Source of the DNA: an uncultured Chloroflexia bacterium
GTDB lineage: Bacteria; Chloroflexota; Anaerolineae; JAAYZQ01
Reading direction: 5' to 3'
DNA length: 64,000 nt
Assembly: GCA_963700285.1 (NCBI GenBank)
Contig: CAVOXA010000010.1
Location: 288,001 to 352,000 of the forward strand
Shown here: piece after piece, positions 1-64,000 of the stretch
How the letters are laid out: every line of letters begins with the position of its first letter
Position numbering within the stretch: the stretch's first letter is position 1
Program-made: the position numbers and the translations under genes
Notes under the pieces: model-generated
Told to the model about the DNA's origin: nothing
Seen by the model: only the letters and a program-made list of their open reading frames with translations
Databases searched by the model: none

Positions 1-961
1 CGGTGTCATCGGAATTGTCGGGGGGCTAGAGATCGTCCGCTGCCTCAATGAGCTAGGCATCCGCCTGCGACACCCGCTGGAGGTCGTAGATTTTCTGGCC
101 GAGGAGCCCACCGACTTTGGCGTGTCCACCGTGGGCAGTCGGGGGATGGTTGGCGCCCTGTCTCCAGAACTCTTGGCCAAGACGAATGAGCAAGGACGCC
201 CACTGTCCGAGGCGCTCGCCGAACTAGGGGGGCGCCCGGAGGAGGTTCCCGGTAAAGTGCGACATCGCGGCGACATCGCGGCCTATCTGGAAATGCACAT
301 CGAGCAGGGGCCAGTCCTGGATCAGGCGGGGATCCCCCTGGCTTCCGTGACCGGCATCGCCGGCATCCGGCGCTTTACCGTGACCATCGATGGCGAATCC
401 AACCACGCGGGCACTACGCCCATGGAGCTTCGCCGCGATGCGCTGGTGGCTGCGTCACGCTTTGTCATCGAGTCCGAGCTGGTATTCCGCTCAGAGGCGA
501 ACTCGGTGGGGACGATTGGCTATATACAGATCAGTCCCAACATGGCCAACGTTGTACCCGGGCAGGCAGAACTGATCGTAGAGATGCGGAGCATCGATCC
601 TCAGATCATTGACCGCATTGACGAGCGATTGCACCAGAAAGCGCAAGAGGTTGCTCAGGAACGGGGGATCTCTATCAGGATGAGCCCGCTGACGGATGCC
701 ACACCGGTGCAGGCCGATCCCAGGCTGATCGAAATCACCACGCAGGCCTGCCGCCAGACGGACCCACGGGCGCTCGTACTGCCCAGCGGCGCCGGCCACG
801 ATGCCACACAGATCGGCACCATCGCGCCCATCGGCATGATTTTTGTTCCGAGCCGCAACGGCATCAGCCACAATCCTGCAGAATGGACGGACATGGAGGA
901 TATCGCCCTGGGCGTCCAGGCCATGGCGCGGGCCCTGGTCCTCGCCGACGAGGCTTTCTAG
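1..961 (+). CDS. Zn-dependent M20 amidohydrolase (allantoate amidohydrolase / N-carbamoyl-L-amino-acid hydrolase family), 5' truncated by window edge
   Basis: Frame is open from position 2 (GVIGIVGGLE...FLAEEPTDFG). Motifs EE, YLEMHIEQG, NHAGTTPM, SGAGHDA, GISHNPAE. Confidence 0.9.
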   Translation, partial: GVIGIVGGLEIVRCLNELGIRLRHPLEVVDFLAEEPTDFGVSTVGSRGMVGALSPELLAKTNEQGRPLSEALAELGGRPEEVPGKVRHRGDIAAYLEMHIEQGPVLDQAGIPLASVTGIAGIRRFTVTIDGESNHAGTTPMELRRDALVAASRFVIESELVFRSEANSVGTIGYIQISPNMANVVPGQAELIVEMRSIDPQIIDRIDERLHQKAQEVAQERGISIRMSPLTDATPVQADPRLIEITTQACRQTDPRALVLPSGAGHDATQIGTIAPIGMIFVPSRNGISHNPAEWTDMEDIALGVQAMARALVLADEAF

Positions 962-986
962 AGCTGCGGAGCCCTGGCTTTGCATC

Positions 987-1038
987 CAGCCTTGCGAAGG
1001 CTCAACGAACGTGGTTCGCGCCTTCGCAAGGCTGTTTT
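987..1038. terminator. Hairpin between convergent genes (probable bidirectional terminator, REP-like arms)
   Basis: Perfect 15-bp inverted repeat CAGCCTTGCGAAGGC (987-1001) / GCCTTCGCAAGGCTG (1020-1034), inner CGAAC/GTTCG stem, followed by TTTT on the + strand. Confidence 0.7.
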
Positions 1039-2034
1039 CTATGGCAGGGTGATGGTCTCTTCTGTTTCGGCTGAACGGTAGATAGCCAGAACGACCTCCA
1101 AGGACTTTAGGCCGTCGTTGGCAGTTATGGCCGGTTCGCGGTCCTCCTGAATGGCCGCGACAAACTCCTCCGCCTGCCGGCAAAAGTTATAGTGCTGGCC
1201 TAGCCGGCTAGCAGAGGTCTGAGTTTCCAGCCGGGTCTGCAGGCTGTTGCTGCTCACCTCCACCGCTTCGCGGGTGACGCGCAGCATCCCCTCGGTGCCA
1301 AAGATCTCGGTCTCCCACACAGACGGTTGGGCCCAGTAGGCGGGCGCGTTGGCTGTGGATGTGGCTACGGCGCCGCTGGCAAAGGTCAGCAGGGCTACGG
1401 CTCCATCCTCTACCTCAGAGTCCGGATCCCAGCGACGAACCTGGGCCGTGACGGAGGTGACCTCACTGCCCACCAGCCAGCGCAGGCGATCTATGGCGTG
1501 GATGGCGGTGTACATCATCACCCCGCCGCCGGCAGCCTCTTTCTGGGCCACCCAGGCGGGCAGCTCCGGTTTGCGCGGGGCATTCATCACGCTGCGAACC
1601 ACCTGGGGGAGGCCCACGCGGCCCTCGTCCAGCCACTGCTTTGCGAACTGGGCCTCGTCGCGAAAGCGGTGAACAAAGCTCATGGTCAGTTTGACACCTG
1701 CTGCCTGGCATAACTCGACGATGCGCCGGCCATCGTCGATGGTAGTGGCGATGGGCTTTTCCATCAGCACGTGGACGCCCTGCTCGGTGGCGGCCTCTGT
1801 GGGTTCCACATGCATATTGTGCGGGAGCCCCACCACGAGGATATCCAGGTCAAGGTCCATCAGGCGCCGCCAATCGGCGACGGCAACTCCACCAAAGCGA
1901 TCCGCCAGCGCCCCGGCCCGTTCTACGACGATATCGGCTGTGCCGGCGATGGTGGCTCCCTCCGTCGCCGCAAAGGCAATTGCGTGGCGCTCGCCCACCT
2001 GGCCCGCGCCAATGATTCCTACGCGCAATGTCAT
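1039..2034 (-). CDS. Gfo/Idh/MocA family oxidoreductase
   Basis: GIIGAGQVG Rossmann motif, EKPIA, GGGVMMYTAIHAID. GGAGG RBS. Confidence 0.92.
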   Translation of the reverse strand: MTLRVGIIGAGQVGERHAIAFAATEGATIAGTADIVVERAGALADRFGGVAVADWRRLMDLDLDILVVGLPHNMHVEPTEAATEQGVHVLMEKPIATTIDDGRRIVELCQAAGVKLTMSFVHRFRDEAQFAKQWLDEGRVGLPQVVRSVMNAPRKPELPAWVAQKEAAGGGVMMYTAIHAIDRLRWLVGSEVTSVTAQVRRWDPDSEVEDGAVALLTFASGAVATSTANAPAYWAQPSVWETEIFGTEGMLRVTREAVEVSSNSLQTRLETQTSASRLGQHYNFCRQAEEFVAAIQEDREPAITANDGLKSLEVVLAIYRSAETEETITLP

Positions 2035-2080
2035 GATCTACCCTCCATGAAAACTCGACCCGTTGCAGGGTTCCAGGCCT

Positions 2081-2097
2081 CAGACCTCCGAGGTCTG
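2081..2097. repeat. REP-like palindrome CAGACCTC-C-GAGGTCTG
   Basis: Perfect 8-bp arms in an intergenic gap. A related unit occurs at 24702-24791. Confidence 0.55.
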
Positions 2098-2115
2098 GTT
2101 GTGCGATCCAGATGT

Positions 2116-3387
2116 TCAGGCGGCTGACGGCCTGAGTCTAACACCGAATTGCAGCACACCCAAGCTCAGGAAGAAAAGGAATGTGGCAGCGTAAAAGATA
2201 ACGACCAGCCCGAAGGCGTCGCCAATGGACGCCGCGGCGAGAGGCGCCACGGCCCCTACGAGGCTGCCGGGCAGGAAGAACAGAGCAAAGGCCAGCCCCC
2301 GTTGTTTTCCAGGCGACAGCTTGGCCATGATCGCGGCAGTGGCCGCCATACCCAGAAAAGTCAAGAAGCCATAGGTCAGGTACAGAACAACAAAGCCCAC
2401 ATTGTTGGGAATGAGGAAAGCCAAGGCATAGCACACGTAGGACAGCGACAGGATGAAGAGAAGCCACCTCTTCTCTCCGTACCGTACGGCAAAAAAGCCA
2501 CCCAACACGGCGCCGGCGATCCCCACCAGCGTGTTGAGCCCGATGAGCGTACTGGCCGTAGGTCCAGAGAACGCCCTGTCGTCGACCATGTACAGGGCCA
2601 TGAAAGACTGGCTCATCGAGGTGGCCATCGACTTTACGGCAATGTAAATCAGGAACATGATCATGCTGGGCGTGAGCAGCGAAGAGAACCCAGCCTTGGG
2701 TGTACCAGCGGCGGTGACTACCCCCACGTCATCTTTTGGCGCGGATCGGAGGAACAGCACAGATACGATACCCAGTAGAAGGGGCAAGGCCCAAAACAGG
2801 TACACCTGCCGCCAACCGAAGGCAAAGACCCCCATCAAGATGGTGATTGAAAGGGGGCCAAGGGCCACGCCCAAAGTCCCACCGGCTCCGTGAAAGCCCA
2901 ACGCCTTGAGCCTGGCCCTGGGTTCGAAAAGCCTGGTGACAAAACTATAGGCTGCGGGGTGGTACACCGTAGTGTTGATGTACACGAGGCTGACAGCGAC
3001 GATCAACACGACAGGGGTGAGGGCCTGACTGGCCAGAAGAGCACCCGCGGTGGCGATAGCGAGAGCAACTACGATCATCAGCCTGGAACCGAACCTATCA
3101 GACAGCAAACCCGTAGGGATAGACAGGAGCGCCTGGCAGAGAGCAGGAATGGCAGCGATGAGGCCCAGTTGCTGGAGCGATAGGCTGAATTCGACCTGAA
3201 GGACAGGGAATAGCGTCGTGTGGATGCGGGTAAACACGTGCGTGAGCATGTGCGTCATGGTCATGACGAGCAGCCCATAACTGAATATCGATCTGTTACC
3301 CGCTACGGCGTCGGCTGTCCTACCAACCCAACCACGCCCCGCCGTTGGGGCACTCCCTTGATCGTCGTCAACGACGCTCGGAGCCAT
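2116..3387 (-). CDS. MFS transporter
   Basis: ~12 hydrophobic segments and motif A GLLSDRFGSR. ATG at 3387 is well spaced from GGGAGGG. Confidence 0.9.
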   Translation of the reverse strand: MAPSVVDDDQGSAPTAGRGWVGRTADAVAGNRSIFSYGLLVMTMTHMLTHVFTRIHTTLFPVLQVEFSLSLQQLGLIAAIPALCQALLSIPTGLLSDRFGSRLMIVVALAIATAGALLASQALTPVVLIVAVSLVYINTTVYHPAAYSFVTRLFEPRARLKALGFHGAGGTLGVALGPLSITILMGVFAFGWRQVYLFWALPLLLGIVSVLFLRSAPKDDVGVVTAAGTPKAGFSSLLTPSMIMFLIYIAVKSMATSMSQSFMALYMVDDRAFSGPTASTLIGLNTLVGIAGAVLGGFFAVRYGEKRWLLFILSLSYVCYALAFLIPNNVGFVVLYLTYGFLTFLGMAATAAIMAKLSPGKQRGLAFALFFLPGSLVGAVAPLAAASIGDAFGLVVIFYAATFLFFLSLGVLQFGVRLRPSAA

Positions 3388-3466
3388 AGTCACCCTCCCT
3401 TAATCTGCCGCGTCCCAGGCCAACCCGGATGCCGGTCAGATTCGAGCACTGTTCTGTCGCCAGCAA

Positions 3467-4084
3467 TCAGTGCGGTCTTTTGATCTCCAACACATAGGGT
3501 CTGTGGGCTGCTGTGCTGTGGAATTCTTTCCAGAAACCCAGCGATTCCTCCGGGGTCAGCAGACGTGTCAGCTTCAAGTAGACGGGATCCGCGCCCGGAA
3601 AAACAAAGGTAGGCGCACCAAACACGTCCAGCCCTTCGGCCCGCGAATGGTCTTTGGCCAGGCGATGCAGACAGGTTGGATCGACGAGCGCCTGCTCAAA
3701 GGCGGCCATATCGAGGCCGACCTGCGCTGCTACCGCGCGCAGCATCTCGGGCTCGCCCAGCTTTTGGCCCCGCTGATGTCTTTCGCGCAGCAAGGCTAGA
3801 TGAAAGCGTCGGAAAGCCTCTTCGCCCTGGCGCCGCGCCGCCTCAGCAGCCCAGAAAGCGCGAAGAGCCATGGCATAGCTCGACTCTTCCCAATCCTCGC
3901 CGCTCAGAGGCTGTTCCCAGACCTTCCAGGTATCCCCATTCTCATGATTCACCTGGTGCAGCGAGAAGAAACACCAGTGGATATCGAGTTCACCCGGCAA
4001 CGCCTCGTCAACACTCAGGAGCCACTCCGTGGCCCGATAAACGTACGGTCACACATAATCATAGTAGACATCAAATTCAATCAT
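3467..4084 (-). CDS. DsbA/FrnE-like thioredoxin-fold selenoprotein (205 aa; Sec at codon 12)
   Basis: GGGAGGG RBS + ATG at 4084 reads MIEFDVYYDYV-TGA-PYVYRATEW, in frame with the 177-aa ORF. The TGA (4051-4049) sits at the D-x-x-C-P catalytic Cys. cis-Pro motif VFGAPTF near the C-terminus. Confidence 0.8.
4019..4035 (-). promoter_or_regulatory. Candidate bacterial SECIS hairpin
   Basis: GGGCCAC-GGA-GUGGCUC 7-bp stem (one G-U pair) with a G-initiated loop 20 nt after the UGA. Confidence 0.6.
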
Positions 4085-4169
4085 GCATCCCTCCCAATTC
4101 CAGATCCCTCAGTGACCCGATTTGCCCGCGTTGCGGGGCCCGGCCAGGTGAGAAGCCTTGGCGTCGTAC

Positions 4170-5547
4170 TCAAGACGTGCGGTCCGCAAACTCCTGGAAG
4201 ATCGTCGCCGCGAACTTGATGCCCTGCATGTAGCGGTCGACGGGCATGTTCTCATTGGGCGCGTGCAGGTTGTTGTCGGGAGCGCCAAAACCACTCAGCA
4301 CCGCCGGGTGCGGAATGTGGATCATGATGATGCCCTGGGTGCTGACACCGGCGACCATCGGCGGCTCGCCCCAGACGCGCTCGGCGGCGTGGATGATGGC
4401 CTGGCTGATGGCCTCGCGTACGGGCGTCTTGTACGGATTGGGACGCGCCGCGCGCACGACGATCTCGACGTCGTCAAAGCCGTGCTTTTCCAGGTGCGCT
4501 TCCAGCTTCTTGAGCTGATCCAGCGGCTCCAGGTTGGGCGGGCAGCGAAAGTCGAGCTTGGCCGAAGCCTGGGTGGGCACGATGGTCTTGCTGCCCTCGC
4601 CCGTGTAGCCGGCCACCAGGCCATTGATATTGCACGATGCGCCATAGTGGATGGCCTTCAACAACTCCAGGTCATCGTCGAAGGGAAAGTCGCGGGTCAG
4701 GCCAAACTGGCGGCGCAGTATCTTCACGGTCAAAGTGGGCTCAGTTCCTCGCGCAGGTAGTACATATCATCCTCATCAGGGGGCAGCAGGTCGTCGTACC
4801 AGCCTTCGATGAGGATGCGGCCATTCGGCGTCGAACATGCTGTTCGAGACAGTGTACCAGCCGCCAGGGCGCGCTTTTGGCCTGCATCAACTGGGCCCGC
4901 CCGCTCCAAAAGTCGATCTCGTGGGTCTTGACCCGCAGTTCGACGACCAGGATGGCCTTGATGCCCAGGTGGATCTCGGGCTTGTAGGAGGTGCGATGCA
5001 CGCCGCCATCCAGCCCAATGCTGGCGTCGCACTGGCACAGGTCCTGATTGTTCAGCACCCATTCTTCGAGGTGGGGGCTGCCCATCTCCTCTTCGCCCTC
5101 AAAGAGGTAGACCAGGTTCACCGGCAGAGCGCCACGGACCTCTTTGAAGGCCCGCGCTGGCCCGGACCAGGGCCAGCACGCCCGACTTGTCGTCCGTAGC
5201 GCCCCGGGCATAGATCACGCCGTCGCGGATGTTGGCCTCAAAGGGCGGCTCGATCCATTTCTCCAGGGGCTCTGGCGGCTGGACGTCATAGTGGCCGTAG
5301 CACAGCAGCGTACTGGCGTTGGGATCCGCCGGCTTTTTCGGTGGCGTACACCAGGTCCGGCCCGCCAGGAACCGGAATGCGGCGGACATTGGTCAATGCC
5401 GTTGTCCAGCATCTGCCGCTTCAGCAGCTCCGCGCATTCGTCCAGCCCGATGTTCTGGGCGCTGATGCTCGGTTGACGGAGCAATTCTTGAAGCTCCGCG
5501 ACCTCTTCGTCGCGATGCTCTTCGATCCAATCATAGATGTCCTGCAT
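4170..5547 (-). CDS. M20/M25/M40 metallo-hydrolase (dipeptidase-like), split by several apparent frameshifts
   Basis: Fragments carry [32 protein letters not shown] and LHAPNE. GGAGG RBS. Confidence 0.85.
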
Positions 5548-5559
5548 GGTTATCCTCCC

Positions 5560-6937
5560 TTATTGTTGGCCATAGTACCACATGATAGCGGCCGCGTACT
5601 TGATCCCTTTGATATAGTGCTCCAGATCAACGCTCTCGTTGGGCGCGTGCAGATTGCAGTCGGGTTGGGCAAAGCCGGTGAGCACAGTGGGCATCCACAC
5701 GTGCTTGAGGATGGTGCCCTCGGCGCTGACGCCGCTGACCACCGGCGCGTTGCCAAACACCAGTTCGGCGGCCTGTATGATCGCCTGGCTGATGTCCTCC
5801 TTGACGCTGATTTTGAAGGGTGGCTCGGGCGTACCGGTCAGGAAGATCAGCTCAATGTCGCCAAAGCCGCGATCGACCAGGTGCTTGCGCAGCCTCTCGA
5901 CCGCTTTGTCGGGGTCGATATGAGGGGGTAGGCGCAGGTCCAGCTTGGCCCGGGCCTCGTTGGGCACGATGGTCTTGCCGCCTTCACCCTGGTAGCCGCT
6001 GGTCAGCCCGGCAATGTTGCAGGTCGGCTCGTACGGACTTGGCCATGAGGGCCTCTACTCCCTCGCGGCCCAGAGCAAACTGGTCAATGCCCCAGCCCTC
6101 TTTCATCTTGTCCAGGTCCAGGCGGGCAGCATTGGCCTCTAGCAGCTCGATCTCTTCCTCGCCCAGTTCGATGACCTCGTCGTACCAACCATCGACAAGA
6201 ATGCGCCTGTTTCCATCCACCAGGCTGTTGAGGGCGCGGACCAGATCCCAGGCCGGCTGAGGCAGCAATGGAGCGTTCTTGCTGTGGATGTCGGCGTTGG
6301 CTCCCCGGGCGATAAGCTCGATGAACATCACGCTTTTGAGGCCCAAGCCCACCCGGGGTACTAGTTCGCTGGTATCCACGCCACCGTCGAGGCAGTGCAT
6401 GGCATCGGCCTGCACCAACTCGGGGTTGGCCTCGATATAGGGTCCCAGGTGGGGCGATCCGATCTCCTCTTCCCCCTCGGTGATAAACTTGACGCCCACG
6501 GGCGGCTCGCCCAGGGTCTGGCACCAGGCTTTTGCCGCCTTGACAAAGGCCAGTACGCCCGATTTGTTGTCCGTCGCCCCCCTGCCCCACAGGCGGCCAT
6601 CGGCCAACTGGGCACTGTAGGGCGGATAGGTCCAAGCATCCAGCGGTTCGGGCGGCTGAACGTCATAGTGGGCATAGGCCAGCAAAATCTTGGGCGAAAG
6701 ACTGCTGGGCACATGGCCAAAGACACAGGGAGGCCCGCCCGGAAGGGGATGCGCCTTGCCATCCAATCCGTCGGCGTGCATGATCTCTACCACCAAGCCA
6801 GCGCACTCCTCAAGCCCTATCTTCTGGGCGCTGACGCTGGGCTGCTGTACCAGTCGCTGGAGATCGGCCATCGCCTCATCACGGTGGGCGTCGATCCAGT
6901 CGAACGCTGCCTGGAGTCTCGAATCAAGCTTGGTCAC
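5560..6937 (-). CDS. M20 metallo-hydrolase (dipeptidase-like), one apparent frameshift near 6040
   Basis: YAHYDVQP, GATDNKSG, EGEEE, HCLDGG, LHAPNE. Confidence 0.88.
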
Positions 6938-6973
6938 AAGAGCTATCCTTTCTATCCCACGCAGGTCATCAGC

Positions 6974-8056
6974 CTACAGCCATACCTGCGGAATGCCGTG
7001 CTCCTGATAGAAGGCACGCATCTGTAGGCGCTGGCCGGTTCGGGCAGCCTCGATGCAAGCCCGGGTCAGGGCAAGTGTCTTGAGATGGTCTTTCCCACTG
7101 GTCTCCACGGACCGACCTGACAGCAACGCCTCGACGAACTCGGCCAGCAGGCCCCGGGTATCGTCAACAAAGTGCTCGACCGGCTCGAGTTTGACGGACA
7201 GCAGGGGCTCCGCTTCGTGCTTGAATCGTTCCCCGGTCATTGCCAACTCTGGCGAAAACCTGACTACATAAAGGTCATCGAACTGGGCCTTCTGGATCAG
7301 GACGCCGCCCGAGCAATCGGTACGCCAGCGGAAGTTGAACTCGTTCCAGGCCGCGGTCCAGGTGCCCAGGTAGTTGACACGCAAGCCGCCCTCAAAACAG
7401 AGCAGGGCCGAGACGTTGCTGTCATCCTGGTAGACACTCCAGGGCGGGTTCCAGGTATCAGCCTGGACCCAGACCACCTCACGATCGTAGCAGTAGCGCA
7501 TCAGATCCAGGTGGTGGATCGATTGCTCGAGCAGCATGGGCTGCTCCTGGGTCAGGCAATGGTCATTCAGATCGGCCCGCCTGCCGTCACGATGGCGAAG
7601 GTAGGTGAACTGGGCAAAGGAGGGTTCGCCCAACAGTCGCTGGCGGATCGCGCGCTTGATCGCCTGGTGAGCAGGCAGGTAGCGAAAATTCATGCCTACC
7701 ATCAACTGCAGGCCACGCCTCTCCGCCTCACCGACGAGGTCAAGCGCCTCGGCCAGGTCCTCGGCCAGCGGTTTCTCGGCGAGCACGTGCATGCCCCGGC
7801 GAAAAGCCAGCATGATCTGTTCGTGGTGGACCTCTGGCGGCGTGGCCAACACCATGGCATCTGGCGCTGTCGCGTCAAGAGCGACAGGCAGGCTGGTGAA
7901 ACAGGGAACCCCCTGAGGGTCAAAAAGGCCCTCCGTGTTGAGGTCTGGAAAACGGCGGTCGACGTAGGCGACAGTCTCCGCATCCGCTTCTTCGCGGATG
8001 ACCCGGGCCCATTGCCTGCCTCTGACGCCGACGCCTACCAGGACTATCCTGATCAC
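6974..8056 (-). CDS. Gfo/Idh/MocA family oxidoreductase
   Basis: GTG start after AAGGAG. LVGVGVRG, EKPLA, EQSIHHLD. Confidence 0.88.
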   Translation of the reverse strand: MIRIVLVGVGVRGRQWARVIREEADAETVAYVDRRFPDLNTEGLFDPQGVPCFTSLPVALDATAPDAMVLATPPEVHHEQIMLAFRRGMHVLAEKPLAEDLAEALDLVGEAERRGLQLMVGMNFRYLPAHQAIKRAIRQRLLGEPSFAQFTYLRHRDGRRADLNDHCLTQEQPMLLEQSIHHLDLMRYCYDREVVWVQADTWNPPWSVYQDDSNVSALLCFEGGLRVNYLGTWTAAWNEFNFRWRTDCSGGVLIQKAQFDDLYVVRFSPELAMTGERFKHEAEPLLSVKLEPVEHFVDDTRGLLAEFVEALLSGRSVETSGKDHLKTLALTRACIEAARTGQRLQMRAFYQEHGIPQVWL

Positions 8057-8066
8057 GCTTTTCTCC

Positions 8067-9062
8067 TTAGGTACCGGGCTCAAGTAACGTTGGATGCGCT
8101 CTGGCCCAGGCGAGATAGCTGGACAACCCTGCCCGCAGGTCATACCTGGGTACAAAGCCAAACTCAGCCGTGGCCCTGCCGATGTCCAATACACTGCGGT
8201 CGCCCTCATGGGCGACCTCTACGGCCGCCATCTGGCCTGGCAGCCGATGGCCGAAAACGAAATCTGGCTCCAGGCCGTGCAGGGTTTCCAACACCTCGCC
8301 CAGGGAGTAGGCCGCTCCAGAGGATACATTATAGACATTGTGCTCGAGTTCGGCTGCCAGAGCGAGATGCCGCCAGATCACACCCGCGTCCGCCGCGTGG
8401 GCATAACAGCGCCTATTGGCCTCTCCCCTGGCCTGGACGGGCTGCCGGTCCAGGCAGGCGCGTACCAGGGTATAGATCACAGAAGGGCGGGTCCGCGTTG
8501 CGGTAGCCCGTTCCATGGGGCCATAGATCGAGGACATCCTGCCACTCACGGTCGACAGACCAAAGAGGCTCTTGTACCGTTTCAGGATCTGCTCGCTTGC
8601 GAGTTTGCAGATGACGTACAAACCCTGGGCCTTGACAGGGCTCCGTTCAGTCACGATGGTGTCCCTGTTCTCTACAGGCGCATAGACCCCGGATGAACTC
8701 ATGAGCACAAAGCGGTCAGCCGACACGGTTCGTGCGACATCCAGCAGGCTGACAGTACCCATCAGGTTCACGTTTACAATACGCTGCGGGTTGGCGCGTT
8801 CCATCTCAGCAGTCGGTGTAATGGCGGCCCCATGGACAAGGCGCCGCACCTCGTACCTCTCGGCCATCTCCAGCACAGCGGCGGTGTCCAACACGTCAGC
8901 CGTGACGAACCGGACCCTGTCCTGCAGCCCGCCCAAAAACTGGCGGTATGCTGGGCTTGCCGGGAACAGGTCCAGGGCAATAACCGCCTCGCCCGCCTCG
9001 GCAAGGGCATAGACGACGTGAGCGCAGGCAAAGCCAGTGGCCCCAGTCACAAGTGTGGTCAT
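8067..9062 (-). CDS. NAD-dependent epimerase/dehydratase (extended SDR)
   Basis: VTGATGF, SSSGVY, YVICK (YxxxK), IYGP. Confidence 0.9.
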   Translation of the reverse strand: MTTLVTGATGFACAHVVYALAEAGEAVIALDLFPASPAYRQFLGGLQDRVRFVTADVLDTAAVLEMAERYEVRRLVHGAAITPTAEMERANPQRIVNVNLMGTVSLLDVARTVSADRFVLMSSSGVYAPVENRDTIVTERSPVKAQGLYVICKLASEQILKRYKSLFGLSTVSGRMSSIYGPMERATATRTRPSVIYTLVRACLDRQPVQARGEANRRCYAHAADAGVIWRHLALAAELEHNVYNVSSGAAYSLGEVLETLHGLEPDFVFGHRLPGQMAAVEVAHEGDRSVLDIGRATAEFGFVPRYDLRAGLSSYLAWARAHPTLLEPGT

Positions 9063-9940
9063 TTGCGCGGCCGGTATCCTCTGCTGGTGGGATAGGGTTC
9101 GATCAACTCGATGGTGACACCGGTCGAGTACTCGGGGTAGATGAAAGCCTCAAAGCCATCGGGGCGGTTGGTAAAGATCTTGTGCTCAAAGATGGGGACT
9201 CCCTGACCCGTGACGCGAACGACGGCATCCCGAATATCGGCTACCTCGATGCAAAGGTGCTCTAGGCCTTCGCCTTTTTCATCCAGGAACTGGCGAACGC
9301 GGGCGTTTTCCCCCCAGCTCTCGGTCATGTGCAGCCAGAGGCGGTCGTTCCCGGGCTCGATCATGACGTCCTTCTGCTCGCCATCGTGCTGGTCGGTGCG
9401 CAGCGCGCGGGCGCGCAGATCAAACAGGCGCTCAAAGCCAGTGGCCGCTGCTTCCAGGTCGCGGACGGCTACGCCGATGTGCTGCAGGCCCAATACCCCC
9501 GAGTCACTAGTCGGGACAGCCGGCTCCCAGATTCCGGGAGCCGGCTGGAGCAACTCCACTGTGACGCCATGGAGATAGTCGCCAGGCACGGCAAAGCGGC
9601 GCCCCAGAGGCGTATCGATCAGGGCCCCATCCGCGAGATCCACGCCCGCCTGCCGAACCCGCTCAAATTCAGCCTCAACGTCGTCCGTCAAAAAGGCAAC
9701 TCGTTCGAGGCCCGGCCCTCTTTTGTTCAAAAAGCTGGACAGCGCCGACCCTGGCTGCCAGCTCTCCATGGCGTAGAGCCAGCAGCCATTGGGAAAGGCG
9801 ATACGTGCTCCCTTGTCCATCCCCAGGAAGGGATCGGGGTCCATGCGCTCCCCAGACAGGCCCAATAGATCCCGGAATGCGTGCCGCGTACGGTCGACAT
9901 CCTCCACGACAAAGCCCACGTAAAGTAACTCAAGAATCAC
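9059..9940 (-). CDS. Two-domain VOC family protein (methylmalonyl-CoA epimerase-like)
   Basis: C-domain QHIGVAV, GEGLEHLC, IELIE. The N-domain is homologous but degenerate (LYVGF, GLERV). Confidence 0.82.
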   Translation of the reverse strand: MILELLYVGFVVEDVDRTRHAFRDLLGLSGERMDPDPFLGMDKGARIAFPNGCWLYAMESWQPGSALSSFLNKRGPGLERVAFLTDDVEAEFERVRQAGVDLADGALIDTPLGRRFAVPGDYLHGVTVELLQPAPGIWEPAVPTSDSGVLGLQHIGVAVRDLEAAATGFERLFDLRARALRTDQHDGEQKDVMIEPGNDRLWLHMTESWGENARVRQFLDEKGEGLEHLCIEVADIRDAVVRVTGQGVPIFEHKIFTNRPDGFEAFIYPEYSTGVTIELIEPYPTSRGYRPRK

Positions 9941-10047
9941 GAATCTTGTCCCTCCTTCTGCTCATTGTCAAAGCCCTGACAGGTATCTCTTCCAGCTTTG
10001 AAGCTCTGCGCCCAGATGGTATAGGATGGCGCAGTGGATCAAACCTG

Positions 10048-11058
10048 TCAGGTCTGGTCCACCCGGGGAACCAAATTGTCCCGTACTTCGTCGACGACGG
10101 CATAGAAACAGAGCCAGTCCCCGGTGAGGACCATGGGGCGGAAGCGCAGGCCAAAAACCATACCGTCCTCGGGCGCCCGCACGACCTCGATCTCATCGCC
10201 GTACAGATTATAGATGTGGCCCAACAGGGTCCCCTTTTCCATGGGTACGCGCAGCCGGACATCCTCGCCTATCCACAGGCCGCTCTCATTGGCCAGCAGG
10301 GCGATCTGGTGGCCCCGCTGCCATGTCTCCGGATACTGGGCCTGGCCAGCGATCATGCCATAGTGGCGCATTACGTTGAGATAGGCATCGGAGAGCCGAC
10401 GGCCAACGTCGTGAAAGTCGGTGGTCAGCATCTTGCACCAGCCGCCCAACTCCACGGTGATGGCCCCGTGGCCTTCTTGGGCCAGCATCGAGGAGGGGCT
10501 GCCCCGCCCCACGCCGCTGGTGTTGACCAGATCCCAGTCGGGTCCCATCGCGCCGGCCAGTTCCAGGCACCGGGGCGTCTCGGCAGCAAAGATGGTCGTA
10601 TCCAGGAAGGAATGGTCGCCACCCGAATGGATGGCAATATGCAGGTCACAGGTGTCTTTGACCGCTTCCCAGTGCGCCCAGGCGACACGGTCGGTAGCAT
10701 AGCCATCAGGGCTACCGGGGTAGATGCGATTCATGTCATAAGTGAACGTGTCACGCGGATCGCCGCGGTCGCCGCGCATAAAGGCCTCGATGTTCATCAC
10801 GGGTACAGCTACCAGGGTACCCACCATCTGTTTGGGATCGAGCTGGGGCAGGGTAAGCATGATCGAGTAGGGGCCTTCGGGCTCGTCGCCATGGGTCGCA
10901 CCACTGATCCAGAGGCGGGGACCATCCTCCATGCCCCGGTAGACGATGATGGGCAATTCCCGCTCGCGCCCATACATGTCAGGCCCAATGGGGATCCCGC
11001 CGCGTTTGGCTTCTCCGGGCATGACCGATACTGTTCCGATCTCTAAGGGTTCTGTCAT
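10048..11058 (-). CDS. Succinylglutamate desuccinylase/aspartoacylase family deacylase
   Basis: THGDE (HxxE), DMNRIYPG, IHSG, TVELGG, C-terminal barrel-sandwich region. AGGAGG RBS. Confidence 0.88.
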   Translation of the reverse strand: MTEPLEIGTVSVMPGEAKRGGIPIGPDMYGRERELPIIVYRGMEDGPRLWISGATHGDEPEGPYSIMLTLPQLDPKQMVGTLVAVPVMNIEAFMRGDRGDPRDTFTYDMNRIYPGSPDGYATDRVAWAHWEAVKDTCDLHIAIHSGGDHSFLDTTIFAAETPRCLELAGAMGPDWDLVNTSGVGRGSPSSMLAQEGHGAITVELGGWCKMLTTDFHDVGRRLSDAYLNVMRHYGMIAGQAQYPETWQRGHQIALLANESGLWIGEDVRLRVPMEKGTLLGHIYNLYGDEIEVVRAPEDGMVFGLRFRPMVLTGDWLCFYAVVDEVRDNLVPRVDQT

Positions 11059-11140
11059 ACTTGACCTCCTAGCACTTGATAATAACGTTACCACGATTTC
11101 GGCGAATACGCCCGCGCATGGGTGCGGGTTAGCGCTTGAA

Positions 11141-12307
11141 CTAACTGCGCGCGCGTCCGTCCAAAACGCGCGTCATCCGGGCCGCAGCTTCCTGGAGCCG
11201 TTCTTTGGACGTAAGGAAGGATATGCGCAAGTGCTGGCCCCATAGGTCGCCAAAGGAGTTACCGGGAAAGACCAGCACGCGTCCATCTCTGAGGAAGTGG
11301 TAGGACAATTCCTCGGCCGGCATGCCCGTACTGGAGGCATTGGGAAAGACATAGAAGGCGCCCTTGGGCCGGCCGTAAACAAAGCCCATCCCGTCAAGCC
11401 CCGCCATGAGGACGCAGCGCCGCTCGTCGTAGATGCGCCTGTACTCCTCGACGCAGTCCTGGGGGCCGTTCAAGGCTGCAGTGGCCGCCCACTGCGAGAC
11501 CACCGATGTTGCGCGGCTGGCCGTGCTCTTGAAGCCTCGCATGGCATCGACAAGCGGCGCAGGAGCGGCGACGTACCCTATGCGCCAGCCGGTCATAGCA
11601 TAGGCCTTGGATACGGCGTTGAGGGTGATGGCCCGCTCCTTCATACCGGGTAGTGAGGCGATGCTTAGATGGACCGCATCATCATACAGGTAGCGATCAT
11701 AGATCTCGTCAGAGATAACGATGAGGTTGCGCTCCTGAGCGATCTCGGCCAGCCGCCGGATATGCTCAGGAGAGATCACACCAGAGGTGGGGTTGCTGGG
11801 CGTCACCAGAAGAAGCGCTTTGCTGTTGGGCGTGATGCGCGCTTCCACCTCCTCAGGACGCAGGTCAAAATCATCCTCTTCGTAGGTCGGCACGGACACT
11901 ATCTTTCCGCCGGCCAGGTTGATGGCCCCATCGTAGGAGGTGTACCTGGGGTCGGGCATCAAGATCTCGTCGCCAGGGTTCACCAGCGCCTGTATGAGGA
12001 AGAACAATGCTTCCTGGCCGCCCGTCGTAACCTGAACCTCTGTTTCAGGATCGACCAGGATATTGTTATCGCGGCGCAGCTTGCCGGCGATGGCCTGCCT
12101 GAGTTCGAGCAGACCCTGGGGCGGAGGAACTTCCAGCGCCAGGCCCCAACGCAGGGCATCCTGGGCTGCCTGGACGATGTGCCGCGGTGTGTCGAGATCA
12201 GGGTCGCCCCGGCCCAAGGTGATCACGTCGTCCATGGCGGCGGCCATCTCCATCATCTTGTAGCGTAGCTGCGTACCGCTGTCGGACACTTTTTTCTGGC
12301 CGCTCAT
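11141..12307 (-). CDS. PLP-dependent aminotransferase class I/II (intact)
   Basis: GDPD, GGQEAL, PSNPT, DEIY, SKAYAMTGWRIG with the Schiff-base Lys. Confidence 0.92.
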   Translation of the reverse strand: MSGQKKVSDSGTQLRYKMMEMAAAMDDVITLGRGDPDLDTPRHIVQAAQDALRWGLALEVPPPQGLLELRQAIAGKLRRDNNILVDPETEVQVTTGGQEALFFLIQALVNPGDEILMPDPRYTSYDGAINLAGGKIVSVPTYEEDDFDLRPEEVEARITPNSKALLLVTPSNPTSGVISPEHIRRLAEIAQERNLIVISDEIYDRYLYDDAVHLSIASLPGMKERAITLNAVSKAYAMTGWRIGYVAAPAPLVDAMRGFKSTASRATSVVSQWAATAALNGPQDCVEEYRRIYDERRCVLMAGLDGMGFVYGRPKGAFYVFPNASSTGMPAEELSYHFLRDGRVLVFPGNSFGDLWGQHLRISFLTSKERLQEAAARMTRVLDGRARS

Positions 12308-13509
12308 TGCCCACCCCCAATCCCATGTCCCAGCGCCTGTCGCATGCGGCGCATCGCCTGCTCCAGTTCTGAGAAGGTGGGCCACAGGGAGAGCCGGACA
12401 TGGCCACCTCCCTGCGAACCGAAGCGGCTGCCAGGCATCGTCATGACGCCCGCCTGGCCAAGCAGCCAGGCAGCAAAATCCTCTGAAGAGCGGCCGGTAC
12501 CGCGTACATCCACAAACAGGTATGGCGTGGCGACCGGCTGGCTATGGGGCAATCTCATGCCATCCAAAGCTGCAAGCACGTACCGCCTCTTGGCATCCAG
12601 CTCGGCCCTTCTGTGCAGCAGCCAGTCCTGCGAGCCGGTGACGGCCTCTAGCGCTGCATACTGGGACATGGCACTGGTGCAGATGGTCATGGCCTGCCTC
12701 AGGTTGCGCACCGGCGCCACCAGTGACCGGGCACCTGCAAAGTAGCCCACCCGCCAGCCAGCCAGAGCATGGAGCCTCGAAAAACTGCCCACAACGACCG
12801 TTCGCTGGGCCGCTTCAGGGAAAGAGACGATACTCGTGTGGCGTACGTCGCCGTTCAAGGATTCGTCCAACGATTCGTCAGCGATGACGGTTAGATGACG
12901 CTCCTGGACCAGCTCGGCGACACGGGCCATCTCATCCGCCGGGATAATCGCACCTGTAGGATCAGCAGGATCTCTCAGCAGCAGGACACGGCTCTTGGGC
13001 CCAAGAGCTTGGCGAATACGATCTGCCGTCATCACAAAGCCATCATCCGCCAGAAGGGGAACTGGGACGACGTCTCCCCCAGCCAGGCGGATGGCTTCAT
13101 CGACCCAAGCCGGGCGCAGAGCAGGGACAAGAACCTCAGTCTCCGGCTGCGCCAGCACCTGAAGGGCGATAAAGACCCCCTCTCGTCCCCCGCAGGAGAT
13201 GACCACCTCGGTGGCGGGGTCGACTGTGAAGCCTTGCTCACTTTCCAGCTTACGGGCCACAGCCTGGGCCAATGCTGGCAGGCCAGACCGGGTGGTATAG
13301 TGCGTCTCACCTTCGTCGAGCGAGAGCACCACCGCCTGGATCACGTTCTGGGGGAGCAGGCCAGGCCCATAGTCCGTACTCAAATCGAGGATCCCAGCAA
13401 AGCCGGATTGCCCGGGCTGCGCCTGCGGCGGCGGCGTCACACTCCAGTCTCTGGCCCGTCTGGCAAGGGCAGCCGCCATCGGGCCCGGATCGGCACCTGT
13501 TTTCTCCAT
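12304..13509 (-). CDS. Class I/II aminotransferase homologue lacking the PLP lysine (probable pseudoenzyme)
   Basis: SFSRLHALAGWRVG (K to R), DPADPTG instead of NPxNPTG, DESL instead of DExY. Its stop overlaps the next ATG. Confidence 0.8.
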   Translation of the reverse strand: MEKTGADPGPMAAALARRARDWSVTPPPQAQPGQSGFAGILDLSTDYGPGLLPQNVIQAVVLSLDEGETHYTTRSGLPALAQAVARKLESEQGFTVDPATEVVISCGGREGVFIALQVLAQPETEVLVPALRPAWVDEAIRLAGGDVVPVPLLADDGFVMTADRIRQALGPKSRVLLLRDPADPTGAIIPADEMARVAELVQERHLTVIADESLDESLNGDVRHTSIVSFPEAAQRTVVVGSFSRLHALAGWRVGYFAGARSLVAPVRNLRQAMTICTSAMSQYAALEAVTGSQDWLLHRRAELDAKRRYVLAALDGMRLPHSQPVATPYLFVDVRGTGRSSEDFAAWLLGQAGVMTMPGSRFGSQGGGHVRLSLWPTFSELEQAMRRMRQALGHGIGGGQ

Positions 13510-13570
13510 GGAACACACATCCCTTCCAGTCACTGGCTACCACACCCGATGCGGTAGCAGGCATTGAGAC

Positions 13571-14452
13571 TCAGCGATAGGCGCCCAGGCCCATCAAACG
13601 GGCCACATTGGCCTGAGGGGCATGGACGGGCAGGATCTCGCTGCCGGAACCCGTCATGAACATTGTCATCCCTGGGCCAAAGCCGGTACGTACGCTGTCG
13701 CCATGTCCAACGATGCCGACGCTCATGGCACCCCGCCAGTAGCCCGGAGCATAGAGACACTCATAGTCTTCCACGGCAATGATGTCGCCCAGCCTGAGAT
13801 CCTGCAGAGCATATTTCTCCACCACACCGGGCGAGCCGGTCTGGATTTGAAGACAGCCACCGTCACTATCCAGCCCAGTGCCAGCACCCATAAGCTCAGC
13901 CGGGAGGGTGGCCACAACCGGTACCTGGAGCTGGCCACCCGACTCGGTGATGCCGATCATTTCCAGGAGAGCAGGATCTATGTTCTTCACCTCGATACCG
14001 GCAAAGCCCTCGATGGCCGCGCCGCGGCCAAATGCTTTGACCACGATGGGATCTCCAACAGCAAGGTCGTCCAGCGCCTCGGGCGGAAAGTCAATGATGA
14101 CGTGGTCCATAAAGCGCCCGCTCTTGCCGGTAACGGTGCCCTTGGCCCCTTTGGCCCGGCCAGACATGACCACAGCTTCATTGCCAACGGAGGCGTAGAC
14201 CTTGAGCGCCCTGTGGGCGGCGGCGTCCTGGGCTCGAATACTCACCCCGGGCTCGATCAGTTCCGCGGCCCAACCGAGCGCCGGGTCACCACTGCGCACA
14301 TTGTACACAATGCCACCGTTTAGCGGCAGCAGCGAAGGCTTACCTTCGCGCGAGATAAAGTGGGGGTTCCAGGGAACAGAGGGGAATCGCGGCGCGTCAA
14401 CCTGACCCATGACCGAGATCCGGACCAACCTTTTTTTGTTTGTGGTTATCAT
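13571..14452 (-). CDS. DUF4438 (TM1086-like) family protein
   Basis: TNKKRLV, GGIVYNVRSGD, EPGVS, GNEA, LRLGD, HGD...GPG pattern. Confidence 0.8.
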   Translation of the reverse strand: MITTNKKRLVRISVMGQVDAPRFPSVPWNPHFISREGKPSLLPLNGGIVYNVRSGDPALGWAAELIEPGVSIRAQDAAAHRALKVYASVGNEAVVMSGRAKGAKGTVTGKSGRFMDHVIIDFPPEALDDLAVGDPIVVKAFGRGAAIEGFAGIEVKNIDPALLEMIGITESGGQLQVPVVATLPAELMGAGTGLDSDGGCLQIQTGSPGVVEKYALQDLRLGDIIAVEDYECLYAPGYWRGAMSVGIVGHGDSVRTGFGPGMTMFMTGSGSEILPVHAPQANVARLMGLGAYR

Positions 14453-14465
14453 TTGATGCTCTCCT

Positions 14466-15391
14466 CTATGCCCATCGACCAAAGTTCAGATAGTTGGCGA
14501 TATTTGCGTCCGAGTCAATACGGGGTACGATATGCGGGGTCGGGCAGGATAGCAGCGTCATGACCCCGGGACCGTGCCCCGTCATGAAACAATCGCCATG
14601 GTTGATCAAGCCGATGACAACAGCCCCCTCTTGATAGCCGCGCCCGTAGGTGTGATCTTGATCCTGGATCGCTACCAAGTCACCGAGGCGCAGATCCGTC
14701 AGTCCAAGCTCGCGCATCAGGGCCCGATCCTCGGTGGCCATATCCTGGTCCACGAACTCTGGGAACAGCTCCATGCCCGAACCCATGATCTGGGGCGGGA
14801 ACATGTGCGTCACCGGCACGCTCAGCTTGCCATCACCCGTGGGTTCCAGGGGCAGGGACTCGATCAACTGCGGGCTGCACTTTCGCACGCTGATGTGGGG
14901 GTAGTCAAGCAACTCCAACCCGAGGCCGTAGGTTTTGATGAGAATCCTGTCGCCGACACACATATAGTCCAGGTGTTCGGGCTCAAAATCGATGAGCAAG
15001 CGGGCATGCTCTCCTGAAACCATGCCAGTGGCTCCCGCCGCTTCACCAGAGACGACGACAGCCTGGTTGCCCACACAGGTCAAATAGTGCATGGCATAGT
15101 CTTGCTGCTCGTCCGGGTTGTGGATCGACACCCCCGGCTCTAGATGGTCGGCTTCCCAGCCAAAGGCTGGATCGCCAACGCGCACGTTGTAGGCAATCCC
15201 GGCCATGCCGATGGGGATAGTGGAACGGCCAGAGTTGTCCGGTCGATAGCCCGGTCCCAGCTTTGGCGGAGAATCTCTCCCAGTACGGCCATTTCTACCA
15301 GATGGTCTCTATTGGTTTGAATCACTTGGACCTCCGTCACGGGCTCCACCTTTGCGGCGATGGTGGAGGACGCCGTATCGTCGTTCATCAC
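14466..15391 (-). CDS. DUF4438 (TM1086-like) family protein, apparent frameshift near 15272
   Basis: TNRDHLV, GIAYNVRVGD, DHLEPGVS, CVGN, LRLGD, HGDC...GHGPG. One missing T in ATT(T)CT joins the two frames. Confidence 0.8.
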
Positions 15392-16551
15392 GATGTCGCT
15401 AACAGGTTATGAACCACATATTTGATCTGGTCCGCAGTCAACTCGGGGAACATGGGCAGGCACAACAGTTCCTTTGCGACTTGCTCGGTCACAGGCAGAT
15501 CTCCTTCCCTGTATCCCTGCTCGCGGTAGATCGACTGCAGGTGCACCGGAGGCGTATAGAGCACGTTGGTATGGATGCCCTCTTTGGCCAGACGTATCCG
15601 GACCTCATCACGGCTCCCAACACGAATCACATAGTTGCGATAGACGTGCTCGTATCCCTCGGGAGCATAGGGCGTCCGCACATTCGCTCCAGCCAGTAGC
15701 TCGCTGTATGTGGCGGCCACCTCACGCCGGCGCGCGATCCAACCCTCGACGTGGCGCAGCTTGGTGTGCAGGACCGCAGCCTGGAGGGTATCCAGGTGGT
15801 TGTGATAGCCTTCTACCTCATGTTCCAGGGGCTGGAGCAATGTGACCGGTCCAACCTGCTCAAAGCGCCGCCGCTCACCATAGCTGCCCCACAATCGGAC
15901 CCTGTCGGCCAGCTCGGGGTCGTCGGTGACCACCATGCCCCCATCTCCGTAGGCGCCGAGGATCTTGTGGGGTGCGAAACTGAAGCAACCCAGGTGGCCC
16001 ATACTGCCAGCCAGCCGGCCACGGTAGCGGGCGCCAAAGGCCAGTGCCGCGTCCTCGACCACCAGCAGGTCGTGCCTCCCCGCAATATCGAGGATGGGCT
16101 CCATGTCGGCCGGCAGGCCATAGAGATGGATAGGCATGATAGCCCGGGTCCGAGCTGTGATTTTGGCCTCTATCAGGGTGGGATCGATGTTAAAAGTCCG
16201 CGCATCGATATCGACGAAAACCGGTGTTGCCCCCGTATGGCTAATGGCCGAGGCCGAAGCCACATCTGTGTTCGCCGCCGTAATCACCTCGTCACCCGGT
16301 CCCAGGCCGCCGGCCTTGAGCGCCAGGAAGAGGGCCGCGTATCCCGAGCCTACACCGATGGCATGCCGTGCTCCACAGGCACGGGCGAATGCTGCCTCAA
16401 AAGAGCCCAGTTCCTCGCCCCGCTCGAATTCACCGCTGTCCAACACACGCTGGATGGCGGCGTCAAGCTCCTCTTTGATGGATGCATACTGCAGCCGGAG
16501 ATCGCCATACGGCACGACCAGGTCTGAAGCCGATCTGCCCGCTTTGTCCAT
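15388..16551 (-). CDS. DegT/DnrJ/EryC1/StrS family aminotransferase
   Basis: IHLYG, EDAA, SFAPHKILGAYGDGG, LDTLQAA, LCLPMFP. Confidence 0.92.
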   Translation of the reverse strand: MDKAGRSASDLVVPYGDLRLQYASIKEELDAAIQRVLDSGEFERGEELGSFEAAFARACGARHAIGVGSGYAALFLALKAGGLGPGDEVITAANTDVASASAISHTGATPVFVDIDARTFNIDPTLIEAKITARTRAIMPIHLYGLPADMEPILDIAGRHDLLVVEDAALAFGARYRGRLAGSMGHLGCFSFAPHKILGAYGDGGMVVTDDPELADRVRLWGSYGERRRFEQVGPVTLLQPLEHEVEGYHNHLDTLQAAVLHTKLRHVEGWIARRREVAATYSELLAGANVRTPYAPEGYEHVYRNYVIRVGSRDEVRIRLAKEGIHTNVLYTPPVHLQSIYREQGYREGDLPVTEQVAKELLCLPMFPELTADQIKYVVHNLLATS

Positions 16552-16614
16552 CGTTGCTCTGCCTTTCTTCACATCGAGCTTGCCTCGGAAGCCCGGACCC
16601 CCATGAGGACTTGG

Positions 16615-17804
16615 CTAAACCGTCACAGTCAGCGATTCCATGTCCCTGGGATAGTGGGTCAGGCGCTCATGGCCGTCCTCCGTGACCAGGATGGTATCAG
16701 AGTGGCGGAAGCCGGCATCACCCGGGAAATAGAGGCCGGGCTCGCAACTGAACATCATGCCGGGCTCCAGCACGGTCTGGTCGCCGGGATCCAGATAGGG
16801 GTGCTCGTGGGTTTCGATCCCTTTGCCGTGGCCGGCGTGGTGGCGCAGCGCGCCCTCCATGCCATGCTTCCTGGTCACACCCACCACGGCGTCCCACACG
16901 TCGCAGCAGCGGACGCCAGGCTTGACGGCCTCCATGCCCACCGTTTGAGCTTCCAGCATGACCTGGAACCGGGTCTCGTCGATGGGGCGGCGCCGCCCAA
17001 AGAACCCAGAGCGCTCCGTCTCCCCGATATAGTTGCAGACAGCGGTACCGTAGGTGATCATGACTACCGAGTCCGGCTCGAGGCGGGCGGTCCCCTTGGG
17101 ACCATGAGGCAAGGAGCTGGAGCCGCCAAATAAAGTGCGCCCAAATACCAAGCCCTCGGGCGTAGCCGTTAAAGTCAATGATCTCGGGCAGTTCGGCCAG
17201 CATCTTTTGGATGACGGCCTCCTCAGCCTGGCGGTGCACCTCGTACTCGGAGACCCCCTCGCGAAGCAGCGAGAAGCCAACGCCGACCAGGTAGTCACAA
17301 TAGCGGCTGCCCAGCCGCATGAGGGCGATTTCCTCCGGCTGTTTGATCAGCCGCAGCTCAACCAACAACCGGTGGGCATTGCTGCACCCCGTCTCCCAGA
17401 CCTGCCCGGAGGGCCTCGTAGCCCTCGACGGCATCGGACATCACCAGGTTGGCCATATCGACGCCCACACGCTTACCGGAAAAGCCCCGGTCCGCCAACC
17501 TCTGCGCAACCCAGTCCCAATCGCCCTCCGGATAGTCAAAGTAGGTGTCCACGTCCTCCAGCCACGGGGACTTGGCGTGCAACTGGTCGATCTCTAGTTC
17601 TGTGGTGATGGCAAAAACCTGTCCATCGGGCAGAAATCCTATGCCGATGGGCCTCTCCGTGCTCATATGGAAAAAGCCGGTCAGGTAGGCAATGGTCGTC
17701 GCGTCAAAGACCATCAACAGGTCCAAACCGGCGGCGTTGATTCGCTTGAACAACTCCTGGCGCCGGTCGGCATGAAACCCTTGGCTTAGTTTATAGGTCT
17801 CCAT
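16615..17804 (-). CDS. M24 family (creatinase/Xaa-Pro peptidase fold) hydrolase, apparent frameshifts
   Basis: IAYLTGF, STERP, IKQPEEI, HHAGHGKGIETHE, EPGLY, GFRHSDT. Confidence 0.82.
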
Positions 17805-17872
17805 CTTGGATCCTTTCTCACCAGGGCAAACAGTCACCCTGTCTGTTGGTTGCAACGCACACAATATGAGTG

Positions 17873-19101
17873 CTACTTGACTGCCACCCCGCCCTTGAAG
17901 ACCTGGACGATCCTGGCCTCCTCTTGAAGGGTACGGATGTCGACCAGCGGATCACCGTCCAGGATGACGAGGTCTGCATACTTGCCGGGCTCGATGGTAC
18001 CTACCTTCTGGCCCATGTCGAGGCACTCTGCCCCTACCTTGGTAGCGGCGACAATCGCCTCCATGGGCGTGAAACCGAGCTTGACAAATTCCTCCAGCTC
18101 GCGGGCGTTTTGGCCGTGATAGACCAGGAACCCGGCGTCGGTACCAGCGGCGATCTTGACCCCCGCCTTGCGGGCACGTTCCATGGAACCCAGCTTGTCC
18201 TCCTGAGCCCGGAGCAGCCAGGCGTAAACGTCCTCCGGAAGGGGCTCCTCATCCGCCCCCTCGACGCTGAGCGTATTGACCAGCAGGGTAGGCACCAGAA
18301 AGACGTCACGCTCGGCCATCATATCCACCTGCTCCTCCGTGAGCCAGTGGGCGTGTTCCACCGAACTCGACTCCCGCCCGAATGGCATCGGTGAGTCCAG
18401 GCCCCCCGGAGGTGTGGGCCGCTACGCGCTTGTTGCACCAGCGGGCCTCCTCACAGATGGCCGCCATCTCTTCGTAGGTCATCTCCTGGATCCAGGGCGC
18501 ATCCAGGTCATGGCCGCTGCCCCCGCAGGCATTGATCTTGATAAGGTCCACCCCCCACTTGATCTGGGTCCGGGCCGCTTTGCGGCACTCCCAGGGTCCG
18601 TCGCAGACCCCTGTACGGCCGGCAATCGTCACCGCCGGTGACCAATAGGGCTTGTCCATGTGCCCACCGGTGCGGCTCAGCCCCTGACCCGCCACTCGCA
18701 GACGAGGACCCTGTACGGTACCCTCGTCGATGGCGTTGCGCAGGGCAACGTCGACGTAGACCGGGTGAAGCCATGCTCCGCAGAGACGTAAAGCCCATAC
18801 GCAAAGATTGCAGGCCATAGCTGTAGGCTCGCAGGGCAATTGTACCCTCGAACTCGCGTGCCTCGGCGAGGGCATAGTTGGCGCTCGGCCCCCCCGGCGT
18901 GTGAATGTGTACGTGGGCATCGACGAGACCCGGCAGGAGCGTCTTGTCGCCCGCATCCAGTACCTCGGCGCCGGGTGGAATCTCGACCTCTTGGGCCGAG
19001 CTGACCTGGCTGATCTTGTCGCCATCGACGAGCACCACGGCGTCGCTCAGGGGCTCGCCACCGTGGCCGTCGATCAGGGTTCCAACACGGATCGCTAGCA
19101 T
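17873..19101 (-). CDS. Amidohydrolase family protein (Xaa-Pro dipeptidase / imidazolonepropionase-like), apparent frameshifts
   Basis: PGLVDAHVH, VDLIK, VAAHT, VEHA, AGTDAG, GKYADLVILDGDP. Confidence 0.85.
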
Positions 19102-19121
19102 GGCATCTCCATCCTGTCCAC

Positions 19122-20615
19122 CTAATGTCGCCATCCCAACCAAAAACTCTCGTCAGTCTCCAAATAGGGGCTGACGTCAAAGCGGGCAAAGGCCCGGGCT
19201 GCAGCTTCGCGCGCCCCTTCCAGGACCGAAGCCTCGTCCACCGATAGGATTTTTCGGCCCTGCATCAACATCTTGCCGTCGACCAGGACCGTGTCCACAT
19301 CGTTGCCGTTGGCATAGAAAGCCAGCAGGCGCGGCACCATCGAGTCAGGCACCAGGTGGGGCCGGTTCATGTCCACCAGGATGATATCCGCCCGCTTGCC
19401 CATCTCCAGCGAACCAACCTGGTCGTCGAGGCCCAAGCGCACGGGCGGCGTCAATGGTCACCATGCGCAGCGCCTTCCCCGCGGGGATCAACCGAAAGTC
19501 GCCAAACCGCTGTCCACTGGGCCCACATGGCCCGCGAGATCTCTTTGAAGAGATCGTAGGAACAGTAGGGCGCCGTCCCATCAGTGGAGATGGTGACGTT
19601 GGCCCCGGCCTGCAGCAACTCGACCGCAGGACAGACGCCATGGACGATATTCTCGGCTGTAAAGGGCACCAGGGCAACGTTGACACCTTCTTCCCCAAGC
19701 GGCCGAACCTCATCCTCGGCCCAGGCCGTTGCAGTGGGCCAGCACGACGTCCGGCCCCAGCAACCGGCGAACGCGCTCTGGTCCAAAACGCTCCAGCCCA
19801 AAGGTGATCGAGTCCCTGAAGGCGTGGGAGTGGAGCAGGACTTCGTAGCGGTCTGCCAGGTCCCTGATCTCATCCGCCTTTTCGATGATCACGGGCAGAT
19901 GCTCATCGGTGTAGGTAAAAGGGAATTTGGGATGGGTCGCGTGCCGACCAAAGAGGTAGGGATACGTGCAGCGCCGCCTGGACACGACCATCCGCAGCGC
20001 CATGCCAGGCCTCGATGAACGAGACCGAGTTTTGCAGGGCCTGCTCGTAGGTAAATCGGCGCCGGCACAGGCTGGCCACCGTTCCACAGCGTCCCCTACC
20101 AGGGTTCTGGCAGGTGGGACACAAAGGGATCTGGTGGGCCTACGCCCAGCACCCCGCGGATGCCCACCGACTCGACGGCCTCGGCCTGGCGCATGGCAAA
20201 GATCGGGCTATCCATACGGGCCGGCGTCGCACCGACGACGGTCAGGCCGCAGGTCACGCCGAACCTGAGCCGCTCCACGGCAGACAGCAACCCCTCAGCA
20301 GACCACCACTCCTCGTCGGCAGCGTGGAAGTAGAGGTCGTTGGTCGGCCAACCCAGCTCGGGATGGCGGATGGCTTTGATCATACCGTGGCCGGCATGGC
20401 CATAAGTGTCCACCAGGCCGGGCATGACAGCTTTGTACCTGGCATCCAGGATGCTATCGGCCTCAAAGTCCCGGCGCACATCCTGCGATGGAACCGACGG
20501 CAGCGATGGCATTGCCCTGCTACAGCCACTGCGCCATCGCGATGACGCGATGCTGGGGGTCCATGGTCACGACCACGCCCCCTTCGATTATCAGGTCTAC
20601 GCGCTTTCTGTTCAC
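19122..20615 (-). CDS. Amidohydrolase family protein (SAH/MTA deaminase / Atz-Trz-like), many apparent frameshifts
   Basis: GGVVVTMD, MPGLVDT, LHSHA, LAHC, STDG, GSLEMGKRADI, VDTVLVDG. Confidence 0.8.
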
Positions 20616-20682
20616 AGTGCGCTCGTGCCTTTCCAAGAATCCTGGCGAAGGTGCAAACGCTTGCGCCGTCGCCAAGATCGAA

Positions 20683-21577
20683 CTAGTCCTCTGGATAATC
20701 CCAACTGGTCGCGTGGGGCTGGATCAGCTCCACTGTCGCACCGGCGTTGTACTGGCCATAGACAAACGATTCATAGCCATCGTTGGCGTCAAAGATCTTG
20801 TCCTGGAAGACAGGCACGCCGATGTCGCGCAGATGCTGTACATCGGCTTCGATACTCGTGGTCTGCAGGGCAATGATGCTCCAGGCCCTCGCCCTGGTCC
20901 GCCAGGAACTTGGACACACGGGACTCGGGGTTCCAGTTCTGGACCACGTGCAGCCAGCACTCGTTGCCCAGCAGAATGCGGGCGTCGTACTGCATGCCTT
21001 TGCCCTGATCGTCGCGAAAGTCTCTGCAGCCCAGCCCAAACAGCTTCTCAAAGAGCTGGCAGGTGGCCCCTTGAGTTTTTGACCGCCACGCCAATGTGCT
21101 GCAGCCGGATGAGGCCCATCTTGGCGCTTACCGGGCCAGTCTCCTGCGGATAGTTCCAACTGGTAGCATGTGGCTGGATCAGCTCAACCGTGATGCCCGG
21201 CGTTGTATTCAGGGTAGACGAAGGCCTCAAAACCATCGGCGCGCGTCAAAGATCTTGTCCTGATAGAGGGTACACCCGACATCACGCACGCGCTGCACAT
21301 CGGCTTCGATGTCATCGCTCTCCAGGGCGATGTGCTCCAGGCCCTCGCCATGCTCTCTCCAGGAACTGGTAGACGCGCGACCTCGGGATTCCAGTTCTGG
21401 ACCATGTGCAGCCAGCAGTCATTGCCCAGCAGCATGCGCGAATCGTACTGCATGCCCTTGCCCTGGTCGTCGCGAAAGTCCTGGCATTTGAGCCCAAAGA
21501 GCTTGTCGAATCGCTCGCAGGCCGCAGTGCATGTCGCGGACCGCGAGGCCGATGTGTTGCACTCGAATGATGGCCAT
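20683..21577 (-). CDS. Tandem-duplicated VOC family protein (two methylmalonyl-CoA-epimerase-like domains), apparent frameshifts
   Basis: Two near-identical halves QHIG.AV...FRDDQGKGMQYD...WLH.VQNWNPE...GEGLEH...VELIQPHATSW. GGAGG RBS. Confidence 0.8.
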
Positions 21578-21598
21578 GTTCTAATCCTCCATCCGACT

Positions 21599-23292
21599 CT
21601 ATCCCAACGCCACCGTGTGAGCATCCTGGCCCGCGCGCTGGCTCAGGGCCTTGACCGTCACCTCTGCCGGGCCGCCGCCCTCGACCCGGACCACCCACTC
21701 TGCCTTTTTCGAGGCCTTGTGCCAGTCGATAAAGCGGGAGTACTTCATGCCTCGCTCTGACCGGCCCGACAGGTGATCCAGATCCTGCTGCGGCTTGCCG
21801 GCGACCAGCTCCAACCCTATCACCCAGGGCGAGTTCGGCGATCACAGGTGTGACCACCTTGGCGTCGATGGCCCGCCGGGTGACGTAGGTAGGCAGGTAG
21901 CCCAGGTTCTCAACGATGGCCTCGATCTTGAACAGCTCATCAGCCACTCTTGTGGCTTTCACATCGCTGATATTCAGCCGAGGCGATATCAGCGCGTGCT
22001 GCAGGGTGAACAGCATGTTCTTGTGACACAGTTCGGGCAGGTGGTGGGCGGGCGGGTTACGGAACATGAACAGCCGCTTCCAGCCGCCCAACTCCACGGG
22101 CCCCAATTGCGGGTGCTCAAAGGGCGTCCAGTCCATAAAACCCTCGCCCTCGAGCTGCTCGTCGCTCCACTTGAGCAACTTGAGGTTCTCCTCCTCGTTG
22201 AGGGGCCGGATGGGGAAGAACCAGTCCTTTTCGATACCGGCTGCGGCATACACGTCCCACAGTTCGGTGACGATGCCAATGATGCCCCGCTGCACGTACA
22301 AAAAGCCGCCCGATGTGCCCAGCCTGCGGGGAACGTTGGGGATGTTAAAGTCGTTCTCGTCAGCGAGCAGACCGTAGCCGGTGGTTTCGGCGCCCATTTC
22401 ACCGATCCGCCGCAAGACAACCGTGTCCTCGTAGGGTGTGCCGCCCGGCGGGACCTCAAAGGGCAGCAGGATGACGCCCGCGTTGGTGTGATAGTTCACC
22501 GCGCCGTTGATGTTGGGATGATCCAGGACAAAGCGGGTAACAGCCATGAATCTCCGGCTCGGCGAGAGGATACTCGCCAGCGCCATACTGCTCGTTCTCG
22601 GGTCCCCAGGCGTAGGGATAGTTACGGTTCAGGTTGCCATCCTGGGGCCGGGGGACAGTGGCATCGGCGCCGTCGAAATCCTCGATTTCGCCCTCAGGAA
22701 GCAGCCGGTAGTACTCGCCGCCATGCTCCCACAGCTCACGGTGGACCAGGATGCGGGGGTCTTTTTCGGAGGCTTTCCACTCGCCCTTTTCGTCGCGGAT
22801 GCGCATGTCGCTGACAAAGCCATCGCCGTTCACGTCGGCATAGTGCAGGCCGGGCCCAAACTGGTCTTCGCCGGGCATATAGCGGCCATTGCCAATCCAC
22901 TCGTGGTAGATACCCTTCAGGGCAATCTCCATGCCGTCGGGATTGACCACGGGCAGGATGTAAAAGGTCTGCCAGTCCAGCAGGCGGGTGACCATCTCGT
23001 CCTGCCCATAGTTGGTCACCAGGTACCAGGCAGTGTACAGGCTGACCACGGCACCCGAGATCTCCTCGGGATGGGTCACGCCGTCGATATAGTAGCCAGG
23101 CTTGTCACCGGGCTCACCGGTGGCCTTGTTGGTGATCTCGATGAGCCACAGCCCGCGCCCCTGCAGGCTGGCACCGATGTTATGCAGGGTGGCCAGTTCG
23201 GGATAGGCTTCGGCCAGCCCCTTTAGCGCAGCCTCTGTCTGCGCGGCGTCATAGTAGCGGTCAAAGTCCATTTCAAATCGTGACTCGCTCAT
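21599..23292 (-). CDS. M14 family zinc carboxypeptidase, apparent frameshifts near 22550 and 21820
   Basis: SLQGR, THPEE, NPDG, NLNRNY, NYHT, TELW. Confidence 0.87.
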
Positions 23293-23350
23293 TTCGATTC
23301 CTCTCCAGAGTCCTTCGCGCGGTGTCGGTGTATGCTAGGCTGCTTCAGGT

Positions 23351-24640
23351 CTACAGAGTGAGCCAGCACCAATCCTTGGTCAGGGGAGTATTGTTCAGAA
23401 CAATGCCCCGCTCCTTTCCAACCAGGATGGTATTGGAGTGATTGTAGCCCCAGCCGCCCTGGGGATTGTAAAGCCCTGGCTCATTGCTCATGAGCATGCC
23501 TTCTTGCAGCACCGTCTCATCACCCAGGGCCAGGCAGGGGGCCTGATGACCCTCCATGCCGATGCCATGGGCCGGGCGGTGATAGACGAATTCCTCCAGG
23601 CCGGCATCCCTGGGCAGCTTGAGGACACTGGCTGGCAATCTCGTTGCAGGCCAGGCCTGCCCGGCACAGTTCGGCCTGAAGCTCGGTCATCTGGGTATGT
23701 ACTTCCCAGGTCTTTTTCTGCAGGTCGTTCATGGGCGCAAGTTGCACCGCCCGGTAGCATTCGCCCACGTAACCGCCCAGGTGCACCCAGCCAGCAAGCT
23801 GGATGGCATCGCCGTGCTCGATCTGGTGATAGTAGAACTGGTTGGGATGAGGATAGGCGGTACTGGCACCGGCACGACAGACCAAAAAGATGTCGATGCC
23901 AACGGCGTTGTGGGGCCGGCCATCAGGCTTGAGCCAGCCCATCAGCAGGTCGGTGATGTAGCGCTTGGTCTCGACCTGGACGTCATAGTCGGTGACGCTG
24001 GTGCCATATTCCAGGATAAAGGCCCGGGCGTATTCGAGCATGTGGTCCTGGAGATCGAGCGCCTTCTGGGTCAGGGCCAGCTCTTCGGCGTCCTTGATCT
24101 GGCGCATCTTGAGGCAGAGGTCACCGACGATCCTGAAGGTGGCCTGGGGCAGAGCGGCCTGCATCCGGGCAGCGACGCTGGGGCCCACTTCCGATTCGAT
24201 GCCCAGGGTGGCCGTGGCCAAAGCCCCGGTTACCCAGACTGCCCAGCATCCACTGCAGCAGGTCCTGGGGCGGACCCGGCTCGCAGACAAAGGTGTCGTA
24301 AGCTCCATGATGGGGATAGTCAAAGTACCATTCGGCGTCCTGGATCCACCAGGTATCGACCAGGTCGCGATCCAGGGCCGGGTGGTAGATGACAGGCTCA
24401 CCCTTTGCCGGGACAAAGAGCCAGAAGGGCCGCTCGGTCTTGGAGTGAAAGAGCCCGGAGAAATAGATGATGTTCCAGACATCCTCCAGGATGATGCCAT
24501 CCAGGCCGTTCTCCGACAGGGTGGCCTGGAGGCGCGTCATATTCTGCCGGTACCAGGCTTCCGGCAGCCGGAAAGGCGGCTCCAAGGGTGTGCATAGGTG
24601 GGATCAGATCCGTGGTCTCCAAGTCAGATTGTGCGTTCAT
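23351..24640 (-). CDS. M24 family (creatinase/ectoine-hydrolase-like) hydrolase, apparent frameshifts
   Basis: TERPFW, IKDAEEL, YPHP, HRPAHGIGMEGH, NEPGLY, GYNHSNT. Confidence 0.82.
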
Positions 24641-24665
24641 GCTCTCCCAGTCCCGTAGACGACCG

Positions 24666-24687
24666 GGCGTGGACCACAGTCCACGCC
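24666..24687. other. Intergenic 9-bp hairpin GGCGTGGAC-CACA-GTCCACGCC
   Basis: Perfect stem ~25 nt upstream of the M24 start, with no U-tract. Possible mRNA processing or stabiliser site. Confidence 0.45.
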
Positions 24688-24701
24688 AAGCGTATTAGCA
24701 A

Positions 24702-24791
24702 GACCTCGGAGGCTTTTCAGGCCAGCCGGTACGCTCGGCCGGATGCGCCCAGAACGCCGAGAACCCGTACACAACTCAAAGCTCCGAGGTC
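24702..24791. repeat. REPIN-like inverted pair GACCTCGGAGGCTTT ... AAAGCTCCGAGGTC
   Basis: Near-perfect inverted arms ~60 bp apart with the same core as the 2081-2097 palindrome. Confidence 0.5.
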
Positions 24792-24804
24792 CGGATATGT
24801 AGAC

Positions 24805-25747
24805 TCAGCCCCCAGCCATGATGGCGTCGACTTCTGCGACCTCGTCCGCAGACAGGTCCAATCGGCTGCTTTGACGTTGCTCAGCACATGGTCCAGCTTG
24901 GTCGCGCCAGAGATGACCGAACAGACCGCTGGGCTGGGCCATCAGCCAGGCCTGGGCCAGCTCGTTCAGACCACGACCATGGTCGGCGGACCAGCTTCCA
25001 GTTTTTCGATGCGGTCATAGTTGGCGTCGGTCATGTACTTTTGCACATAGTCGCTGACCGCGCCCCGGGATCCGGGTGGGGCTGGCTCGCCCCGCTCGTA
25101 CTTGCCGGTGAGAAAGCCGCCCGCCAGCGGGAAATAGGGCACAAAGCCCACGTTGTGGGCCCGGCAGTAGGGCAGCACCTCCCGTTCGGCCCGCCGTTCC
25201 AGCATGCTGTACTCCGACTGGATGACGACGATGGGCGTCCAGCCACGGACTTCTGTCAGCAGGTTGGCGTGGGCCAGTTGCCACGAGGCAAAGTCAGAGA
25301 CGCCCACGTAGCGGATCTTGCCCATGCGGATCAGGTCATCCAGCGTCCGCAAGGTCTCTTCGATGGGCGTGTGGTCGTCCCAGCGGTGGACATAGTACAG
25401 ATCGATGTGGTCGCTCTGCAGGCGCCGCAGGCTGTTCTCAACAGCATTCATGATGTGATAGCGCGAGGCGCCGCGATCGTTGGTACCCTCCCCGGTGGGG
25501 AACCAGAACTTGCTGGCCAGGACAAACTTGTCCCATCGCCCCTTCAGCGCCACACCCAGCGTCTCCTCCGAGCGCCCTTTCTGGTAGCTATTGGAGGTAT
25601 CAATGTGGTTGATGCCGATGGTCGATGGCGGCGTCGATGATGTCTGGTGACCTCCTTCTGGGGCAGCATTTCAGAGCCGAAACGGTTGGTTCCTATACCA
25701 ATCACCGATACACGCACGCCCGAATTTCCTAGTTGGCGGTATTCCAT
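24805..25747 (-). CDS. Aldo/keto reductase, apparent frameshifts
   Basis: MEYRQLGNSG, LASK, IDLYYVH, GKIRYVGVS, YFPLAGGFLTGK. Confidence 0.88.
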
Positions 25748-25810
25748 TTCAATCCCCCCTTTTTCGAATTGCTGGTATAACTCAGCCCATCCTCCCACAG
25801 GTCTCCAACC

Positions 25811-26434
25811 TCATGCCTTGAAAGTACCCTGAAAGTCCAGCGTCTCGACCAAAAAGATCCCTTGCTTGATGCCCTTCACGAGCTTATGTTCCTTGGCCAA
25901 CAACACCTCCAAGGCGGCAGCCAGGCCCGCTTCCTCTTCTTGGGGAACAACCACCACCCCGTTGTCGTCTCCGAGGATGATGTCGCCCGGATGAACGACG
26001 ATTCCGCCGCAGCTCACCGGTACCTGGGTTCGGCCCAGCCGCCGGTTGGTCCCAACGCGGGGAGTCACCCCCCGGGCGAATACGGGAAAGCCCACTTCGC
26101 GCAAGCCCTCCACATCGCGGACCGCACCGTCAATCACGATGCCGGCAAAGCCCCTGGTCCTGCACTCCAGGGCCATAATCTCACCCAGGAGCGCACCAGA
26201 GCCGACGTCGCCCTCGCCATCGACCACGATCAGGTCGCCAGGAAAGGCTTCAACCAGGGCCTTGTGCACGGTGATGATGCTTCCCGGGTAGGCCTTGACG
26301 GTGAAAGCCCGGCCAAGCATCCGGAAACCTGGAACCGCTGGTTTGATGCCGGGATGCATGACGCCCAGCGAACCCAACACATCGCTGACATTGGCCGAAG
26401 TCGCCGGGCCGAATATTTTCTCTAGATCAGACAT
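25811..26434 (-). CDS. RraA-like / HMG aldolase family protein
   Basis: GRAFTV, GALLGE, DGAVRD, PGDIILGDDNGVVVVP. Confidence 0.9.
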   Translation of the reverse strand: MSDLEKIFGPATSANVSDVLGSLGVMHPGIKPAVPGFRMLGRAFTVKAYPGSIITVHKALVEAFPGDLIVVDGEGDVGSGALLGEIMALECRTRGFAGIVIDGAVRDVEGLREVGFPVFARGVTPRVGTNRRLGRTQVPVSCGGIVVHPGDIILGDDNGVVVVPQEEEAGLAAALEVLLAKEHKLVKGIKQGIFLVETLDFQGTFKA

Positions 26435-27197
26435 TGTCCATTCCTCCCGTGGGGTTCCTCAAGTCAAGCACTGCTTCTGGTGTCCGGCCCAGCGGATCAC
26501 GCTGGGCAACCGCTTTGGCCAAACTGCGGTGGATGCCAGGCGCCGCAGCCCGCAACTCGTCCTCATTGGCATTGAGGACGCGACCGTCCTCGACGACCTG
26601 TTGGCCGGCGACAAAGACGGTATCCACATCCTGGCCTCTGCCAAATAGAACCAGGGAGCGCACCAGATCCAGCACAGGGCCATAGTGACAGTGAGAAAGG
26701 TCGACGCAGACGAGATCAGCCTGCGCGCCGGCTGCCAGCCGGCCAGGATCCTGGCGTCCGAGGGCATCCGCGCTGCCCACTGTCGCCGCAGCAAAGACCT
26801 CCTGGCAGGTGGGCCGTTCAGCGGTCCGGGCCGTCTGTTTGCCCATGAACCAGGCCAGCCGCATCTCCTCGATGATGTCCGAGGGCCAGATGTCGCAGCC
26901 GATGCCCACGTTCACACCGTGGTCCAGGTAACGGGGCAGGCTGTGCAGCGCCTCACCCCCGCTGAAGAACAAGCGGGGGGAATGGGCCACGGAGGACCCG
27001 GCATCGGCGATGAGGCTCAGATCCCGGTCGGGATCCCCACCCACATCCGGGTGCCCGCTGGTATAGACACAGTGCCCCAGGATGATGTCAGGGCCCAGAA
27101 AACCAATACGATGCCGCAGCGGTTCGCCGGCGCTGTCCCAGACAGCAACCCAGCCTCCACACACCTTGGTAATCGGGGCTTTTGCTTTTGCGACCAA
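26427..27197 (-). pseudogene. Internally deleted paralogue of the neighbouring amidohydrolase
   Basis: The N-terminal GGWVAVWD...RHRI is joined in frame directly to GFLGPDIILGH. ~249 codons, including the HxH metal motif, are missing relative to 27257-28729. Confidence 0.75.
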
Positions 27198-27256
27198 CTT
27201 GCCTCCCCCTGCCTCGAAAGGTCTCTTGACAGAATCTCAAAGGAAAAGGAGGAAGG

Positions 27257-28729
27257 CTATGCCTCAAGTCCCAGGATCGACTCGATGGTACGGTGCAGGG
27301 GATCCCGCTCCGAAGCAGCTTGGGCAAGCTTGCACAGGATGCTGGGCGCCGCGGCACGCAGCGCATCCTCGTCTGCATTCAGCACACGCCCCCCTTTGAC
27401 AACGGGGCGACCATGCACAAAGATCGTGTCCACGTCCTGGCCCTTGCCAAAGGCAACCAGTGAACGTATCGGGTCCAGGACGGGGCCATAGTGATACCCC
27501 GACATATCGACACAGACAATGTCGGCGCTCGCGCCTGGCGCCAATCGGCCGAGGTCAGCGCGGCCCATGGCGTCCGCGCTGCCAACCGTCGCCGCGGTAA
27601 AGACCTCCAGGCAAGTTGGCCGATCTGCCGTCCTGTTGGTATGCTTACCCAGGAACCAGGCCAGTCGCATCTCCTCGATAATGTCCACCGGCCAGATGTC
27701 ACAGCCGAGCCCAACGTTGATGCCGTGGTCCAGATAGCGCGGCAGGGAGTGCATCGCTATCCCCCCACGGGCAAAGGGCAAGGGCGAGTGCGCTACCGAG
27801 GAACCGGCATCCGCGATCAGCTTCAGGTCCCGATCTGGGTCGCCGCCCACCGCCGGGTGGCCGCTGATGAAAATACAGTGCCCCAGGATGATATCCGGTC
27901 CGAGGAAACCAATGTTGTACAGGTGGCCCACCGGAGTGTCTCCATAGAGACGCCGGACCAGATCCACCTCGCCCAGATATTGGGCGGTATGGATCTCGAT
28001 ACGTAGATCCCTGGCCCGCGCTTCCCTCAGGGCCACTGCCAGCAATGCCGGGCTGTTGTTGTCCACGGCGTGGGGGCAAAGGATGACTTGTACGCGTTCG
28101 TCATGGGTCTTGTGGTGCTCCTCGGCAAAGCGCAGCGCTGCCTGCAGGAGCTCCATCCCCATCTCTTCATCCCAATGCCAATCACGAGAACCATCCGCTT
28201 TCTGATAGCCTCGGGCCGAGCGAAAACCGAGCGCCAGGTAGGCCCGGCTGCCGATACGGCCCACTACCTCGGCCAGGAATGCCTCGTCGGTGGGGGGATT
28301 GCCCAGCCACCAGATGGGACCGTAGCCATGCGCATCGACAACCGTCGTCGTGCCGGTGCGCAACATTTGCACCAGGGAGAACTCGGCGCTCATCCTTTGC
28401 TCTTCCAGGGTCAATGTCGGCCACATGAAGAGGGGAGCCATCTCTGCGAACTCTTGGCTGGGCGCGAACCGGCCGGCGCGGGAGACATCAACCACGGACG
28501 CCATGAGCTCGACGCCGACGTGGCCGTGCAGGTTGATGAAGCCGGGGCAGATGAACCACTCGAGATTTTCGAGCATGGCATCGGCTTGGCCCTCAAAGCG
28601 CGGTCCGGCGTACAGGATCCGATTCCCTTCGAAGGCAACCTCCCCCCTCTCGACGATACGATGCCGCGGAAAAGGTGCCCCATCTCCATCCCAGACTGCG
28701 ACCCAGCCACCTCGTAGCAGTGTGATCAT
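27257..28729 (-). CDS. Amidohydrolase family protein (chlorohydrolase/SsnA-like deaminase)
   Basis: PGFINLHGH, IHTAQ, LGHC, GCD, GRLAPGASAD. Confidence 0.88.
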   Translation of the reverse strand: MITLLRGGWVAVWDGDGAPFPRHRIVERGEVAFEGNRILYAGPRFEGQADAMLENLEWFICPGFINLHGHVGVELMASVVDVSRAGRFAPSQEFAEMAPLFMWPTLTLEEQRMSAEFSLVQMLRTGTTTVVDAHGYGPIWWLGNPPTDEAFLAEVVGRIGSRAYLALGFRSARGYQKADGSRDWHWDEEMGMELLQAALRFAEEHHKTHDERVQVILCPHAVDNNSPALLAVALREARARDLRIEIHTAQYLGEVDLVRRLYGDTPVGHLYNIGFLGPDIILGHCIFISGHPAVGGDPDRDLKLIADAGSSVAHSPLPFARGGIAMHSLPRYLDHGINVGLGCDIWPVDIIEEMRLAWFLGKHTNRTADRPTCLEVFTAATVGSADAMGRADLGRLAPGASADIVCVDMSGYHYGPVLDPIRSLVAFGKGQDVDTIFVHGRPVVKGGRVLNADEDALRAAAPSILCKLAQAASERDPLHRTIESILGLEA

Positions 28730-28794
28730 TGGTGTATGCCTTTCGTCTACCTTTGGCAGAATCGCCCGGCAGCCAGGGCCGAGCGCCCTGATGC

Positions 28795-29694
28795 TTACAG
28801 CAGGTCTGCCTCGTTGAGTATCCCCTGGAGTTCCTGGCGGTGGGCCTCGTCCAAGGGCAGGAGGGGCAAGCGCGGCGGTCCGCCATAATAGCCGACCATG
28901 TCCAGGGCCGCCTTGAGGCCACTAACACCGAAACGACTGGTGATGGCCAGGTTGACCGGCAGCATCCGCAGGTGGAGGTCGCGCCCCTTTTCGATGTCGC
29001 CGGCGTTAAAGAGGTCAAACAAGGCGACCGATTCGTCAGGCGCCATGTTGGCCAGGGCGAGAATGCCCCCCGTGACGCCGATGGCCAGCGATGGATAGAA
29101 AAAATTGGCCGAACCGGACAGCACCTGGAAGGAAGGATCGGCCCGGCGGATGGTCTCGCCCATCTTGGGCATGTTGCCGCCTGTATCCTTTACGCCAATG
29201 ATGTTGGGATGGTACGACAGTTCGATCAACAGGTCCGCCGCCAGATCCATGCCGGTCGCGGGCGGCAGGTTGTAGATAAGGATGGGGATGGAAGAACTGT
29301 CGGCGACGTCGCAATAGTACCTGGTCAGCACAGGCACGGTCATCTGGCCCTTGTAGTAGTTGGGGTTTACCACAATGGCTGCATCGGCGCCAATTTCGGC
29401 CGCTTTCTCGGTCAGCCGGAGTGTGTGGACCGTCGACTCGCTGGCCGTGCCGGCGATCATCAGCCGGTGGTGGGGGATTGCCTGGCGGGCCGTCCGCAGC
29501 ACGTCCAGCCTTTCTTCCTCGTTGAGGTAGACCCATTCGCCGTTGGAACCCAGCACCACGTAGCCACAGAGTCCTGTCTGGTTCCACTTGTCGAGGTTGG
29601 ATTCCATCTTGTCGTGGGCAACGTTGCCAGCATCGTCAAAAGAAGTCACAATGGGTGTGAATACACCGCGCAACGAGACAGTAGATTCGGTCAT
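28795..29694 (-). CDS. DapA-family aldolase, 4-hydroxy-2-oxoglutarate aldolase-like
   Basis: GSNGE (HOGA-type, versus GTTGE in DapA), IYNLP, GVKD Schiff-base Lys, RLPL. Confidence 0.85.
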   Translation of the reverse strand: MTESTVSLRGVFTPIVTSFDDAGNVAHDKMESNLDKWNQTGLCGYVVLGSNGEWVYLNEEERLDVLRTARQAIPHHRLMIAGTASESTVHTLRLTEKAAEIGADAAIVVNPNYYKGQMTVPVLTRYYCDVADSSSIPILIYNLPPATGMDLAADLLIELSYHPNIIGVKDTGGNMPKMGETIRRADPSFQVLSGSANFFYPSLAIGVTGGILALANMAPDESVALFDLFNAGDIEKGRDLHLRMLPVNLAITSRFGVSGLKAALDMVGYYGGPPRLPLLPLDEAHRQELQGILNEADLL

Positions 29695-29750
29695 GATCCT
29701 CCTCCCTTCCTGGACATGCTCCTGATCGGGTCCAGAGGCACCGCAGTCGC

Positions 29751-30413
29751 CTATGCCAGCCGGGCCCGAACTTTTTCTGCGGATCCGCTCATCTCCGAGA
29801 TCTTGGCGCCCTTCAATAGCTCGTTCTGCGCCCAGGCGCCCCGTTTCTGGCGCACCTCGGCCTGGTCAACCAACTCCGCGGCGGCTTCCGGAGACATGAT
29901 CAGGATCCCATCGGAATCTGCAACAACCAGGTCCCCGGGATTCACCGCAACCCCGCCAATCTGGACCTGTGTGTTGATCTCTCCACTCTCAGCCAGCCCC
30001 TTGGTCGTCAAGGCGGTGATAGACCTGGCATAGACGGGAAAGGCAAACTCCTGGATCTCGAGAAAGTCGGTAGCGCAGCCATCCACGATCGTGCCAGCGA
30101 TCCCCCGTATCTTGGCGGCCAGGGAGGTCATACCCCCCCAACAGGCGTGTTTGCCGTCGCCGTTGCGATCGATCAAGATCACGTCGCCTGGCTCGGCCAT
30201 GTCGATGGCTACGTGCACAACGGCGCTGTCCAGGGCAGTGGTACGGACGGTAAAGGCCGGCCCTACGACGCTGCAGGGTCTCCAGAGCGGCTGGAGACCC
30301 GGATCACAGAAACCAAACTCCAACATATGGCCGACCGTAGCCGGCTCTATCGACCTGTAGCGTTCGATCAACTCCGCAGATAGGCTGGTAGCACGTGGAT
30401 TGATGACGATCAT
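29751..30413 (-). CDS. RraA-like / HMG aldolase family protein
   Basis: GPAFTV, ACWGG, DGCATD, PGDLVVADSDG. Confidence 0.88.
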   Translation of the reverse strand: MIVINPRATSLSAELIERYRSIEPATVGHMLEFGFCDPGLQPLWRPCSVVGPAFTVRTTALDSAVVHVAIDMAEPGDVILIDRNGDGKHACWGGMTSLAAKIRGIAGTIVDGCATDFLEIQEFAFPVYARSITALTTKGLAESGEINTQVQIGGVAVNPGDLVVADSDGILIMSPEAAAELVDQAEVRQKRGAWAQNELLKGAKISEMSGSAEKVRARLA

Positions 30414-30506
30414 GCATCCCCCTTTTCCTATGACTGTTCGTGACAGGCTAGGCTCATGGCACCGCTTCAGCGCCACTTCCCAGGTATAGTTGTACGGGCG
30501 ACCGGA

Positions 30507-31328
30507 TCAGCGCTGAATTCCCTGGCCATAGTCGCTGGTGCTATCCAAGACGGACATCGTCTCATGGATAGCTCGCGCAGTGTCGATGACAAACCGCTCC
30601 TGCTCCGGTGGCTCGCACAGCGCAAACTTTGTCATGACGGCCAGGGCGTAGGGCCGTCGTGGCAGGTAGACGATCCCGGCGTCGCAGCGCACGCGTTCCA
30701 TACCGCCGGGTTTGTTAGCCAGCGGCACCGTCGCCGGAAGAGCACGGTTGAAGAGCGGAGCGCCCTTTTGCTTCTTTAGGATGGACAGACAGCGTTCCGC
30801 CACGCCCGGGCTGGGCTCTCCCCGGTACAGCAGATCCAACATCTCCACGAGGTCGGCCGGGGTGGCCGTGTTCTCCAGATTGCGGGCCACCGCGTCCTGA
30901 TCCTGCATTTTGCGCCGCAGGGTGGTGCGCGCCAGTCCCATTTCCCGAATCAGGGCATTGGTCGCCTCCATGCCAGCCAGGTCGATGCACAGGTTCGTGG
31001 CCGTATTGTCCGAGACGATGATCATCAGGATGGCTATGTTCAGCCAGCTTAGCTCGACCTCGCCCTCCAGGTAGGTAAGCACACCGCTGCCGGGGACGTC
31101 CAGATCCGGCGTCAGGCGTAGCACCTCGTCCAGGTCAATCTCTCCCCGCTCGGCGCGGAGCAGGAGCTGGGTCAGGACGTGGATCTTGATGGTGGAGGCT
31201 GTGGGAAACTCTTCGTCGCCGCGGATAGAAAAGCCGCCACCGCGGCTCAAGTCCTTGACACAGACGCCGGCCACGCCGGGGAACTCGTCCACCCTATGCG
31301 CGATCTCGCGTTCCAGTCGTTGCCACAA
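30507..31328 (-). CDS. Cytoplasmic class-A beta-lactamase-like serine hydrolase
   Basis: ASTIK (SxxK), SDN, KPG. No signal peptide and no ExxLN omega-loop motif. Confidence 0.85.
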   Translation of the reverse strand: MWQRLEREIAHRVDEFPGVAGVCVKDLSRGGGFSIRGDEEFPTASTIKIHVLTQLLLRAERGEIDLDEVLRLTPDLDVPGSGVLTYLEGEVELSWLNIAILMIIVSDNTATNLCIDLAGMEATNALIREMGLARTTLRRKMQDQDAVARNLENTATPADLVEMLDLLYRGEPSPGVAERCLSILKKQKGAPLFNRALPATVPLANKPGGMERVRCDAGIVYLPRRPYALAVMTKFALCEPPEQERFVIDTARAIHETMSVLDSTSDYGQGIQR

Positions 31329-31369
31329 TGCGCGACATCGCTCATATCCAATCCCTCCCTCTCAGATTC

Positions 31370-32770
31370 CTACTCGGACTCTCGCCCATACTCTTCCATG
31401 ATGGTCGCCGCATACTTGCAGCCGCGGATATAGTCGAAAATGGCAATGTTTTCGTCCGGCGCGTGCAGGTTGGCTTTGATGGGCCCAAAACCGGTGAGCA
31501 CGGTCGGCATCGGTACGTGACTGATGATGGTACCTTCGGCTGTCACGCCTTGCACGAACGGAACCTGGCCAAAGACACGCTCAGCAGCACGGATGATTGC
31601 CCGGGCGATGGCGGCATTCATCGGCGTGCGCCACGGATGACGGCGGGCCGTGATCACGTGGACCTCGACATCGTCAAAACCACCCGCTGCCAGGTGGGCC
31701 TTGAGTTTTTCCAACTGTACCAAGGGATCCAGGTAAGGCGGGCAACGAAAGTCGAGCTTGCACACGGCCGAAGGCGGGACGGCCGTCTTGGCGCCAGGGC
31801 CGGTATAGCCAGCCTCCAGGCCACAGATGGTGCAGGTCGCGCCAAAGGATCGTTCCACGAGCAGATCCAGGGGCGATTTGCCGGGCGGCAGGGAAGAGAC
31901 GCCCAGGACGGCCATTTTCTGATCCACGTCAAAATCAGCCAGCGCCCTCTCCAGCCAGGCAATGTCCTCCTCGGTGGGTTCGTCCCAGTCATCGTACCAG
32001 CCAGGAATGATCACGCGCCCCTCGTGGTCGACCAGCGTATCCAGGGCCTTGACCAGGCGCCAGGCAGGATTGACAACCCAGGCCGAGTCGCCGGAGTGTA
32101 TCTCGCTGGCCGCGCCCTGGCAGCGCAGTTCGGCGTAGAGGATGGCCTTGTTGCCCAACGACACCCGGGGTCGCCCTGTGCCGGAATCAACGCCTCCGTC
32201 GAGGCAGTGCATGGCGTCGGCCTGCACCAGCTCGGCGGCGGTCATGGTCTGGCCATTGGGGGCGAGGACCGTGCTGGCCAGCCAGTCGCTGAGGTGCGGG
32301 CTGCCCACCTCCTCCTCGCCTTCAAAGATGAACTTTAGGCTGACAGGCAGCCGGCCCCGGACCTCCAGAAAAGCCTGGGCCGCCCGAACAAAGGCCAGCA
32401 GACCACTCTTGTTGTCGGTAGCGCCGCGGGCAATTACTACGCCGTCCTCAATCTCGGCGGCAAAAGGCGGGCTGGACCACAGTTCCTCCGGCCCCGGCGG
32501 CTGGACGTCATAGTGAGCATAGCACAGCATTGTCTTACTCTGTTCGCCGGGCACGCGGCCATAGACTACTTCCGGCCCGCCGGGTGTCGGGTAGATCTGG
32601 ACATCAGAAATACCCGCCTCAAGCATCATGTCCTGCACCATGACAGCGCACTCTTCCAGGCCAATTCTCTGGGCGGAGATGCTGGGCTGCCGGAGCAAGC
32701 GCTGCAGTTCTTCGACCATTTCGTCCTGATGGGCATCGATCCAGGCATAAATGTCATTCATAAAGCTCAA
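31370..32770 (-). CDS. M20 metallo-hydrolase (dipeptidase-like), intact
   Basis: YAHYDVQP, GATDNKSG, EGEEE, HCLDGG, LHAPDE. Confidence 0.92.
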   Translation of the reverse strand: MSFMNDIYAWIDAHQDEMVEELQRLLRQPSISAQRIGLEECAVMVQDMMLEAGISDVQIYPTPGGPEVVYGRVPGEQSKTMLCYAHYDVQPPGPEELWSSPPFAAEIEDGVVIARGATDNKSGLLAFVRAAQAFLEVRGRLPVSLKFIFEGEEEVGSPHLSDWLASTVLAPNGQTMTAAELVQADAMHCLDGGVDSGTGRPRVSLGNKAILYAELRCQGAASEIHSGDSAWVVNPAWRLVKALDTLVDHEGRVIIPGWYDDWDEPTEEDIAWLERALADFDVDQKMAVLGVSSLPPGKSPLDLLVERSFGATCTICGLEAGYTGPGAKTAVPPSAVCKLDFRCPPYLDPLVQLEKLKAHLAAGGFDDVEVHVITARRHPWRTPMNAAIARAIIRAAERVFGQVPFVQGVTAEGTIISHVPMPTVLTGFGPIKANLHAPDENIAIFDYIRGCKYAATIMEEYGRESE

Positions 32771-34844
32771 TCTCCCGGGGTCTCCAAGGTGACCAGATCC
32801 ACCCTCACCAGGCCCTCGATAAGGGGCAGGAATAGGGCCGGATCCAGTTCAAAGCCAAACTCCATGCAGACGGCCTCGGCAATCTCTGCGATGTTGCGCC
32901 GGCCATCGATCATGTTCCACACTTCGTCGTTCATCACGCGCAATGCATAGAAGGTATAGACCGGATCCTGGGTCTCCATCGGGGCCGAGATCTCGGCTTG
33001 CTCCGGGTAGGTAAAGATGGCCAGCCCGGGCGTGAATCCGGGTACCCTCTTGTGGGGGATGGCTGCCAGGGCTGCCGCCTGGCCAGCAGAACGGCGGCCC
33101 AGATCGCTCCCAGGCTGGGGGCTTCCAGCTTTGGCATCCAGAGAGATCCCGGCCCTGGACAGGGCCTTCTCAATGCGTGACGATGCCTGCTCAGCCTCTT
33201 GTCGCAACGCGTCGATGCAGGCCGCGATCTGCTCCTCCGCTTCCGCGGGCGGCTGGCCCGGAACCAGATCCAACGTGGAGGCGATGGCCCGGGCGTCCCG
33301 GCTTTGGAAATAATCCAGTTCCCGGAAAGCGCGGCTGGCTATTCCCTCAGCCAGGCTACCACCAACCGGCGCATGGGCCGCCTTCAAGATCTGCTGTACG
33401 GCGCGGCTGCTTATTCTCCGGAGCCGGAACTGGCTGCGCGCCAGTACCTCATCGGCAATGGCCATCGCCTCTGGCAAGCCCGCATCGGCAATCTCGTACA
33501 GGGCCAGCGCGGTGGGCACGCCAGCGCGACGGAATACCTGGGGATCCATCTTGTCCGCGGTCAGGAACTGGGTATGAAAGTAGATGCTGGGCGTCGACAT
33601 GATCAGCGGGCTGGGGATGCCAAAGGAGGCGAAACGGTTGTTGTCGCTCCAGGGCGTGTAGGGCTCGGAGGTAAACACGACCCCTGACATGCCCTCGTCC
33701 TGCCGGCCGATCCATTGGCGTCCTTCGGCGCGCGGTCCATCAGCCCTTCAAAGTAATCGTTGATGAACGAGGGCGACGAGTCGGGGTGCCGGGAGAAGAT
33801 GAGCGTCGACTTGAGTATCTCCTGGTGGTTGCCGACGCTATCCAGGCAGATGGCGGCCTTGATGCCAGGCAGTTCCTCCGGGTGCTCGGCGAAATAGGCT
33901 TCAGTGCCCAAGCCTTCAGCGACGACAAAGAACTTGATGCTGCGGCGTGGCGGGCGCACCTTGCCCTCCCGGATGAGGCACTGCAGGACGCGGGCGATCT
34001 CAACTAGTAGCGCCACCCCAGCCGCACAGTTGGCGCCAGGTTGGGTACCGGTTGTGTGGGCCATCAGGATCACCGATTCTTCTGGCAGCTCCCGGCCCGG
34101 GATGGTGGCTATCACATTCCGCCCATGGCCCTTGAACGAACGACAGCGGATATCGGCGTGTACGGTGACCGGCCCGAGCTTGAGCAACTCTCTCAGGCGT
34201 TGTCCGGCATGCAGAGTTAGGGAGCAGCCCCAGGCATCATATTTGCCCTGGCTGTTTGGCAGACGCAGGAACTGAGCCGCATCAGGCACCTGCCAGCGCG
34301 TCCGGTAGGGCGCCAGAGGGTAGAGAAAATAGTCGGTCAGTACGCCTTTTGCTCCGCGCCGCAGCGCCTCTTCCGCCGCGTATTTCCAAGCCTCCCGCCG
34401 GTTGGTATGGCTGATAAAGGCAACCTTGCCCTCGAGATCTTTGTCCCGCCAATCTGCCTCCGACAAGCCCAAGCCGACATCCACAACCTCAGCCGCCATG
34501 CCTCCAGCGGGCGTGGGCTGCGACCAGACGGTCAGGCAGGTGGGCGCCTCATCAAAGCTGACCAGCTTTTCCTGGGTCGGGGCGAGCACACTGACTTGTG
34601 CAGCGTGGGGTTCCCAGGCCAAGGGGGTAGCGCCATCCAGCAGCACGGTCTCGCCATCGATGGGATAGGTTGTCACCTCCAAGTCATCGAACCCGCACTC
34701 GCGCAGCTTCTGCAGGGCCAGGTTGGTCGCGGCGTGGTACCCGGATGAGCCCGGGGTACGGTAAAAGCGCGTGATGGCAGCCGTGGTTTCTGTAGCGCTC
34801 TCCCCCGAAAGCATCTCGTGAATCAGCAAGGCCAGAGAATCCAT
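32767..34844 (-). CDS. M28-like / DUF4910 aminopeptidase-like protein, apparent frameshift near 33700
   Basis: YRTPGSSG, PA-like insert, ATIPG, AH...PGAN, LDSVG, WSDN, YFHT, C-terminal DGRRNIAEI winged-helix-like segment. Confidence 0.75.
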
Positions 34845-35031
34845 ACGTTCCCTCTTGGGTTTTCTTGGCGGCCAGTTCCGCACATGGCCTATTTTCTATG
34901 GACAGAGAAGTGAGGACCGTTCGTTAGACCACATCGTCGATGGCTACAAAACCGGCTTTTTGGAAAAGGTGGCGTCAGGATCTATCGCAGGCTCCCTCTT
35001 ACGAGTCGGTAACAGGCGCCCAGCGTGCTGG

Positions 35032-35979
35032 CTATACCACGTTCTTCATGCGCGGATCCAAATAGTCCCGTATCCAATCACCCAGCACATTGATCCCAAG
35101 CACAGTCAAAGAAATGGCCAGACCGGGAAAGATAACCAGCCAGGGAGCGATCTCCAGATACTCGCGGTTTTCCGACAGCATTCCCCCCCAGGTTGGAACA
35201 TCAGGGGGCACACCCAAGCCCAGAAAACTGAGCGAGGCTTCAGCAATGATGGTACTTGCCACAGAAAAGCTGGCGATGACAATCACCACACCCCACAGAT
35301 TGGGGAGCACGTGACGTCCCATGATCCGCCCTTGGCGAACACCCACGGCGCGGGCCGCATCTACGAATTCCATCTCCCGCAAGTATATGACCTGGCTCCG
35401 GGCCAGGCGACCATAGGTCACCCAGCCGGTAATCCCCAGCACGATGATAAGCTTGTCCACACCCGGCCCCAGGACGGCCAAGACGCTGATGGCCAGCAGA
35501 ATGAAGGGGAAGGCTAGCTGGATATCGCCGATACGCATGATCACGTCGTCCAGAAGACCGCCCATATAGCCGGAGATCAGGCCCAGGAAAACACCCAGTG
35601 TACCCGCCAACAGTACCGCGCTCAAACCGACAACCAGCGAAACCCGGGCGCCGTAGCACAACCGGGCAAAAACATCACGGCCCAGCGTATCAGTGCCCAG
35701 GAGGTGCAATGTGCCATCGGGCGCGCGCCATAGAGGTGGCTTGAGCCGGCTGATGATGTCGATCTGGGCGGGGTCGAGTGGCGTCAGGACCGGCGCCAGC
35801 ACGGCAACCAGGACTGCGACCAGGACGATAATCGCACCAACCAGAGCGAGCTTTCGACGGGCGAGACTGCGCAGCGCCCCAAAACGGGGGCGTTCCGGAA
35901 TTGTGCCGCCATCGGTAAGAGAAGCGGGGCGCGCCGGCGACACCTCTGCTGCCCCTGACGCATCGTTTCTATCAGACAT
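35032..35979 (-). CDS. dppC: Dipeptide/oligopeptide ABC permease (DppC/OppC type)
   Basis: LGTDTLGRD, EFVDAARAVG, AEASLSFLGLG, PTWG. Confidence 0.92.
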   Translation of the reverse strand: MSDRNDASGAAEVSPARPASLTDGGTIPERPRFGALRSLARRKLALVGAIIVLVAVLVAVLAPVLTPLDPAQIDIISRLKPPLWRAPDGTLHLLGTDTLGRDVFARLCYGARVSLVVGLSAVLLAGTLGVFLGLISGYMGGLLDDVIMRIGDIQLAFPFILLAISVLAVLGPGVDKLIIVLGITGWVTYGRLARSQVIYLREMEFVDAARAVGVRQGRIMGRHVLPNLWGVVIVIASFSVASTIIAEASLSFLGLGVPPDVPTWGGMLSENREYLEIAPWLVIFPGLAISLTVLGINVLGDWIRDYLDPRMKNVV

Positions 35980-35997
35980 TCAGGCTCCTCTGTCCCT

Positions 35998-36921
35998 CTA
36001 GTTGTATCGGACGCGAGGATCTATCCAGGAGTAGAGGAGGTCCACCCCAAGATTGACAAGCGTAAAAGCGATGGCCAGCACCGTCACACCAGCTTGAACA
36101 ATGGCAAAGTCCTTGTTGTAGATGGCATCAATGATCAGCCGGCCCACACCGGGCCAGGCAAAGATGCTCTCGACGATGACAGAACCGGCCAGCAGAAAGC
36201 CTAGCTGAAGACCCACCATCGTCACCAAGGGCAGAAGCGCGTTTCGCAGGGCATGAAGATAGATGACCTTTCTCTCAGACAGGCCCTTGGCCCGTGCGGT
36301 CCGCACATAGTCCTGCTGAATGACCTCCAGCAGGGATGCGCGAGTCAGGCGCATGTTGCGGGCCAGCGAGAAGGCAGCCAGGGTGAATGCTGGCAGAATC
36401 AGATTCCGCCAGTCCCCCTTCCCCGAGATAGGCAACACCCTCAGCCAGACGCCAAATATGAGCATCAGCATGATGCCCAGAAAAAAACTGGGGACCGACT
36501 GTCCGATCAAGGCTGCGAGCGTGGAAATATAGTCCGCCCCGGTGTTGGGGCGGGTGGCCGAGAGCACGCCAATGGGGACGCCGAGAATGACCGAAACTGC
36601 CAGAGCGATAAGTGCCAGCTGAACTGTGGCCGGAAAGCGGCGCATGACAACGTCAAAGGCAGGCTCGCTGTAGCGATACGAGTCGCCAAAATCCCCGCGG
36701 ACAGCATTCTTGGCGAAAATAAAGTACTGGATATACCAGGGCTGGTCAAAGCCCTTGAGTTGGCGGAACTCGTCGATCTGCTCTGCGGTCATAAAGTCCG
36801 CACTCTCGCCGAGCCATACCTCCGTTGGGTCCCCGGTCAGGAACATCAGCCCAAAGGAGATAAAACTCACCCCAAGGATCACAATGAACGTTTGAAGTAG
36901 CCGCCGAATTGTGTATTGCAT
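35998..36921 (-). CDS. dppB: Dipeptide/oligopeptide ABC permease (DppB/OppB type)
   Basis: GDFGDS, DYVRTARAKGL, ESIFAWPGVG. Confidence 0.92.
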   Translation of the reverse strand: MQYTIRRLLQTFIVILGVSFISFGLMFLTGDPTEVWLGESADFMTAEQIDEFRQLKGFDQPWYIQYFIFAKNAVRGDFGDSYRYSEPAFDVVMRRFPATVQLALIALAVSVILGVPIGVLSATRPNTGADYISTLAALIGQSVPSFFLGIMLMLIFGVWLRVLPISGKGDWRNLILPAFTLAAFSLARNMRLTRASLLEVIQQDYVRTARAKGLSERKVIYLHALRNALLPLVTMVGLQLGFLLAGSVIVESIFAWPGVGRLIIDAIYNKDFAIVQAGVTVLAIAFTLVNLGVDLLYSWIDPRVRYN

Positions 36922-36962
36922 CCAGATCCTTCCTCGGTGCTTTCAAGAGGGAAAGAAGGCAA

Positions 36963-36988
36963 GGGGCCTGGGCAGGCGCCCAGGCCCC
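36963..36988 (-). terminator. GC-rich hairpin after the solute-binding protein gene (partial terminator / mRNA stabiliser)
   Basis: GGGGCCTGGGC-4nt-GCCCAGGCCCC 11-bp stem followed by TTGCCTTCTTT on the minus strand. Confidence 0.65.
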
Positions 36989-36995
36989 ACAAAGA

Positions 36996-38718
36996 CTATC
37001 TCAGGGAAGCGTCCATCATCAGAATACGTTCGTCTGCTCTGGGCTCCCAGTCCATCCGGTCCGATGCCGCGTAAAAGTCGGTCTGCATGTAGATCTGGAC
37101 CACGGCCGCATCCTCGACGGCAATCTCTTCGATCTGATGGCAGAGCGCCAGGCGCTCGTCCGGATCGAAGGTGGCATCCAGTTCCGCAAAGAGGGCGGTG
37201 ATCTCTTCATTGGCGTACTGCGAGCGGTTGGAGCCAGTGTTGGCTTCGATGTAGCCCAGGTCCGAGCGGCAGTTAAAGCCGGGGCCGGAGCCGATCAGAT
37301 GCATGTCGGGGAAGCCAGCACCCTGGCTGGAAGCATGGTCGATGAACACGGACCAGTCAAGCACGTTGACCGTAACGTCGATGCCAACTTTCGCCAGGTC
37401 GGAGGCCAGAACCAGGCACATATCCTTGTCCTTGATATAGCGGCCGTTGGGGCACTCCATCTCGAGCGCCAGCTTCTCACCGTCCTTCTCGCGGACGCCA
37501 TCGCTGCCCATGGTCCAGCCGGCTTCGTCCAGAAGAGCAGCGGCCTTCTCCGGATCGTAGGGGTAGGCCTCGACGTTGGGGCTGCCGTTGGGCGCGTTGA
37601 TGATGTGGGCTGAGCACTCGCCCGCGCCGGCCAGCAGGCTGGTCATCATGGACTCGCAGTCGAAGGCATAGTTGATGGCCTGGCGGACCCGCACATCCTT
37701 CAACGCCGGGTGATCGGTCTCTTTTTGGTCCAGGCCAAAGAACATGCGGCGCATGCCATCGACCGGGGCCATGTGGGCGCCCGGTGCCTTGTCGACGCTC
37801 AGCGCCAGATCCGGCGGTACGTTGGTGATGATATCCGCGTTACCGGCCTTTAGTTCGTTGATGCGCGTCGAGGCTTCGGGCACGGCGCGCCAGATGATCT
37901 TCTGGATGGAAGGCTTCTCGCCGGCATAGTCTGGATAGACCTCCATCTCGATCGACTTCTTCGGGGACATAGTTGGTGATCATGTACGGGCCACTGCCAA
38001 TGCCCGTGCGCCCAAACTCATCGCCTCCAACTTCGGTGATGTACTGGGGCGGCTGAGCCGCGGTCTGGACGTGCGCCACATGCTCGGGGATGAGCGGGTT
38101 GGGGGCCGTGGTGACGATGTGCAAGGTGTACTCGTCAACCGCAATGACCTCCGCCAGGTCCAGAAGGCCATACTCGTAGCTGGTGCGGCCCACGCCTGTC
38201 TCGAACATCTCCTGACCACGATCCAGGGCGAACTTGAAGGCCTCGGCATTCACCGGCTCGCCATTGTGGAAGGTGTAGCCCTCCTTGATCTTGAACTCCC
38301 ACGTGACGTCGTCGACGGCTTCCCACGACTCGGCCATGTAGGGCTCCAGTTCGACATTGGCGTTGAACCGCGTCAGCGTCTGGAAGAGGTGCTTGTGAAC
38401 ATTGTCATCGGGGATGGACTGGCCGATGTGCGGGTCCAGGGTGATGACCTCAGCGCCCTGCAGAATGACCACGGGCTCTTGTTCCTCTACCACTGGGACA
38501 GCGGTCACCTCTACCTCTACCTCGACCACCTCGGTGACGACCTTTTCGACAACCTGGGCCGTCCCCTCGACAATGACCGTCTCCTTGACCGTCTGCTCGA
38601 CGATCTGGGTGACAATCTTTTCGACTTCGACCACCTGGGGCTCCGGCGTAGCGCCACAGGCTGCGAGCAGCAGTGACACCACAATCATGAGCGTAAGCAA
38701 TAGACCTAAACGTTTCAT
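36996..38718 (-). CDS. ABC solute-binding lipoprotein, family 5, one apparent frameshift near 37950
   Basis: Lipobox LLAAC, V/E/K/T-rich linker, TLDP, FHNGEP, GSGPY, VRQAINYA. AGGAGG RBS. Confidence 0.9.
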
Positions 38719-38946
38719 CTGTACTCCTCCTACCTTTCGTAAATTTGGACTCTGCGCGGACAGCAAACTTCAAAATGCTCGATAGGCTTACCTCCCATCA
38801 TCAAAAACCTCGGAACCGAATCGCCAAACACACCTTGAAAGCTGATAGCTACACCGACCTGAATGGGACAATCCCATCCCAGGGCAAAAGTCGCTGTGGA
38901 GTCATCGCGATAGAGTGCCGTTACAATGATAGAGCGGCCCCATATA

Positions 38947-38960
38947 TATCCTATAGGATA
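38947..38960. promoter_or_regulatory. Palindromic operator TATCCTATAGGATA
   Basis: Perfect 14-bp palindrome 8 nt downstream of the -10 box. A second copy lies at 58021-58034. Confidence 0.75.
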
Positions 38961-38968
38961 CAAAGTCT

Positions 38969-38997
38969 ATTGTACAACGATTCCAGCACGCTGTCAA
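38969..38997 (-). promoter_or_regulatory. Sigma70-type promoter TTGACA-N17-TACAAT
   Basis: -35 at 38997-38992 and -10 at 38974-38969, with an exact 17-nt spacer, in an AT-rich patch. Confidence 0.8.
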
Positions 38998-39032
38998 ATC
39001 GTCCGGGCAAAGATGGCCGGATCAAGCGCCGG

Positions 39033-39987
39033 TTAGAATCCCGTACGCTTGTCCACGACGTTGATGAGCGTTCCTCCCTTGACCCAGCGCCGAAAGTTTT
39101 CGACGAAAACCAAGAGAACCCGTTCCCTGTATCTGGGGCTCTGCCCGCCCAGGTGGGGGGTCAGCGCGACGTTGGGCAATCTGCGCAGTTCGCTATCCAC
39201 GGGCAGCGGTTCCTGGTCAAAGACGTCAAGGCCGGCTCCGGCAAGCGGGCCCTCCTTCAGCGCTTCGATGAGCGCCTCTTCGTCGACGAGGGGACCGCGC
39301 GCGATGTTAACCAGGTAACTGCCCTCGTTCATCAGCGAGATGAGATGGCCATCTACCATACCCCTGGTCCCATCGGTAAGCGCGGCAGCCACGACCAGGA
39401 CATCCAGACCTGATGAAGAATTCCTCGATCTGGTCGCTGAGATACATCTCGTTCAGGTAGGGCACAAAAGCCGGGCGGGTGTCATAGCCGCGGACTCTCA
39501 TACCAAAGGCTGCCCCTTTGCGGGCGATCTCCCTGCCGACGTTGCCCATGCCCAGGACGCCCATGGTCTTGCCATACAATTCCTCACAGGTCTGCCGCTC
39601 CCACGTGTCCAACAGGTTGTTCTCCCCGTAGGAGTCGATGATCCTGCGGGTCACGGCCAACAGCAGCGCAAAGGCGTGTTCAGAGACCGAGATGGGGTGA
39701 TTGCCACTGGCATTGGTGAGGACGACATCACTGTTTACAAAGTCCGGCGTGAGCAGGTTCTCCACGCCCGCGCTCAGGGACTGATACCAACTCAGTTTCT
39801 TTGCCCGAGCCAGCAGTTCATCGGTGAAGCGTCCATGTAGAATGATGTCTGCATCCTCGATCCAGGGCGCCATGTCGTCCAGGGTCAGCGTCTGATGCAC
39901 GCACAGGTCTGGATGGATGGCCTCTAGCCGTTTTCGGGTTTCGTCATCAATTTCGTACCGCGACAGAATCGTGATCTCTTTGGTCAT
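39033..39987 (-). CDS. D-2-hydroxyacid dehydrogenase, apparent frameshift near 39410
   Basis: SAGVE, TNASG, GMGNVG, NIARG, LDVFDQEP, TPH. Confidence 0.88.
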
Positions 39988-40042
39988 TTTGGCCTCCAGG
40001 ACCTACGACAATGGTCAGTCTTGTCACAATGCCCGTCTTTGC

Positions 40043-41344
40043 CTAGGCTTCAAAAAAGGCTTTGAAAGCCTTGTACATATAGTATTGATCCAGAACACCA
40101 CCCAGCTCCCTGATAGAGTGCATGGCCATCGCGGGATTGCCCACATCCAGGGAACGCATGTCCAATTGAGTAGCCGAGATGGGGCCGATGGTCGAACCGC
40201 CCACGAGATCGGAACGGCTGACAAAGCGCTGGACCGGAACGTCCACTCCCCGGCACAGGGTCTCAAAGACGGCAGCCGAGTCGCTGTCGGTGGTGAAATT
40301 CTGATTGGCCGAGACCTTGACCATGGGGCCGCCGTTCAAGACCGGCCGGTTGACAGGATCGTGTTTGTCCACAGCACCGGGATGAACCCCATGTCCCATG
40401 TCGGCCGATATGAGGAATGACTGGTAGATGGATTGGAAGAAGCCCTCTCGATCCCCGGCCAGCCCATAGGCGATCCGTTCGAGCAGCGTGCTCAGCAAGG
40501 GAGAAGCCGCTCCCTGTTTGGTCCTGCTGCCAACCTCCTCGTTGTCGTAGCAGACCAGAACGTTGGTGGCCTGGGCAGTGCCGGCATTGAGCAGGGCGTG
40601 CAATCCGGCATGGACCATGGCCAGGTCATCCAGCCTGGAGCTGGAGATAAAGTCGTCGTTCAGACCAACAATGCTGCCCCTACCATACTCGTTCAGGAAC
40701 AGGTCAAAATCGACAATACTGCCGGCCTCAATGCCCAGTTTCTCGGCCAGCAGTCCGGCCAGGAAGGCACCTTTTTCGAACTCGGCATTCACGCAGGCCA
40801 CCAGGGGCAGCATGTCCGTCTGCTTGTTCAACTCGATCCCCTCGTTGACCTTGCGGTTCATGTGTAGAGACTGGTTGGGGATGATCAGCAGGGGCTGGTC
40901 AAAGCTGACAAGTCTGATTTCAGGATGCAGGGGATCGTCGCCTGTAAGCGCCACCCGGCCGGCCAGAGTCAGGGGTCTATCCAGCCAGGTGTTGAGGATA
41001 GGACCGCCATAGGACTCTGTATTCAGCATGAGGTAGGTATTGGCCTTGACCAGCTCGGGCGATGGTTTGATCCTGAAGGATGGCGCATCGGTGTGAGCGC
41101 CTACCAGCCGGAATCCCTCTTTCTCGACGGCGCCCTGCCCCACGACAAAGGCGATAACGGCCGAATCATTCCTGGTCAGAAAGTACTTGCCGCCCTTGGT
41201 GATTTTCCACCTCTCTGTCAATTCTAGCTCGTCGAAGCCGTTTGCCTGGAGTGCGTCCTTGATGGTGGCCACGACGTGGAATGGACTGGGGCTGGTATGG
41301 ATGAAATCAAGAAGGTCGTTGGCGAATTTCAGTTCTTCAGTCAT
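40043..41344 (-). CDS. apeB: M18 family aminopeptidase (aspartyl aminopeptidase)
   Basis: SPSPFH, GAHTD, YGG...W.DR, LDD, NEEVGS, ADMGH, MHSIRE. Confidence 0.92.
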   Translation of the reverse strand: MTEELKFANDLLDFIHTSPSPFHVVATIKDALQANGFDELELTERWKITKGGKYFLTRNDSAVIAFVVGQGAVEKEGFRLVGAHTDAPSFRIKPSPELVKANTYLMLNTESYGGPILNTWLDRPLTLAGRVALTGDDPLHPEIRLVSFDQPLLIIPNQSLHMNRKVNEGIELNKQTDMLPLVACVNAEFEKGAFLAGLLAEKLGIEAGSIVDFDLFLNEYGRGSIVGLNDDFISSSRLDDLAMVHAGLHALLNAGTAQATNVLVCYDNEEVGSRTKQGAASPLLSTLLERIAYGLAGDREGFFQSIYQSFLISADMGHGVHPGAVDKHDPVNRPVLNGGPMVKVSANQNFTTDSDSAAVFETLCRGVDVPVQRFVSRSDLVGGSTIGPISATQLDMRSLDVGNPAMAMHSIRELGGVLDQYYMYKAFKAFFEA

Positions 41345-41379
41345 AACGTATGCTCCTCGCTGAAAGTAGGGTTATTGGC

Positions 41380-42422
41380 TCAATAGAGTAAGACTGGATC
41401 CAACACATTGCGCAGAGGTTCTCCGGCCAGATAACGGTGAAGGTTGTCGCAGAATAGATCTGTGAGTTTGGCTTTCTCACTATCTGCGGCACTGGCAGAG
41501 TGCGGACAGATGAGCACGTTGGGCATATCCCACAACGGGCTGTTCGCCGGGCAGTGGTTCCACGGCAAAGACGTCGGAAGCCAAGCCCCCTAAGTGCCCT
41601 GATTGCAGGGCGCGCACAACGGCGGCTCGTCCCAGATAGTGCCCCGGGCCACGTTGATCAACACCGCGCCTGGCTTCATGGCCGCCAGTTCCTCTGCCCC
41701 GATCAAGCCCTCGGTCTCTGGCGTATGGGGCAGGAACAGCACCACGAAATCGGCCCTGGCCAGCATTGGCTGCGAGATCTGTCCAGGGATAGAGGCGCTC
41801 AACCCCAAGGGATGTAGGCTCTAGCCCTTCGATGGTACCGCTTGGTGCCGATCACGCGCATCCCCAGACAACGGGCCAGCCGCGCCACCTCTTGCCCGCC
41901 CTTGCCCAGGCTGATCACCGCCAGCGTCTTGCCCCGCAGTTCGGTCCCGGCGTAGCGCTCCCAGTGCTTGCGTTCCTGTTCAGCCGCCATCCGGAAGGCA
42001 TCCTTGACAAACATGAGCATGGCCATCAGGCAGAATTCGGCCAGAGGGCGGGAATGGACCCCACCGGCGGTGGTAAAGACAATATCGCTCTGGTCCCAAC
42101 CAAACTTGACCACGCCTGGCCGATGCCAGTGCTCGAACCCTGAACCCATTTGAGTTGCGGCGCGAGATCGCAGGAGATCATCGAGGTGGGTATAGTCAAA
42201 GCCGAACATCACTTCGGCTTGAGCCAGCAACTCCTGCCAGCGCGCCTCCTGCGCTCGGGGTACGCTCGATGGGCGCGTTGTAATGCGTTGCATAGTGCGG
42301 CCGGCCCAGCAGACTCGGGATCAAAGAGGACCTCAACCCGGGGATCCACGCCCCGGATCTGGTTGACCAGTTCCGGTTCCAGGGGCAGCGAAATGCAGAA
42401 CCTTGGTTTGATTGTTTGGCAT
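41380..42422 (-). CDS. D-2-hydroxyacid dehydrogenase, multiple apparent frameshifts
   Basis: TTAGGVH, LAEF, ELRGKT, LPHTPET, NVARG, CPH. Confidence 0.78.
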
Positions 42423-42472
42423 GTGCCTGTGTCCCTTCCAGGCCGATTCGTCAGCCGGACGGCCTGCACGCT

Positions 42473-42842
42473 CTAGAGGACGGCCATCAGGTCGATTTCG
42501 ATCAGGAAATCCTTGCGTGCCAACTCGTTGATGCCCACCGTGGTGCGAGTCGGTGGAATCGGGAAAGTACTCCTTGTAGACCTCGTTCATGCCGCCGAAA
42601 TCCTGGACGTCCACCAGGTAGATGTTGACCTTGACGACGTCGTCAAAGGACAAGCCAGAGCTCTCGACAGTGGCCTTGAGGTTGTCCAGTACCTGGCGGG
42701 TCTGCGGCTCGATGCCGCCCTCGGGCACCTGGCCGGTCTCTGGATTCACGGCAACGTTGCCTGACACGAACAGGAACCCGCCGGCCTTGACCGCCTTGGC
42801 ATAGGGTGCGCCCGGCTTTCCTAGCATCGTCTCTTTTTTCAT
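42473..42842 (-). CDS. RidA/YjgF/UK114 family protein, apparent frameshift near 42560
   Basis: PYAKA, VSG, QTRQVLDN, VVKVNIYL, MNEVY, then RTTV...LIEID in the next frame. Confidence 0.85.
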
Positions 42843-42868
42843 GATCTGACTCCTTTTTTATGGTTTCC

Positions 42869-43847
42869 TCATTCCTGAGGTTCAAACGACAACGCCCGGG
42901 CCGGATTCTCAACCAGGATGCGGTGTAGCAAGCGCATCGTCAAAGCCCGCCTTGACGCAGCCTGGGCACAAAATCCCGCAGCACGTGATCGTAGCCCGGC
43001 CCGCCTCCGACCTTGAGTTCCATCTCGCGGCAGCGATCGGAGGATAGCATTAGGTGGTCCTGATATCCCCTGTCGACCATCTCGCACAGCAGGTCGACCC
43101 GGGTCTCGTCGAGCATCCAGTGGATCTTGCCGATGACGTCGAACTGGACGTAGGCCCCCCGCCGGGCCAGGGCCACCAGTTGGCGGATGTCGGCGTTCTC
43201 GTCGGTATGGCCAATGATCACCCGGCCGGGTCCACCCCTTCCGCCTCAAAGAGATCGAGGTGCTGCATACCAATGTTGCCGCCCTCGATCTCAAAGCGCG
43301 TCGAGCCGCTGGTGTGGGTGGTGATGGACACACCGGTTCGCTTTTGGGCAAGGGCGACGGCGCGGGCACACTTGAGCTCAGGCCCCTCGATCACCGGCCG
43401 GCTGACGCCCGACTTGAGCAGGCCGGTGCGGATGGTCGTACCGTCCGCGCCGCAGGTCAACTCTTGCACCAATAGTTCCGCCAGATCATCGATGCTGGTA
43501 TCAGCCACGTAGGGCGGGTGGCAGTCTTCGACGTAAAAGCCCGAGATGGCGACAACGTGAATATCCGCACGCTCCGAGATATCTTTCAGAACCACCACGT
43601 CCCGCCCCCAGCCGCTGGTCGTCATCTCGGCGATGGCCCGGCCGCCGGCGGCGTGAAAATCGACCAGCTCGGCGACGATGGTATCCACGTTCAACAGAAC
43701 CATCTTGGCATAGGTACCGGGGAAATCGAGCTCGGAGCGGCAGAGGCGCTGATCACAGTAGAGATGCTCGTGGGGAGCCGTTACCCCCAGTTCCTCTGGA
43801 GCAATATCGCCGCGCACCGTTCGAACCACAGGCGAACCGGTTTTCAT
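42869..43847 (-). CDS. Phosphotriesterase-related (Php/YhfV-like) amidohydrolase, two apparent frameshifts
   Basis: HEH, GRD, LLK, TTHT, IGHTD, SSD, ENPAR. Confidence 0.85.
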
Positions 43848-44524
43848 GTGCGCACCCCCTCCAGCATCTCGATGACCTGCTGCGTGGTCCGCATGCGTAC
43901 CAGGGGACCCACCAGGCCGGTCTTGATGATCTCGTGCCAGCCCAGTGTTTCGCTGGCCGACGCATCCCAGGCGAGGATCACTCCCAGGTCACGGTCGGCA
44001 GCCTCCCGGGCGGCGAGGGCCACCGTCGTGTTGGCCAGCATGCCAGCCAGGATGATGGTGTCGACGCCAGCCTCGTGCAGCGTGTTCAGAAGCACCGGCC
44101 CCGCCGCGAAGGGGCTGTAGGTCCCTCTGGATAGCACCAGATCGCCGGACGTCGGAGCCACTTCGGGGCGGATCTCCTCCCACGGCGAGGCAACCGGGAT
44201 CGGCAAGCCACTCAGGCGGAGCTGCCGTGACAGGTCGCTGCGGTCGGGCTCCTGAGCACAGAGGACGGAATAGATCACCCGCAGCCCATGCCGGCGACAA
44301 CCAGTCAGCAGCGACACCATGTTGCGAAGGGCGGCATCTGTCTGGGCATAGTATTCCTCAAACTCGCGCAGGATGCCCTGCTCACCGGCAAACAGGCCCA
44401 ACCCCTGGTCGCGCATTGTGGTAAAGCGCTGGGCGTCCAGCAGCAACAGGGCCGCGTTCCCCGCCGCCAACGGAAAGGCCGGGTTGGCATGCGAGAGCAT
44501 CTTGAAGGGTACCCTTGGTTTCAT
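43844..44524 (-). CDS. Isochorismatase/cysteine-hydrolase homologue lacking catalytic Lys and Cys
   Basis: ATG at 44524 after GGGGAAAGGG. LLLDAQ, SRGTYSPF, GMLANTTV, AADRD. In the assembly it reads in frame with the upstream M20. Confidence 0.7.
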   Translation of the reverse strand: MKPRVPFKMLSHANPAFPLAAGNAALLLLDAQRFTTMRDQGLGLFAGEQGILREFEEYYAQTDAALRNMVSLLTGCRRHGLRVIYSVLCAQEPDRSDLSRQLRLSGLPIPVASPWEEIRPEVAPTSGDLVLSRGTYSPFAAGPVLLNTLHEAGVDTIILAGMLANTTVALAAREAADRDLGVILAWDASASETLGWHEIIKTGLVGPLVRMRTTQQVIEMLEGVRT

Positions 44525-45988
44525 AGGCCCTTTCCCCCTACAACTGCCTGCGGCATAGTTGTACACGAGGTCGACCAGGTACTTTTCGACGTCGGCCAGA
44601 CCGGCGACTTGGCCGTCCCCTTCGATGATCATATACTCGTCGGCATCGCCCCGGCCTCCACCGCCGATGACGCCGCCCCGGACACAGGGTACATTGAAAG
44701 TGTTGGGAACCACGGTCCAGGGGCCGCCGCCCGGCTGCATGGGCCAGATCTCGGCCGCCACGTTCCAGGACGCTAGCGTCTGAAGCGTGGCCTGCACGCC
44801 CGGATCGGAGACGGAGGTTTGGGAGTGGCTAAAGGCAGCGTAGACGTCGATCTCGATATCGGCGAAACCTCGTTCGTCCAGGTGCTGTCGTATAAAGCCA
44901 ATGATCTCCTCAGCCGTCAGATCCACCACCCAGCGCATATCCAGCGTGGCTGTGGCCGTGGCCGGGGTGATATAGGGAATGGTGGTCGTCTCTGGTCCCA
45001 GGAACCCACTGCGTAGGCCGGCGATGTTGAAGGTCGGCCCATAGAGCAGGTTGACGAGGGGGTCCATGCCCTCCAGACCGCCCACGACGTGGCTCACATT
45101 GCCGACACCGCCGAGAGGTAGGACATCACGCCAGTCGCGGCCAGAAGCCCGGGCAGCTAGCGTCTCCAGCAACTCTCGCTCTTCCCCCGTCAGGGGTTTG
45201 CGATAGTTCCAGAGTTCCTCCAGCCCTGCGACGGTGCAGCCCAACCCATCCGCATCGGTCAGGGAAGACAGGGCCTGCGCCAGGCGGAAGGGAGGGCAAT
45301 CCACCAGCGACGCCGCGGAGCTGTGCACAGTCTTGACCGGTCCCCGCCCCCAGGACTGCCCGCTGGCCGTCAATTCGATGACGACCATGCCCTTGAGCCC
45401 CAGGCCCATCGAGACAGTACCGTTGCCTGCCTGGCTACAGGAGGGACAGAAGCTGGCATCCACGTTCTGCAAGCGGCCGGCATAGCGCGCCACAAAATCG
45501 GCATAGGTGGGACTGCCCATAATCTCCTCGCCCTCGGCCAGGAACATGATATTCATGGGCAGGCCACCCTCTACAGCAATGATGGAAGCTAGAGCGTTCA
45601 ACCAGGCTACGTAGGGGCCCTTGGCGCCCATAGCACCACGGCCGACGAGCACCTTGGGGTAAGGTCCGATGGGTACCAGTTCCGCCCCCCAGGGATCGTA
45701 GCTCCAGGTACCCGGCTGCACGGTCCGGGTGTCGATCATGCAGTAGTTATGGACCGTCAAGGGTGCCCCGGCGTCATAATGGGCCCAGACGCCAGGGTGG
45801 AAACGTCCCTCGATGACCTCTACTTCCTGGCAGCCCAGGTCGCTGTACGACTGGGCCACCAGCTCGGCGGCCTCGCGGGTGCCGATATTGTCCCAACTGA
45901 CGCTGGGCTGCCTGACCCACTCTTGGATGTGGGCGACGTGCTGGTCCAGATGTTCGTCGATATGGCGGTGTATGGCTTCTCGATCCAT
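44525..45988 (-). CDS. M20 family homologue with non-canonical metal ligands
   Basis: RQPSVS and EGEE are retained, but YCMID replaces YxHYD, GAMGAKG replaces GATDxK, and the C-terminal HxPNE is absent. Confidence 0.78.
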
Positions 45989-46008
45989 GTGAGAACCTCA
46001 CTCCTCAG

Positions 46009-47433
46009 TTATAATGATTTGATCTGGGCAACGATCTGCTCGACTGACTTGACCTGGATGACCCCACTCTCTACTCTCCACAGAAACTCTTGCAGCCCAG
46101 CGTGATGGGTCGCGCAGGCATCGGGCACCACGACCAAACCATAGCCACGGTCGCTGGTACTGCGGATGGAACCCTCGACAGCGCCGTCGTACGAGATGCC
46201 GGCCAGAATGAGGTTCTCGAGGGCCAGGTTGCGCAAAAGCTCGTCCAGGCCGGTGCCGGTAAAGATACCCGAGGCAGACTTGTCGAGGATGATCTCGCCT
46301 GCTCGTGGCGCCAGTCCGGGCATAAACTCGGCCTCGGGGCTGTCTGGCCCAAAGGCGAAACCCTGGGCCCGTACCTTGCGGCTGAGATCTCGGCCGTCGG
46401 GCAGTCTTCCGGCCGTGCGAACGTGGATCACCGGGACACCTTGGGCGCGACAGGCCTGCAGCAATTTCCCCATACCCGCCAGGGCACTCTGAACGCGCCC
46501 ATAGTACTCGGACAACAACTCCTCTTGACCTCCAGCGGCGGCCAGGGCTCCCAGCCCGAGAGATGGGTCACAGGTGAATCGCTGTCCATCGACCAAGACC
46601 AATGCCGTGTTGCTCTGCGCCAGGGGGAGTTGAAGAGCAGGCGGGAGGATGGCATCATAGGGATCTTTGTCGGCAGAGTCTGTGTCGTCCGGGGGCTTGG
46701 GGAGATAGGGTTTGACCCGCTCCAGGCCGCTCTTCACCTCGGGGCCAACAGCCTCCAGCGGATCGATCAAGTCCACGATCTGGTCTGTGGAGAGGATGTG
46801 CGTCAGCGCGCCCTCCAGATAGCAGATAGCTAGTTCGTGGGTCTCGATGGTGCCCGCCGCACAGGCGTCCGATACGACCACAACGTCATAGCCCAGATCC
46901 ACGGCGTCCCGCACGGCGCTCTCGACACAGCCATTGGTCGAAGTGCCGGTAAAGATCAGGGTCGTGATGCCCATATTGCGCAGCAAGCGATCAAGGTTGG
47001 TAACGGGGAACACGCCAGAGGAGGACTTGTTCACGATCAACTCATCGCCCTTGGGCTGCAGGTCGTCCAGAAAATCAGCCTCACGGCTGCCCGCTGGCAC
47101 GACAAAGCCACGCACCAACTGCTTGCGCCCCACGTCCCGCGAGTCCCCAGTCAGTTCCGAGACACGGATGTGGATGACCTCCATCTCTTTGTGGCGAAAG
47201 AGGGTCAAGAGCTGCTGGATGCGCGGAATGACCGCGTCAATCTGGGAGAAATATTCCTCAAAGTACCGTTCTACACCCAGTTCTTTGGCCGTGCGGCCCT
47301 CGCCCTCATCACGGTCAGCGTCAAAGTACTGCATGTCGACCACCAGCAGGGCGGTACTACCGGCCTGCATCTGTACAGGGGATGTACCAAGGACCTGGCC
47401 AATGGGGTTGTGACAGTTGTCTTTCACATTCAT
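46009..47433 (-). CDS. Two-domain isochorismatase/cysteine hydrolase
   Basis: Domain 1 VDMQ/NK/TNGCVE has an intact Asp-Lys-Cys triad. Domain 2 VDGQ/DK/YDGAVE has Cys replaced by Ala. Confidence 0.88.
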   Translation of the reverse strand: MNVKDNCHNPIGQVLGTSPVQMQAGSTALLVVDMQYFDADRDEGEGRTAKELGVERYFEEYFSQIDAVIPRIQQLLTLFRHKEMEVIHIRVSELTGDSRDVGRKQLVRGFVVPAGSREADFLDDLQPKGDELIVNKSSSGVFPVTNLDRLLRNMGITTLIFTGTSTNGCVESAVRDAVDLGYDVVVVSDACAAGTIETHELAICYLEGALTHILSTDQIVDLIDPLEAVGPEVKSGLERVKPYLPKPPDDTDSADKDPYDAILPPALQLPLAQSNTALVLVDGQRFTCDPSLGLGALAAAGGQEELLSEYYGRVQSALAGMGKLLQACRAQGVPVIHVRTAGRLPDGRDLSRKVRAQGFAFGPDSPEAEFMPGLAPRAGEIILDKSASGIFTGTGLDELLRNLALENLILAGISYDGAVEGSIRSTSDRGYGLVVVPDACATHHAGLQEFLWRVESGVIQVKSVEQIVAQIKSL

Positions 47434-47525
47434 GTCCTTTTTCGCAACAGATTTTCAGGTCTTTGCCCCGGGGACTACTGCCCCCGAGGCGGGGCTATGA
47501 GCCATGACAGAAGAATTGGCCAAGC

Positions 47526-49133
47526 CTATGATTTTCGAAGCGCCCGGCCCGGCAGCTTGCCCGTGAATATCCCCTGGTCCACGACCAGTTCACCGTTGAC
47601 GAGAACATAGGGGATGCCCTCGGGAACCTGCTCCGGTTCGTCGTAGGTCGCCTTGTCCGCCACCTGCTCGGGGTCAAGCAGCACGATGTCGGCCCAGGCG
47701 CCCTCCCGCAGTATCCCCCTATCCTTCAGCCCCAGGATCGCGGCAGGGAAAGCGGTGATCTTGCGGATCGCCTCCGGCAGGTCAAAGATCTTTCTTACGC
47801 GCACGAACTCTTTGAGATAGCGCGGATAGGCGCCGTACAGCCGGGGATGGGGTCGACCGCCATAGATGCCATCGGAGCCCACCGTCGCCTGGGGGTGCCC
47901 GAGGACCTTGTCCAGCACATGCTCCGAGCCATAGTGACTGATCATGGTCACGGCCAGATTCTCCTCGGCCAGCAGGTCACAGACGAAATCGAGGGGGTCC
48001 TTGTCACAGGTCTGGGCCAGGTCGGCGACGTCCCTGCCCTCCATCCAGCGGTTCTTCTCGCTATTGACCGCCGACACGACGATCTTGGACCAGCCCACCG
48101 AGATGGAGCGGTTGTTCCAGACGTCGAGCCCCTGCTGAAAGTCCTCGCGGATACGGGCTCGGAACTGGGGATCCATCAGGTTCTGGGCCAGGGCCTTGGT
48201 GCCCTCGGCAAAGGTCCACTGGGGCAGGACAGCCGTCAGCACGGTACAGCCGGCCAGGTAGGGATACCGGTCCCAGGTCACCCGGCCGCCCTCGGCCAGG
48301 AAGGCATCGGCCTTCTCAAGAATGACGTCCATCTTCGGCCAGTTAATCTGGCCGTAGGCCTGCAGGTGGGACACGTGGAGGTGCACGCCGGATTCGCGGG
48401 CAATGCGGGTGACCTCGTCAAAGGCCTGCTCGATCCGGTAGCCCTCGTCCCGCTGGTGCACGACAAAGATACCATCCCGGGCGGCCGCCTCCCGGTTCAG
48501 GGCCACCAGCTCCTCGGTGGGCCCGTAGCTGCAGGGCGGATAGATGAGGCCCGTGGACAGGCCAAATGCACCACAATCCATGGCCTCCCTGGTCAGGGCG
48601 CACATGGTGGCCAGTTCCGCGGGCGTCGCGGGACGGTTGTCCATGCCCATGGCCATGATGCGCAGCGGCCCATGGGGGGCCAGCATGGCAGCGTTGTTGG
48701 GCAGGCCGCGCCGGTCGAGGGCCTGAAGATAGTCTTCAAAGGACCGCCATGTCCAGCGATCGAGGGGCAGCTTGCCCAGCAACCCAGCCGTAAGCTCTGA
48801 CATCAGCTCGACGTTCTCGTCGCTGATGGGGGCTACACCGAGCCCGTCCTGGGCAAGCAGCTCGGTGGTGACCCCCTGGCGGACCTTGGCGTCGGGCGCC
48901 TGGTCCCGAAAGAATTCCAGGTCGGTGTGGCTGTGCATGTCGATAAAGCCCGGTGTGGCCGCCAGACCAGCACCGTCGACGGTACGCTTTGCTGAGGCAT
49001 CGACGGGCAGGCCATGTCCAGCGCCAGTCACCATGGCCGCGATCCTGCCGGCTCTGACGGCTATGTCACCGGGTACCGGCTCTGCACCAGTACCGTCGAG
49101 GATCTGCACATTCTTGATCAGACAGTCATACAT
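47526..49133 (-). CDS. N-acyl-D-amino-acid deacylase (D-aminoacylase)
   Basis: PGFIDMHSH, STGLIYPP, HQRDE, SHL, YPYLAG, GSDG, HPRLYG. Confidence 0.9.
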   Translation of the reverse strand: MYDCLIKNVQILDGTGAEPVPGDIAVRAGRIAAMVTGAGHGLPVDASAKRTVDGAGLAATPGFIDMHSHTDLEFFRDQAPDAKVRQGVTTELLAQDGLGVAPISDENVELMSELTAGLLGKLPLDRWTWRSFEDYLQALDRRGLPNNAAMLAPHGPLRIMAMGMDNRPATPAELATMCALTREAMDCGAFGLSTGLIYPPCSYGPTEELVALNREAAARDGIFVVHQRDEGYRIEQAFDEVTRIARESGVHLHVSHLQAYGQINWPKMDVILEKADAFLAEGGRVTWDRYPYLAGCTVLTAVLPQWTFAEGTKALAQNLMDPQFRARIREDFQQGLDVWNNRSISVGWSKIVVSAVNSEKNRWMEGRDVADLAQTCDKDPLDFVCDLLAEENLAVTMISHYGSEHVLDKVLGHPQATVGSDGIYGGRPHPRLYGAYPRYLKEFVRVRKIFDLPEAIRKITAFPAAILGLKDRGILREGAWADIVLLDPEQVADKATYDEPEQVPEGIPYVLVNGELVVDQGIFTGKLPGRALRKS

Positions 49134-49150
49134 CCCTATACCCTCTCCCC

Positions 49151-49867
49151 TCAGCCCACCCAGCCGCCCACCTCGACCATCGCCCCGGTCATCGCCCGCG
49201 CGTCATCCGAAGCCAAGAACAAGGCAACGTCGGCGATATCCTCAGGTTGCATCCAACCCGCCTTGTCAACCCCCTGACGGGAGACAGCAGTCAACGCGGT
49301 GTCGACCAGACCAGGACAGATGGCATTGACGGCGATCCCGTGGGTCTTCATGTCCAGGGCCAGAGATGCGGTAAAGCCCGTGACCGCGTATTTGGATGCG
49401 CAGTAGGCTTCTCGGTTGGGCAACCCGCGGAGCCCTGCCACCGAAGAGATGTTGATGATCTTGCCCGAGCCCTGCTCGATCATGCCCGGCAGGACGGCTT
49501 TGCAGCAGAGAAAAACGCTGCGTACGTTGACGGCCATCATCGTGTCCCAGGCCTCCACGGTGGTTCCCAACAGATCTCCGGGCATGATGATGGTACCGGC
49601 GTTGTTCACCAAAACATCCACTCGGCCGAATTCGGCCAGGGTACGGTCAACCAAGCGCAGCACGTCCTCCTGTCGGGAGACGTCGGCAGTCTGAACCAAA
49701 ACACGACGGCCTAGCGCGCGGATCTCCTGGGCAAGGGTCTCCAGCTCGTCGGGCGTTCTGGAAGCGATCGCCAGTTCAGCACCCTCGCGGGCATAGGTGA
49801 GCGCAATGCTGCGGCCGATCCCGCGGCCGGCGCCAGTTACGACTGCTACGGTCTCTGCTAGTTTCAT
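49151..49867 (-). CDS. Classical SDR oxidoreductase
   Basis: TGAGRGIG, NNAG, ISS, YCASK, ICPG. Confidence 0.92.
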   Translation of the reverse strand: MKLAETVAVVTGAGRGIGRSIALTYAREGAELAIASRTPDELETLAQEIRALGRRVLVQTADVSRQEDVLRLVDRTLAEFGRVDVLVNNAGTIIMPGDLLGTTVEAWDTMMAVNVRSVFLCCKAVLPGMIEQGSGKIINISSVAGLRGLPNREAYCASKYAVTGFTASLALDMKTHGIAVNAICPGLVDTALTAVSRQGVDKAGWMQPEDIADVALFLASDDARAMTGAMVEVGGWVG

Positions 49868-49989
49868 TTCATGGTCCCTTCGATTACTGAACCCACCCAA
49901 AAACGCACCAAGCCCCCGATTCAACCGGGCTCCGTACTCGGGGGCGCAACTCGCCCTCGAGACGAGGGTTAGAGCGGTCATGACAGGTA

Positions 49990-50772
49990 CTATGTGAGTT
50001 TAAGCAGACGAGCCGCATTCCCCCCCAGGATGAGCGCCTTTTCCCCATCCGGGATATCCAGGTCCAGGAGTGGAGCCAAATTCTCTTTGAATCGAAAGGT
50101 CTTGAGCGGATTGGCGTCTGAGCCAAAGATAACCTTGGATGCTCCCGACTCGCCACTGACCAGGCCCATGAACTTGAGCGTATCCTCGCCCAGGCCAGGG
50201 ATCAAGCGCGCAAACCGGGCAAAGGTCGTAGTCGTATCCATGTAGACGTTGGCATGCTTGCCGGCGATGGCCGGCGCTGAGCCAAAAGGATCACCGTGGG
50301 CGATCACGAGCTTGGCTTCAGGGTAAACCAGGGCCAGATCGTCCACCTCCAGGGGATCATCAAAGCGGGAGCGGGTGCCTGGAATCGGGACCGCACCGGT
50401 GTGGATCAGCACCGGCAGGTCGAGTTCGACGGTCTTCTCAATCACGGGGTAGATCCGCTGGTCCGATGGATAGAACTCTTGCATCGAGGGATGCAGTTTG
50501 AGGCCGCGGAAGCCATAAGCTTCCACATAGTACTCTAGCATTTCGGCTGCATCGGTCAGATAGGGCACCACACAGGCTAGCCCTACGAGCCGGGAGGGAT
50601 GGGTCCGGACCGCCTCGTACACCAGGGCATTTGCTGCCCGGCCATTGTCGCCGCCGGGCGTGACGACGGCGGTAACGGCAGCCATGTCGATGCCCTGCTC
50701 GTCCATGCCGGCTACCAGGTTCTCGATGGGACCCTGTCCCTCGCCAAAGTGCGTGTGAAAATCGATGATCAT
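49990..50772 (-). CDS. Amidohydrolase_2 family protein
   Basis: IDFHTH, GLKLHP, IHTG, IAHG, FGSD, GGNA. Confidence 0.9.
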   Translation of the reverse strand: MIIDFHTHFGEGQGPIENLVAGMDEQGIDMAAVTAVVTPGGDNGRAANALVYEAVRTHPSRLVGLACVVPYLTDAAEMLEYYVEAYGFRGLKLHPSMQEFYPSDQRIYPVIEKTVELDLPVLIHTGAVPIPGTRSRFDDPLEVDDLALVYPEAKLVIAHGDPFGSAPAIAGKHANVYMDTTTTFARFARLIPGLGEDTLKFMGLVSGESGASKVIFGSDANPLKTFRFKENLAPLLDLDIPDGEKALILGGNAARLLKLT

Positions 50773-50835
50773 CCGTTGACCTCAAGGTCCATAAAACTTT
50801 TTCCCACAGCCATCTCTCACGAGGGCCATGGGATG

Positions 50836-51048
50836 CTATTTGTCCAACTGTACGTAGATGGCCAGGTCGGGACATCCGATCTCGCACAGCTTGCAGCCTA
50901 CACAGTCATCGAGGTCATAGACCTCAACCACCGAATAGCCCTTCTGATTGCGCCTGTCGGACATTCTCAACACGTTTCGCGGACAGTAATTTATACACAG
51001 GTCACAACCCTTGCACACTCTTTCGTCAATGTGGATCTTCACAATCAT
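50836..51048 (-). CDS. 2x[4Fe-4S] ferredoxin, 2-oxoacid:ferredoxin oxidoreductase delta subunit
   Basis: CKGCDLC...CP and CVGCKLC...CP. Confidence 0.92.
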   Translation of the reverse strand: MIVKIHIDERVCKGCDLCINYCPRNVLRMSDRRNQKGYSVVEVYDLDDCVGCKLCEIGCPDLAIYVQLDK

Positions 51049-51917
51049 AGCACTCCAAGTTCTCTGATTCTCAGGGGGATTTCTGAGGGCCGGTAGGCGA
51101 TCCGGACCCCGGCATCTGCCAGGGCTTTTATCTTGCTGGCCGCAGTCCCCTCTTTCCCTTCAATGATCGCCCCGGCGTGTCCCATCTGCGCCCCTTCCGG
51201 GGCTGCACGGCCTACGATCAGGGCCACCACCGGCTTGTCCATGTTCGCCTTGATAAAGGCCGCTGCCTCCTGCTCCATCGTCCCACCGACCTCACCCAAA
51301 AGGACGATAGCCTTGGTCTCCGGATCCTCCTGAAACATGCGGAGGACCGATTCCTGCGACAGGCCCCAGAACGGCCCACCCCCGATGCCAGCCACTGTCG
51401 ATTGGCCAATACCGTTTTCTGTAAGCGTCTTGCAGACTTCGTAGGATAGTGCCCCACTCTTGGACAGTACGCCCACATGGCCTTCCAGCAGCACCCCGTT
51501 GGGGTGAACGCCCAGCTTGCATTTTCCCGGTGAGACCAAGCCCGGGGTGTCGGGCCCCACGACCGTCGTGCCCTTGGCAGCCGCATAATGGATGATGGTC
51601 AGCATATCGTGGTCCGGAACCCCCTCGGCCGTCAGCACCAGGAGTGGGATCCCGGCGTCGATGACCTCCAACGCGGCGTCCTTGGCGAACCGAGCTGGGA
51701 CAAAGCCAAAGGCAGCATCGATCTCGTGGTGGGCAACCGCATCGGCACAATAGTCATAGACGGGGATGCTGTGCACCTGCCTGCCCCCCTTGCCCGGCGT
51801 CACGCCGGCTACTACCTGCGTGCCATATTCCTGCATGATGCGGGTTTGGAAGGAGCCGACTGCGCCCGTGATTCCCTGGATCAGCACCCGGGTATTCCCA
51901 TCGATGAGTATGGCCAT
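51045..51917 (-). CDS. sucD: Succinate-CoA ligase alpha subunit-like
   Basis: QGITG, GVTPGKGG, SKSGALSYE, GEVGG, MGHAGA phospho-His. Confidence 0.88.
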   Translation of the reverse strand: MAILIDGNTRVLIQGITGAVGSFQTRIMQEYGTQVVAGVTPGKGGRQVHSIPVYDYCADAVAHHEIDAAFGFVPARFAKDAALEVIDAGIPLLVLTAEGVPDHDMLTIIHYAAAKGTTVVGPDTPGLVSPGKCKLGVHPNGVLLEGHVGVLSKSGALSYEVCKTLTENGIGQSTVAGIGGGPFWGLSQESVLRMFQEDPETKAIVLLGEVGGTMEQEAAAFIKANMDKPVVALIVGRAAPEGAQMGHAGAIIEGKEGTAASKIKALADAGVRIAYRPSEIPLRIRELGVL

Positions 51918-51919
51918 GG

Positions 51920-53069
51920 TTAATGCTCCCTCGCCAACGCTACAACCCGCTCAACCGCGTCCGGGAGATTTTCAAAGGCGTCTATACCCACCGCCCGGAG
52001 GGTTTCCCTGCCGACCTCTGCCTGGGTACCATACATCCGGACGACGACAGGCAGATGCAACTCGTTGTGCTCCAGGTACTGGACGACGCCGTCGGCCATT
52101 TCGTCCATGCGCGTCATGCCTCCGATGAGCGATGATCAATAGGGCCTTCGCCCTGGGGTTGGCCAGCACCACTTCCATGCCCTGGCACATGACCTGGGCA
52201 TTGGAATGCCCGCCCAGCTCACAGAAATTGGCCGCGCGCCCCCCGGCGTCCTGGATCAGATCCACAGTCAGCATGCCTGTCCCGGCTCCGTCGGCGATCA
52301 TGGCTATGTCGCCGTCCAGCGGTACGTAGGTGACCCCCCGTTCGGCCGCCAGTTGTTCCGCCCCAGCAGGGGCCGCGGCCGTCTCTGCACCGACCAGTTG
52401 CTCCTGCTCTGCCGAAAGCGAGGCGAACAGGTCCGCGTGGCGGAAGGCCGCCTTGTCGTCCAGCACCATCTTGGCGTCCAGCGCCATCAGGCCGCTTGCA
52501 GTCTCGGCCAGGGGGTTGATCTCGACGAGGGTGGCATCAAGGGAGCAGAGAAGAGAATACATCCTACCAAGCAGGGCTCCAAAGCCCCCGACGTCATCAA
52601 GCCCCAGGGCCTGGGCCAGGTAACGGATCGTGTAGTTCTGCAGCCCGATGAAGGGGTCAATGTGCCGGACCACAATCTGTCCCGGAGCCTGCTCAGCCAC
52701 CTGTTCGATTTCGATGCCACCAGCCGCACTGGCCATGACCATGGGCTTGTTGGCCCGTTTGTCCAGGAGCACGGCCAGGTAGATCTCCCGCTTGATGGCG
52801 GTCCTTGCTTCGGCCAGGATGGCTCGAACAGGGTAGCCCCTGATCTCAGAGCCGATCAGATCTTTTGCGATGGCCGTGGCCTCAGCCTGGTCTGCGGCCA
52901 TCCGAATGCCGCCGGCCTTGCCGCGGCCACCAACGGGTACCTGGGCCTTGAGGACAGCGGGCAACGGGATCCCGGGCACATCGGATGGAGAGCGCAGCAA
53001 CCGGCTCTCGGGAACGGGGATCCCCCGCTCGGCCAGGAGCCTTTTGGCCTGAAACTCTAACAGTCGCAT
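51920..53069 (-). CDS. sucC: Succinate-CoA ligase beta subunit-like, apparent frameshift near 52130
   Basis: LEFQAK, KAQVPVGGRGKAGG, EINPL, LDAK, GAG, GGMTR. Confidence 0.85.
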
Positions 53070-53072
53070 GGC

Positions 53073-53651
53073 TCAGACCTCCACCTCAAAGCCGGTATTC
53101 CTGGCCAGCGCCCTGCCCTGCGCCGCCGCTTTCAGGTTCAGCTCCAGGAACTTTTGTGGGACATTGTCCCGGATCGTTTCAGATAGGGCATCCGCCGATA
53201 GGAGGCCAGTTGCTTGCTGCAAGAAACCCAGCATGACCATATTGGCCGCGATCCTGGCCCCCAACTCGCTGGCCATCTGGGTTGCGGGAACCTGGGCCAC
53301 CGCGATGTCATCCAGACCATCGGGGTAAACCTGGGGCTCGTCGACCAGCTCGGGGTCGATGATCAGCGTGCCGCCAGACCGCAGACGCCCCAGGTATTTA
53401 TCAAGGGCCGACTGGGACATCGCTACCAGTATATCGACGCGCTCGGCCAAGGGCGAATTGATCGGACCCTTTGAGATGATGAGTTCAGCCTGGCACTCCC
53501 CACCCCGTGCTTCAGAACCGTATGATTGCGTCTGTACGCCGTTTAGACCCGCCCGTGTCACCGCGGCAGTACCAAAGACTACAGAAGAGAGCACGATCCC
53601 CTGGCCGCCAAAACCGCAAAACTGCACTGTAACTCGATCCTTAGGTTTCAT
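53073..53651 (-). CDS. 2-oxoacid:ferredoxin oxidoreductase gamma subunit
   Basis: GFGGQG, SYGSEARGG, ANMVMLG, N..A. Confidence 0.92.
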   Translation of the reverse strand: MKPKDRVTVQFCGFGGQGIVLSSVVFGTAAVTRAGLNGVQTQSYGSEARGGECQAELIISKGPINSPLAERVDILVAMSQSALDKYLGRLRSGGTLIIDPELVDEPQVYPDGLDDIAVAQVPATQMASELGARIAANMVMLGFLQQATGLLSADALSETIRDNVPQKFLELNLKAAAQGRALARNTGFEVEV

Positions 53652-53759
53652 TCACATCCCTCTATCACTGTGCTCCAACGTGAGACACTCTTGCTCTGGC
53701 CAAAGGACAACCCGCGACGAACAGAGACTCTCGCCCGACCAGAGCAAATGGAGCCAGCG

Positions 53760-54574
53760 TTACTCGGAGATATACAAGGAACTGCCCGCAAAGACGGGCA
53801 CCTGCTTCTGGACAAAGGTGCCCAACCACAAACTTGTCGGCCAGCTCTTCCTCAGACAGGGCGCTGGCCTGTTTGACGGTAACCGAGTGTTCTTGTATCC
53901 AATCGACACCGTCAATGGGATCGCCCGAGCCGATGGCCCTGCGGCCAAAGTAGGTGGGGCACTGGGTGATGATCTCCACGAAGGCAAAGCCCTCGTGCTG
54001 CATCGCCTTTTTGATGGCATTGATAGCATGCCGAGGTCGATTGCGTAGTCCAACGGCTGACGAAGGTAGCCCCGGCGGCCACGGCCAGCTTGCAGAGGTC
54101 AAAGGGCTGTTCGCGTATTGCCGTAGGGCGTGGTCGACGTGGTCAGACTCCTGGAAGGTCGTCGGCGCCACCTGGCCGCCGGTCATGGCAAAGGTCAGGT
54201 TGTTGACCACGATCATGGTCACGTCCAGGTTGCGACGAGCCGCCTGGATCAGGTGGTTGCCGCCGATGGCGCCTGCATCGCCGTCTCCGGAAAAGATGAC
54301 CACTTCCAGCTCGGGATTGTGCAGCTTGATGCCCGTCGCCCAGGGCAGTGTCCGGCCATGCACGCCATGCAGCGACTCGGCGTGAAGATAGACCGGAATG
54401 CGGGCCGCGCAGCCCACGCCGCCGATGGCTACCAGGTTGTCAAAGTCCAGATCGAGCTCGTCGGCCGCCTGGACAAAGTAGTTCAAGACCTGGGCCGCGC
54501 CACAGCCAGAGCAGAAAAAGTGCGGCAAGCTGTCTTTGCGCAGGTACTTTCTCAGCGGATTTGTGTTCAGCCAT
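53760..54574 (-). CDS. 2-oxoacid:ferredoxin oxidoreductase beta subunit (TPP-binding), apparent frameshifts
   Basis: FCSGCG, GVGC, HGR, GDGD...IGGNH, NN...MTGGQ, QCPT. Confidence 0.88.
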
Positions 54575-55721
54575 CAGCCTCCAATCGCCTCCAGGATCTC
54601 ACCGGGGGTGTGAACCAGCCCCCGGTTCTTGGTGACCCGGACCACCGGGCACGTCCCGCGACCACCCGCTCGATTTCGCCGGCATACTTGCCGATGTTCA
54701 TCTCCACCGCCAGGATCGTCGAGCACTGTTCCGCCAGCGCGCCGGATCTCCCGCTCGGGCACGGGCCAGACGGTGTCCAGCTTGAGCAAGCCGGCCCTGA
54801 TACCCTGGGCCCGGGCCTGCTCCACGGCCTCCAGCGCCGGCCGGCACTCGCTGCCATAGGCCATCAAGCCCATCTCGGCATCGTCGAGGATAGTAAGCTC
54901 TTCGGTCTGGACGATGTCGTCATAGTTGGCCGTGATCTTGCCCGTGATCCGCTGGTACAGGGCTTCAAAGACCTCGGGGATCCCAGTGGATGCTGCCCTC
55001 CTCGTCGTGGGGGTTGAGCGAGTGCAGAATGCGATAGCCGTCGCCAAAATCGGGCAGGGGCGGCACGCCGTTGGGGCCGCCCTGGAAGGGCAGGAACTCT
55101 TCGGGCGGTACCTGGGTCTCGCCCGGTTGACGATTTCGATCTCCTCCGGCTCGGGGATCACCAGCTTCTCGCGCATCAGGGCGATGGTCGTCTCTGACAT
55201 TACGACCACGGGCGTCCGATACCTCTCGGCCAGGTTGAAGGCCCGGATGGTGAAGTCAAACAGCTCCTGGACCGACGAGGGGGCCAGGACGATCATCTCG
55301 TGGTCGCCGCTGGCCCCCCAGCGCATCTGCATCACGTCCGCCTGGGTGGCAAAGTTCTCACCACGACAGCGCTGCACATCGACGATGACGCATGGGATCT
55401 CGGAAGCGATGGCGTAGCCGATCCCTTCCTGCATATAGTTATAGCCGGCACTGGCGGTGGCCGTCATGGCCTTGGCCCCGGCCAGCGAGGCCCCGGTCAG
55501 GGCATAGATGGAGCACAGCTCATCCTCACTCTGCAGGAACTTGCCGCCCACCCGGGGCAGCCGCGGCCGCCATACGCTCCGAAATCTCGTTGGCGGGCGT
55601 GATGGGATAGCCGGCGTAAAAGTCGCACCCAGCAGCCAGCGCGCCTTCGACGACGGCATAGTTGCCCAGCATAAAGTGGGTGCCCGTCAGCACGCGCTTG
55701 CGATCCGTCTGAACTGTGCAT
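54567..55721 (-). CDS. 2-oxoacid:ferredoxin oxidoreductase alpha subunit, multiple apparent frameshifts
   Basis: [40 protein letters not shown]. Confidence 0.85.
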
Positions 55722-55738
55722 CAACTGCTCCTCACATT

Positions 55739-56920
55739 CTAGTCTTGTGATGAATGTCTCCATGCGATCGAAGGCTTCGACGATGTTGTCCATCGAGGTG
55801 GAATAGCACAGCCGCAGGGACGCCTTCTCCGCAGTGCGCCAAAGGCCGAGCCCGGCACCGTGGCCACGTGGGCCTCTTCCAGCAGCCTGTGGTCGCAAAC
55901 TCCAGCGACGGCATGTCCAGCCTGTAGGAGGGGAAGCGTATAGAACGCCCCCTGGGGCGGGACGCAGTCAAAGAACTCGGAGCGAGCCAGGATCAGGTCC
56001 AGGTCAGGTCGCACCGCTCCTTGTAGCCGGCCATCATCTGCTGCAGACGCAGCCCGGGACTCTGCGCTGGTCAGGGCTTCAAGTGCCCCGGCCTGGGCAA
56101 AGGCGGTGACACAGGTAGCCGAGTGCTGGTAGATCTTGACCATGCCATCCAGGATCTCGCTGGGGCCGGTGACATAGCCCAGCCGCCAGCCGGTCATGGC
56201 ATAGCTCTTGGAAAAGCTGTTGACGGTGACCACGTTGTCATACTCAGAGGCCGGGCTGTAGTGCTCGCCTTCGTAGACCAGGTACTCGTAGACCTCGTCG
56301 GACAGCAGCAGGGCGCCATGGCGCTCGGGCGATCTCGGCGATGCCCGCAGGCTGTCGCCGAATCATAGACCGCGCCGGTGGGATTGTTGGGCGAGCTGAT
56401 GACGATGATACTTGACCGAGCCGTCCATCGCAGCCTCACATGTCGTCCAGGTCGGGCTGGAACCCGCTGGCTGGCGCTGACAATCGACAGTCACCAACTC
56501 AGCGCCGGCCAGTTGAGCCATCGACTTGTAGGACACCCAGGCCGGCTCCAGGACCATCACCCGGTCGCCCGGTTCGAGCATGGCCTGGAAGGCCAGATAG
56601 ATGGCGAACTTGCCGCCGGGCGTGACAATGATGTCCTCCGGCGCCGGCGATTTATGCCATTCTCCCGTTGGAGCTTTTGCGCGATGGCCTCGCGCAGTTC
56701 GTAGGTCGCCAGTGGTGGGCTCATACTTGGTCTTGCCAGCCTGCATCGCCTCGCTCGGCGGCATCCTGGATGTTCTGGGGGGTGTCAAAGCAAGGCTCGC
56801 CCCGCCCAGGGAAATGATGTCGTCGATCCCGGCCCGGCGCATGCGCTTGACAATGTTGTCAACTTCGTCCGTAGCCGAGAGTTCCAGGTTGGCGACCTTG
56901 TCCGCTACTTTGTAACCCAT
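55739..56920 (-). CDS. PLP-dependent class I aminotransferase (aspartate aminotransferase-like), multiple apparent frameshifts; end approximate
   Basis: TPGGKFAI, PNNPTG, DEVY, SFSKSYAMTGWRLG, GAFY. GGAGG RBS. Confidence 0.85.
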
Positions 56921-57068
56921 GTCTTTCCTCCCTCCTAGCTATGGCTGCCGCACTGTTGCGCAAGACAGTACAACACGATTCTCCAGTGAAAACCAACACT
57001 CACCAACAGATTTCCTTCAGCCTCGCCCCACAAGTGATCCACAGTCCGCCTATTGAGAAACTCGATCC

Positions 57069-57097
57069 TGTCATCCTTCGACTGCGCTCAGGACAGA
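57069..57097. repeat. REP-like element CTGTC-ATCCTTCGACTGCGCTCAG-GACAG
   Basis: Resembles the CTTCGACTNCGCTCAGG intergenic repeat type seen in many bacteria, flanked by CTGTC/GACAG. Confidence 0.4.
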
Positions 57098-57098
57098 T

Positions 57099-57945
57099 CT
57101 ACCCGGCAGCCTTCACGTCAGTCAAAGGGACACGTTCCACTTTCACTTGTGGCAGATCCAGGAATCTGGCCGTGAAAGAACCAAAGTTGGCTTGGTCATC
57201 ACCTGTGATCAGAAACTGGTATCTGCCGGATCCCAGTACCTGTGATCTGAGCGCCCCGGCATCCCGAAGGATCTGGTGTGCTTCTCTGACCACCTCTTCG
57301 GCGGGGTCTACGACCGTGACGTCCTCGCCAGCTACTTGCTCGGCAATGTCTCGCACACAGGTCAGGTCGGTACAGCCCAGAATCAGGGTATCTATACCCA
57401 CGCTGGCCAAAGGCTCAAAATAGCCCTGGGCTAAGGACAAGAGATGGCGTCGATCGTCGATCTGACCTTTCTCCGCCAGGCGCAAGAGTTCGGGACAGGT
57501 TGCGCCAAATACCTCCATGTCCGGGTTGAGCCGCAGAATCTGTTGGTCATAGGCCTTGCTGTCGATCGTGATGGCCGTGCCCCACACCCCAATGCGGCTG
57601 CCTGGACTGGCGGCCAGGGCAGCGCGGACACCAGGGCCGATCATACCCAGCACGGGCAGATTGGGGAAGCGTTGCTGGGCAGCTTCTCGCCCGGCCACGC
57701 TGGCCGTATTACAGGCAATGATCACCAGCTTGACCCCTCGTTGTGCCAGATAGCCGGTGTTCTCTACTGCATAGTGCCGTACAGCTTCCAGCGGCTGGGG
57801 GCCATAGGGTTGTCGAGCCGTATCTCCCCAAAAAGAGCACGTCTTCGTACGGCAGCAAGCGGCGTACCTCTCGAAGAACCGCCAGTCCCCCTAGCCCCGA
57901 ATCAAAAACGCCGATTGGGGCATCTGAACCCACGTTGGCTGACAT
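57099..57945 (-). CDS. murI: Glutamate racemase-like enzyme, one apparent frameshift (extra G near 57826)
   Basis: IGVFDSGLGG, GDTARQPYG, ACNTAS, LGCTDL. AGGAGG RBS. Confidence 0.85.
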
Positions 57946-58020
57946 GCCAGCTACCTCCTTGATCTCAACACAGAGCGGAACGTGTAAGGCCATTGTACAC
58001 CCAAAGCTCCGAACCGTAGA

Positions 58021-58034
58021 TATCCTATAGGCTA
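58021..58034. promoter_or_regulatory. Second operator copy TATCCTATAGGCTA (13/14 match to 38947-38960)
   Basis: Lies 6 nt downstream of the -10 box of the 58041-58069 promoter. Confidence 0.72.
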
Positions 58035-58040
58035 TTTTCT

Positions 58041-58069
58041 ATGATATCACAAAATACACAGGGTGTCAA
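58041..58069 (-). promoter_or_regulatory. Sigma70-type promoter TTGACA-N17-TATCAT with extended -10 TG
   Basis: -35 at 58069-58064, TGA-TATCAT with -10 at 58046-58041. Confidence 0.8.
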
Positions 58070-58073
58070 GCCA

Positions 58074-58160
58074 TCCCGCAGGTTTTTGATGTGTGATGTT
58101 GCGCAGAACCAAGACCAGATCAGTCACCAGCAGGGCAGAATGGTACGCGAACCTGCGGGA
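58074..58160. repeat. Inverted pair TCCCGCAGGTT ... AACCTGCGGGA
   Basis: Perfect 11-bp arms around a 65-bp spacer, immediately upstream of the -35 box. Confidence 0.45.
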
Positions 58161-58313
58161 GGATCGCCCAGTCAAGGGATACTTTGCAGCAACCCTGTTC
58201 GAGCCAAGGGCCCGTGGCCTAGGCCCGGATCGCGGGCTCTCAGGGCATGCAGAATGGCACAGTGCTCAGGGATGAGCACCAGTACCTCTTCAGCGGCGTA
58301 TCCAAATCCATGG

Positions 58314-59325
58314 CTAAACACGCTCGGGCCGGCCACCGTCACGAGCCGAGCGGTAGAGCGCCTCGATTACCTTCATGCCAGCCCCAGCTTCCGCAGGTGG
58401 ATAGCGCACCGGCGTCCCCGAATGGACGCTGTCGCCAAAGTGCTCGACCATGAGTTGGTACTCGTCCACACCCGGGATCTTGTGCGCAATCGAATCCTGC
58501 CGGCCATGGTGCTCAAGGATCGTGGTGTCGCCGGTACCGGGCAGAAAAGCGGATTGGACGTCGAGGTGACCTTCCGGTCCCGCTACCTGATAGAACTCTC
58601 GCCGCTCGAGGGTCAGGCCACAACTGAACTGGGCCAGGAGCCCATTGGCGAAGCGCAGCGTGCCGGTCATCTCTTCGTCCACGCCCGTCTTGCCCCAGTT
58701 GGCGTAGGCCTGAACCTCTACCGGTTCGCCGGCGCCTGGAATGACCCCGGCTACGGTACGGATGATATTCACGCAGTAGCAGCCGACGTCCATCAGCGAG
58801 CCGCCGCCCAACTCGCGCACAAACCGGATATTCTCTGGATTCGTCAGGCGGAAGGTAAAGGCGGCATAGAATCAACCGGGGCTCACCGATGGCCCCACTC
58901 TGCACGAGTTCAAGCACCATCTCCGTCTGCGGGTGAAAGCGGTACATGAAGGCTTCCATAAAGACCACCCCGTGCTGCTGGGCAGCGGCCTCCATCTCCC
59001 GGCATTCGGCTGCGTCCAGGGCCAAGGGTTTTTCACAGAGGATATGCTTGCCCGCTTCAGCAGCCTTGATGGCCCATTCCCGATGCAGGCTGTTGGGCAG
59101 CGGGATATAGACCGCATCTATGTCGTCCGCAGCGAGCAATGCTTCATAGCTGCCGTAAGCTCGGGGAACCCCAAGCTTGTCTGCGAAGGTCCGTGCCTTC
59201 TCCTCGTCCCGGCTGGCAACTGCCACGAGTTCGCCATTCCTGGAATGTTGGATCGCCGGCAGCACAGCAGCGCGCCCGATATTCGCCGTACTGATTACAC
59301 CCCATCTCAATGCTTTTTCTGCCAC
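58314..59325 (-). CDS. Gfo/Idh/MocA family oxidoreductase, apparent frameshift near 58860
   Basis: WGVISTANIG, YIPLPNSLH, CEKP, EAFMYRFHP, GGGSLMDVGCY. Confidence 0.9.
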
Positions 59326-59358
59326 GGTTCCCCCTCTCTTGACATTCGAAATGAGAGA

Positions 59359-60189
59359 TCAGTCCGGATAGCTTGCCTGCCATGCGAGCCGCGTCTCGAA
59401 ATCCTCCACATAAAGTGTCACCTTTTCGGGACTGAACTCGAATTCGTAGCCCTCGGCGGCAATGGTGTCCGCCAGGGGGCCGGCATCAAAGCGAAGGCCG
59501 GTGAAGCGGTCGGGCGGCTGGGATGCCAGCCAGACAAAGGCCGTGCCTAATTCCGCCGGATCAGCCCAGGCCGCTTTTTGCTCCGCGGGCATGGCATCGA
59601 ACTGCTCCCAGGTCAGGTCGGTGGTCTTGATCGGCTTGCCCGGTCCTATGGTGTTGATAGCAATCCTTTGATCGGCAGATTCCAGGGCCAGCGCCTTCAC
59701 GAATCCCTCCTGTCCATGTTTTCCGGTACAGTAGGTCACCTCATCCTTGTAGCCCCGGACACTGGAGCCACTGGCAATGCCGATGATGTGCCCACCTCCT
59801 TGAGCTACCATGACATTCCAGGACGCCCGAGTGGCGTTAAAGATGCCGCCCAGGCTGATCTGTAGCTGGCGCCACCACAACTCGGGGGACGTCGCCTCGA
59901 AGCGGATCAGGGGCATGTACACAGCGTTCTGCACCACCACGTCCAGGCGCCCCCAGCGGGCTACCACCTGATCCACGGCCTCCTGGAAAGCCGTCAGGTC
60001 GCTCACATCCAGATGTAGGGCCATGACTTTAGATCCGTCGGCCCGCAGATCGGCTTCGGAGCGCGCCAATTCGTCGCTGATGTCGCTAACGCAGACTCTC
60101 GCCCCGGCGCGGCCCAGCGCCCGGGCGATGCCCCAACCAAAACCTCGTCCCGCGCCAGTGACCAGGGCCACTTTGTCTTCAAGTATCAT
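59359..60189 (-). CDS. SDR family oxidoreductase
   Basis: TGAGRGFG, QNA, YCTGK. Confidence 0.88.
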   Translation of the reverse strand: MILEDKVALVTGAGRGFGWGIARALGRAGARVCVSDISDELARSEADLRADGSKVMALHLDVSDLTAFQEAVDQVVARWGRLDVVVQNAVYMPLIRFEATSPELWWRQLQISLGGIFNATRASWNVMVAQGGGHIIGIASGSSVRGYKDEVTYCTGKHGQEGFVKALALESADQRIAINTIGPGKPIKTTDLTWEQFDAMPAEQKAAWADPAELGTAFVWLASQPPDRFTGLRFDAGPLADTIAAEGYEFEFSPEKVTLYVEDFETRLAWQASYPD

Positions 60190-60210
60190 GTTCAAAATCC
60201 TCTCTAGACT

Positions 60211-61128
60211 CTACCGTTTCATATGCGGGTCCAGCGCATCGCGCAGCCCGTCGCCCAGGAGGTTGATGGCCAGCACGGTGACCATGATCGCCAATCCGGG
60301 GAAGGTCGTGATCCACGGCGCGGCGCGCAGATAGTTGCGGCCACTCGCTCAGCATCAGCCCCCATTCTGGCGTGGGAGGCAGCGCCCCCAGACCCAAGGA
60401 AACTGAGGGCCGCGCCGGCGATGATGGCACCGGCTACGCCCAGGGTGGCCACCACGACGAGGGGACCCAGGATGTTGGGCAGAATATGGCGCGAAATGAT
60501 GCGCTGGGGGCGACAACCGATGCAGATGGCGGCCTCGACGAATACATCGGCCTTTGGTCTTCAGCACCATGCCCCGCGTCACCCGGGCATAGGTCGGAGC
60601 AGCCGAGATGCCCACCGCCACCATGGCATTGAACAGGCTGGGACCCAGTACGGCAATGATAACCAGCGCCAGCAGGATCCCTGGAAAGGCCAGGGTGATG
60701 TCCACCAGGCGCATGACGAGGGTGTCTGTGCGACCTCCGAAGAATCCGGATAGCAGCCCACTGGTCACACCCAGTAAGGCGGCAATGGTCACCGAGACGA
60801 TGCCCATCCGCAGCGAGATGCGGCTGCCATAGACGAGCCGGGTAAAGATATCCCGGCCAAACGAGTCCGTACCAAACCAGTACTGGGCGCTGGGAGGCTT
60901 CAGCCGCTCGGAGGCAACGATCTCGATGGGATCGTAGCGGGTGACATAGGGCGCAAAGAATGGCAGCCAGGATGAGCACGGACAGGATCACGGCTCCCGT
61001 CACCGAGCCGGGATTCCGGATCAGACGGCGAAAGGCGTCGGCCCAGAGGGAACGAGCCCTGCCCAGTTCCCCCTGCTGGCAGTGCTCAGGCGGCACCGTG
61101 TATCCCGGACGTGGTCGATCTCACTCAT
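60211..61128 (-). CDS. dppC: Dipeptide/oligopeptide ABC permease (DppC type), multiple apparent frameshifts
   Basis: [39 protein letters not shown] across frames. Confidence 0.82.
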
Positions 61129-62053
61129 AGCGAATCCTCGGATCCAGGACCGCATAGGAAAGATCGACCAGGATGTTGGTGACCATCATAAAGATGGCTA
61201 TCATGAGCGTAAGTCCCTGCACCATGGTGATGTCCTTGTTCAAGATCGACTCGACGTACATCCTGCCCAGACCGACACGGGCAAAGATGGTCTCGGTCAG
61301 GACCGCGCCGCTCAGTAGCCCGCCGAACTGCAGGCCCAGCACGGTGATGGCCGGGATGAGCGCGTTGCGCAGGGCATGGCGGATGACCACCCCGCGTTCG
61401 CGCAGTCCCTTGGCCCGCGCGGTGCGGACATAGTCCTCGCTCATCACCTCCAACATGCTGCTGCGCACCAGGCGGGCGAGGGTGGCCGAACTGAGGAGGC
61501 CGAGCGCAAGAGCCGGCAGTATGAACCGGTCCAGGCCGCCCTGCCCCATTGGCGGGAACCACTGCAGTTGGACGGAGAAGAAGAAAATGAGCATCAGACC
61601 CAGCCAGAAGACCGGCATGGAGACGCCCACCAGGGCCATGCCCATGGAAAGGCTGTCCACCCAGGTGTTGTGCCTGAGGGCGGAGATGACCCCCAGGCTG
61701 ACGCCAAGTACGGTACTGATGAGCAAGGCGGTCAAGGCCAGTTCCAACGTGTAGGGCAGTGCGTCAAGGATCTGTTGCGTTACAGGCTGATTGTTGAAGA
61801 GGGAAGCTACCCAGGTCGCCACGTAGGACGCCCCCACATGTAGGACAAGTACTGGATGTGGAGAGGCCGGTCGAGCCCCATGTCGTGGCGCACCTGCTGC
61901 CAGGAGTTCCGGCGAGCTCTGCTTCTCTCCCAAAAAGATCTCGGCCGGATCTCCGGGGACCAGTTGGAGCATCAAGAAGACCAGCACCGTCACGGCGAGG
62001 ATGGTGGGGATGGTGACCAGCAGCCGCTGAGCCGCATAACGGGTCATTGTCAT
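61121..62053 (-). CDS. dppB: Dipeptide/oligopeptide ABC permease (DppB type), compensating frameshifts near 61800-61910
   Basis: PGDPA, SMPVFWLG, DYVRTARAKGL, ETIF. Confidence 0.88.
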   Translation of the reverse strand: MTMTRYAAQRLLVTIPTILAVTVLVFLMLQLVPGDPAEIFLGEKQSSPELLAAGAPRHGARPASPHPVLVLHVGASYVATWVASLFNNQPVTQQILDALPYTLELALTALLISTVLGVSLGVISALRHNTWVDSLSMGMALVGVSMPVFWLGLMLIFFFSVQLQWFPPMGQGGLDRFILPALALGLLSSATLARLVRSSMLEVMSEDYVRTARAKGLRERGVVIRHALRNALIPAITVLGLQFGGLLSGAVLTETIFARVGLGRMYVESILNKDITMVQGLTLMIAIFMMVTNILVDLSYAVLDPRIRYE

Positions 62054-62156
62054 TGGAGTTCCGACCTCCTCTAAGGCCGTCCTAGCGGTCTGAGACAGAC
62101 CATAGCCCATCTGGAGAGTCGCTGCCGGCAAGACGAGCTTGGCTCAGTCAGAGCGG

Positions 62157-62196
62157 GGCAGGTGCGCCCACAGGAAAGGCAGTGGCGCAGCCTGCC
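62157..62196 (-). other. Imperfect hairpin between the solute-binding protein and permease genes (mRNA stabiliser)
   Basis: GGCAGG-TGCGCC...GGCGCA-G-CCTGCC stem, in the same position as the hairpin at 36963. Confidence 0.45.
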
Positions 62197-62249
62197 GCAG
62201 AGAACCGTCAGGTGCGCCTGAGCACGCCTGCGACTATTCAGTCAGCATG

Positions 62250-64000
62250 CTACCGTGCCGCACCAAAGTAGGGGAAGGCACCAGCCAGATAGTACATGAC
62301 GACGTTCTCGAGGCCGGTATCGTGGGCATAGAGCAGCACGGGGTCGAGCCAGGTCTCCATGTGCGCCTCCTCTTTGACCTTCTTGAGGACATCGCAGACG
62401 AGCTCGGCCCGCTTCTCCGGATCTGGCTCGGCAGCCTGAGCCTCGATCAGGGCGTCCATCTCCGGGTCGACATAGTTGTTGCGGTTCGTGCCGCCGTGGA
62501 TGTTGCTGCTGTGCAGCACACCGCGCAGCATCATGTCGGGATCGGTCGTCCACTCTGACCAGCTCTGGGTGTTGTGCTCGCCAGAGCGCACTGCGTCAAA
62601 GTAGCCGCTGCGAGCTCAGGCCGTGGAGCTCGACCTCGACGCCGATCTTGGCAAAGTTGTCCTTCAGGAACGCGGCCATCATTGCTCCAGCTCGCAGCAT
62701 CAGCCCGGTAGTAGTGGCCTACGACCAACTTCTGCGCCGTCCTTTTCGCGGATGCCATCGCCGTCCTCGTCCACCCAACCAGCTTCCTCCAGCACCTGAT
62801 TGGCTGCTTCCAGATCGTAGGGGGCGATGTCGCAGGTTTCGGCGCAGTACCCAAACACCGAGCTGGTGATGAGGGCACAGGACGGTCGCCGTATCCCGTT
62901 AAAGACGGTGTCGATCATACCCTGCTTGTCCATGGCCAACTGCATCGCCTTGCGGACGGCCAGTTCATCGGTGGGTGCGCGCTCGTGGTTGAACATCAAG
63001 GCGTCGCCCATACCAGCCTGGGGCATCTCGACGGCGGTGAAGGCGGGGTCAGCCTCCAGAGTCGGGAAATCAACCTCGCAGGACCTCGTCCAGGAAGTCG
63101 ATCTCACCGGTCAGTAGAGCCGCTGTGCGGGTCGCCGGTTCGGCGATGAACTTGTAGACGATCTTGTCGACCTTGGCCGGCCCGTCAAAGCCCAGCTCTG
63201 GCGGCCCCCAGTTGTAGTCGGGGTTGCGGACCATGACGACCTCGTTGTCGAGGATCATCGACTCAAACATGTAGGGACCGGTGCCCACAAACTTGTGCAT
63301 ACCCCAGGCGTAGCCGCCTGTCTCCACGGCCGTAGGCGAGACAGGGGTCAGATAAGGCCCGGAGACACTGTCCAGGAAGGGGGCGTAGGGTTTGGAGAAC
63401 TTGACAATGACCTCGTAGTCGTTGACGATCTCCGTCTCCAGGTACGGCCCGATCACGCTCAGGCCCATCTGGGACTTGTTGCGCGGGATCTACGATACGA
63501 TCGAAGGTGAATTTGACCGCTTCGGCATTGAAAGGCGTGCCGTCGTGGAAGGTGACATCGTCGCGCAGCTTGAAGGTGTATTCGGTCGCGTCCTCGTTGA
63601 CCGACCATTCGGTGGCCAGGCCGGGCACAAACACGCCCGGCTCGACCTGCCAGATCAAAGGATCGGTCATGTGTAGGGTCATGCGTCCCACACGGGTGAA
63701 GGTGGTGATGTTGGGATCGAGGATGTCAAAGCCGCTGGGCATGCCGATGACGACGGTAGTCTCGTCGGCTGCCTCGATTTCTGCGGCCTCGGGGGTGGCG
63801 GTGACGACCATCTCTACCTCGACGATCTCGGTCACCACCTTTTCCACCACCTTTTCCACTACCTGGGACGTGCCCTCGACGATGACCGTCTCCTGCACGA
63901 CCTGGGTGATGACCTTTTCAACCTCCTGGGTCACCACCTTCTCAACCTCAACCACCTCAGGTTCGGGCGCTGCGCCACAGCCAGCAAGAACCAAACTGCT
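62250..64000 (-). CDS. ABC solute-binding lipoprotein, family 5, 5' truncated, several apparent frameshifts
   Basis: Lipobox LAGC, V/E/K/T-rich linker, LDP, FHDGTPFNAEAVKF, GTGPY, DGDGIREKDG. Confidence 0.88.

Follow-up and report, generated by a model that had tools for sequence, protein, structure and literature searches.

GntR-FCD proteins are ligand-released repressors. Among catabolic systems compared with the locus studied here, murein-peptide catabolism is characterized by MppA, MpaA, YcjG and PepD, with an enolase-family L-Ala-D/L-Glu epimerase and an MpaA-type M14 amidase. Fructosamine catabolism (frl) combines an SIS-domain deglycase with a PfkB kinase, and ectoine catabolism combines EutD (M24), EutE (AstE), a class III aminotransferase and EutBC. 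A route from glutamate racemase through an aminotransferase and 2-oxoglutarate:ferredoxin oxidoreductase to succinyl-CoA ligase follows the amino-acid fermentation logic of Thermococcales and other anaerobes; here, enzymes of the same families are encoded in one operon. Energy-conserving catabolism of amino acids to 2-oxoacids is described in the available part of PMC11032458.

We analyzed a window of 64,000 nucleotides from an uncultured Chloroflexia bacterium (genome G000), which covers the downstream two-thirds (63 kb) of a same-strand gene run at C10:289,047-388,332; 36 kb of the run lie outside. At 99.3 kb, this is the longest of the genome's 904 same-strand runs as delimited with a purpose-built dicodon model (median 3.9 kb, 99th percentile 46 kb, runner-up 87.6 kb). 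It holds about 86 genes, many of them overlapping or less than 40 bases apart. The initial annotation had reported a single-strand island of more than 60 kb with about 56 genes; joining frameshifted pieces via intact orthologs in the same-genus genome G001, we counted 56 minus-strand genes between 1039 and 64000 (Table 1). Of 149 plus-strand ORFs of at least 101 aa, a single one matches Pfam; its position (2-958) is outside that interval.

The rest of that inventory is confirmed with one qualification. The Pfam scan of the window found 20 C-N hydrolases from nine families or superfamilies (about 20 from at least eight had been proposed): seven of the amidohydrolase superfamily (four Amidohydro_1, one Amidohydro_2, one Amidohydro_3, one PTE), four M20, two M24, two isochorismatase, and one each of M14, M18, M28, AstE and beta-lactamase fold. 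The three aldolases and single RidA were recovered, as were nine NAD(P) oxidoreductases where at least seven dehydrogenases had been listed, two family-5 solute-binding protein (SBP)/OppB/OppC sets, and the ATP-yielding module of 2-oxoacid:ferredoxin oxidoreductase and succinyl-CoA ligase. Four aminotransferase-family genes are present, but one lacks the PLP lysine. Most products had been said to lack signal peptides, and a crude hydropathy/lipobox check (not SignalP) flagged only SBPs and permeases.

Table 1. Features of the 64,000-nucleotide window, upstream to downstream along the minus strand after the first row.
Feature	Position	Strand	Basis or remark
Same-strand catabolic run, downstream 63 kb	1039..64000	-	Pfam scan, dicodon model, G001 comparison
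Peptide-type ABC set B: family-5 SBP (broken in assembly), OppB, OppC; no ATPase	60200..64000	-	Pfam
SDR and Gfo/Idh/MocA oxidoreductases; in family-level conserved block	58314..60195	-	Pfam, relatives
GntR-FCD gene remnant	58214..58294	-	18/27 identical residues
Sigma-70-type promoter TTGACA-17-TATCAT (58069-58041) and operator-like palindrome (58021-58034)	58021..58069	-	Palindrome with 1 mismatch
MurI-type amino-acid racemase	57099..57993	-	Both cysteines retained; GCTD replaces GCTH
Class I aminotransferase, core cassette	55739..56920	-	Frameshifted in assembly, intact in G001
2-Oxoacid:ferredoxin oxidoreductase alpha, beta, gamma; ADP-forming succinyl-CoA ligase beta, alpha; ferredoxin subunit	50839..55717	-	
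Amidohydro_2, SDR, D-aminoacylase-family enzyme, two-domain isochorismatase-family hydrolase, M20 peptidase + isochorismatase, PTE-family hydrolase	42869..50772	-	
RidA, D-2-hydroxyacid dehydrogenase (two), M18 aminopeptidase	39033..42842	-	
Sigma-70-type promoter TTGACA-17-TACAAT (38997-38969) and palindrome TATCCTATAGGATA (38947-38960)	38947..38997	-	Perfect palindrome
Peptide-type ABC set C: lipoprotein SBP, OppB, OppC; no ATPase	35032..38718	-	Pfam
M28, M20, beta-lactamase-fold hydrolase, RraA-type aldolase (two, the second last)	25811..34883	-	
4-Hydroxy-2-oxoglutarate-aldolase-like enzyme	within 25811..34883	-	GSNGE motif
AtzA/PRK06151-type amidohydrolases (two)	within 25811..34883	-	Second internally shortened in assembly
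Aldo-keto reductase, M24, M14, two-domain VOC, AtzA-type and Xaa-Pro-dipeptidase-type amidohydrolases, second M24, DegT-family aminotransferase	15388..25705	-	
Tandem DUF4438 pair	13571..15326	-	Copy a with family His/Asp set; set replaced in copy b
Class I aminotransferase-like, no PLP lysine	12304..13509	-	HYT and KQ-M-IC elements present
Class I aminotransferase, PLP lysine present	11141..12307	-	HY tyrosine absent
AstE/aspartoacylase-family deacylase, two-domain VOC, NAD epimerase, Gfo/Idh/MocA oxidoreductase, tandem M20 peptidases (two)	4170..11094	-	
DsbA-like protein, MFS transporter, Gfo/Idh/MocA oxidoreductase; run end	1039..4000	-	

In this assembly, frameshifts affect about 24 of the 56 window genes, and contamination of the genome bin is 6.5%; both observations would suit an assembly chimera, a field of decaying pseudogenes or recently acquired foreign DNA. 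We consider such an origin extremely improbable. The run is not chimeric, a concern that the initial annotation had raised, because the same-genus genome G001 is collinear with all of it at about 90% identity. Except for the SBP at 62.2-64 kb, the frameshifted window genes are single ORFs there, and extra bases at several breaks are missing from independent short-read contigs; the frameshift at 37954 in the SBP of set C, for one, is not found in short-read contigs from three public runs. Most frameshifts of the window are thus likely assembly errors. The opposite case also occurs: a 714-aa M20-isochorismatase ORF (43844-45988) is joined in this assembly only and corresponds to two genes in G001. 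The word island does not stand if foreign DNA is meant: GC is 0.58-0.64 (contig, 0.608), there is no tRNA or tRNA/integrase boundary, and the run is present in the close relative.

Evidence for a common regulation comes from a 14-mer palindrome, which occurs at four sites with at most one mismatch in the 7-Mb genome, all four inside the run. Each of these operator-like sites directly follows one of the strong sigma-70 promoters, of which the run has only four (two of them in the window), and lies 6-9 bases behind the -10 box. All four minus-strand promoters of the run that score at least 10/12 bear the palindrome, while 951 such promoters exist genome-wide, and the four palindrome-bearing promoters are also found in G001. 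Since four strong promoters have one palindrome in common, the run is likely one regulon. We give a probability of roughly 0.6 to the reading that it forms a single regulon whose likely repressor is the product of its own GntR-FCD gene, with a predicted role in scavenging small peptides and modified amino acids. In the window, one promoter, conserved with its palindrome in G001, heads a racemase-to-2-hydroxyacid-dehydrogenase unit of about 19 kb, and the other heads the last unit, of about 38 kb; in G005, the orthologous SBP is preceded by a like arrangement. A transcript of 38 kb would be long, and weak internal promoters are possible. The run could instead be a loose pile of independent co-oriented operons in which the palindrome governs only the promoter-nearest genes. 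The second run of 87.6 kb makes long runs look like a trait of this genome, the 64 Amidohydro_1 matches are spread over many contigs, and tandem paralogs of the run are not the same in G000 and G001. We find this very unlikely, as the run has no further minus-strand promoter of at least 10/12, terminator-like matches are weak and near chance level, and so many genes overlap or nearly abut.

The intact GntR-FCD gene lies in the run upstream of the window (C10:376,884-377,585). The absence of a regulator gene from the window, as first described, is correct for intact genes but overlooked a GntR remnant; at the equivalent place, between the Gfo/Idh/MocA gene and the racemase, G005 and G011 have an intact GntR gene, and G013 and G018 have one directly before the racemase. 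G000 encodes two further paralogs of the run's GntR (61-63% identical), and either could be the palindrome binder. Close orthologs occur in 5 of 301 genomes of the class (G000, G001, G005, G011 and G061). Among the matches listed, perfect palindrome copies are found in G000, G001 and G005 only. G013 has a promoter-operator directly before the GntR gene and G005 has an operator-like site there, as expected if the repressor were autoregulated. The palindrome at regulated promoters thus tracks the repressor across genomes with two exceptions: G061 (GntR homolog at 46%), in which there was no promoter-operator match, and G011, where a one-mismatch site heads the orthologous operon outside the strict promoter-operator pattern. 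One-mismatch sites also occur, one or two each, in 17 other genomes of the class; their frequency is similar to that of a reversed control pattern and, therefore, single sites mean little. In the part of the literature that our search covered, we did not find this operator or its inducer.

GntR, sites resembling the operator and a cassette of racemase, aminotransferase, 2-oxoacid oxidoreductase and succinyl-CoA ligase recur in four genera of the family. The order GntR-racemase-aminotransferase-KorABG-SucC(D) is kept in G005, G011, G013 and G018 (in the last over two contigs), and stretches taken from these genomes hold orthologs of 24 of the 56 window genes (59-87% identical). This synteny, complete in G001, together with the operator-like site common to the blocks, agrees with the earlier proposal of one coherent cytoplasmic uptake-and-breakdown unit. 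The racemase belongs to a clade set apart from ordinary MurI, and both types are present in G005 and G018. Relative to the MurI motifs CNTA/GCTH, both catalytic cysteines are retained and Asp stands in place of His. In G000 and G001, the run's racemase is the sole MurI-type gene found and murD is present, so it may also serve cell-wall synthesis. Another oxidoreductase and ligase set is encoded elsewhere (C10:835-839 kb). The DHDPS-family gene is nearest to 4-hydroxy-2-oxoglutarate aldolase (E 4e-73, vs 2e-40 for DHDPS). Most enzymes do not reach NCBIfam equivalog cut-offs and, therefore, their substrates are unassigned.

The full run has three family-5 SBP/OppBC sets, whose SBPs are mutually unrelated. 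The initial annotation had remarked on the lack of an ABC ATPase gene; there is indeed none in the window, or anywhere from C10:245.7 kb to 508.4 kb, but this is not special to the run, as 24 of the 32 peptide-ABC loci of the genome are without one and few ATPases are encoded elsewhere. The same arrangement of many importer loci served by few distant ATPases is known for the multitask ATPases MsmX and MsmK, which serve CUT1 sugar importers; a CUT1 identity is ruled out here by the family-5 SBPs and OppBC permeases. As of 2020, the available part of PMC7658222 reports ATPase sharing for CUT1 sugar importers alone. From gene counts, we infer sharing among peptide-type importers in this genome, and the census is a clear added case for it.

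The last predicted unit includes a module found across phyla with a fixed partner set: a DUF4438 pair and a class I aminotransferase pair. Both DUF4438 copies are homologous to TM1086 (PDB 3DCL, 3N99; PF14505, PF20999), with E-values of 2e-67 and 5e-61, and a model of copy a matches TM1086 only (Z 32.8, with an rmsd of 2.5 across 262 residues; the following match has Z 7.1). We know of no function for this family. TM1086-type genes are single, whereas here conserved residues are divided between the copies of an ordered a-b pair, an order seen in 20 of 23 genome loci. The arginine synthetase ArcE family was rejected as an identity: PMC11032458, in its available part, likens ArcE to cyclic 2,3-diphosphoglycerate synthase and names neither a DUF nor TM1086. 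In the aminotransferase pair (nearest solved relative, 1DJU), active-site residues are reciprocally lost: Lys is absent and Tyr kept in 16/16 'a' rows, and among 14 'b' rows Lys is always kept and Tyr absent in 13. The partners are always adjacent, the start of the lysine-bearing gene overlapping the stop of the lysine-less one. Serine palmitoyltransferase LCB1/LCB2 is likewise a fold-type I PLP pair with the lysine in one partner only, and the heterodimer has one active site according to the available part of PMC6148460; the pair found here differs in being bacterial, catabolic and of class I, with a reciprocal loss and an only putative heterodimer.

We hypothesize that an imported metabolite would bind the FCD domain and release the repressor from its operators, opening four units of about 13, 30, 19 and 38 kb. 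Substrates would enter through the three importers with OppD/F ATPases borrowed from elsewhere in the genome, and in the cytoplasm about 30 paralogous C-N hydrolases would cleave peptide bonds as well as acyl and carbamoyl linkages. Carbon skeletons would pass to dehydrogenases, VOC proteins and aldolases of the 4-hydroxy(-methyl)-2-oxoglutarate type. In the core, D-glutamate or a close analogue may be converted to the L-form and transaminated, and the resulting 2-oxoacid oxidized with ferredoxin to succinyl-CoA, yielding ATP. The regulon may have grown through module capture, e.g., of the DUF4438/split-aminotransferase module, which would elsewhere stand under a different GntR box.

The toolbox for amides and peptides first proposed for this run is partly supported. 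Its D-amino-acid, N-acyl and N-carbamoyl chemistry would fit the MurI-type racemase, the D-aminoacylase family, the ureido-hydrolase-like isochorismatases and the 2-oxoacid-to-succinyl-CoA module; judged from gene content, D-glutamate/N-acyl chemistry is plausible. Glycated peptides and classical recycling of cell-wall peptides, also proposed, did not hold up: the run contains no SIS deglycase (0 of the genome's 8 SIS matches) and no enolase-family Ala-Glu epimerase (0 of 8 PF13378 matches). A dedicated peptidoglycan-fragment or glycated-amino-acid pathway would draw on the racemase, the D-aminoacylase family, the beta-lactamase-fold and M14 hydrolases, the family-5 SBPs, and sugar-type Gfo/Idh/MocA and DegT enzymes. 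It is highly unlikely given those missing markers, and the 563-aa M14 protein matches only carboxypeptidase T and animal carboxypeptidases, weakly; neither NlpC/P60, amidase_2 nor a sugar kinase, PfkB included, appeared in the window Pfam scan. For ectoine, M24 and AstE enzymes are present, but the same scan found no class III aminotransferase or cyclodeaminase. A hydantoinase route inside the run was also rejected, as the cyclic amidohydrolase/hydantoin racemase/carbamoylase trio belongs to a plus-strand unit (C10:285-289 kb) on which the run's downstream end converges and which lies behind a different box.

With one operator and one repressor, a single inducer is implied, and the regulon could serve one defined compound or class (a cyclic amide, for instance, or a natural product that contains glutamate), with paralogs as steps or variants of one undescribed pathway. 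The compact version of about 20 genes behind a single operator in G011 and the fixed partners of the DUF4438 module would agree with this. However, the set of genes that the operator heads differs from genus to genus, DUF4438 genes are missing from G005 and G011, and three unrelated SBPs suggest several ligands. Nor does the window have close orthologs for three frequent partners of DUF4438: matches reach 35% at best for Ldh_2 and 36% for cyclic amidohydrolase, and there is none for single-domain VOC. We regard this single-pathway reading as unlikely. A broader conjecture, possible although the odds are against it, is that the single regulon encodes an undescribed ATP-yielding route for widespread D-glutamate-containing or cyclized nitrogen compounds of sediments and soils, with two new single-site heterodimeric enzymes (DUF4438 a/b and the split class I aminotransferase) and ATPase-sharing peptide importers. 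If so, DUF4438 a/b would be the first activity for its fold, the aminotransferase pair the first split class I enzyme, and the substrate would be revealed by the effector of GntR.

With its repressor, its operator, three binding proteins and a conserved core, the proposed regulon offers direct handles on the diet of abundant uncultured Chloroflexota, and the inducer would give context to about 30 orphan C-N hydrolases, the DUF4438 fold and the reciprocally degenerate aminotransferase pair. The parts of the regulon are of known kinds. Compared with the fermentation route of Thermococcales type, a MurI-type racemase heads the cassette and the oxidoreductase and ligase are a dedicated second copy. 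As in catabolic regulons of the GntR/FadR subfamily (GntR plus FCD), the repressor gene is inside the cluster, the palindrome is just behind the -10 box, and relatives have a site before the repressor gene; unlike them, and with enzymes mostly unassigned, this one would have four promoters serving about 86 genes over 99 kb.

The stretch belongs to a catabolic regulon that is real and conserved, of unusual size and made of parts of known kinds. The initial annotation had proposed a single-strand catabolic island of more than 60 kb, and its gene inventory was borne out when 106 minus-strand ORFs, hand-picked from 167 ORFs of at least 95 aa, were scanned against Pfam; 56 genes lie in the window, 20 of them encoding C-N hydrolases. 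On the plus strand, 1 of 149 ORFs had a Pfam match, at a position preceding the catabolic series. At 99.3 kb, the run (the same-strand catabolic gene series; see table) is the longest of the 904 same-strand runs called in the source genome, G000, by a dicodon model trained on that genome itself (median 3.9 kb; second longest 87.6 kb). Upstream of the window, the remaining 36 kb contribute about 30 further catabolic genes along with a third family-5 ABC set and the gene of a GntR-FCD protein.

Features of the run and of related loci (positions without a contig, C, or locus, L, prefix are those of the window)
Feature	Location	Remark
Run	C10:289,047-388,332	minus strand
DUF4438 pair, copies a and b	13571..15326	
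Class I aminotransferase pair	11141..13509	genes 12304-13509 (a) and 11141-12307 (b), overlapping
Palindrome sites	38947; 58021; C10:375,664; C10:388,466	genome search
GntR remnant	58214-58294	
Extra base	37954	missing from short-read contigs of three public runs
Extra bases	22549, 23627, 52134, 54741, 56636, 56649	missing from short-read contigs, one public run each
Solute-binding protein gene	37.2-38.9 kb	in RNA-library contigs of two studies
Beta-lactamase-fold protein (class A)	30507-31331	no signal peptide; within peptidase operon
AtzA-type amidohydrolase	26427-27197	about 740 bases shorter in frame than in G001
Insertion in G001	L048:16750-19700	2.8 kb, at GntR position
Convergent unit	C10:274.7-289 kb (L003:6738-19626 and 2-961)	plus strand
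Upstream catabolic cluster, L054	C10:392-412 kb	
Second run, L055-L059	C10:456-544 kb	
Two-mismatch palindrome	C10:549,017	at 12/12 promoter
DUF885-like genes	L001:15085-16758, L002:717-3606	three in regulon
Fused OppD-OppF ATPases, about 700 aa	L005/L013 (C14:4.1-6.5 kb); L006/L007 (C5:129-131 kb)	two
Third DUF4438 member, L016	C1:1,425,900	single gene, TM1086 type
Intact aminotransferase	L142:7803-9041	

The source genome (7.05 Mb), in which the window covers C10:288,001-352,000, has a completeness of 89% and a contamination of 6.5%. A genome of the same genus (G001) is collinear with the run from end to end, with roughly 90% nucleotide identity. Locus L022 is 92% identical at the protein level. 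About 24 window genes are frameshifted, without enrichment at homopolymers, and all but one are single ORFs in G001. Since extra bases in the assembly are missing from public short-read contigs, these breaks are likely assembly errors. The run is neither a chimera nor decaying. An M20-isochorismatase fusion was rejected as a real gene, being probably an assembly error: one extra base is likely, at a junction outside short-read coverage. Nor is this an island in the sense of recently foreign DNA, since the GC content of the window is that of the contig and no tRNA was detected in it. The window yielded no Rfam family either. The AtzA-type gene may reflect a deletion or a collapse, and in place of a single 2-hydroxyacid dehydrogenase of the window G001 has two in tandem. 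Public sequencing runs cover small shares of the window only; RNA-library contigs cover one solute-binding protein gene and little else, which is no proof of transcription or co-expression.

A repeated palindrome, first seen in intergenic gaps of G001, lies behind promoters of the form TTGACA-17-TAnnnT. With at most one mismatch, the 14-mer TATCCTATAGGATA occurs at four sites in the source genome, every one inside the run and 6-9 bases behind the -10 box. The promoters that bear it are the run's only minus-strand promoters scoring at least 10/12, of which there are 951 genome-wide. Because the motif was discovered in these same gaps, its location in the run is no independent test; independent tests are its absence from the rest of the genome and its spread across genomes. 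G001 has the same four sites and the relative G005 three perfect ones; one or two 1-mismatch sites occur in 17 further genomes out of 301, near the reversed-control rate, including G011, whose orthologous operon has the site at its head. Of the 301 class genomes, five (G000, G001, G005, G011, G061) carry a close ortholog of the GntR encoded in the run. A strict promoter-plus-operator pattern was present in three of five genomes tested (G005, G013, G018) and not in G011 or G061; in G013 it immediately precedes the GntR gene, a position that an operator-like site takes in G005.

The initial annotation saw no regulator gene, and the window indeed has no intact one, but it retains a GntR remnant where relatives carry the intact gene, and the intact GntR-FCD gene lies upstream in the run, at C10:376,884-377,585. 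Judging from these patterns, four long units are probably governed by a single GntR-FCD repressor, both its binding and the transcription units being predicted. Two more GntR paralogs of the genome are 61-63% identical to the run's, so that the predicted binder may be any of the three. Terminator scans of window positions 1-60000 were uninformative. No description of this regulon or its operator was seen in the open-access literature; papers outside it may have one. The G001 insertion comprises a transposase-like fragment, a lipoprotein gene with a palindrome-like site, a solute-binding protein fragment and a different GntR remnant. The two-mismatch palindrome, divergent from a LysR-like gene, is probably another regulator's site. 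In G005 and G011, orthologs of the DUF885-like genes come first in units under operator control.

Conserved sub-modules, to which the initial annotation had looked, do exist: G005, G011, G013 and G018 all retain, as a group, the genes for GntR, a MurI-type racemase, a class I aminotransferase, a 2-oxoacid:ferredoxin oxidoreductase and a succinyl-CoA ligase. Of the 23 genomes of the family, six, belonging to four genera, thus have this core. The racemase forms a clade (63-75% identical) set apart from ordinary MurI (33-43%), and G005 and G018 carry both types. In the source genome, which contains murD, no MurI-type gene besides this one turned up, and this speaks against a purely catabolic role. 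The nearest solved relatives are glutamate racemase for the racemase, D-aminoacylase and N-acyl-D-glutamate deacylase for the D-aminoacylase-family enzyme, 4-hydroxy-2-oxoglutarate aldolase for the DHDPS-family aldolase-like enzyme, biuret hydrolase for the isochorismatase-family hydrolase and, among the window's amidohydrolases, arginine carboxypeptidase Cc2672 (Xaa-Pro-dipeptidase-type). Few of 75 G001 proteins scanned passed NCBIfam cut-offs: M18 aminopeptidase, oxidoreductase alpha, ligase subunits, Rid and broad subfamilies. Such relationships point to the release of glutamate-like cores from acyl, carbamoyl and peptide bonds, with putative substrates. Glycated and murein peptides, also proposed, fit poorly, as fructosamine and murein-peptide marker genes sit outside the run. 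For the beta-lactamase-fold protein, a role as a cytoplasmic hydrolase of the D-peptidase type is more likely than one in resistance.

The lack of an ABC ATPase gene, noted initially, is true but not special to this locus. The 33 OppB/C clusters of the genome form 32 loci, of which 8 adjoin an OppD/F-type ATPase; the other 24 lack any ABC ATPase within a distance of 6 kb, and none of the peptide type is encoded on contig C10. The missing ATPase is thus a trait of the genome, and this census points to ATPases shared among peptide importers. OppC_N matches are about four times the ATPase pairs or more in G000, G001, G002, G005, G007, G028 and G039, an excess that the majority of the 41 searched genomes do not show. 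In trees of OppB (26 rows) and OppC (27 rows, quick tree), which excluded fragments below 170 aa, ATPase-less and ATPase-linked permeases did not fall apart into groups, with 132/500 and 33/500 shuffles as low, respectively. The relevant passages of PMC7658222 report ATPase sharing only for CUT1 sugar importers. The fused OppD-OppF ATPases are candidate shared motors.

Other catabolic units lie on the same contig. The convergent unit holds a GntR paralog, an ATPase-less family-5 ABC set, amidohydrolase, RidA, DegT and M20 genes, then a second GntR, hydantoin racemase, cyclic amidohydrolase and an M20 carbamoylase-like gene; its first promoter carries a half-site of the palindrome. The second run (aldolases, Ldh_2, D-aminoacylase, DegT, aldo-keto reductases, an ABC set) contains no palindrome copy. 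The upstream cluster encodes amidinotransferase-like and TPP enzymes, an ATPase-less family-5 ABC set, a PfkB kinase that presumably resembles fructoselysine kinase and what we take to be a trimethylamine-methyltransferase-like gene.

At 20 of 23 genome loci (Chloroflexota, Armatimonadota, Alphaproteobacteria, Deinococcota) the DUF4438 genes form a pair in the order a-b, but copy b is present in just 7 of the 301 genomes of the class. Among cultured bacteria, Aureimonas strains have the module (L033, L034). His and Asp residues of single-gene members are kept in copy a and replaced in copy b, and a natural fusion of two copies exists (protein P0002). The fold is that of TM1086 alone; fold searches gave no other relative and an Atlas search DUF4438 clusters only, where an absent match excludes nothing. 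An identity of DUF4438 with arginine synthetase ArcE was considered and rejected. We found no open-access paper on DUF4438, and none on TM1086 evidently about function. Complex prediction of a with b scored 0.57 against 0.00 for the best control, with at least 97% of contacts shared between runs and partner pLDDT of at least 91. Of 157 solved complexes, 116 reach the mark, as do 2 of 215 mismatches, yet only 18 of these complexes, along with both mismatches, do so with a score no higher than 0.60. As TM1086 is a solved oligomer, the pass may stem from likeness, and the model gives a faint hint that a and b form a complex.

Across 21 locus groups, DUF4438 neighbours include Ldh_2 dehydrogenase (11), cyclic amidohydrolase (10), aminotransferases (9), a VOC protein (9) and peptide ABC genes (7); the window has no close orthologs of the Ldh_2, cyclic amidohydrolase or VOC neighbours. 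G078, from a different family, has seven neighbours in common (59-82% identity). Elsewhere the module stands behind a GTCGACAATCGAC-type box, which in the source genome precedes the second GntR of the convergent, hydantoinase-type unit and not the run, so that a rewiring of the module into the present regulon is likely.

The regulon probably contains two new heterodimeric enzymes, and the class I aminotransferase pair is the other candidate. Gene a has no PLP lysine but retains the HYT motif along with a KQ-M-IC segment; gene b keeps the lysine, NPT and DEIY and has lost the HY tyrosine, though the solved relative 1DJU has it. Lysine is absent and tyrosine kept in 16/16 'a' rows; adjacent 'b' rows keep lysine in 14/14 and lack tyrosine in 13/14 (window and L022 included; the split L024 and contig-end-cut L137 'b' genes excluded), and 19/19 control aminotransferases, hand-picked from the same scan, have both. 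Four pairs (L071, L103, L137, L150) were found independently of DUF4438, and DUF4438 genes adjoin intact aminotransferases in 22 of 78 metagenome loci from the aminotransferase scan. The lysine-less profile occurs in 2 of 401 genomes phylum-wide at a strict cut-off that misses short forms. The L142 aminotransferase combines 'a'-type HYTDRPG and KLALSIC elements with the PLP lysine, and its state may be similar to that preceding the split. No description of the pair was found in the open-access literature; papers outside it may have one. We take the HY tyrosine to be Tyr70. In the pertinent section of PMC6715241, Tyr70 is a PLP-phosphate ligand, with Tyr70* coming from the adjacent subunit. The reciprocal loss of lysine and tyrosine predicts a heterodimer with one site, which would liken the pair to serine palmitoyltransferase, described in the corresponding part of PMC6148460 as a heterodimer with a single site.

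Follow-up and report, generated by a model that had tools for sequence, protein, structure and literature searches.

A DsbA-fold protein of the UxxV type with a predicted selenocysteine at its reactive position in an uncultured Chloroflexia bacterium

Proteins of the DsbA fold with a single reactive residue have been described both as selenoproteins and as cysteine proteins. The GOS selenoproteome survey (PLoS Genet 2008) lists a family named "DsbA 3 (UxxV)", assigned to pfam01323 and represented by five sequences in supplementary file 3 (PMC2398784), and a 2026 review lists a "DsbA-like protein form 2" with PF01323, a DxxUP motif and MDP6049977.1 as representative (PMC13188914). Among cysteine proteins, DR2335 of Deinococcus radiodurans has a solved structure (PDB 7DK9; C24S mutant, 7DKA) and a single conserved Cys in a D-x-x-C-P motif; a 2022 review presents DR_2335 as a predicted cytoplasmic DsbA-like protein, with no experimental data and no function reported (PMC8945050). 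Rv2466c, or mycoredoxin-2 (4NXI, 4ZIL, 5XUR), depends on mycothiol and has a second Cys (C22; 5XUR is the C22S mutant). It is described as a monothiol reductase of S-mycothiolated proteins that can also reduce nitro compounds in a mycothiol-dependent manner (PMC6178380). DsbA-like form 1 and FrnE, with UxxC and CxxC motifs, carry a resolving Cys at the third residue past the U or C.

The gene described here is located on the minus strand of the window, as we call the whole 64,000-nucleotide stretch that was analysed (contig CAVOXA010000010.1, positions 288,001 to 352,000). Its full coding sequence (3467..4084) runs from an ATG at 4084-4082 to a TGA stop at 3469-3467, and would code for a DR2335-like single-Cys/Sec DsbA-fold protein of 205 aa, counting U12. 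The Shine-Dalgarno-like sequence GGGAGGG (4089..4095, minus strand) lies 4 nt 5' of the ATG, and a purine-rich stretch and a start are present at the matching place in relatives of the gene. The N-terminus reads MIEFDVYYDYV-TGA-PYVYRATEWL, so that codon 12 (4049..4051, minus strand) is an in-frame TGA within D9-Y-V-U12-P13-Y-V; past it there is no indel and no further stop along the 205 codons. The original prediction, made from the sequence alone, had proposed that a frame opened by this ribosome-binding site and ATG runs through a TGA at the cysteine of a D-x-x-C-P motif into a 177-aa ORF, which can be read directly in the sequence. It had also anticipated that standard annotation would truncate the protein. 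A plain ORF finder does give only the TTG-started 177-aa part (4000-3467), and the protein database entry is this same 177-aa stub (P0002), devoid of its only catalytic residue.

In order to verify the TGA, the relatives and the sequencing data were inspected. Relatives at 92%, 61% and 60% identity have a TGA identical to that of the window gene, which excludes a sequencing error. In addition, short contigs from three of four independent runs cover 4049-4051 and list no other letter (at low depth, and as contigs, not raw reads), the fourth run giving no cover there. The sequencing runs listed included no RNA run. Three strong orthologues were found among 60 relatives, and each has one in-frame TGA, at the codon of the window gene.

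The codon was then compared across 94 loci: the window gene, the three strong orthologues, 10 further genome loci (three duplicates and 11 distant matches being left out) and the best 80 of 369 metagenome loci. Whether homologues have Cys or TGA at codon 12 was a check proposed with the original prediction: the D-x-x-C-P column is TGA in 55 of the 94 and TGC or TGT in 39, and no other codon, TAA and TAG included, occurs there. A quick tree needs nine U/C changes, at least four of them forced by strong branches. The close homologues fall in Chloroflexota (Anaerolineae, Dehalococcoidia, Chloroflexia and Ardenticatenia). Ten positions are invariant in all 94 loci: D9, C/U12, P13, L42, Q44, W56, F155, G156, P158 and T159. 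Four of these lie in an F-G-x-P-T-F loop (residues 155-160; 3605..3622, minus strand), which we take to be the cis-proline loop of the thioredoxin fold. W37, N46, W53, H103 and a C-terminal E-x-K-R-P motif (residues 200-204; 3473..3487, minus strand) are conserved in the family as well; the latter is a family signature partly common to DR2335 (I-R-R-P). Position 15, where a resolving Cys would stand, is V, C, A or T, with V in the window protein and C in only 5/94 loci; UPYV or UPFV is found in 47 of the 55 TGA loci. No Cys besides column 12 is conserved family-wide. C38 and C138 were considered as resolving residues and rejected, as neither is kept across the 94 loci, C138 being confined to the subclade of the window gene (5/5 there). 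The single reactive residue without a resolving Cys proposed originally was thus borne out, and it distinguishes the window protein from form 1 and FrnE.

A SECIS-like apical hairpin, GGGCCAC-GGA-GUGGCUC, is located at 4019..4035 on the minus strand (loop 4028-4026), that is, at +14 to +30 from the TGA, with the loop starting at +21. Its 7-bp stem begins 13 nt 3' of the TGA and was formed in all three folds tried. Compared with shuffled sequences, the three folds had z-scores of +1.09, -0.57 and +0.90, so that the hairpin is no more stable than shuffled sequences. Among the 195,646 TGA trinucleotides of the genome, 5,181 (2.6%) are followed by a comparable hairpin (stem of at least 7 bp, G in the first two loop bases, similar distance from the TGA), 627 (0.3%) at this exact offset. 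Given this background and these z-scores, the hairpin alone proves little, and it is the comparison across loci, rather than its own stability, that establishes it. Under a simple rule of our own, rather than a trained bSECIS model (stem of at least 5 bp, loop from +21, G at +21 or +22), a hairpin was present in 51 of 55 TGA forms and in six of the 36 distinct Cys forms. A second set comprised 30 loci drawn from a 401-genome phylum sample in which 44 genomes had a match; here the hairpin was present in 5/7 TGA forms (window gene included) and in 0/23 Cys forms. Four of the 55 TGA loci of the first set and two of the seven of the second lack it, and since kin are not independent, these figures and those on codons below are counts rather than a test. 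The SECIS-like element predicted 13 nt after the TGA is in this way upheld by its fixed offset in the TGA forms. An Rfam scan of positions 1-26000 of the window gave no match.

Further comparison of the hairpins revealed two stem registers around one fixed base. The G at +22 is invariant in the 55 TGA forms. In the subclade of the window gene the loop is 3 nt long, and C stands at +18 and CTC at +28-30 (5/5), whereas 46 other TGA forms have a 6-nt loop, 42 of them with A or G at +18 together with CTG (the commoner codon) or CTA, and four with TTG. The stem register has slipped between the window gene and Dehalococcoidia-type loci around the invariant +22 G, and the slip goes with matching synonymous and amino-acid changes. 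Since codon usage at +18 and +28-30 splits by stem register, synonymous choice in these aligned sequences tracks the stem. Four Cys forms keep the 6-nt-loop stem; they sit within a TGA-rich clade on the quick tree, which would fit recent changes from Sec to Cys.

Profile and structure comparisons were used to place the predicted protein among the DsbA-fold families. It matched PF01323 (DSBA) with an E value of 7.5e-17, and PF22234 (Rv2466c-like) with an E value of 6.5e-6 and 26.9 bits against a cut-off of 27, a gathering score that some of its homologues pass. No NCBIfam model was over its cut-off for any of seven proteins, the best being NF041057 (26.3 against 190 bits). In a sequence search of solved structures the best match was 7DK9 (E 2.7e-23, full length; 31-32% identity), followed by FrnE (partial) and Rv2466c (full length, E 0.002; about 21% identity), with HCCA isomerase (2IMD) at E 0.53. 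An AlphaFold model, built with Cys in place of Sec and one spurious terminal residue, had a pLDDT of 94.5 and a pTM of 0.90. Foldseek searches with it gave DR2335 first (TM 0.89-0.90) and Rv2466c second (0.70-0.74), and comparison with 2IMD, with GST-kappa (1R4W) and with FrnE gave 0.63, 0.63 and about 0.62. In the predicted structure strand 1 starts at residue 2 and there is no signal peptide. U12 aligns with C24 of DR2335, which is replaced by Ser in 7DKA. DR2335 is thus the closest relative of solved structure, differing in that its own residue is Cys rather than Sec.

The window gene is a member, by indirect sequence comparison, of the "DsbA 3 (UxxV)" family published in 2008, and the novelty implied by the original prediction was overstated. 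The GOS sequences share by eye U-x-x-V after D-x-x and the motifs W-x-x-F-x-L-x-Q-x-N, W-x-x-W-E, F-G-x-P-T-F and K-R-P (PMC2398784). One of them has, also by eye, a 20-residue identity around U (KIDVFIDYTUPWVRQAGIWL) with locus L155, which scores E 5.7e-57 on the family profile. The link to the window protein runs from such by-eye matches to L155 and L154 and then through the scores of these loci against it (35% identity and E 3e-37 for L155; 37% and E 4e-43 for L154). The published sequences form a different, marine-type branch; the window gene belongs to a sediment Anaerolineae-like subclade and differs in a 7-residue insertion (64-70), a 3-nt instead of a 6-nt SECIS loop and a catabolic neighbourhood. 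Form 2 shares the domain and the motif of the window protein (PF01323 and DxxUP) and may be the same family. MDP6049977.1 did not occur in the cluster memberships listed for 10 homologues, and the crotonase fusion that would tie the family to form 2 was absent from 10 proteins scanned, multi-repeat matches of 600-1200 aa lying outside that set. The word "crotonase" does not occur in the main text and five supplements of the source paper cited for form 2 (PMC5029168), nor "DsbA" in the main text and part of one supplement of the BSepDB paper (PMC13326102). In a search that is weak on subscription journals, no publication was found to connect the Sec family with DR2335 or with CoA.

The locus reveals no new decoding mechanism and no new selenoprotein family, and its importance is mainly for annotation, as the family lacks an NCBIfam model. 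Coverage of the query is at most 93% in 68 of the 86 homologue clusters (some of the short ones may be contig fragments), and the 18 near-full-length ones are all Cys forms. The family is common in Chloroflexota. It has switched repeatedly between Cys and Sec and has two stem registers about a single invariant G, which makes it well suited to studies of how SECIS elements evolve within coding sequence. In addition, a selenoprotein entry of a 2008 metagenomic survey is now linked to a solved and uncharacterised structure, DR2335.

By analogy with its relatives, the protein is probably a cytoplasmic mono-selenol reductase of mixed disulfides whose recycling depends on a small thiol. SelB, carrying Sec-tRNA, would attach to the hairpin that begins 13 nt past the UGA, and residue 12 would thereby become Sec. 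In the predicted structure, whose fold is of the DR2335/Rv2466c type, U12 of the D-x-x-U-P motif immediately precedes helix 1. As judged from Rv2466c, the nearest characterised relative and the best model for the mechanism, the selenolate probably attacks a protein or small-molecule disulfide, passing to a selenenyl-sulfide with the small thiol, and a second molecule of that thiol would free the enzyme; no resolving Cys would be needed, since this second molecule releases it. The mechanism is an analogy, because the two proteins share only about 21% identity and Rv2466c contains a second Cys. Neither that Cys nor a mycothiol supply was found for the window protein, mshC being below the cut-off in all five genomes tested (the genome of the window being 89% complete). 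In these five genomes bshC gave no match, and gshB gave no match in four of them, this genome included, and was below the cut-off in the fifth. The Cys at 138 in the subclade of the window gene may be a further point against the mechanism.

The small thiol could be CoA, a tentative and rather unlikely assignment that draws on three observations: the lack of small-thiol ligases over the cut-off, matches resembling CoA-disulfide reductase in 4/5 genomes (below the cut-off, up to 496 against 579 bits) and a link to coaE. This last gene, coding for dephospho-CoA kinase, is directly upstream of the family gene in all 15 loci of one well-supported clade and in L140 (the loci with coaE upstream being L089, L094, L104, L105, L107, L108, L109, L112, L114, L117, L120, L121, L124, L126, L131 and L140). 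Among database proteins, coaE is upstream of or fused to the family gene for P0105, P0113, P0138 and P0203; a full HMMER search gave CoaE-DsbA fusions in three 50%-identity clusters (P0105, P0113 and P0138), although a word-index search for longer fused forms had given none among 8000 candidates. Against CoA, the link is confined to one clade and may reflect a housekeeping gene order (ABC-F, coaE, dsbA, nth), coaE and dsbA are in frame in only 1/15 loci, and in the genome of the window coaE lies 1.2 Mb away. De-CoAlation in Bacillus is carried out by two-Cys thioredoxins (PMC10136147). The bolder proposal of a dedicated coenzyme A redoxin, a selenoenzyme stripping CoA from CoAlated proteins in Chloroflexota, is improbable; pointers to it are the coaE adjacency in 15/15 loci of one clade, the three fusion clusters, the mycoredoxin-2-like fold and the lack of canonical ligases in five genomes. 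If true, Chloroflexota without glutathione, bacillithiol or mycothiol would have in it a CoA equivalent of glutaredoxin, mycoredoxin and bacilliredoxin, and DR2335 would gain a testable role. A DinB/mycothiol-S-transferase-like gene lies near the family gene in four loci (L061, L068, L100 and L125), a neighbour that may hint at another small thiol.

The best surviving alternative to the mono-selenol reductase is a one-Sec peroxidase or small-molecule reductase, acting on a hydroperoxide, nitro or sulfoxide substrate and regenerated by either a small thiol or a thioredoxin partner. A single residue with repeated Cys/Sec exchange would fit a nucleophile prone to over-oxidation, the conservation of W37, Q44, N46, W53, W56, H103 and E-x-K-R-P speaks for a defined pocket, and the nitroreductase activity cited above for Rv2466c points the same way. 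This reading is nevertheless unlikely: neither a Prx (T-x-x-C) nor a GPx motif is present, and the closest folds are disulfide oxidoreductases.

The original prediction had suggested, from the position of the gene in a hydrolytic operon, that the protein catalyses a step of that pathway, by isomerisation or thiol transfer, as HCCA isomerase and GST-kappa do. These enzymes share with the window protein a DsbA-like fold with a helical insertion and the lack of a resolving Cys, and use Ser- and glutathione-based catalysis at the active-site position. The neighbourhood gives this reading some weight. The gene sits between two M20 dipeptidase-like genes, the nearer of them (4170..5547, minus strand) in pieces here and intact (456 aa) in L034, and an MFS transporter gene (2116..3393, minus strand) followed by a gene for a Gfo/Idh/MocA oxidoreductase (1039..2034, minus strand), the last on this strand before a convergent carbamoylase gene. 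The surrounding minus-strand run also codes for aminotransferases, an AstE/AspA-type hydrolase, a glyoxalase-fold protein and an NAD-dependent epimerase, and genes for amidohydrolases and peptidases are frequent in the region. The peptidase-dsbA-MFS order and its close same-strand neighbours are kept in the four other subclade loci (L034, L035, L036 and L058; 59-92% identity), and in this lineage dsbA is probably co-transcribed with the peptidase and transporter genes; some homologues are, in addition, auto-named "2-hydroxychromene-2-carboxylate isomerase". However, among the 93 loci compared, the remaining 89 (many of them short contigs) did not show that order, and their recurring neighbours are coaE, DUF362, dprA, nth, ABC-F, CAAX protease, DinB, a kinase and others. 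The fold is also nearer to DR2335 and Rv2466c (TM 0.90 to DR2335 against 0.63 to the two enzymes; E 2.7e-23 against 0.53 for HCCA isomerase and no sequence match for GST-kappa), the active column is C or U in 94/94 loci and never Ser, and the genome has no gshB match. A pathway step is for these reasons an improbable, weaker rival to the mono-selenol reductase, and thiol upkeep is the more likely role of the protein.

Several other features of the region were recorded. A promoter and terminator scan of 900-7200 gave nothing informative inside the operon. The second M20 peptidase gene (5560-6937, minus strand) is frameshifted here, and both M20 genes are whole in L034. A tandem pair of DUF4438 genes (13571-15206, minus strand) lies upstream of two class I/II aminotransferase genes in the same minus-strand run. 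The window opens, on the plus strand, with an ORF (122-961) that forms the 3' part of the gene for a 415-aa carbamoylase, which passed the cut-off of the NCBIfam model ErtE (539.8 against 520). It follows a hydantoinase gene (best model ErtD, 511.9 against 650) and a hydantoin racemase gene; this unit (L168:11472-14962) converges on the dsbA operon, and the carbamoylase gene does so in L034-L036 as well. A link to ergothioneine was considered and rejected, since the hydantoinase scored under the cut-off for ErtD and the 11 ORFs scanned gave no further Ert model at E 1e-40.

Insertion of Sec would require a selenium machinery, and a search for selA, selB, selD and tRNA-Sec had been called for on the basis of the sequence. 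In the genome of the window (G000, 89% complete) selA, selB and selD were over the cut-off and tRNA-Sec was found, selD carrying its own in-frame TGA. Both selB (G000:C10:2126954-2128870) and selD (G000:C9:56688-57628) are split by frameshifts in the assembly. These breaks are probably assembly errors, because the nearby M20 peptidase genes are broken too and whole in L034, and because selB is intact in three of three relatives (G001, G005 and G013); split ORFs in this genome should probably be distrusted for the same reason. An intact selD with its own TGA was found in G005 and G013, and none in G001 (90% complete). Among the other genomes with a TGA form, selB was present in 9/9 and selA in 8/9. 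The survey covered 36 genomes (the three relatives, 29 with fetched loci and four of 14 weaker matches); the five with neither selA nor selB over the cut-off all use Cys. Many Cys-form genomes carry the machinery as well, so Sec use in this DsbA family is specific to lineages.

Taken with the 55 TGA, 39 Cys and no other codons in the column and with the fixed-offset hairpin, the sel genes of the genome itself and the match between missing sel genes and Cys use across genomes indicate that codon 12 of the window gene is very likely read as selenocysteine, and the recoding originally predicted is well supported on these comparative grounds. That the TGA is instead a nonsense mutation, a sequencing error, or Trp or Cys under a variant code would find an opening in the many frameshifts of the assembly, selB and selD among them, but is effectively refuted and very improbable, since TGA occupies this one column in 55 loci of many lineages where TAA and TAG never occur, independent contigs agree on it, it pairs with Cys and not with Trp, TGA ends ordinary genes here (such as this gene at 3469-3467, where its homologues end too) and tRNA-Sec is encoded in the genome.

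Other TGA codons of the genome, outside the window, resemble Sec sites. Two of them (G000:C1:68252 and C1:1379605, both plus strand) lie in A-R-L/I-TGA-H-S-A-T-V, presumably the Sec site of a formate dehydrogenase, and are followed by strong hairpins, which suggests further use of Sec. In-frame TGA-Pro sites that are followed by a hairpin and flanked by protein-like sequence occur at G000:C6:88864 (plus strand), C5:212004 (minus), C14:759067 (plus) and C1:794778 (minus); these four may be further selenoproteins or chance. Finally, a second DsbA-like selenoprotein candidate was detected at G000:C10:238873 (plus strand), with the UxxC motif E-F-S-D-Y-Q-TGA-P-A-C, a hairpin and long open frames on either side.
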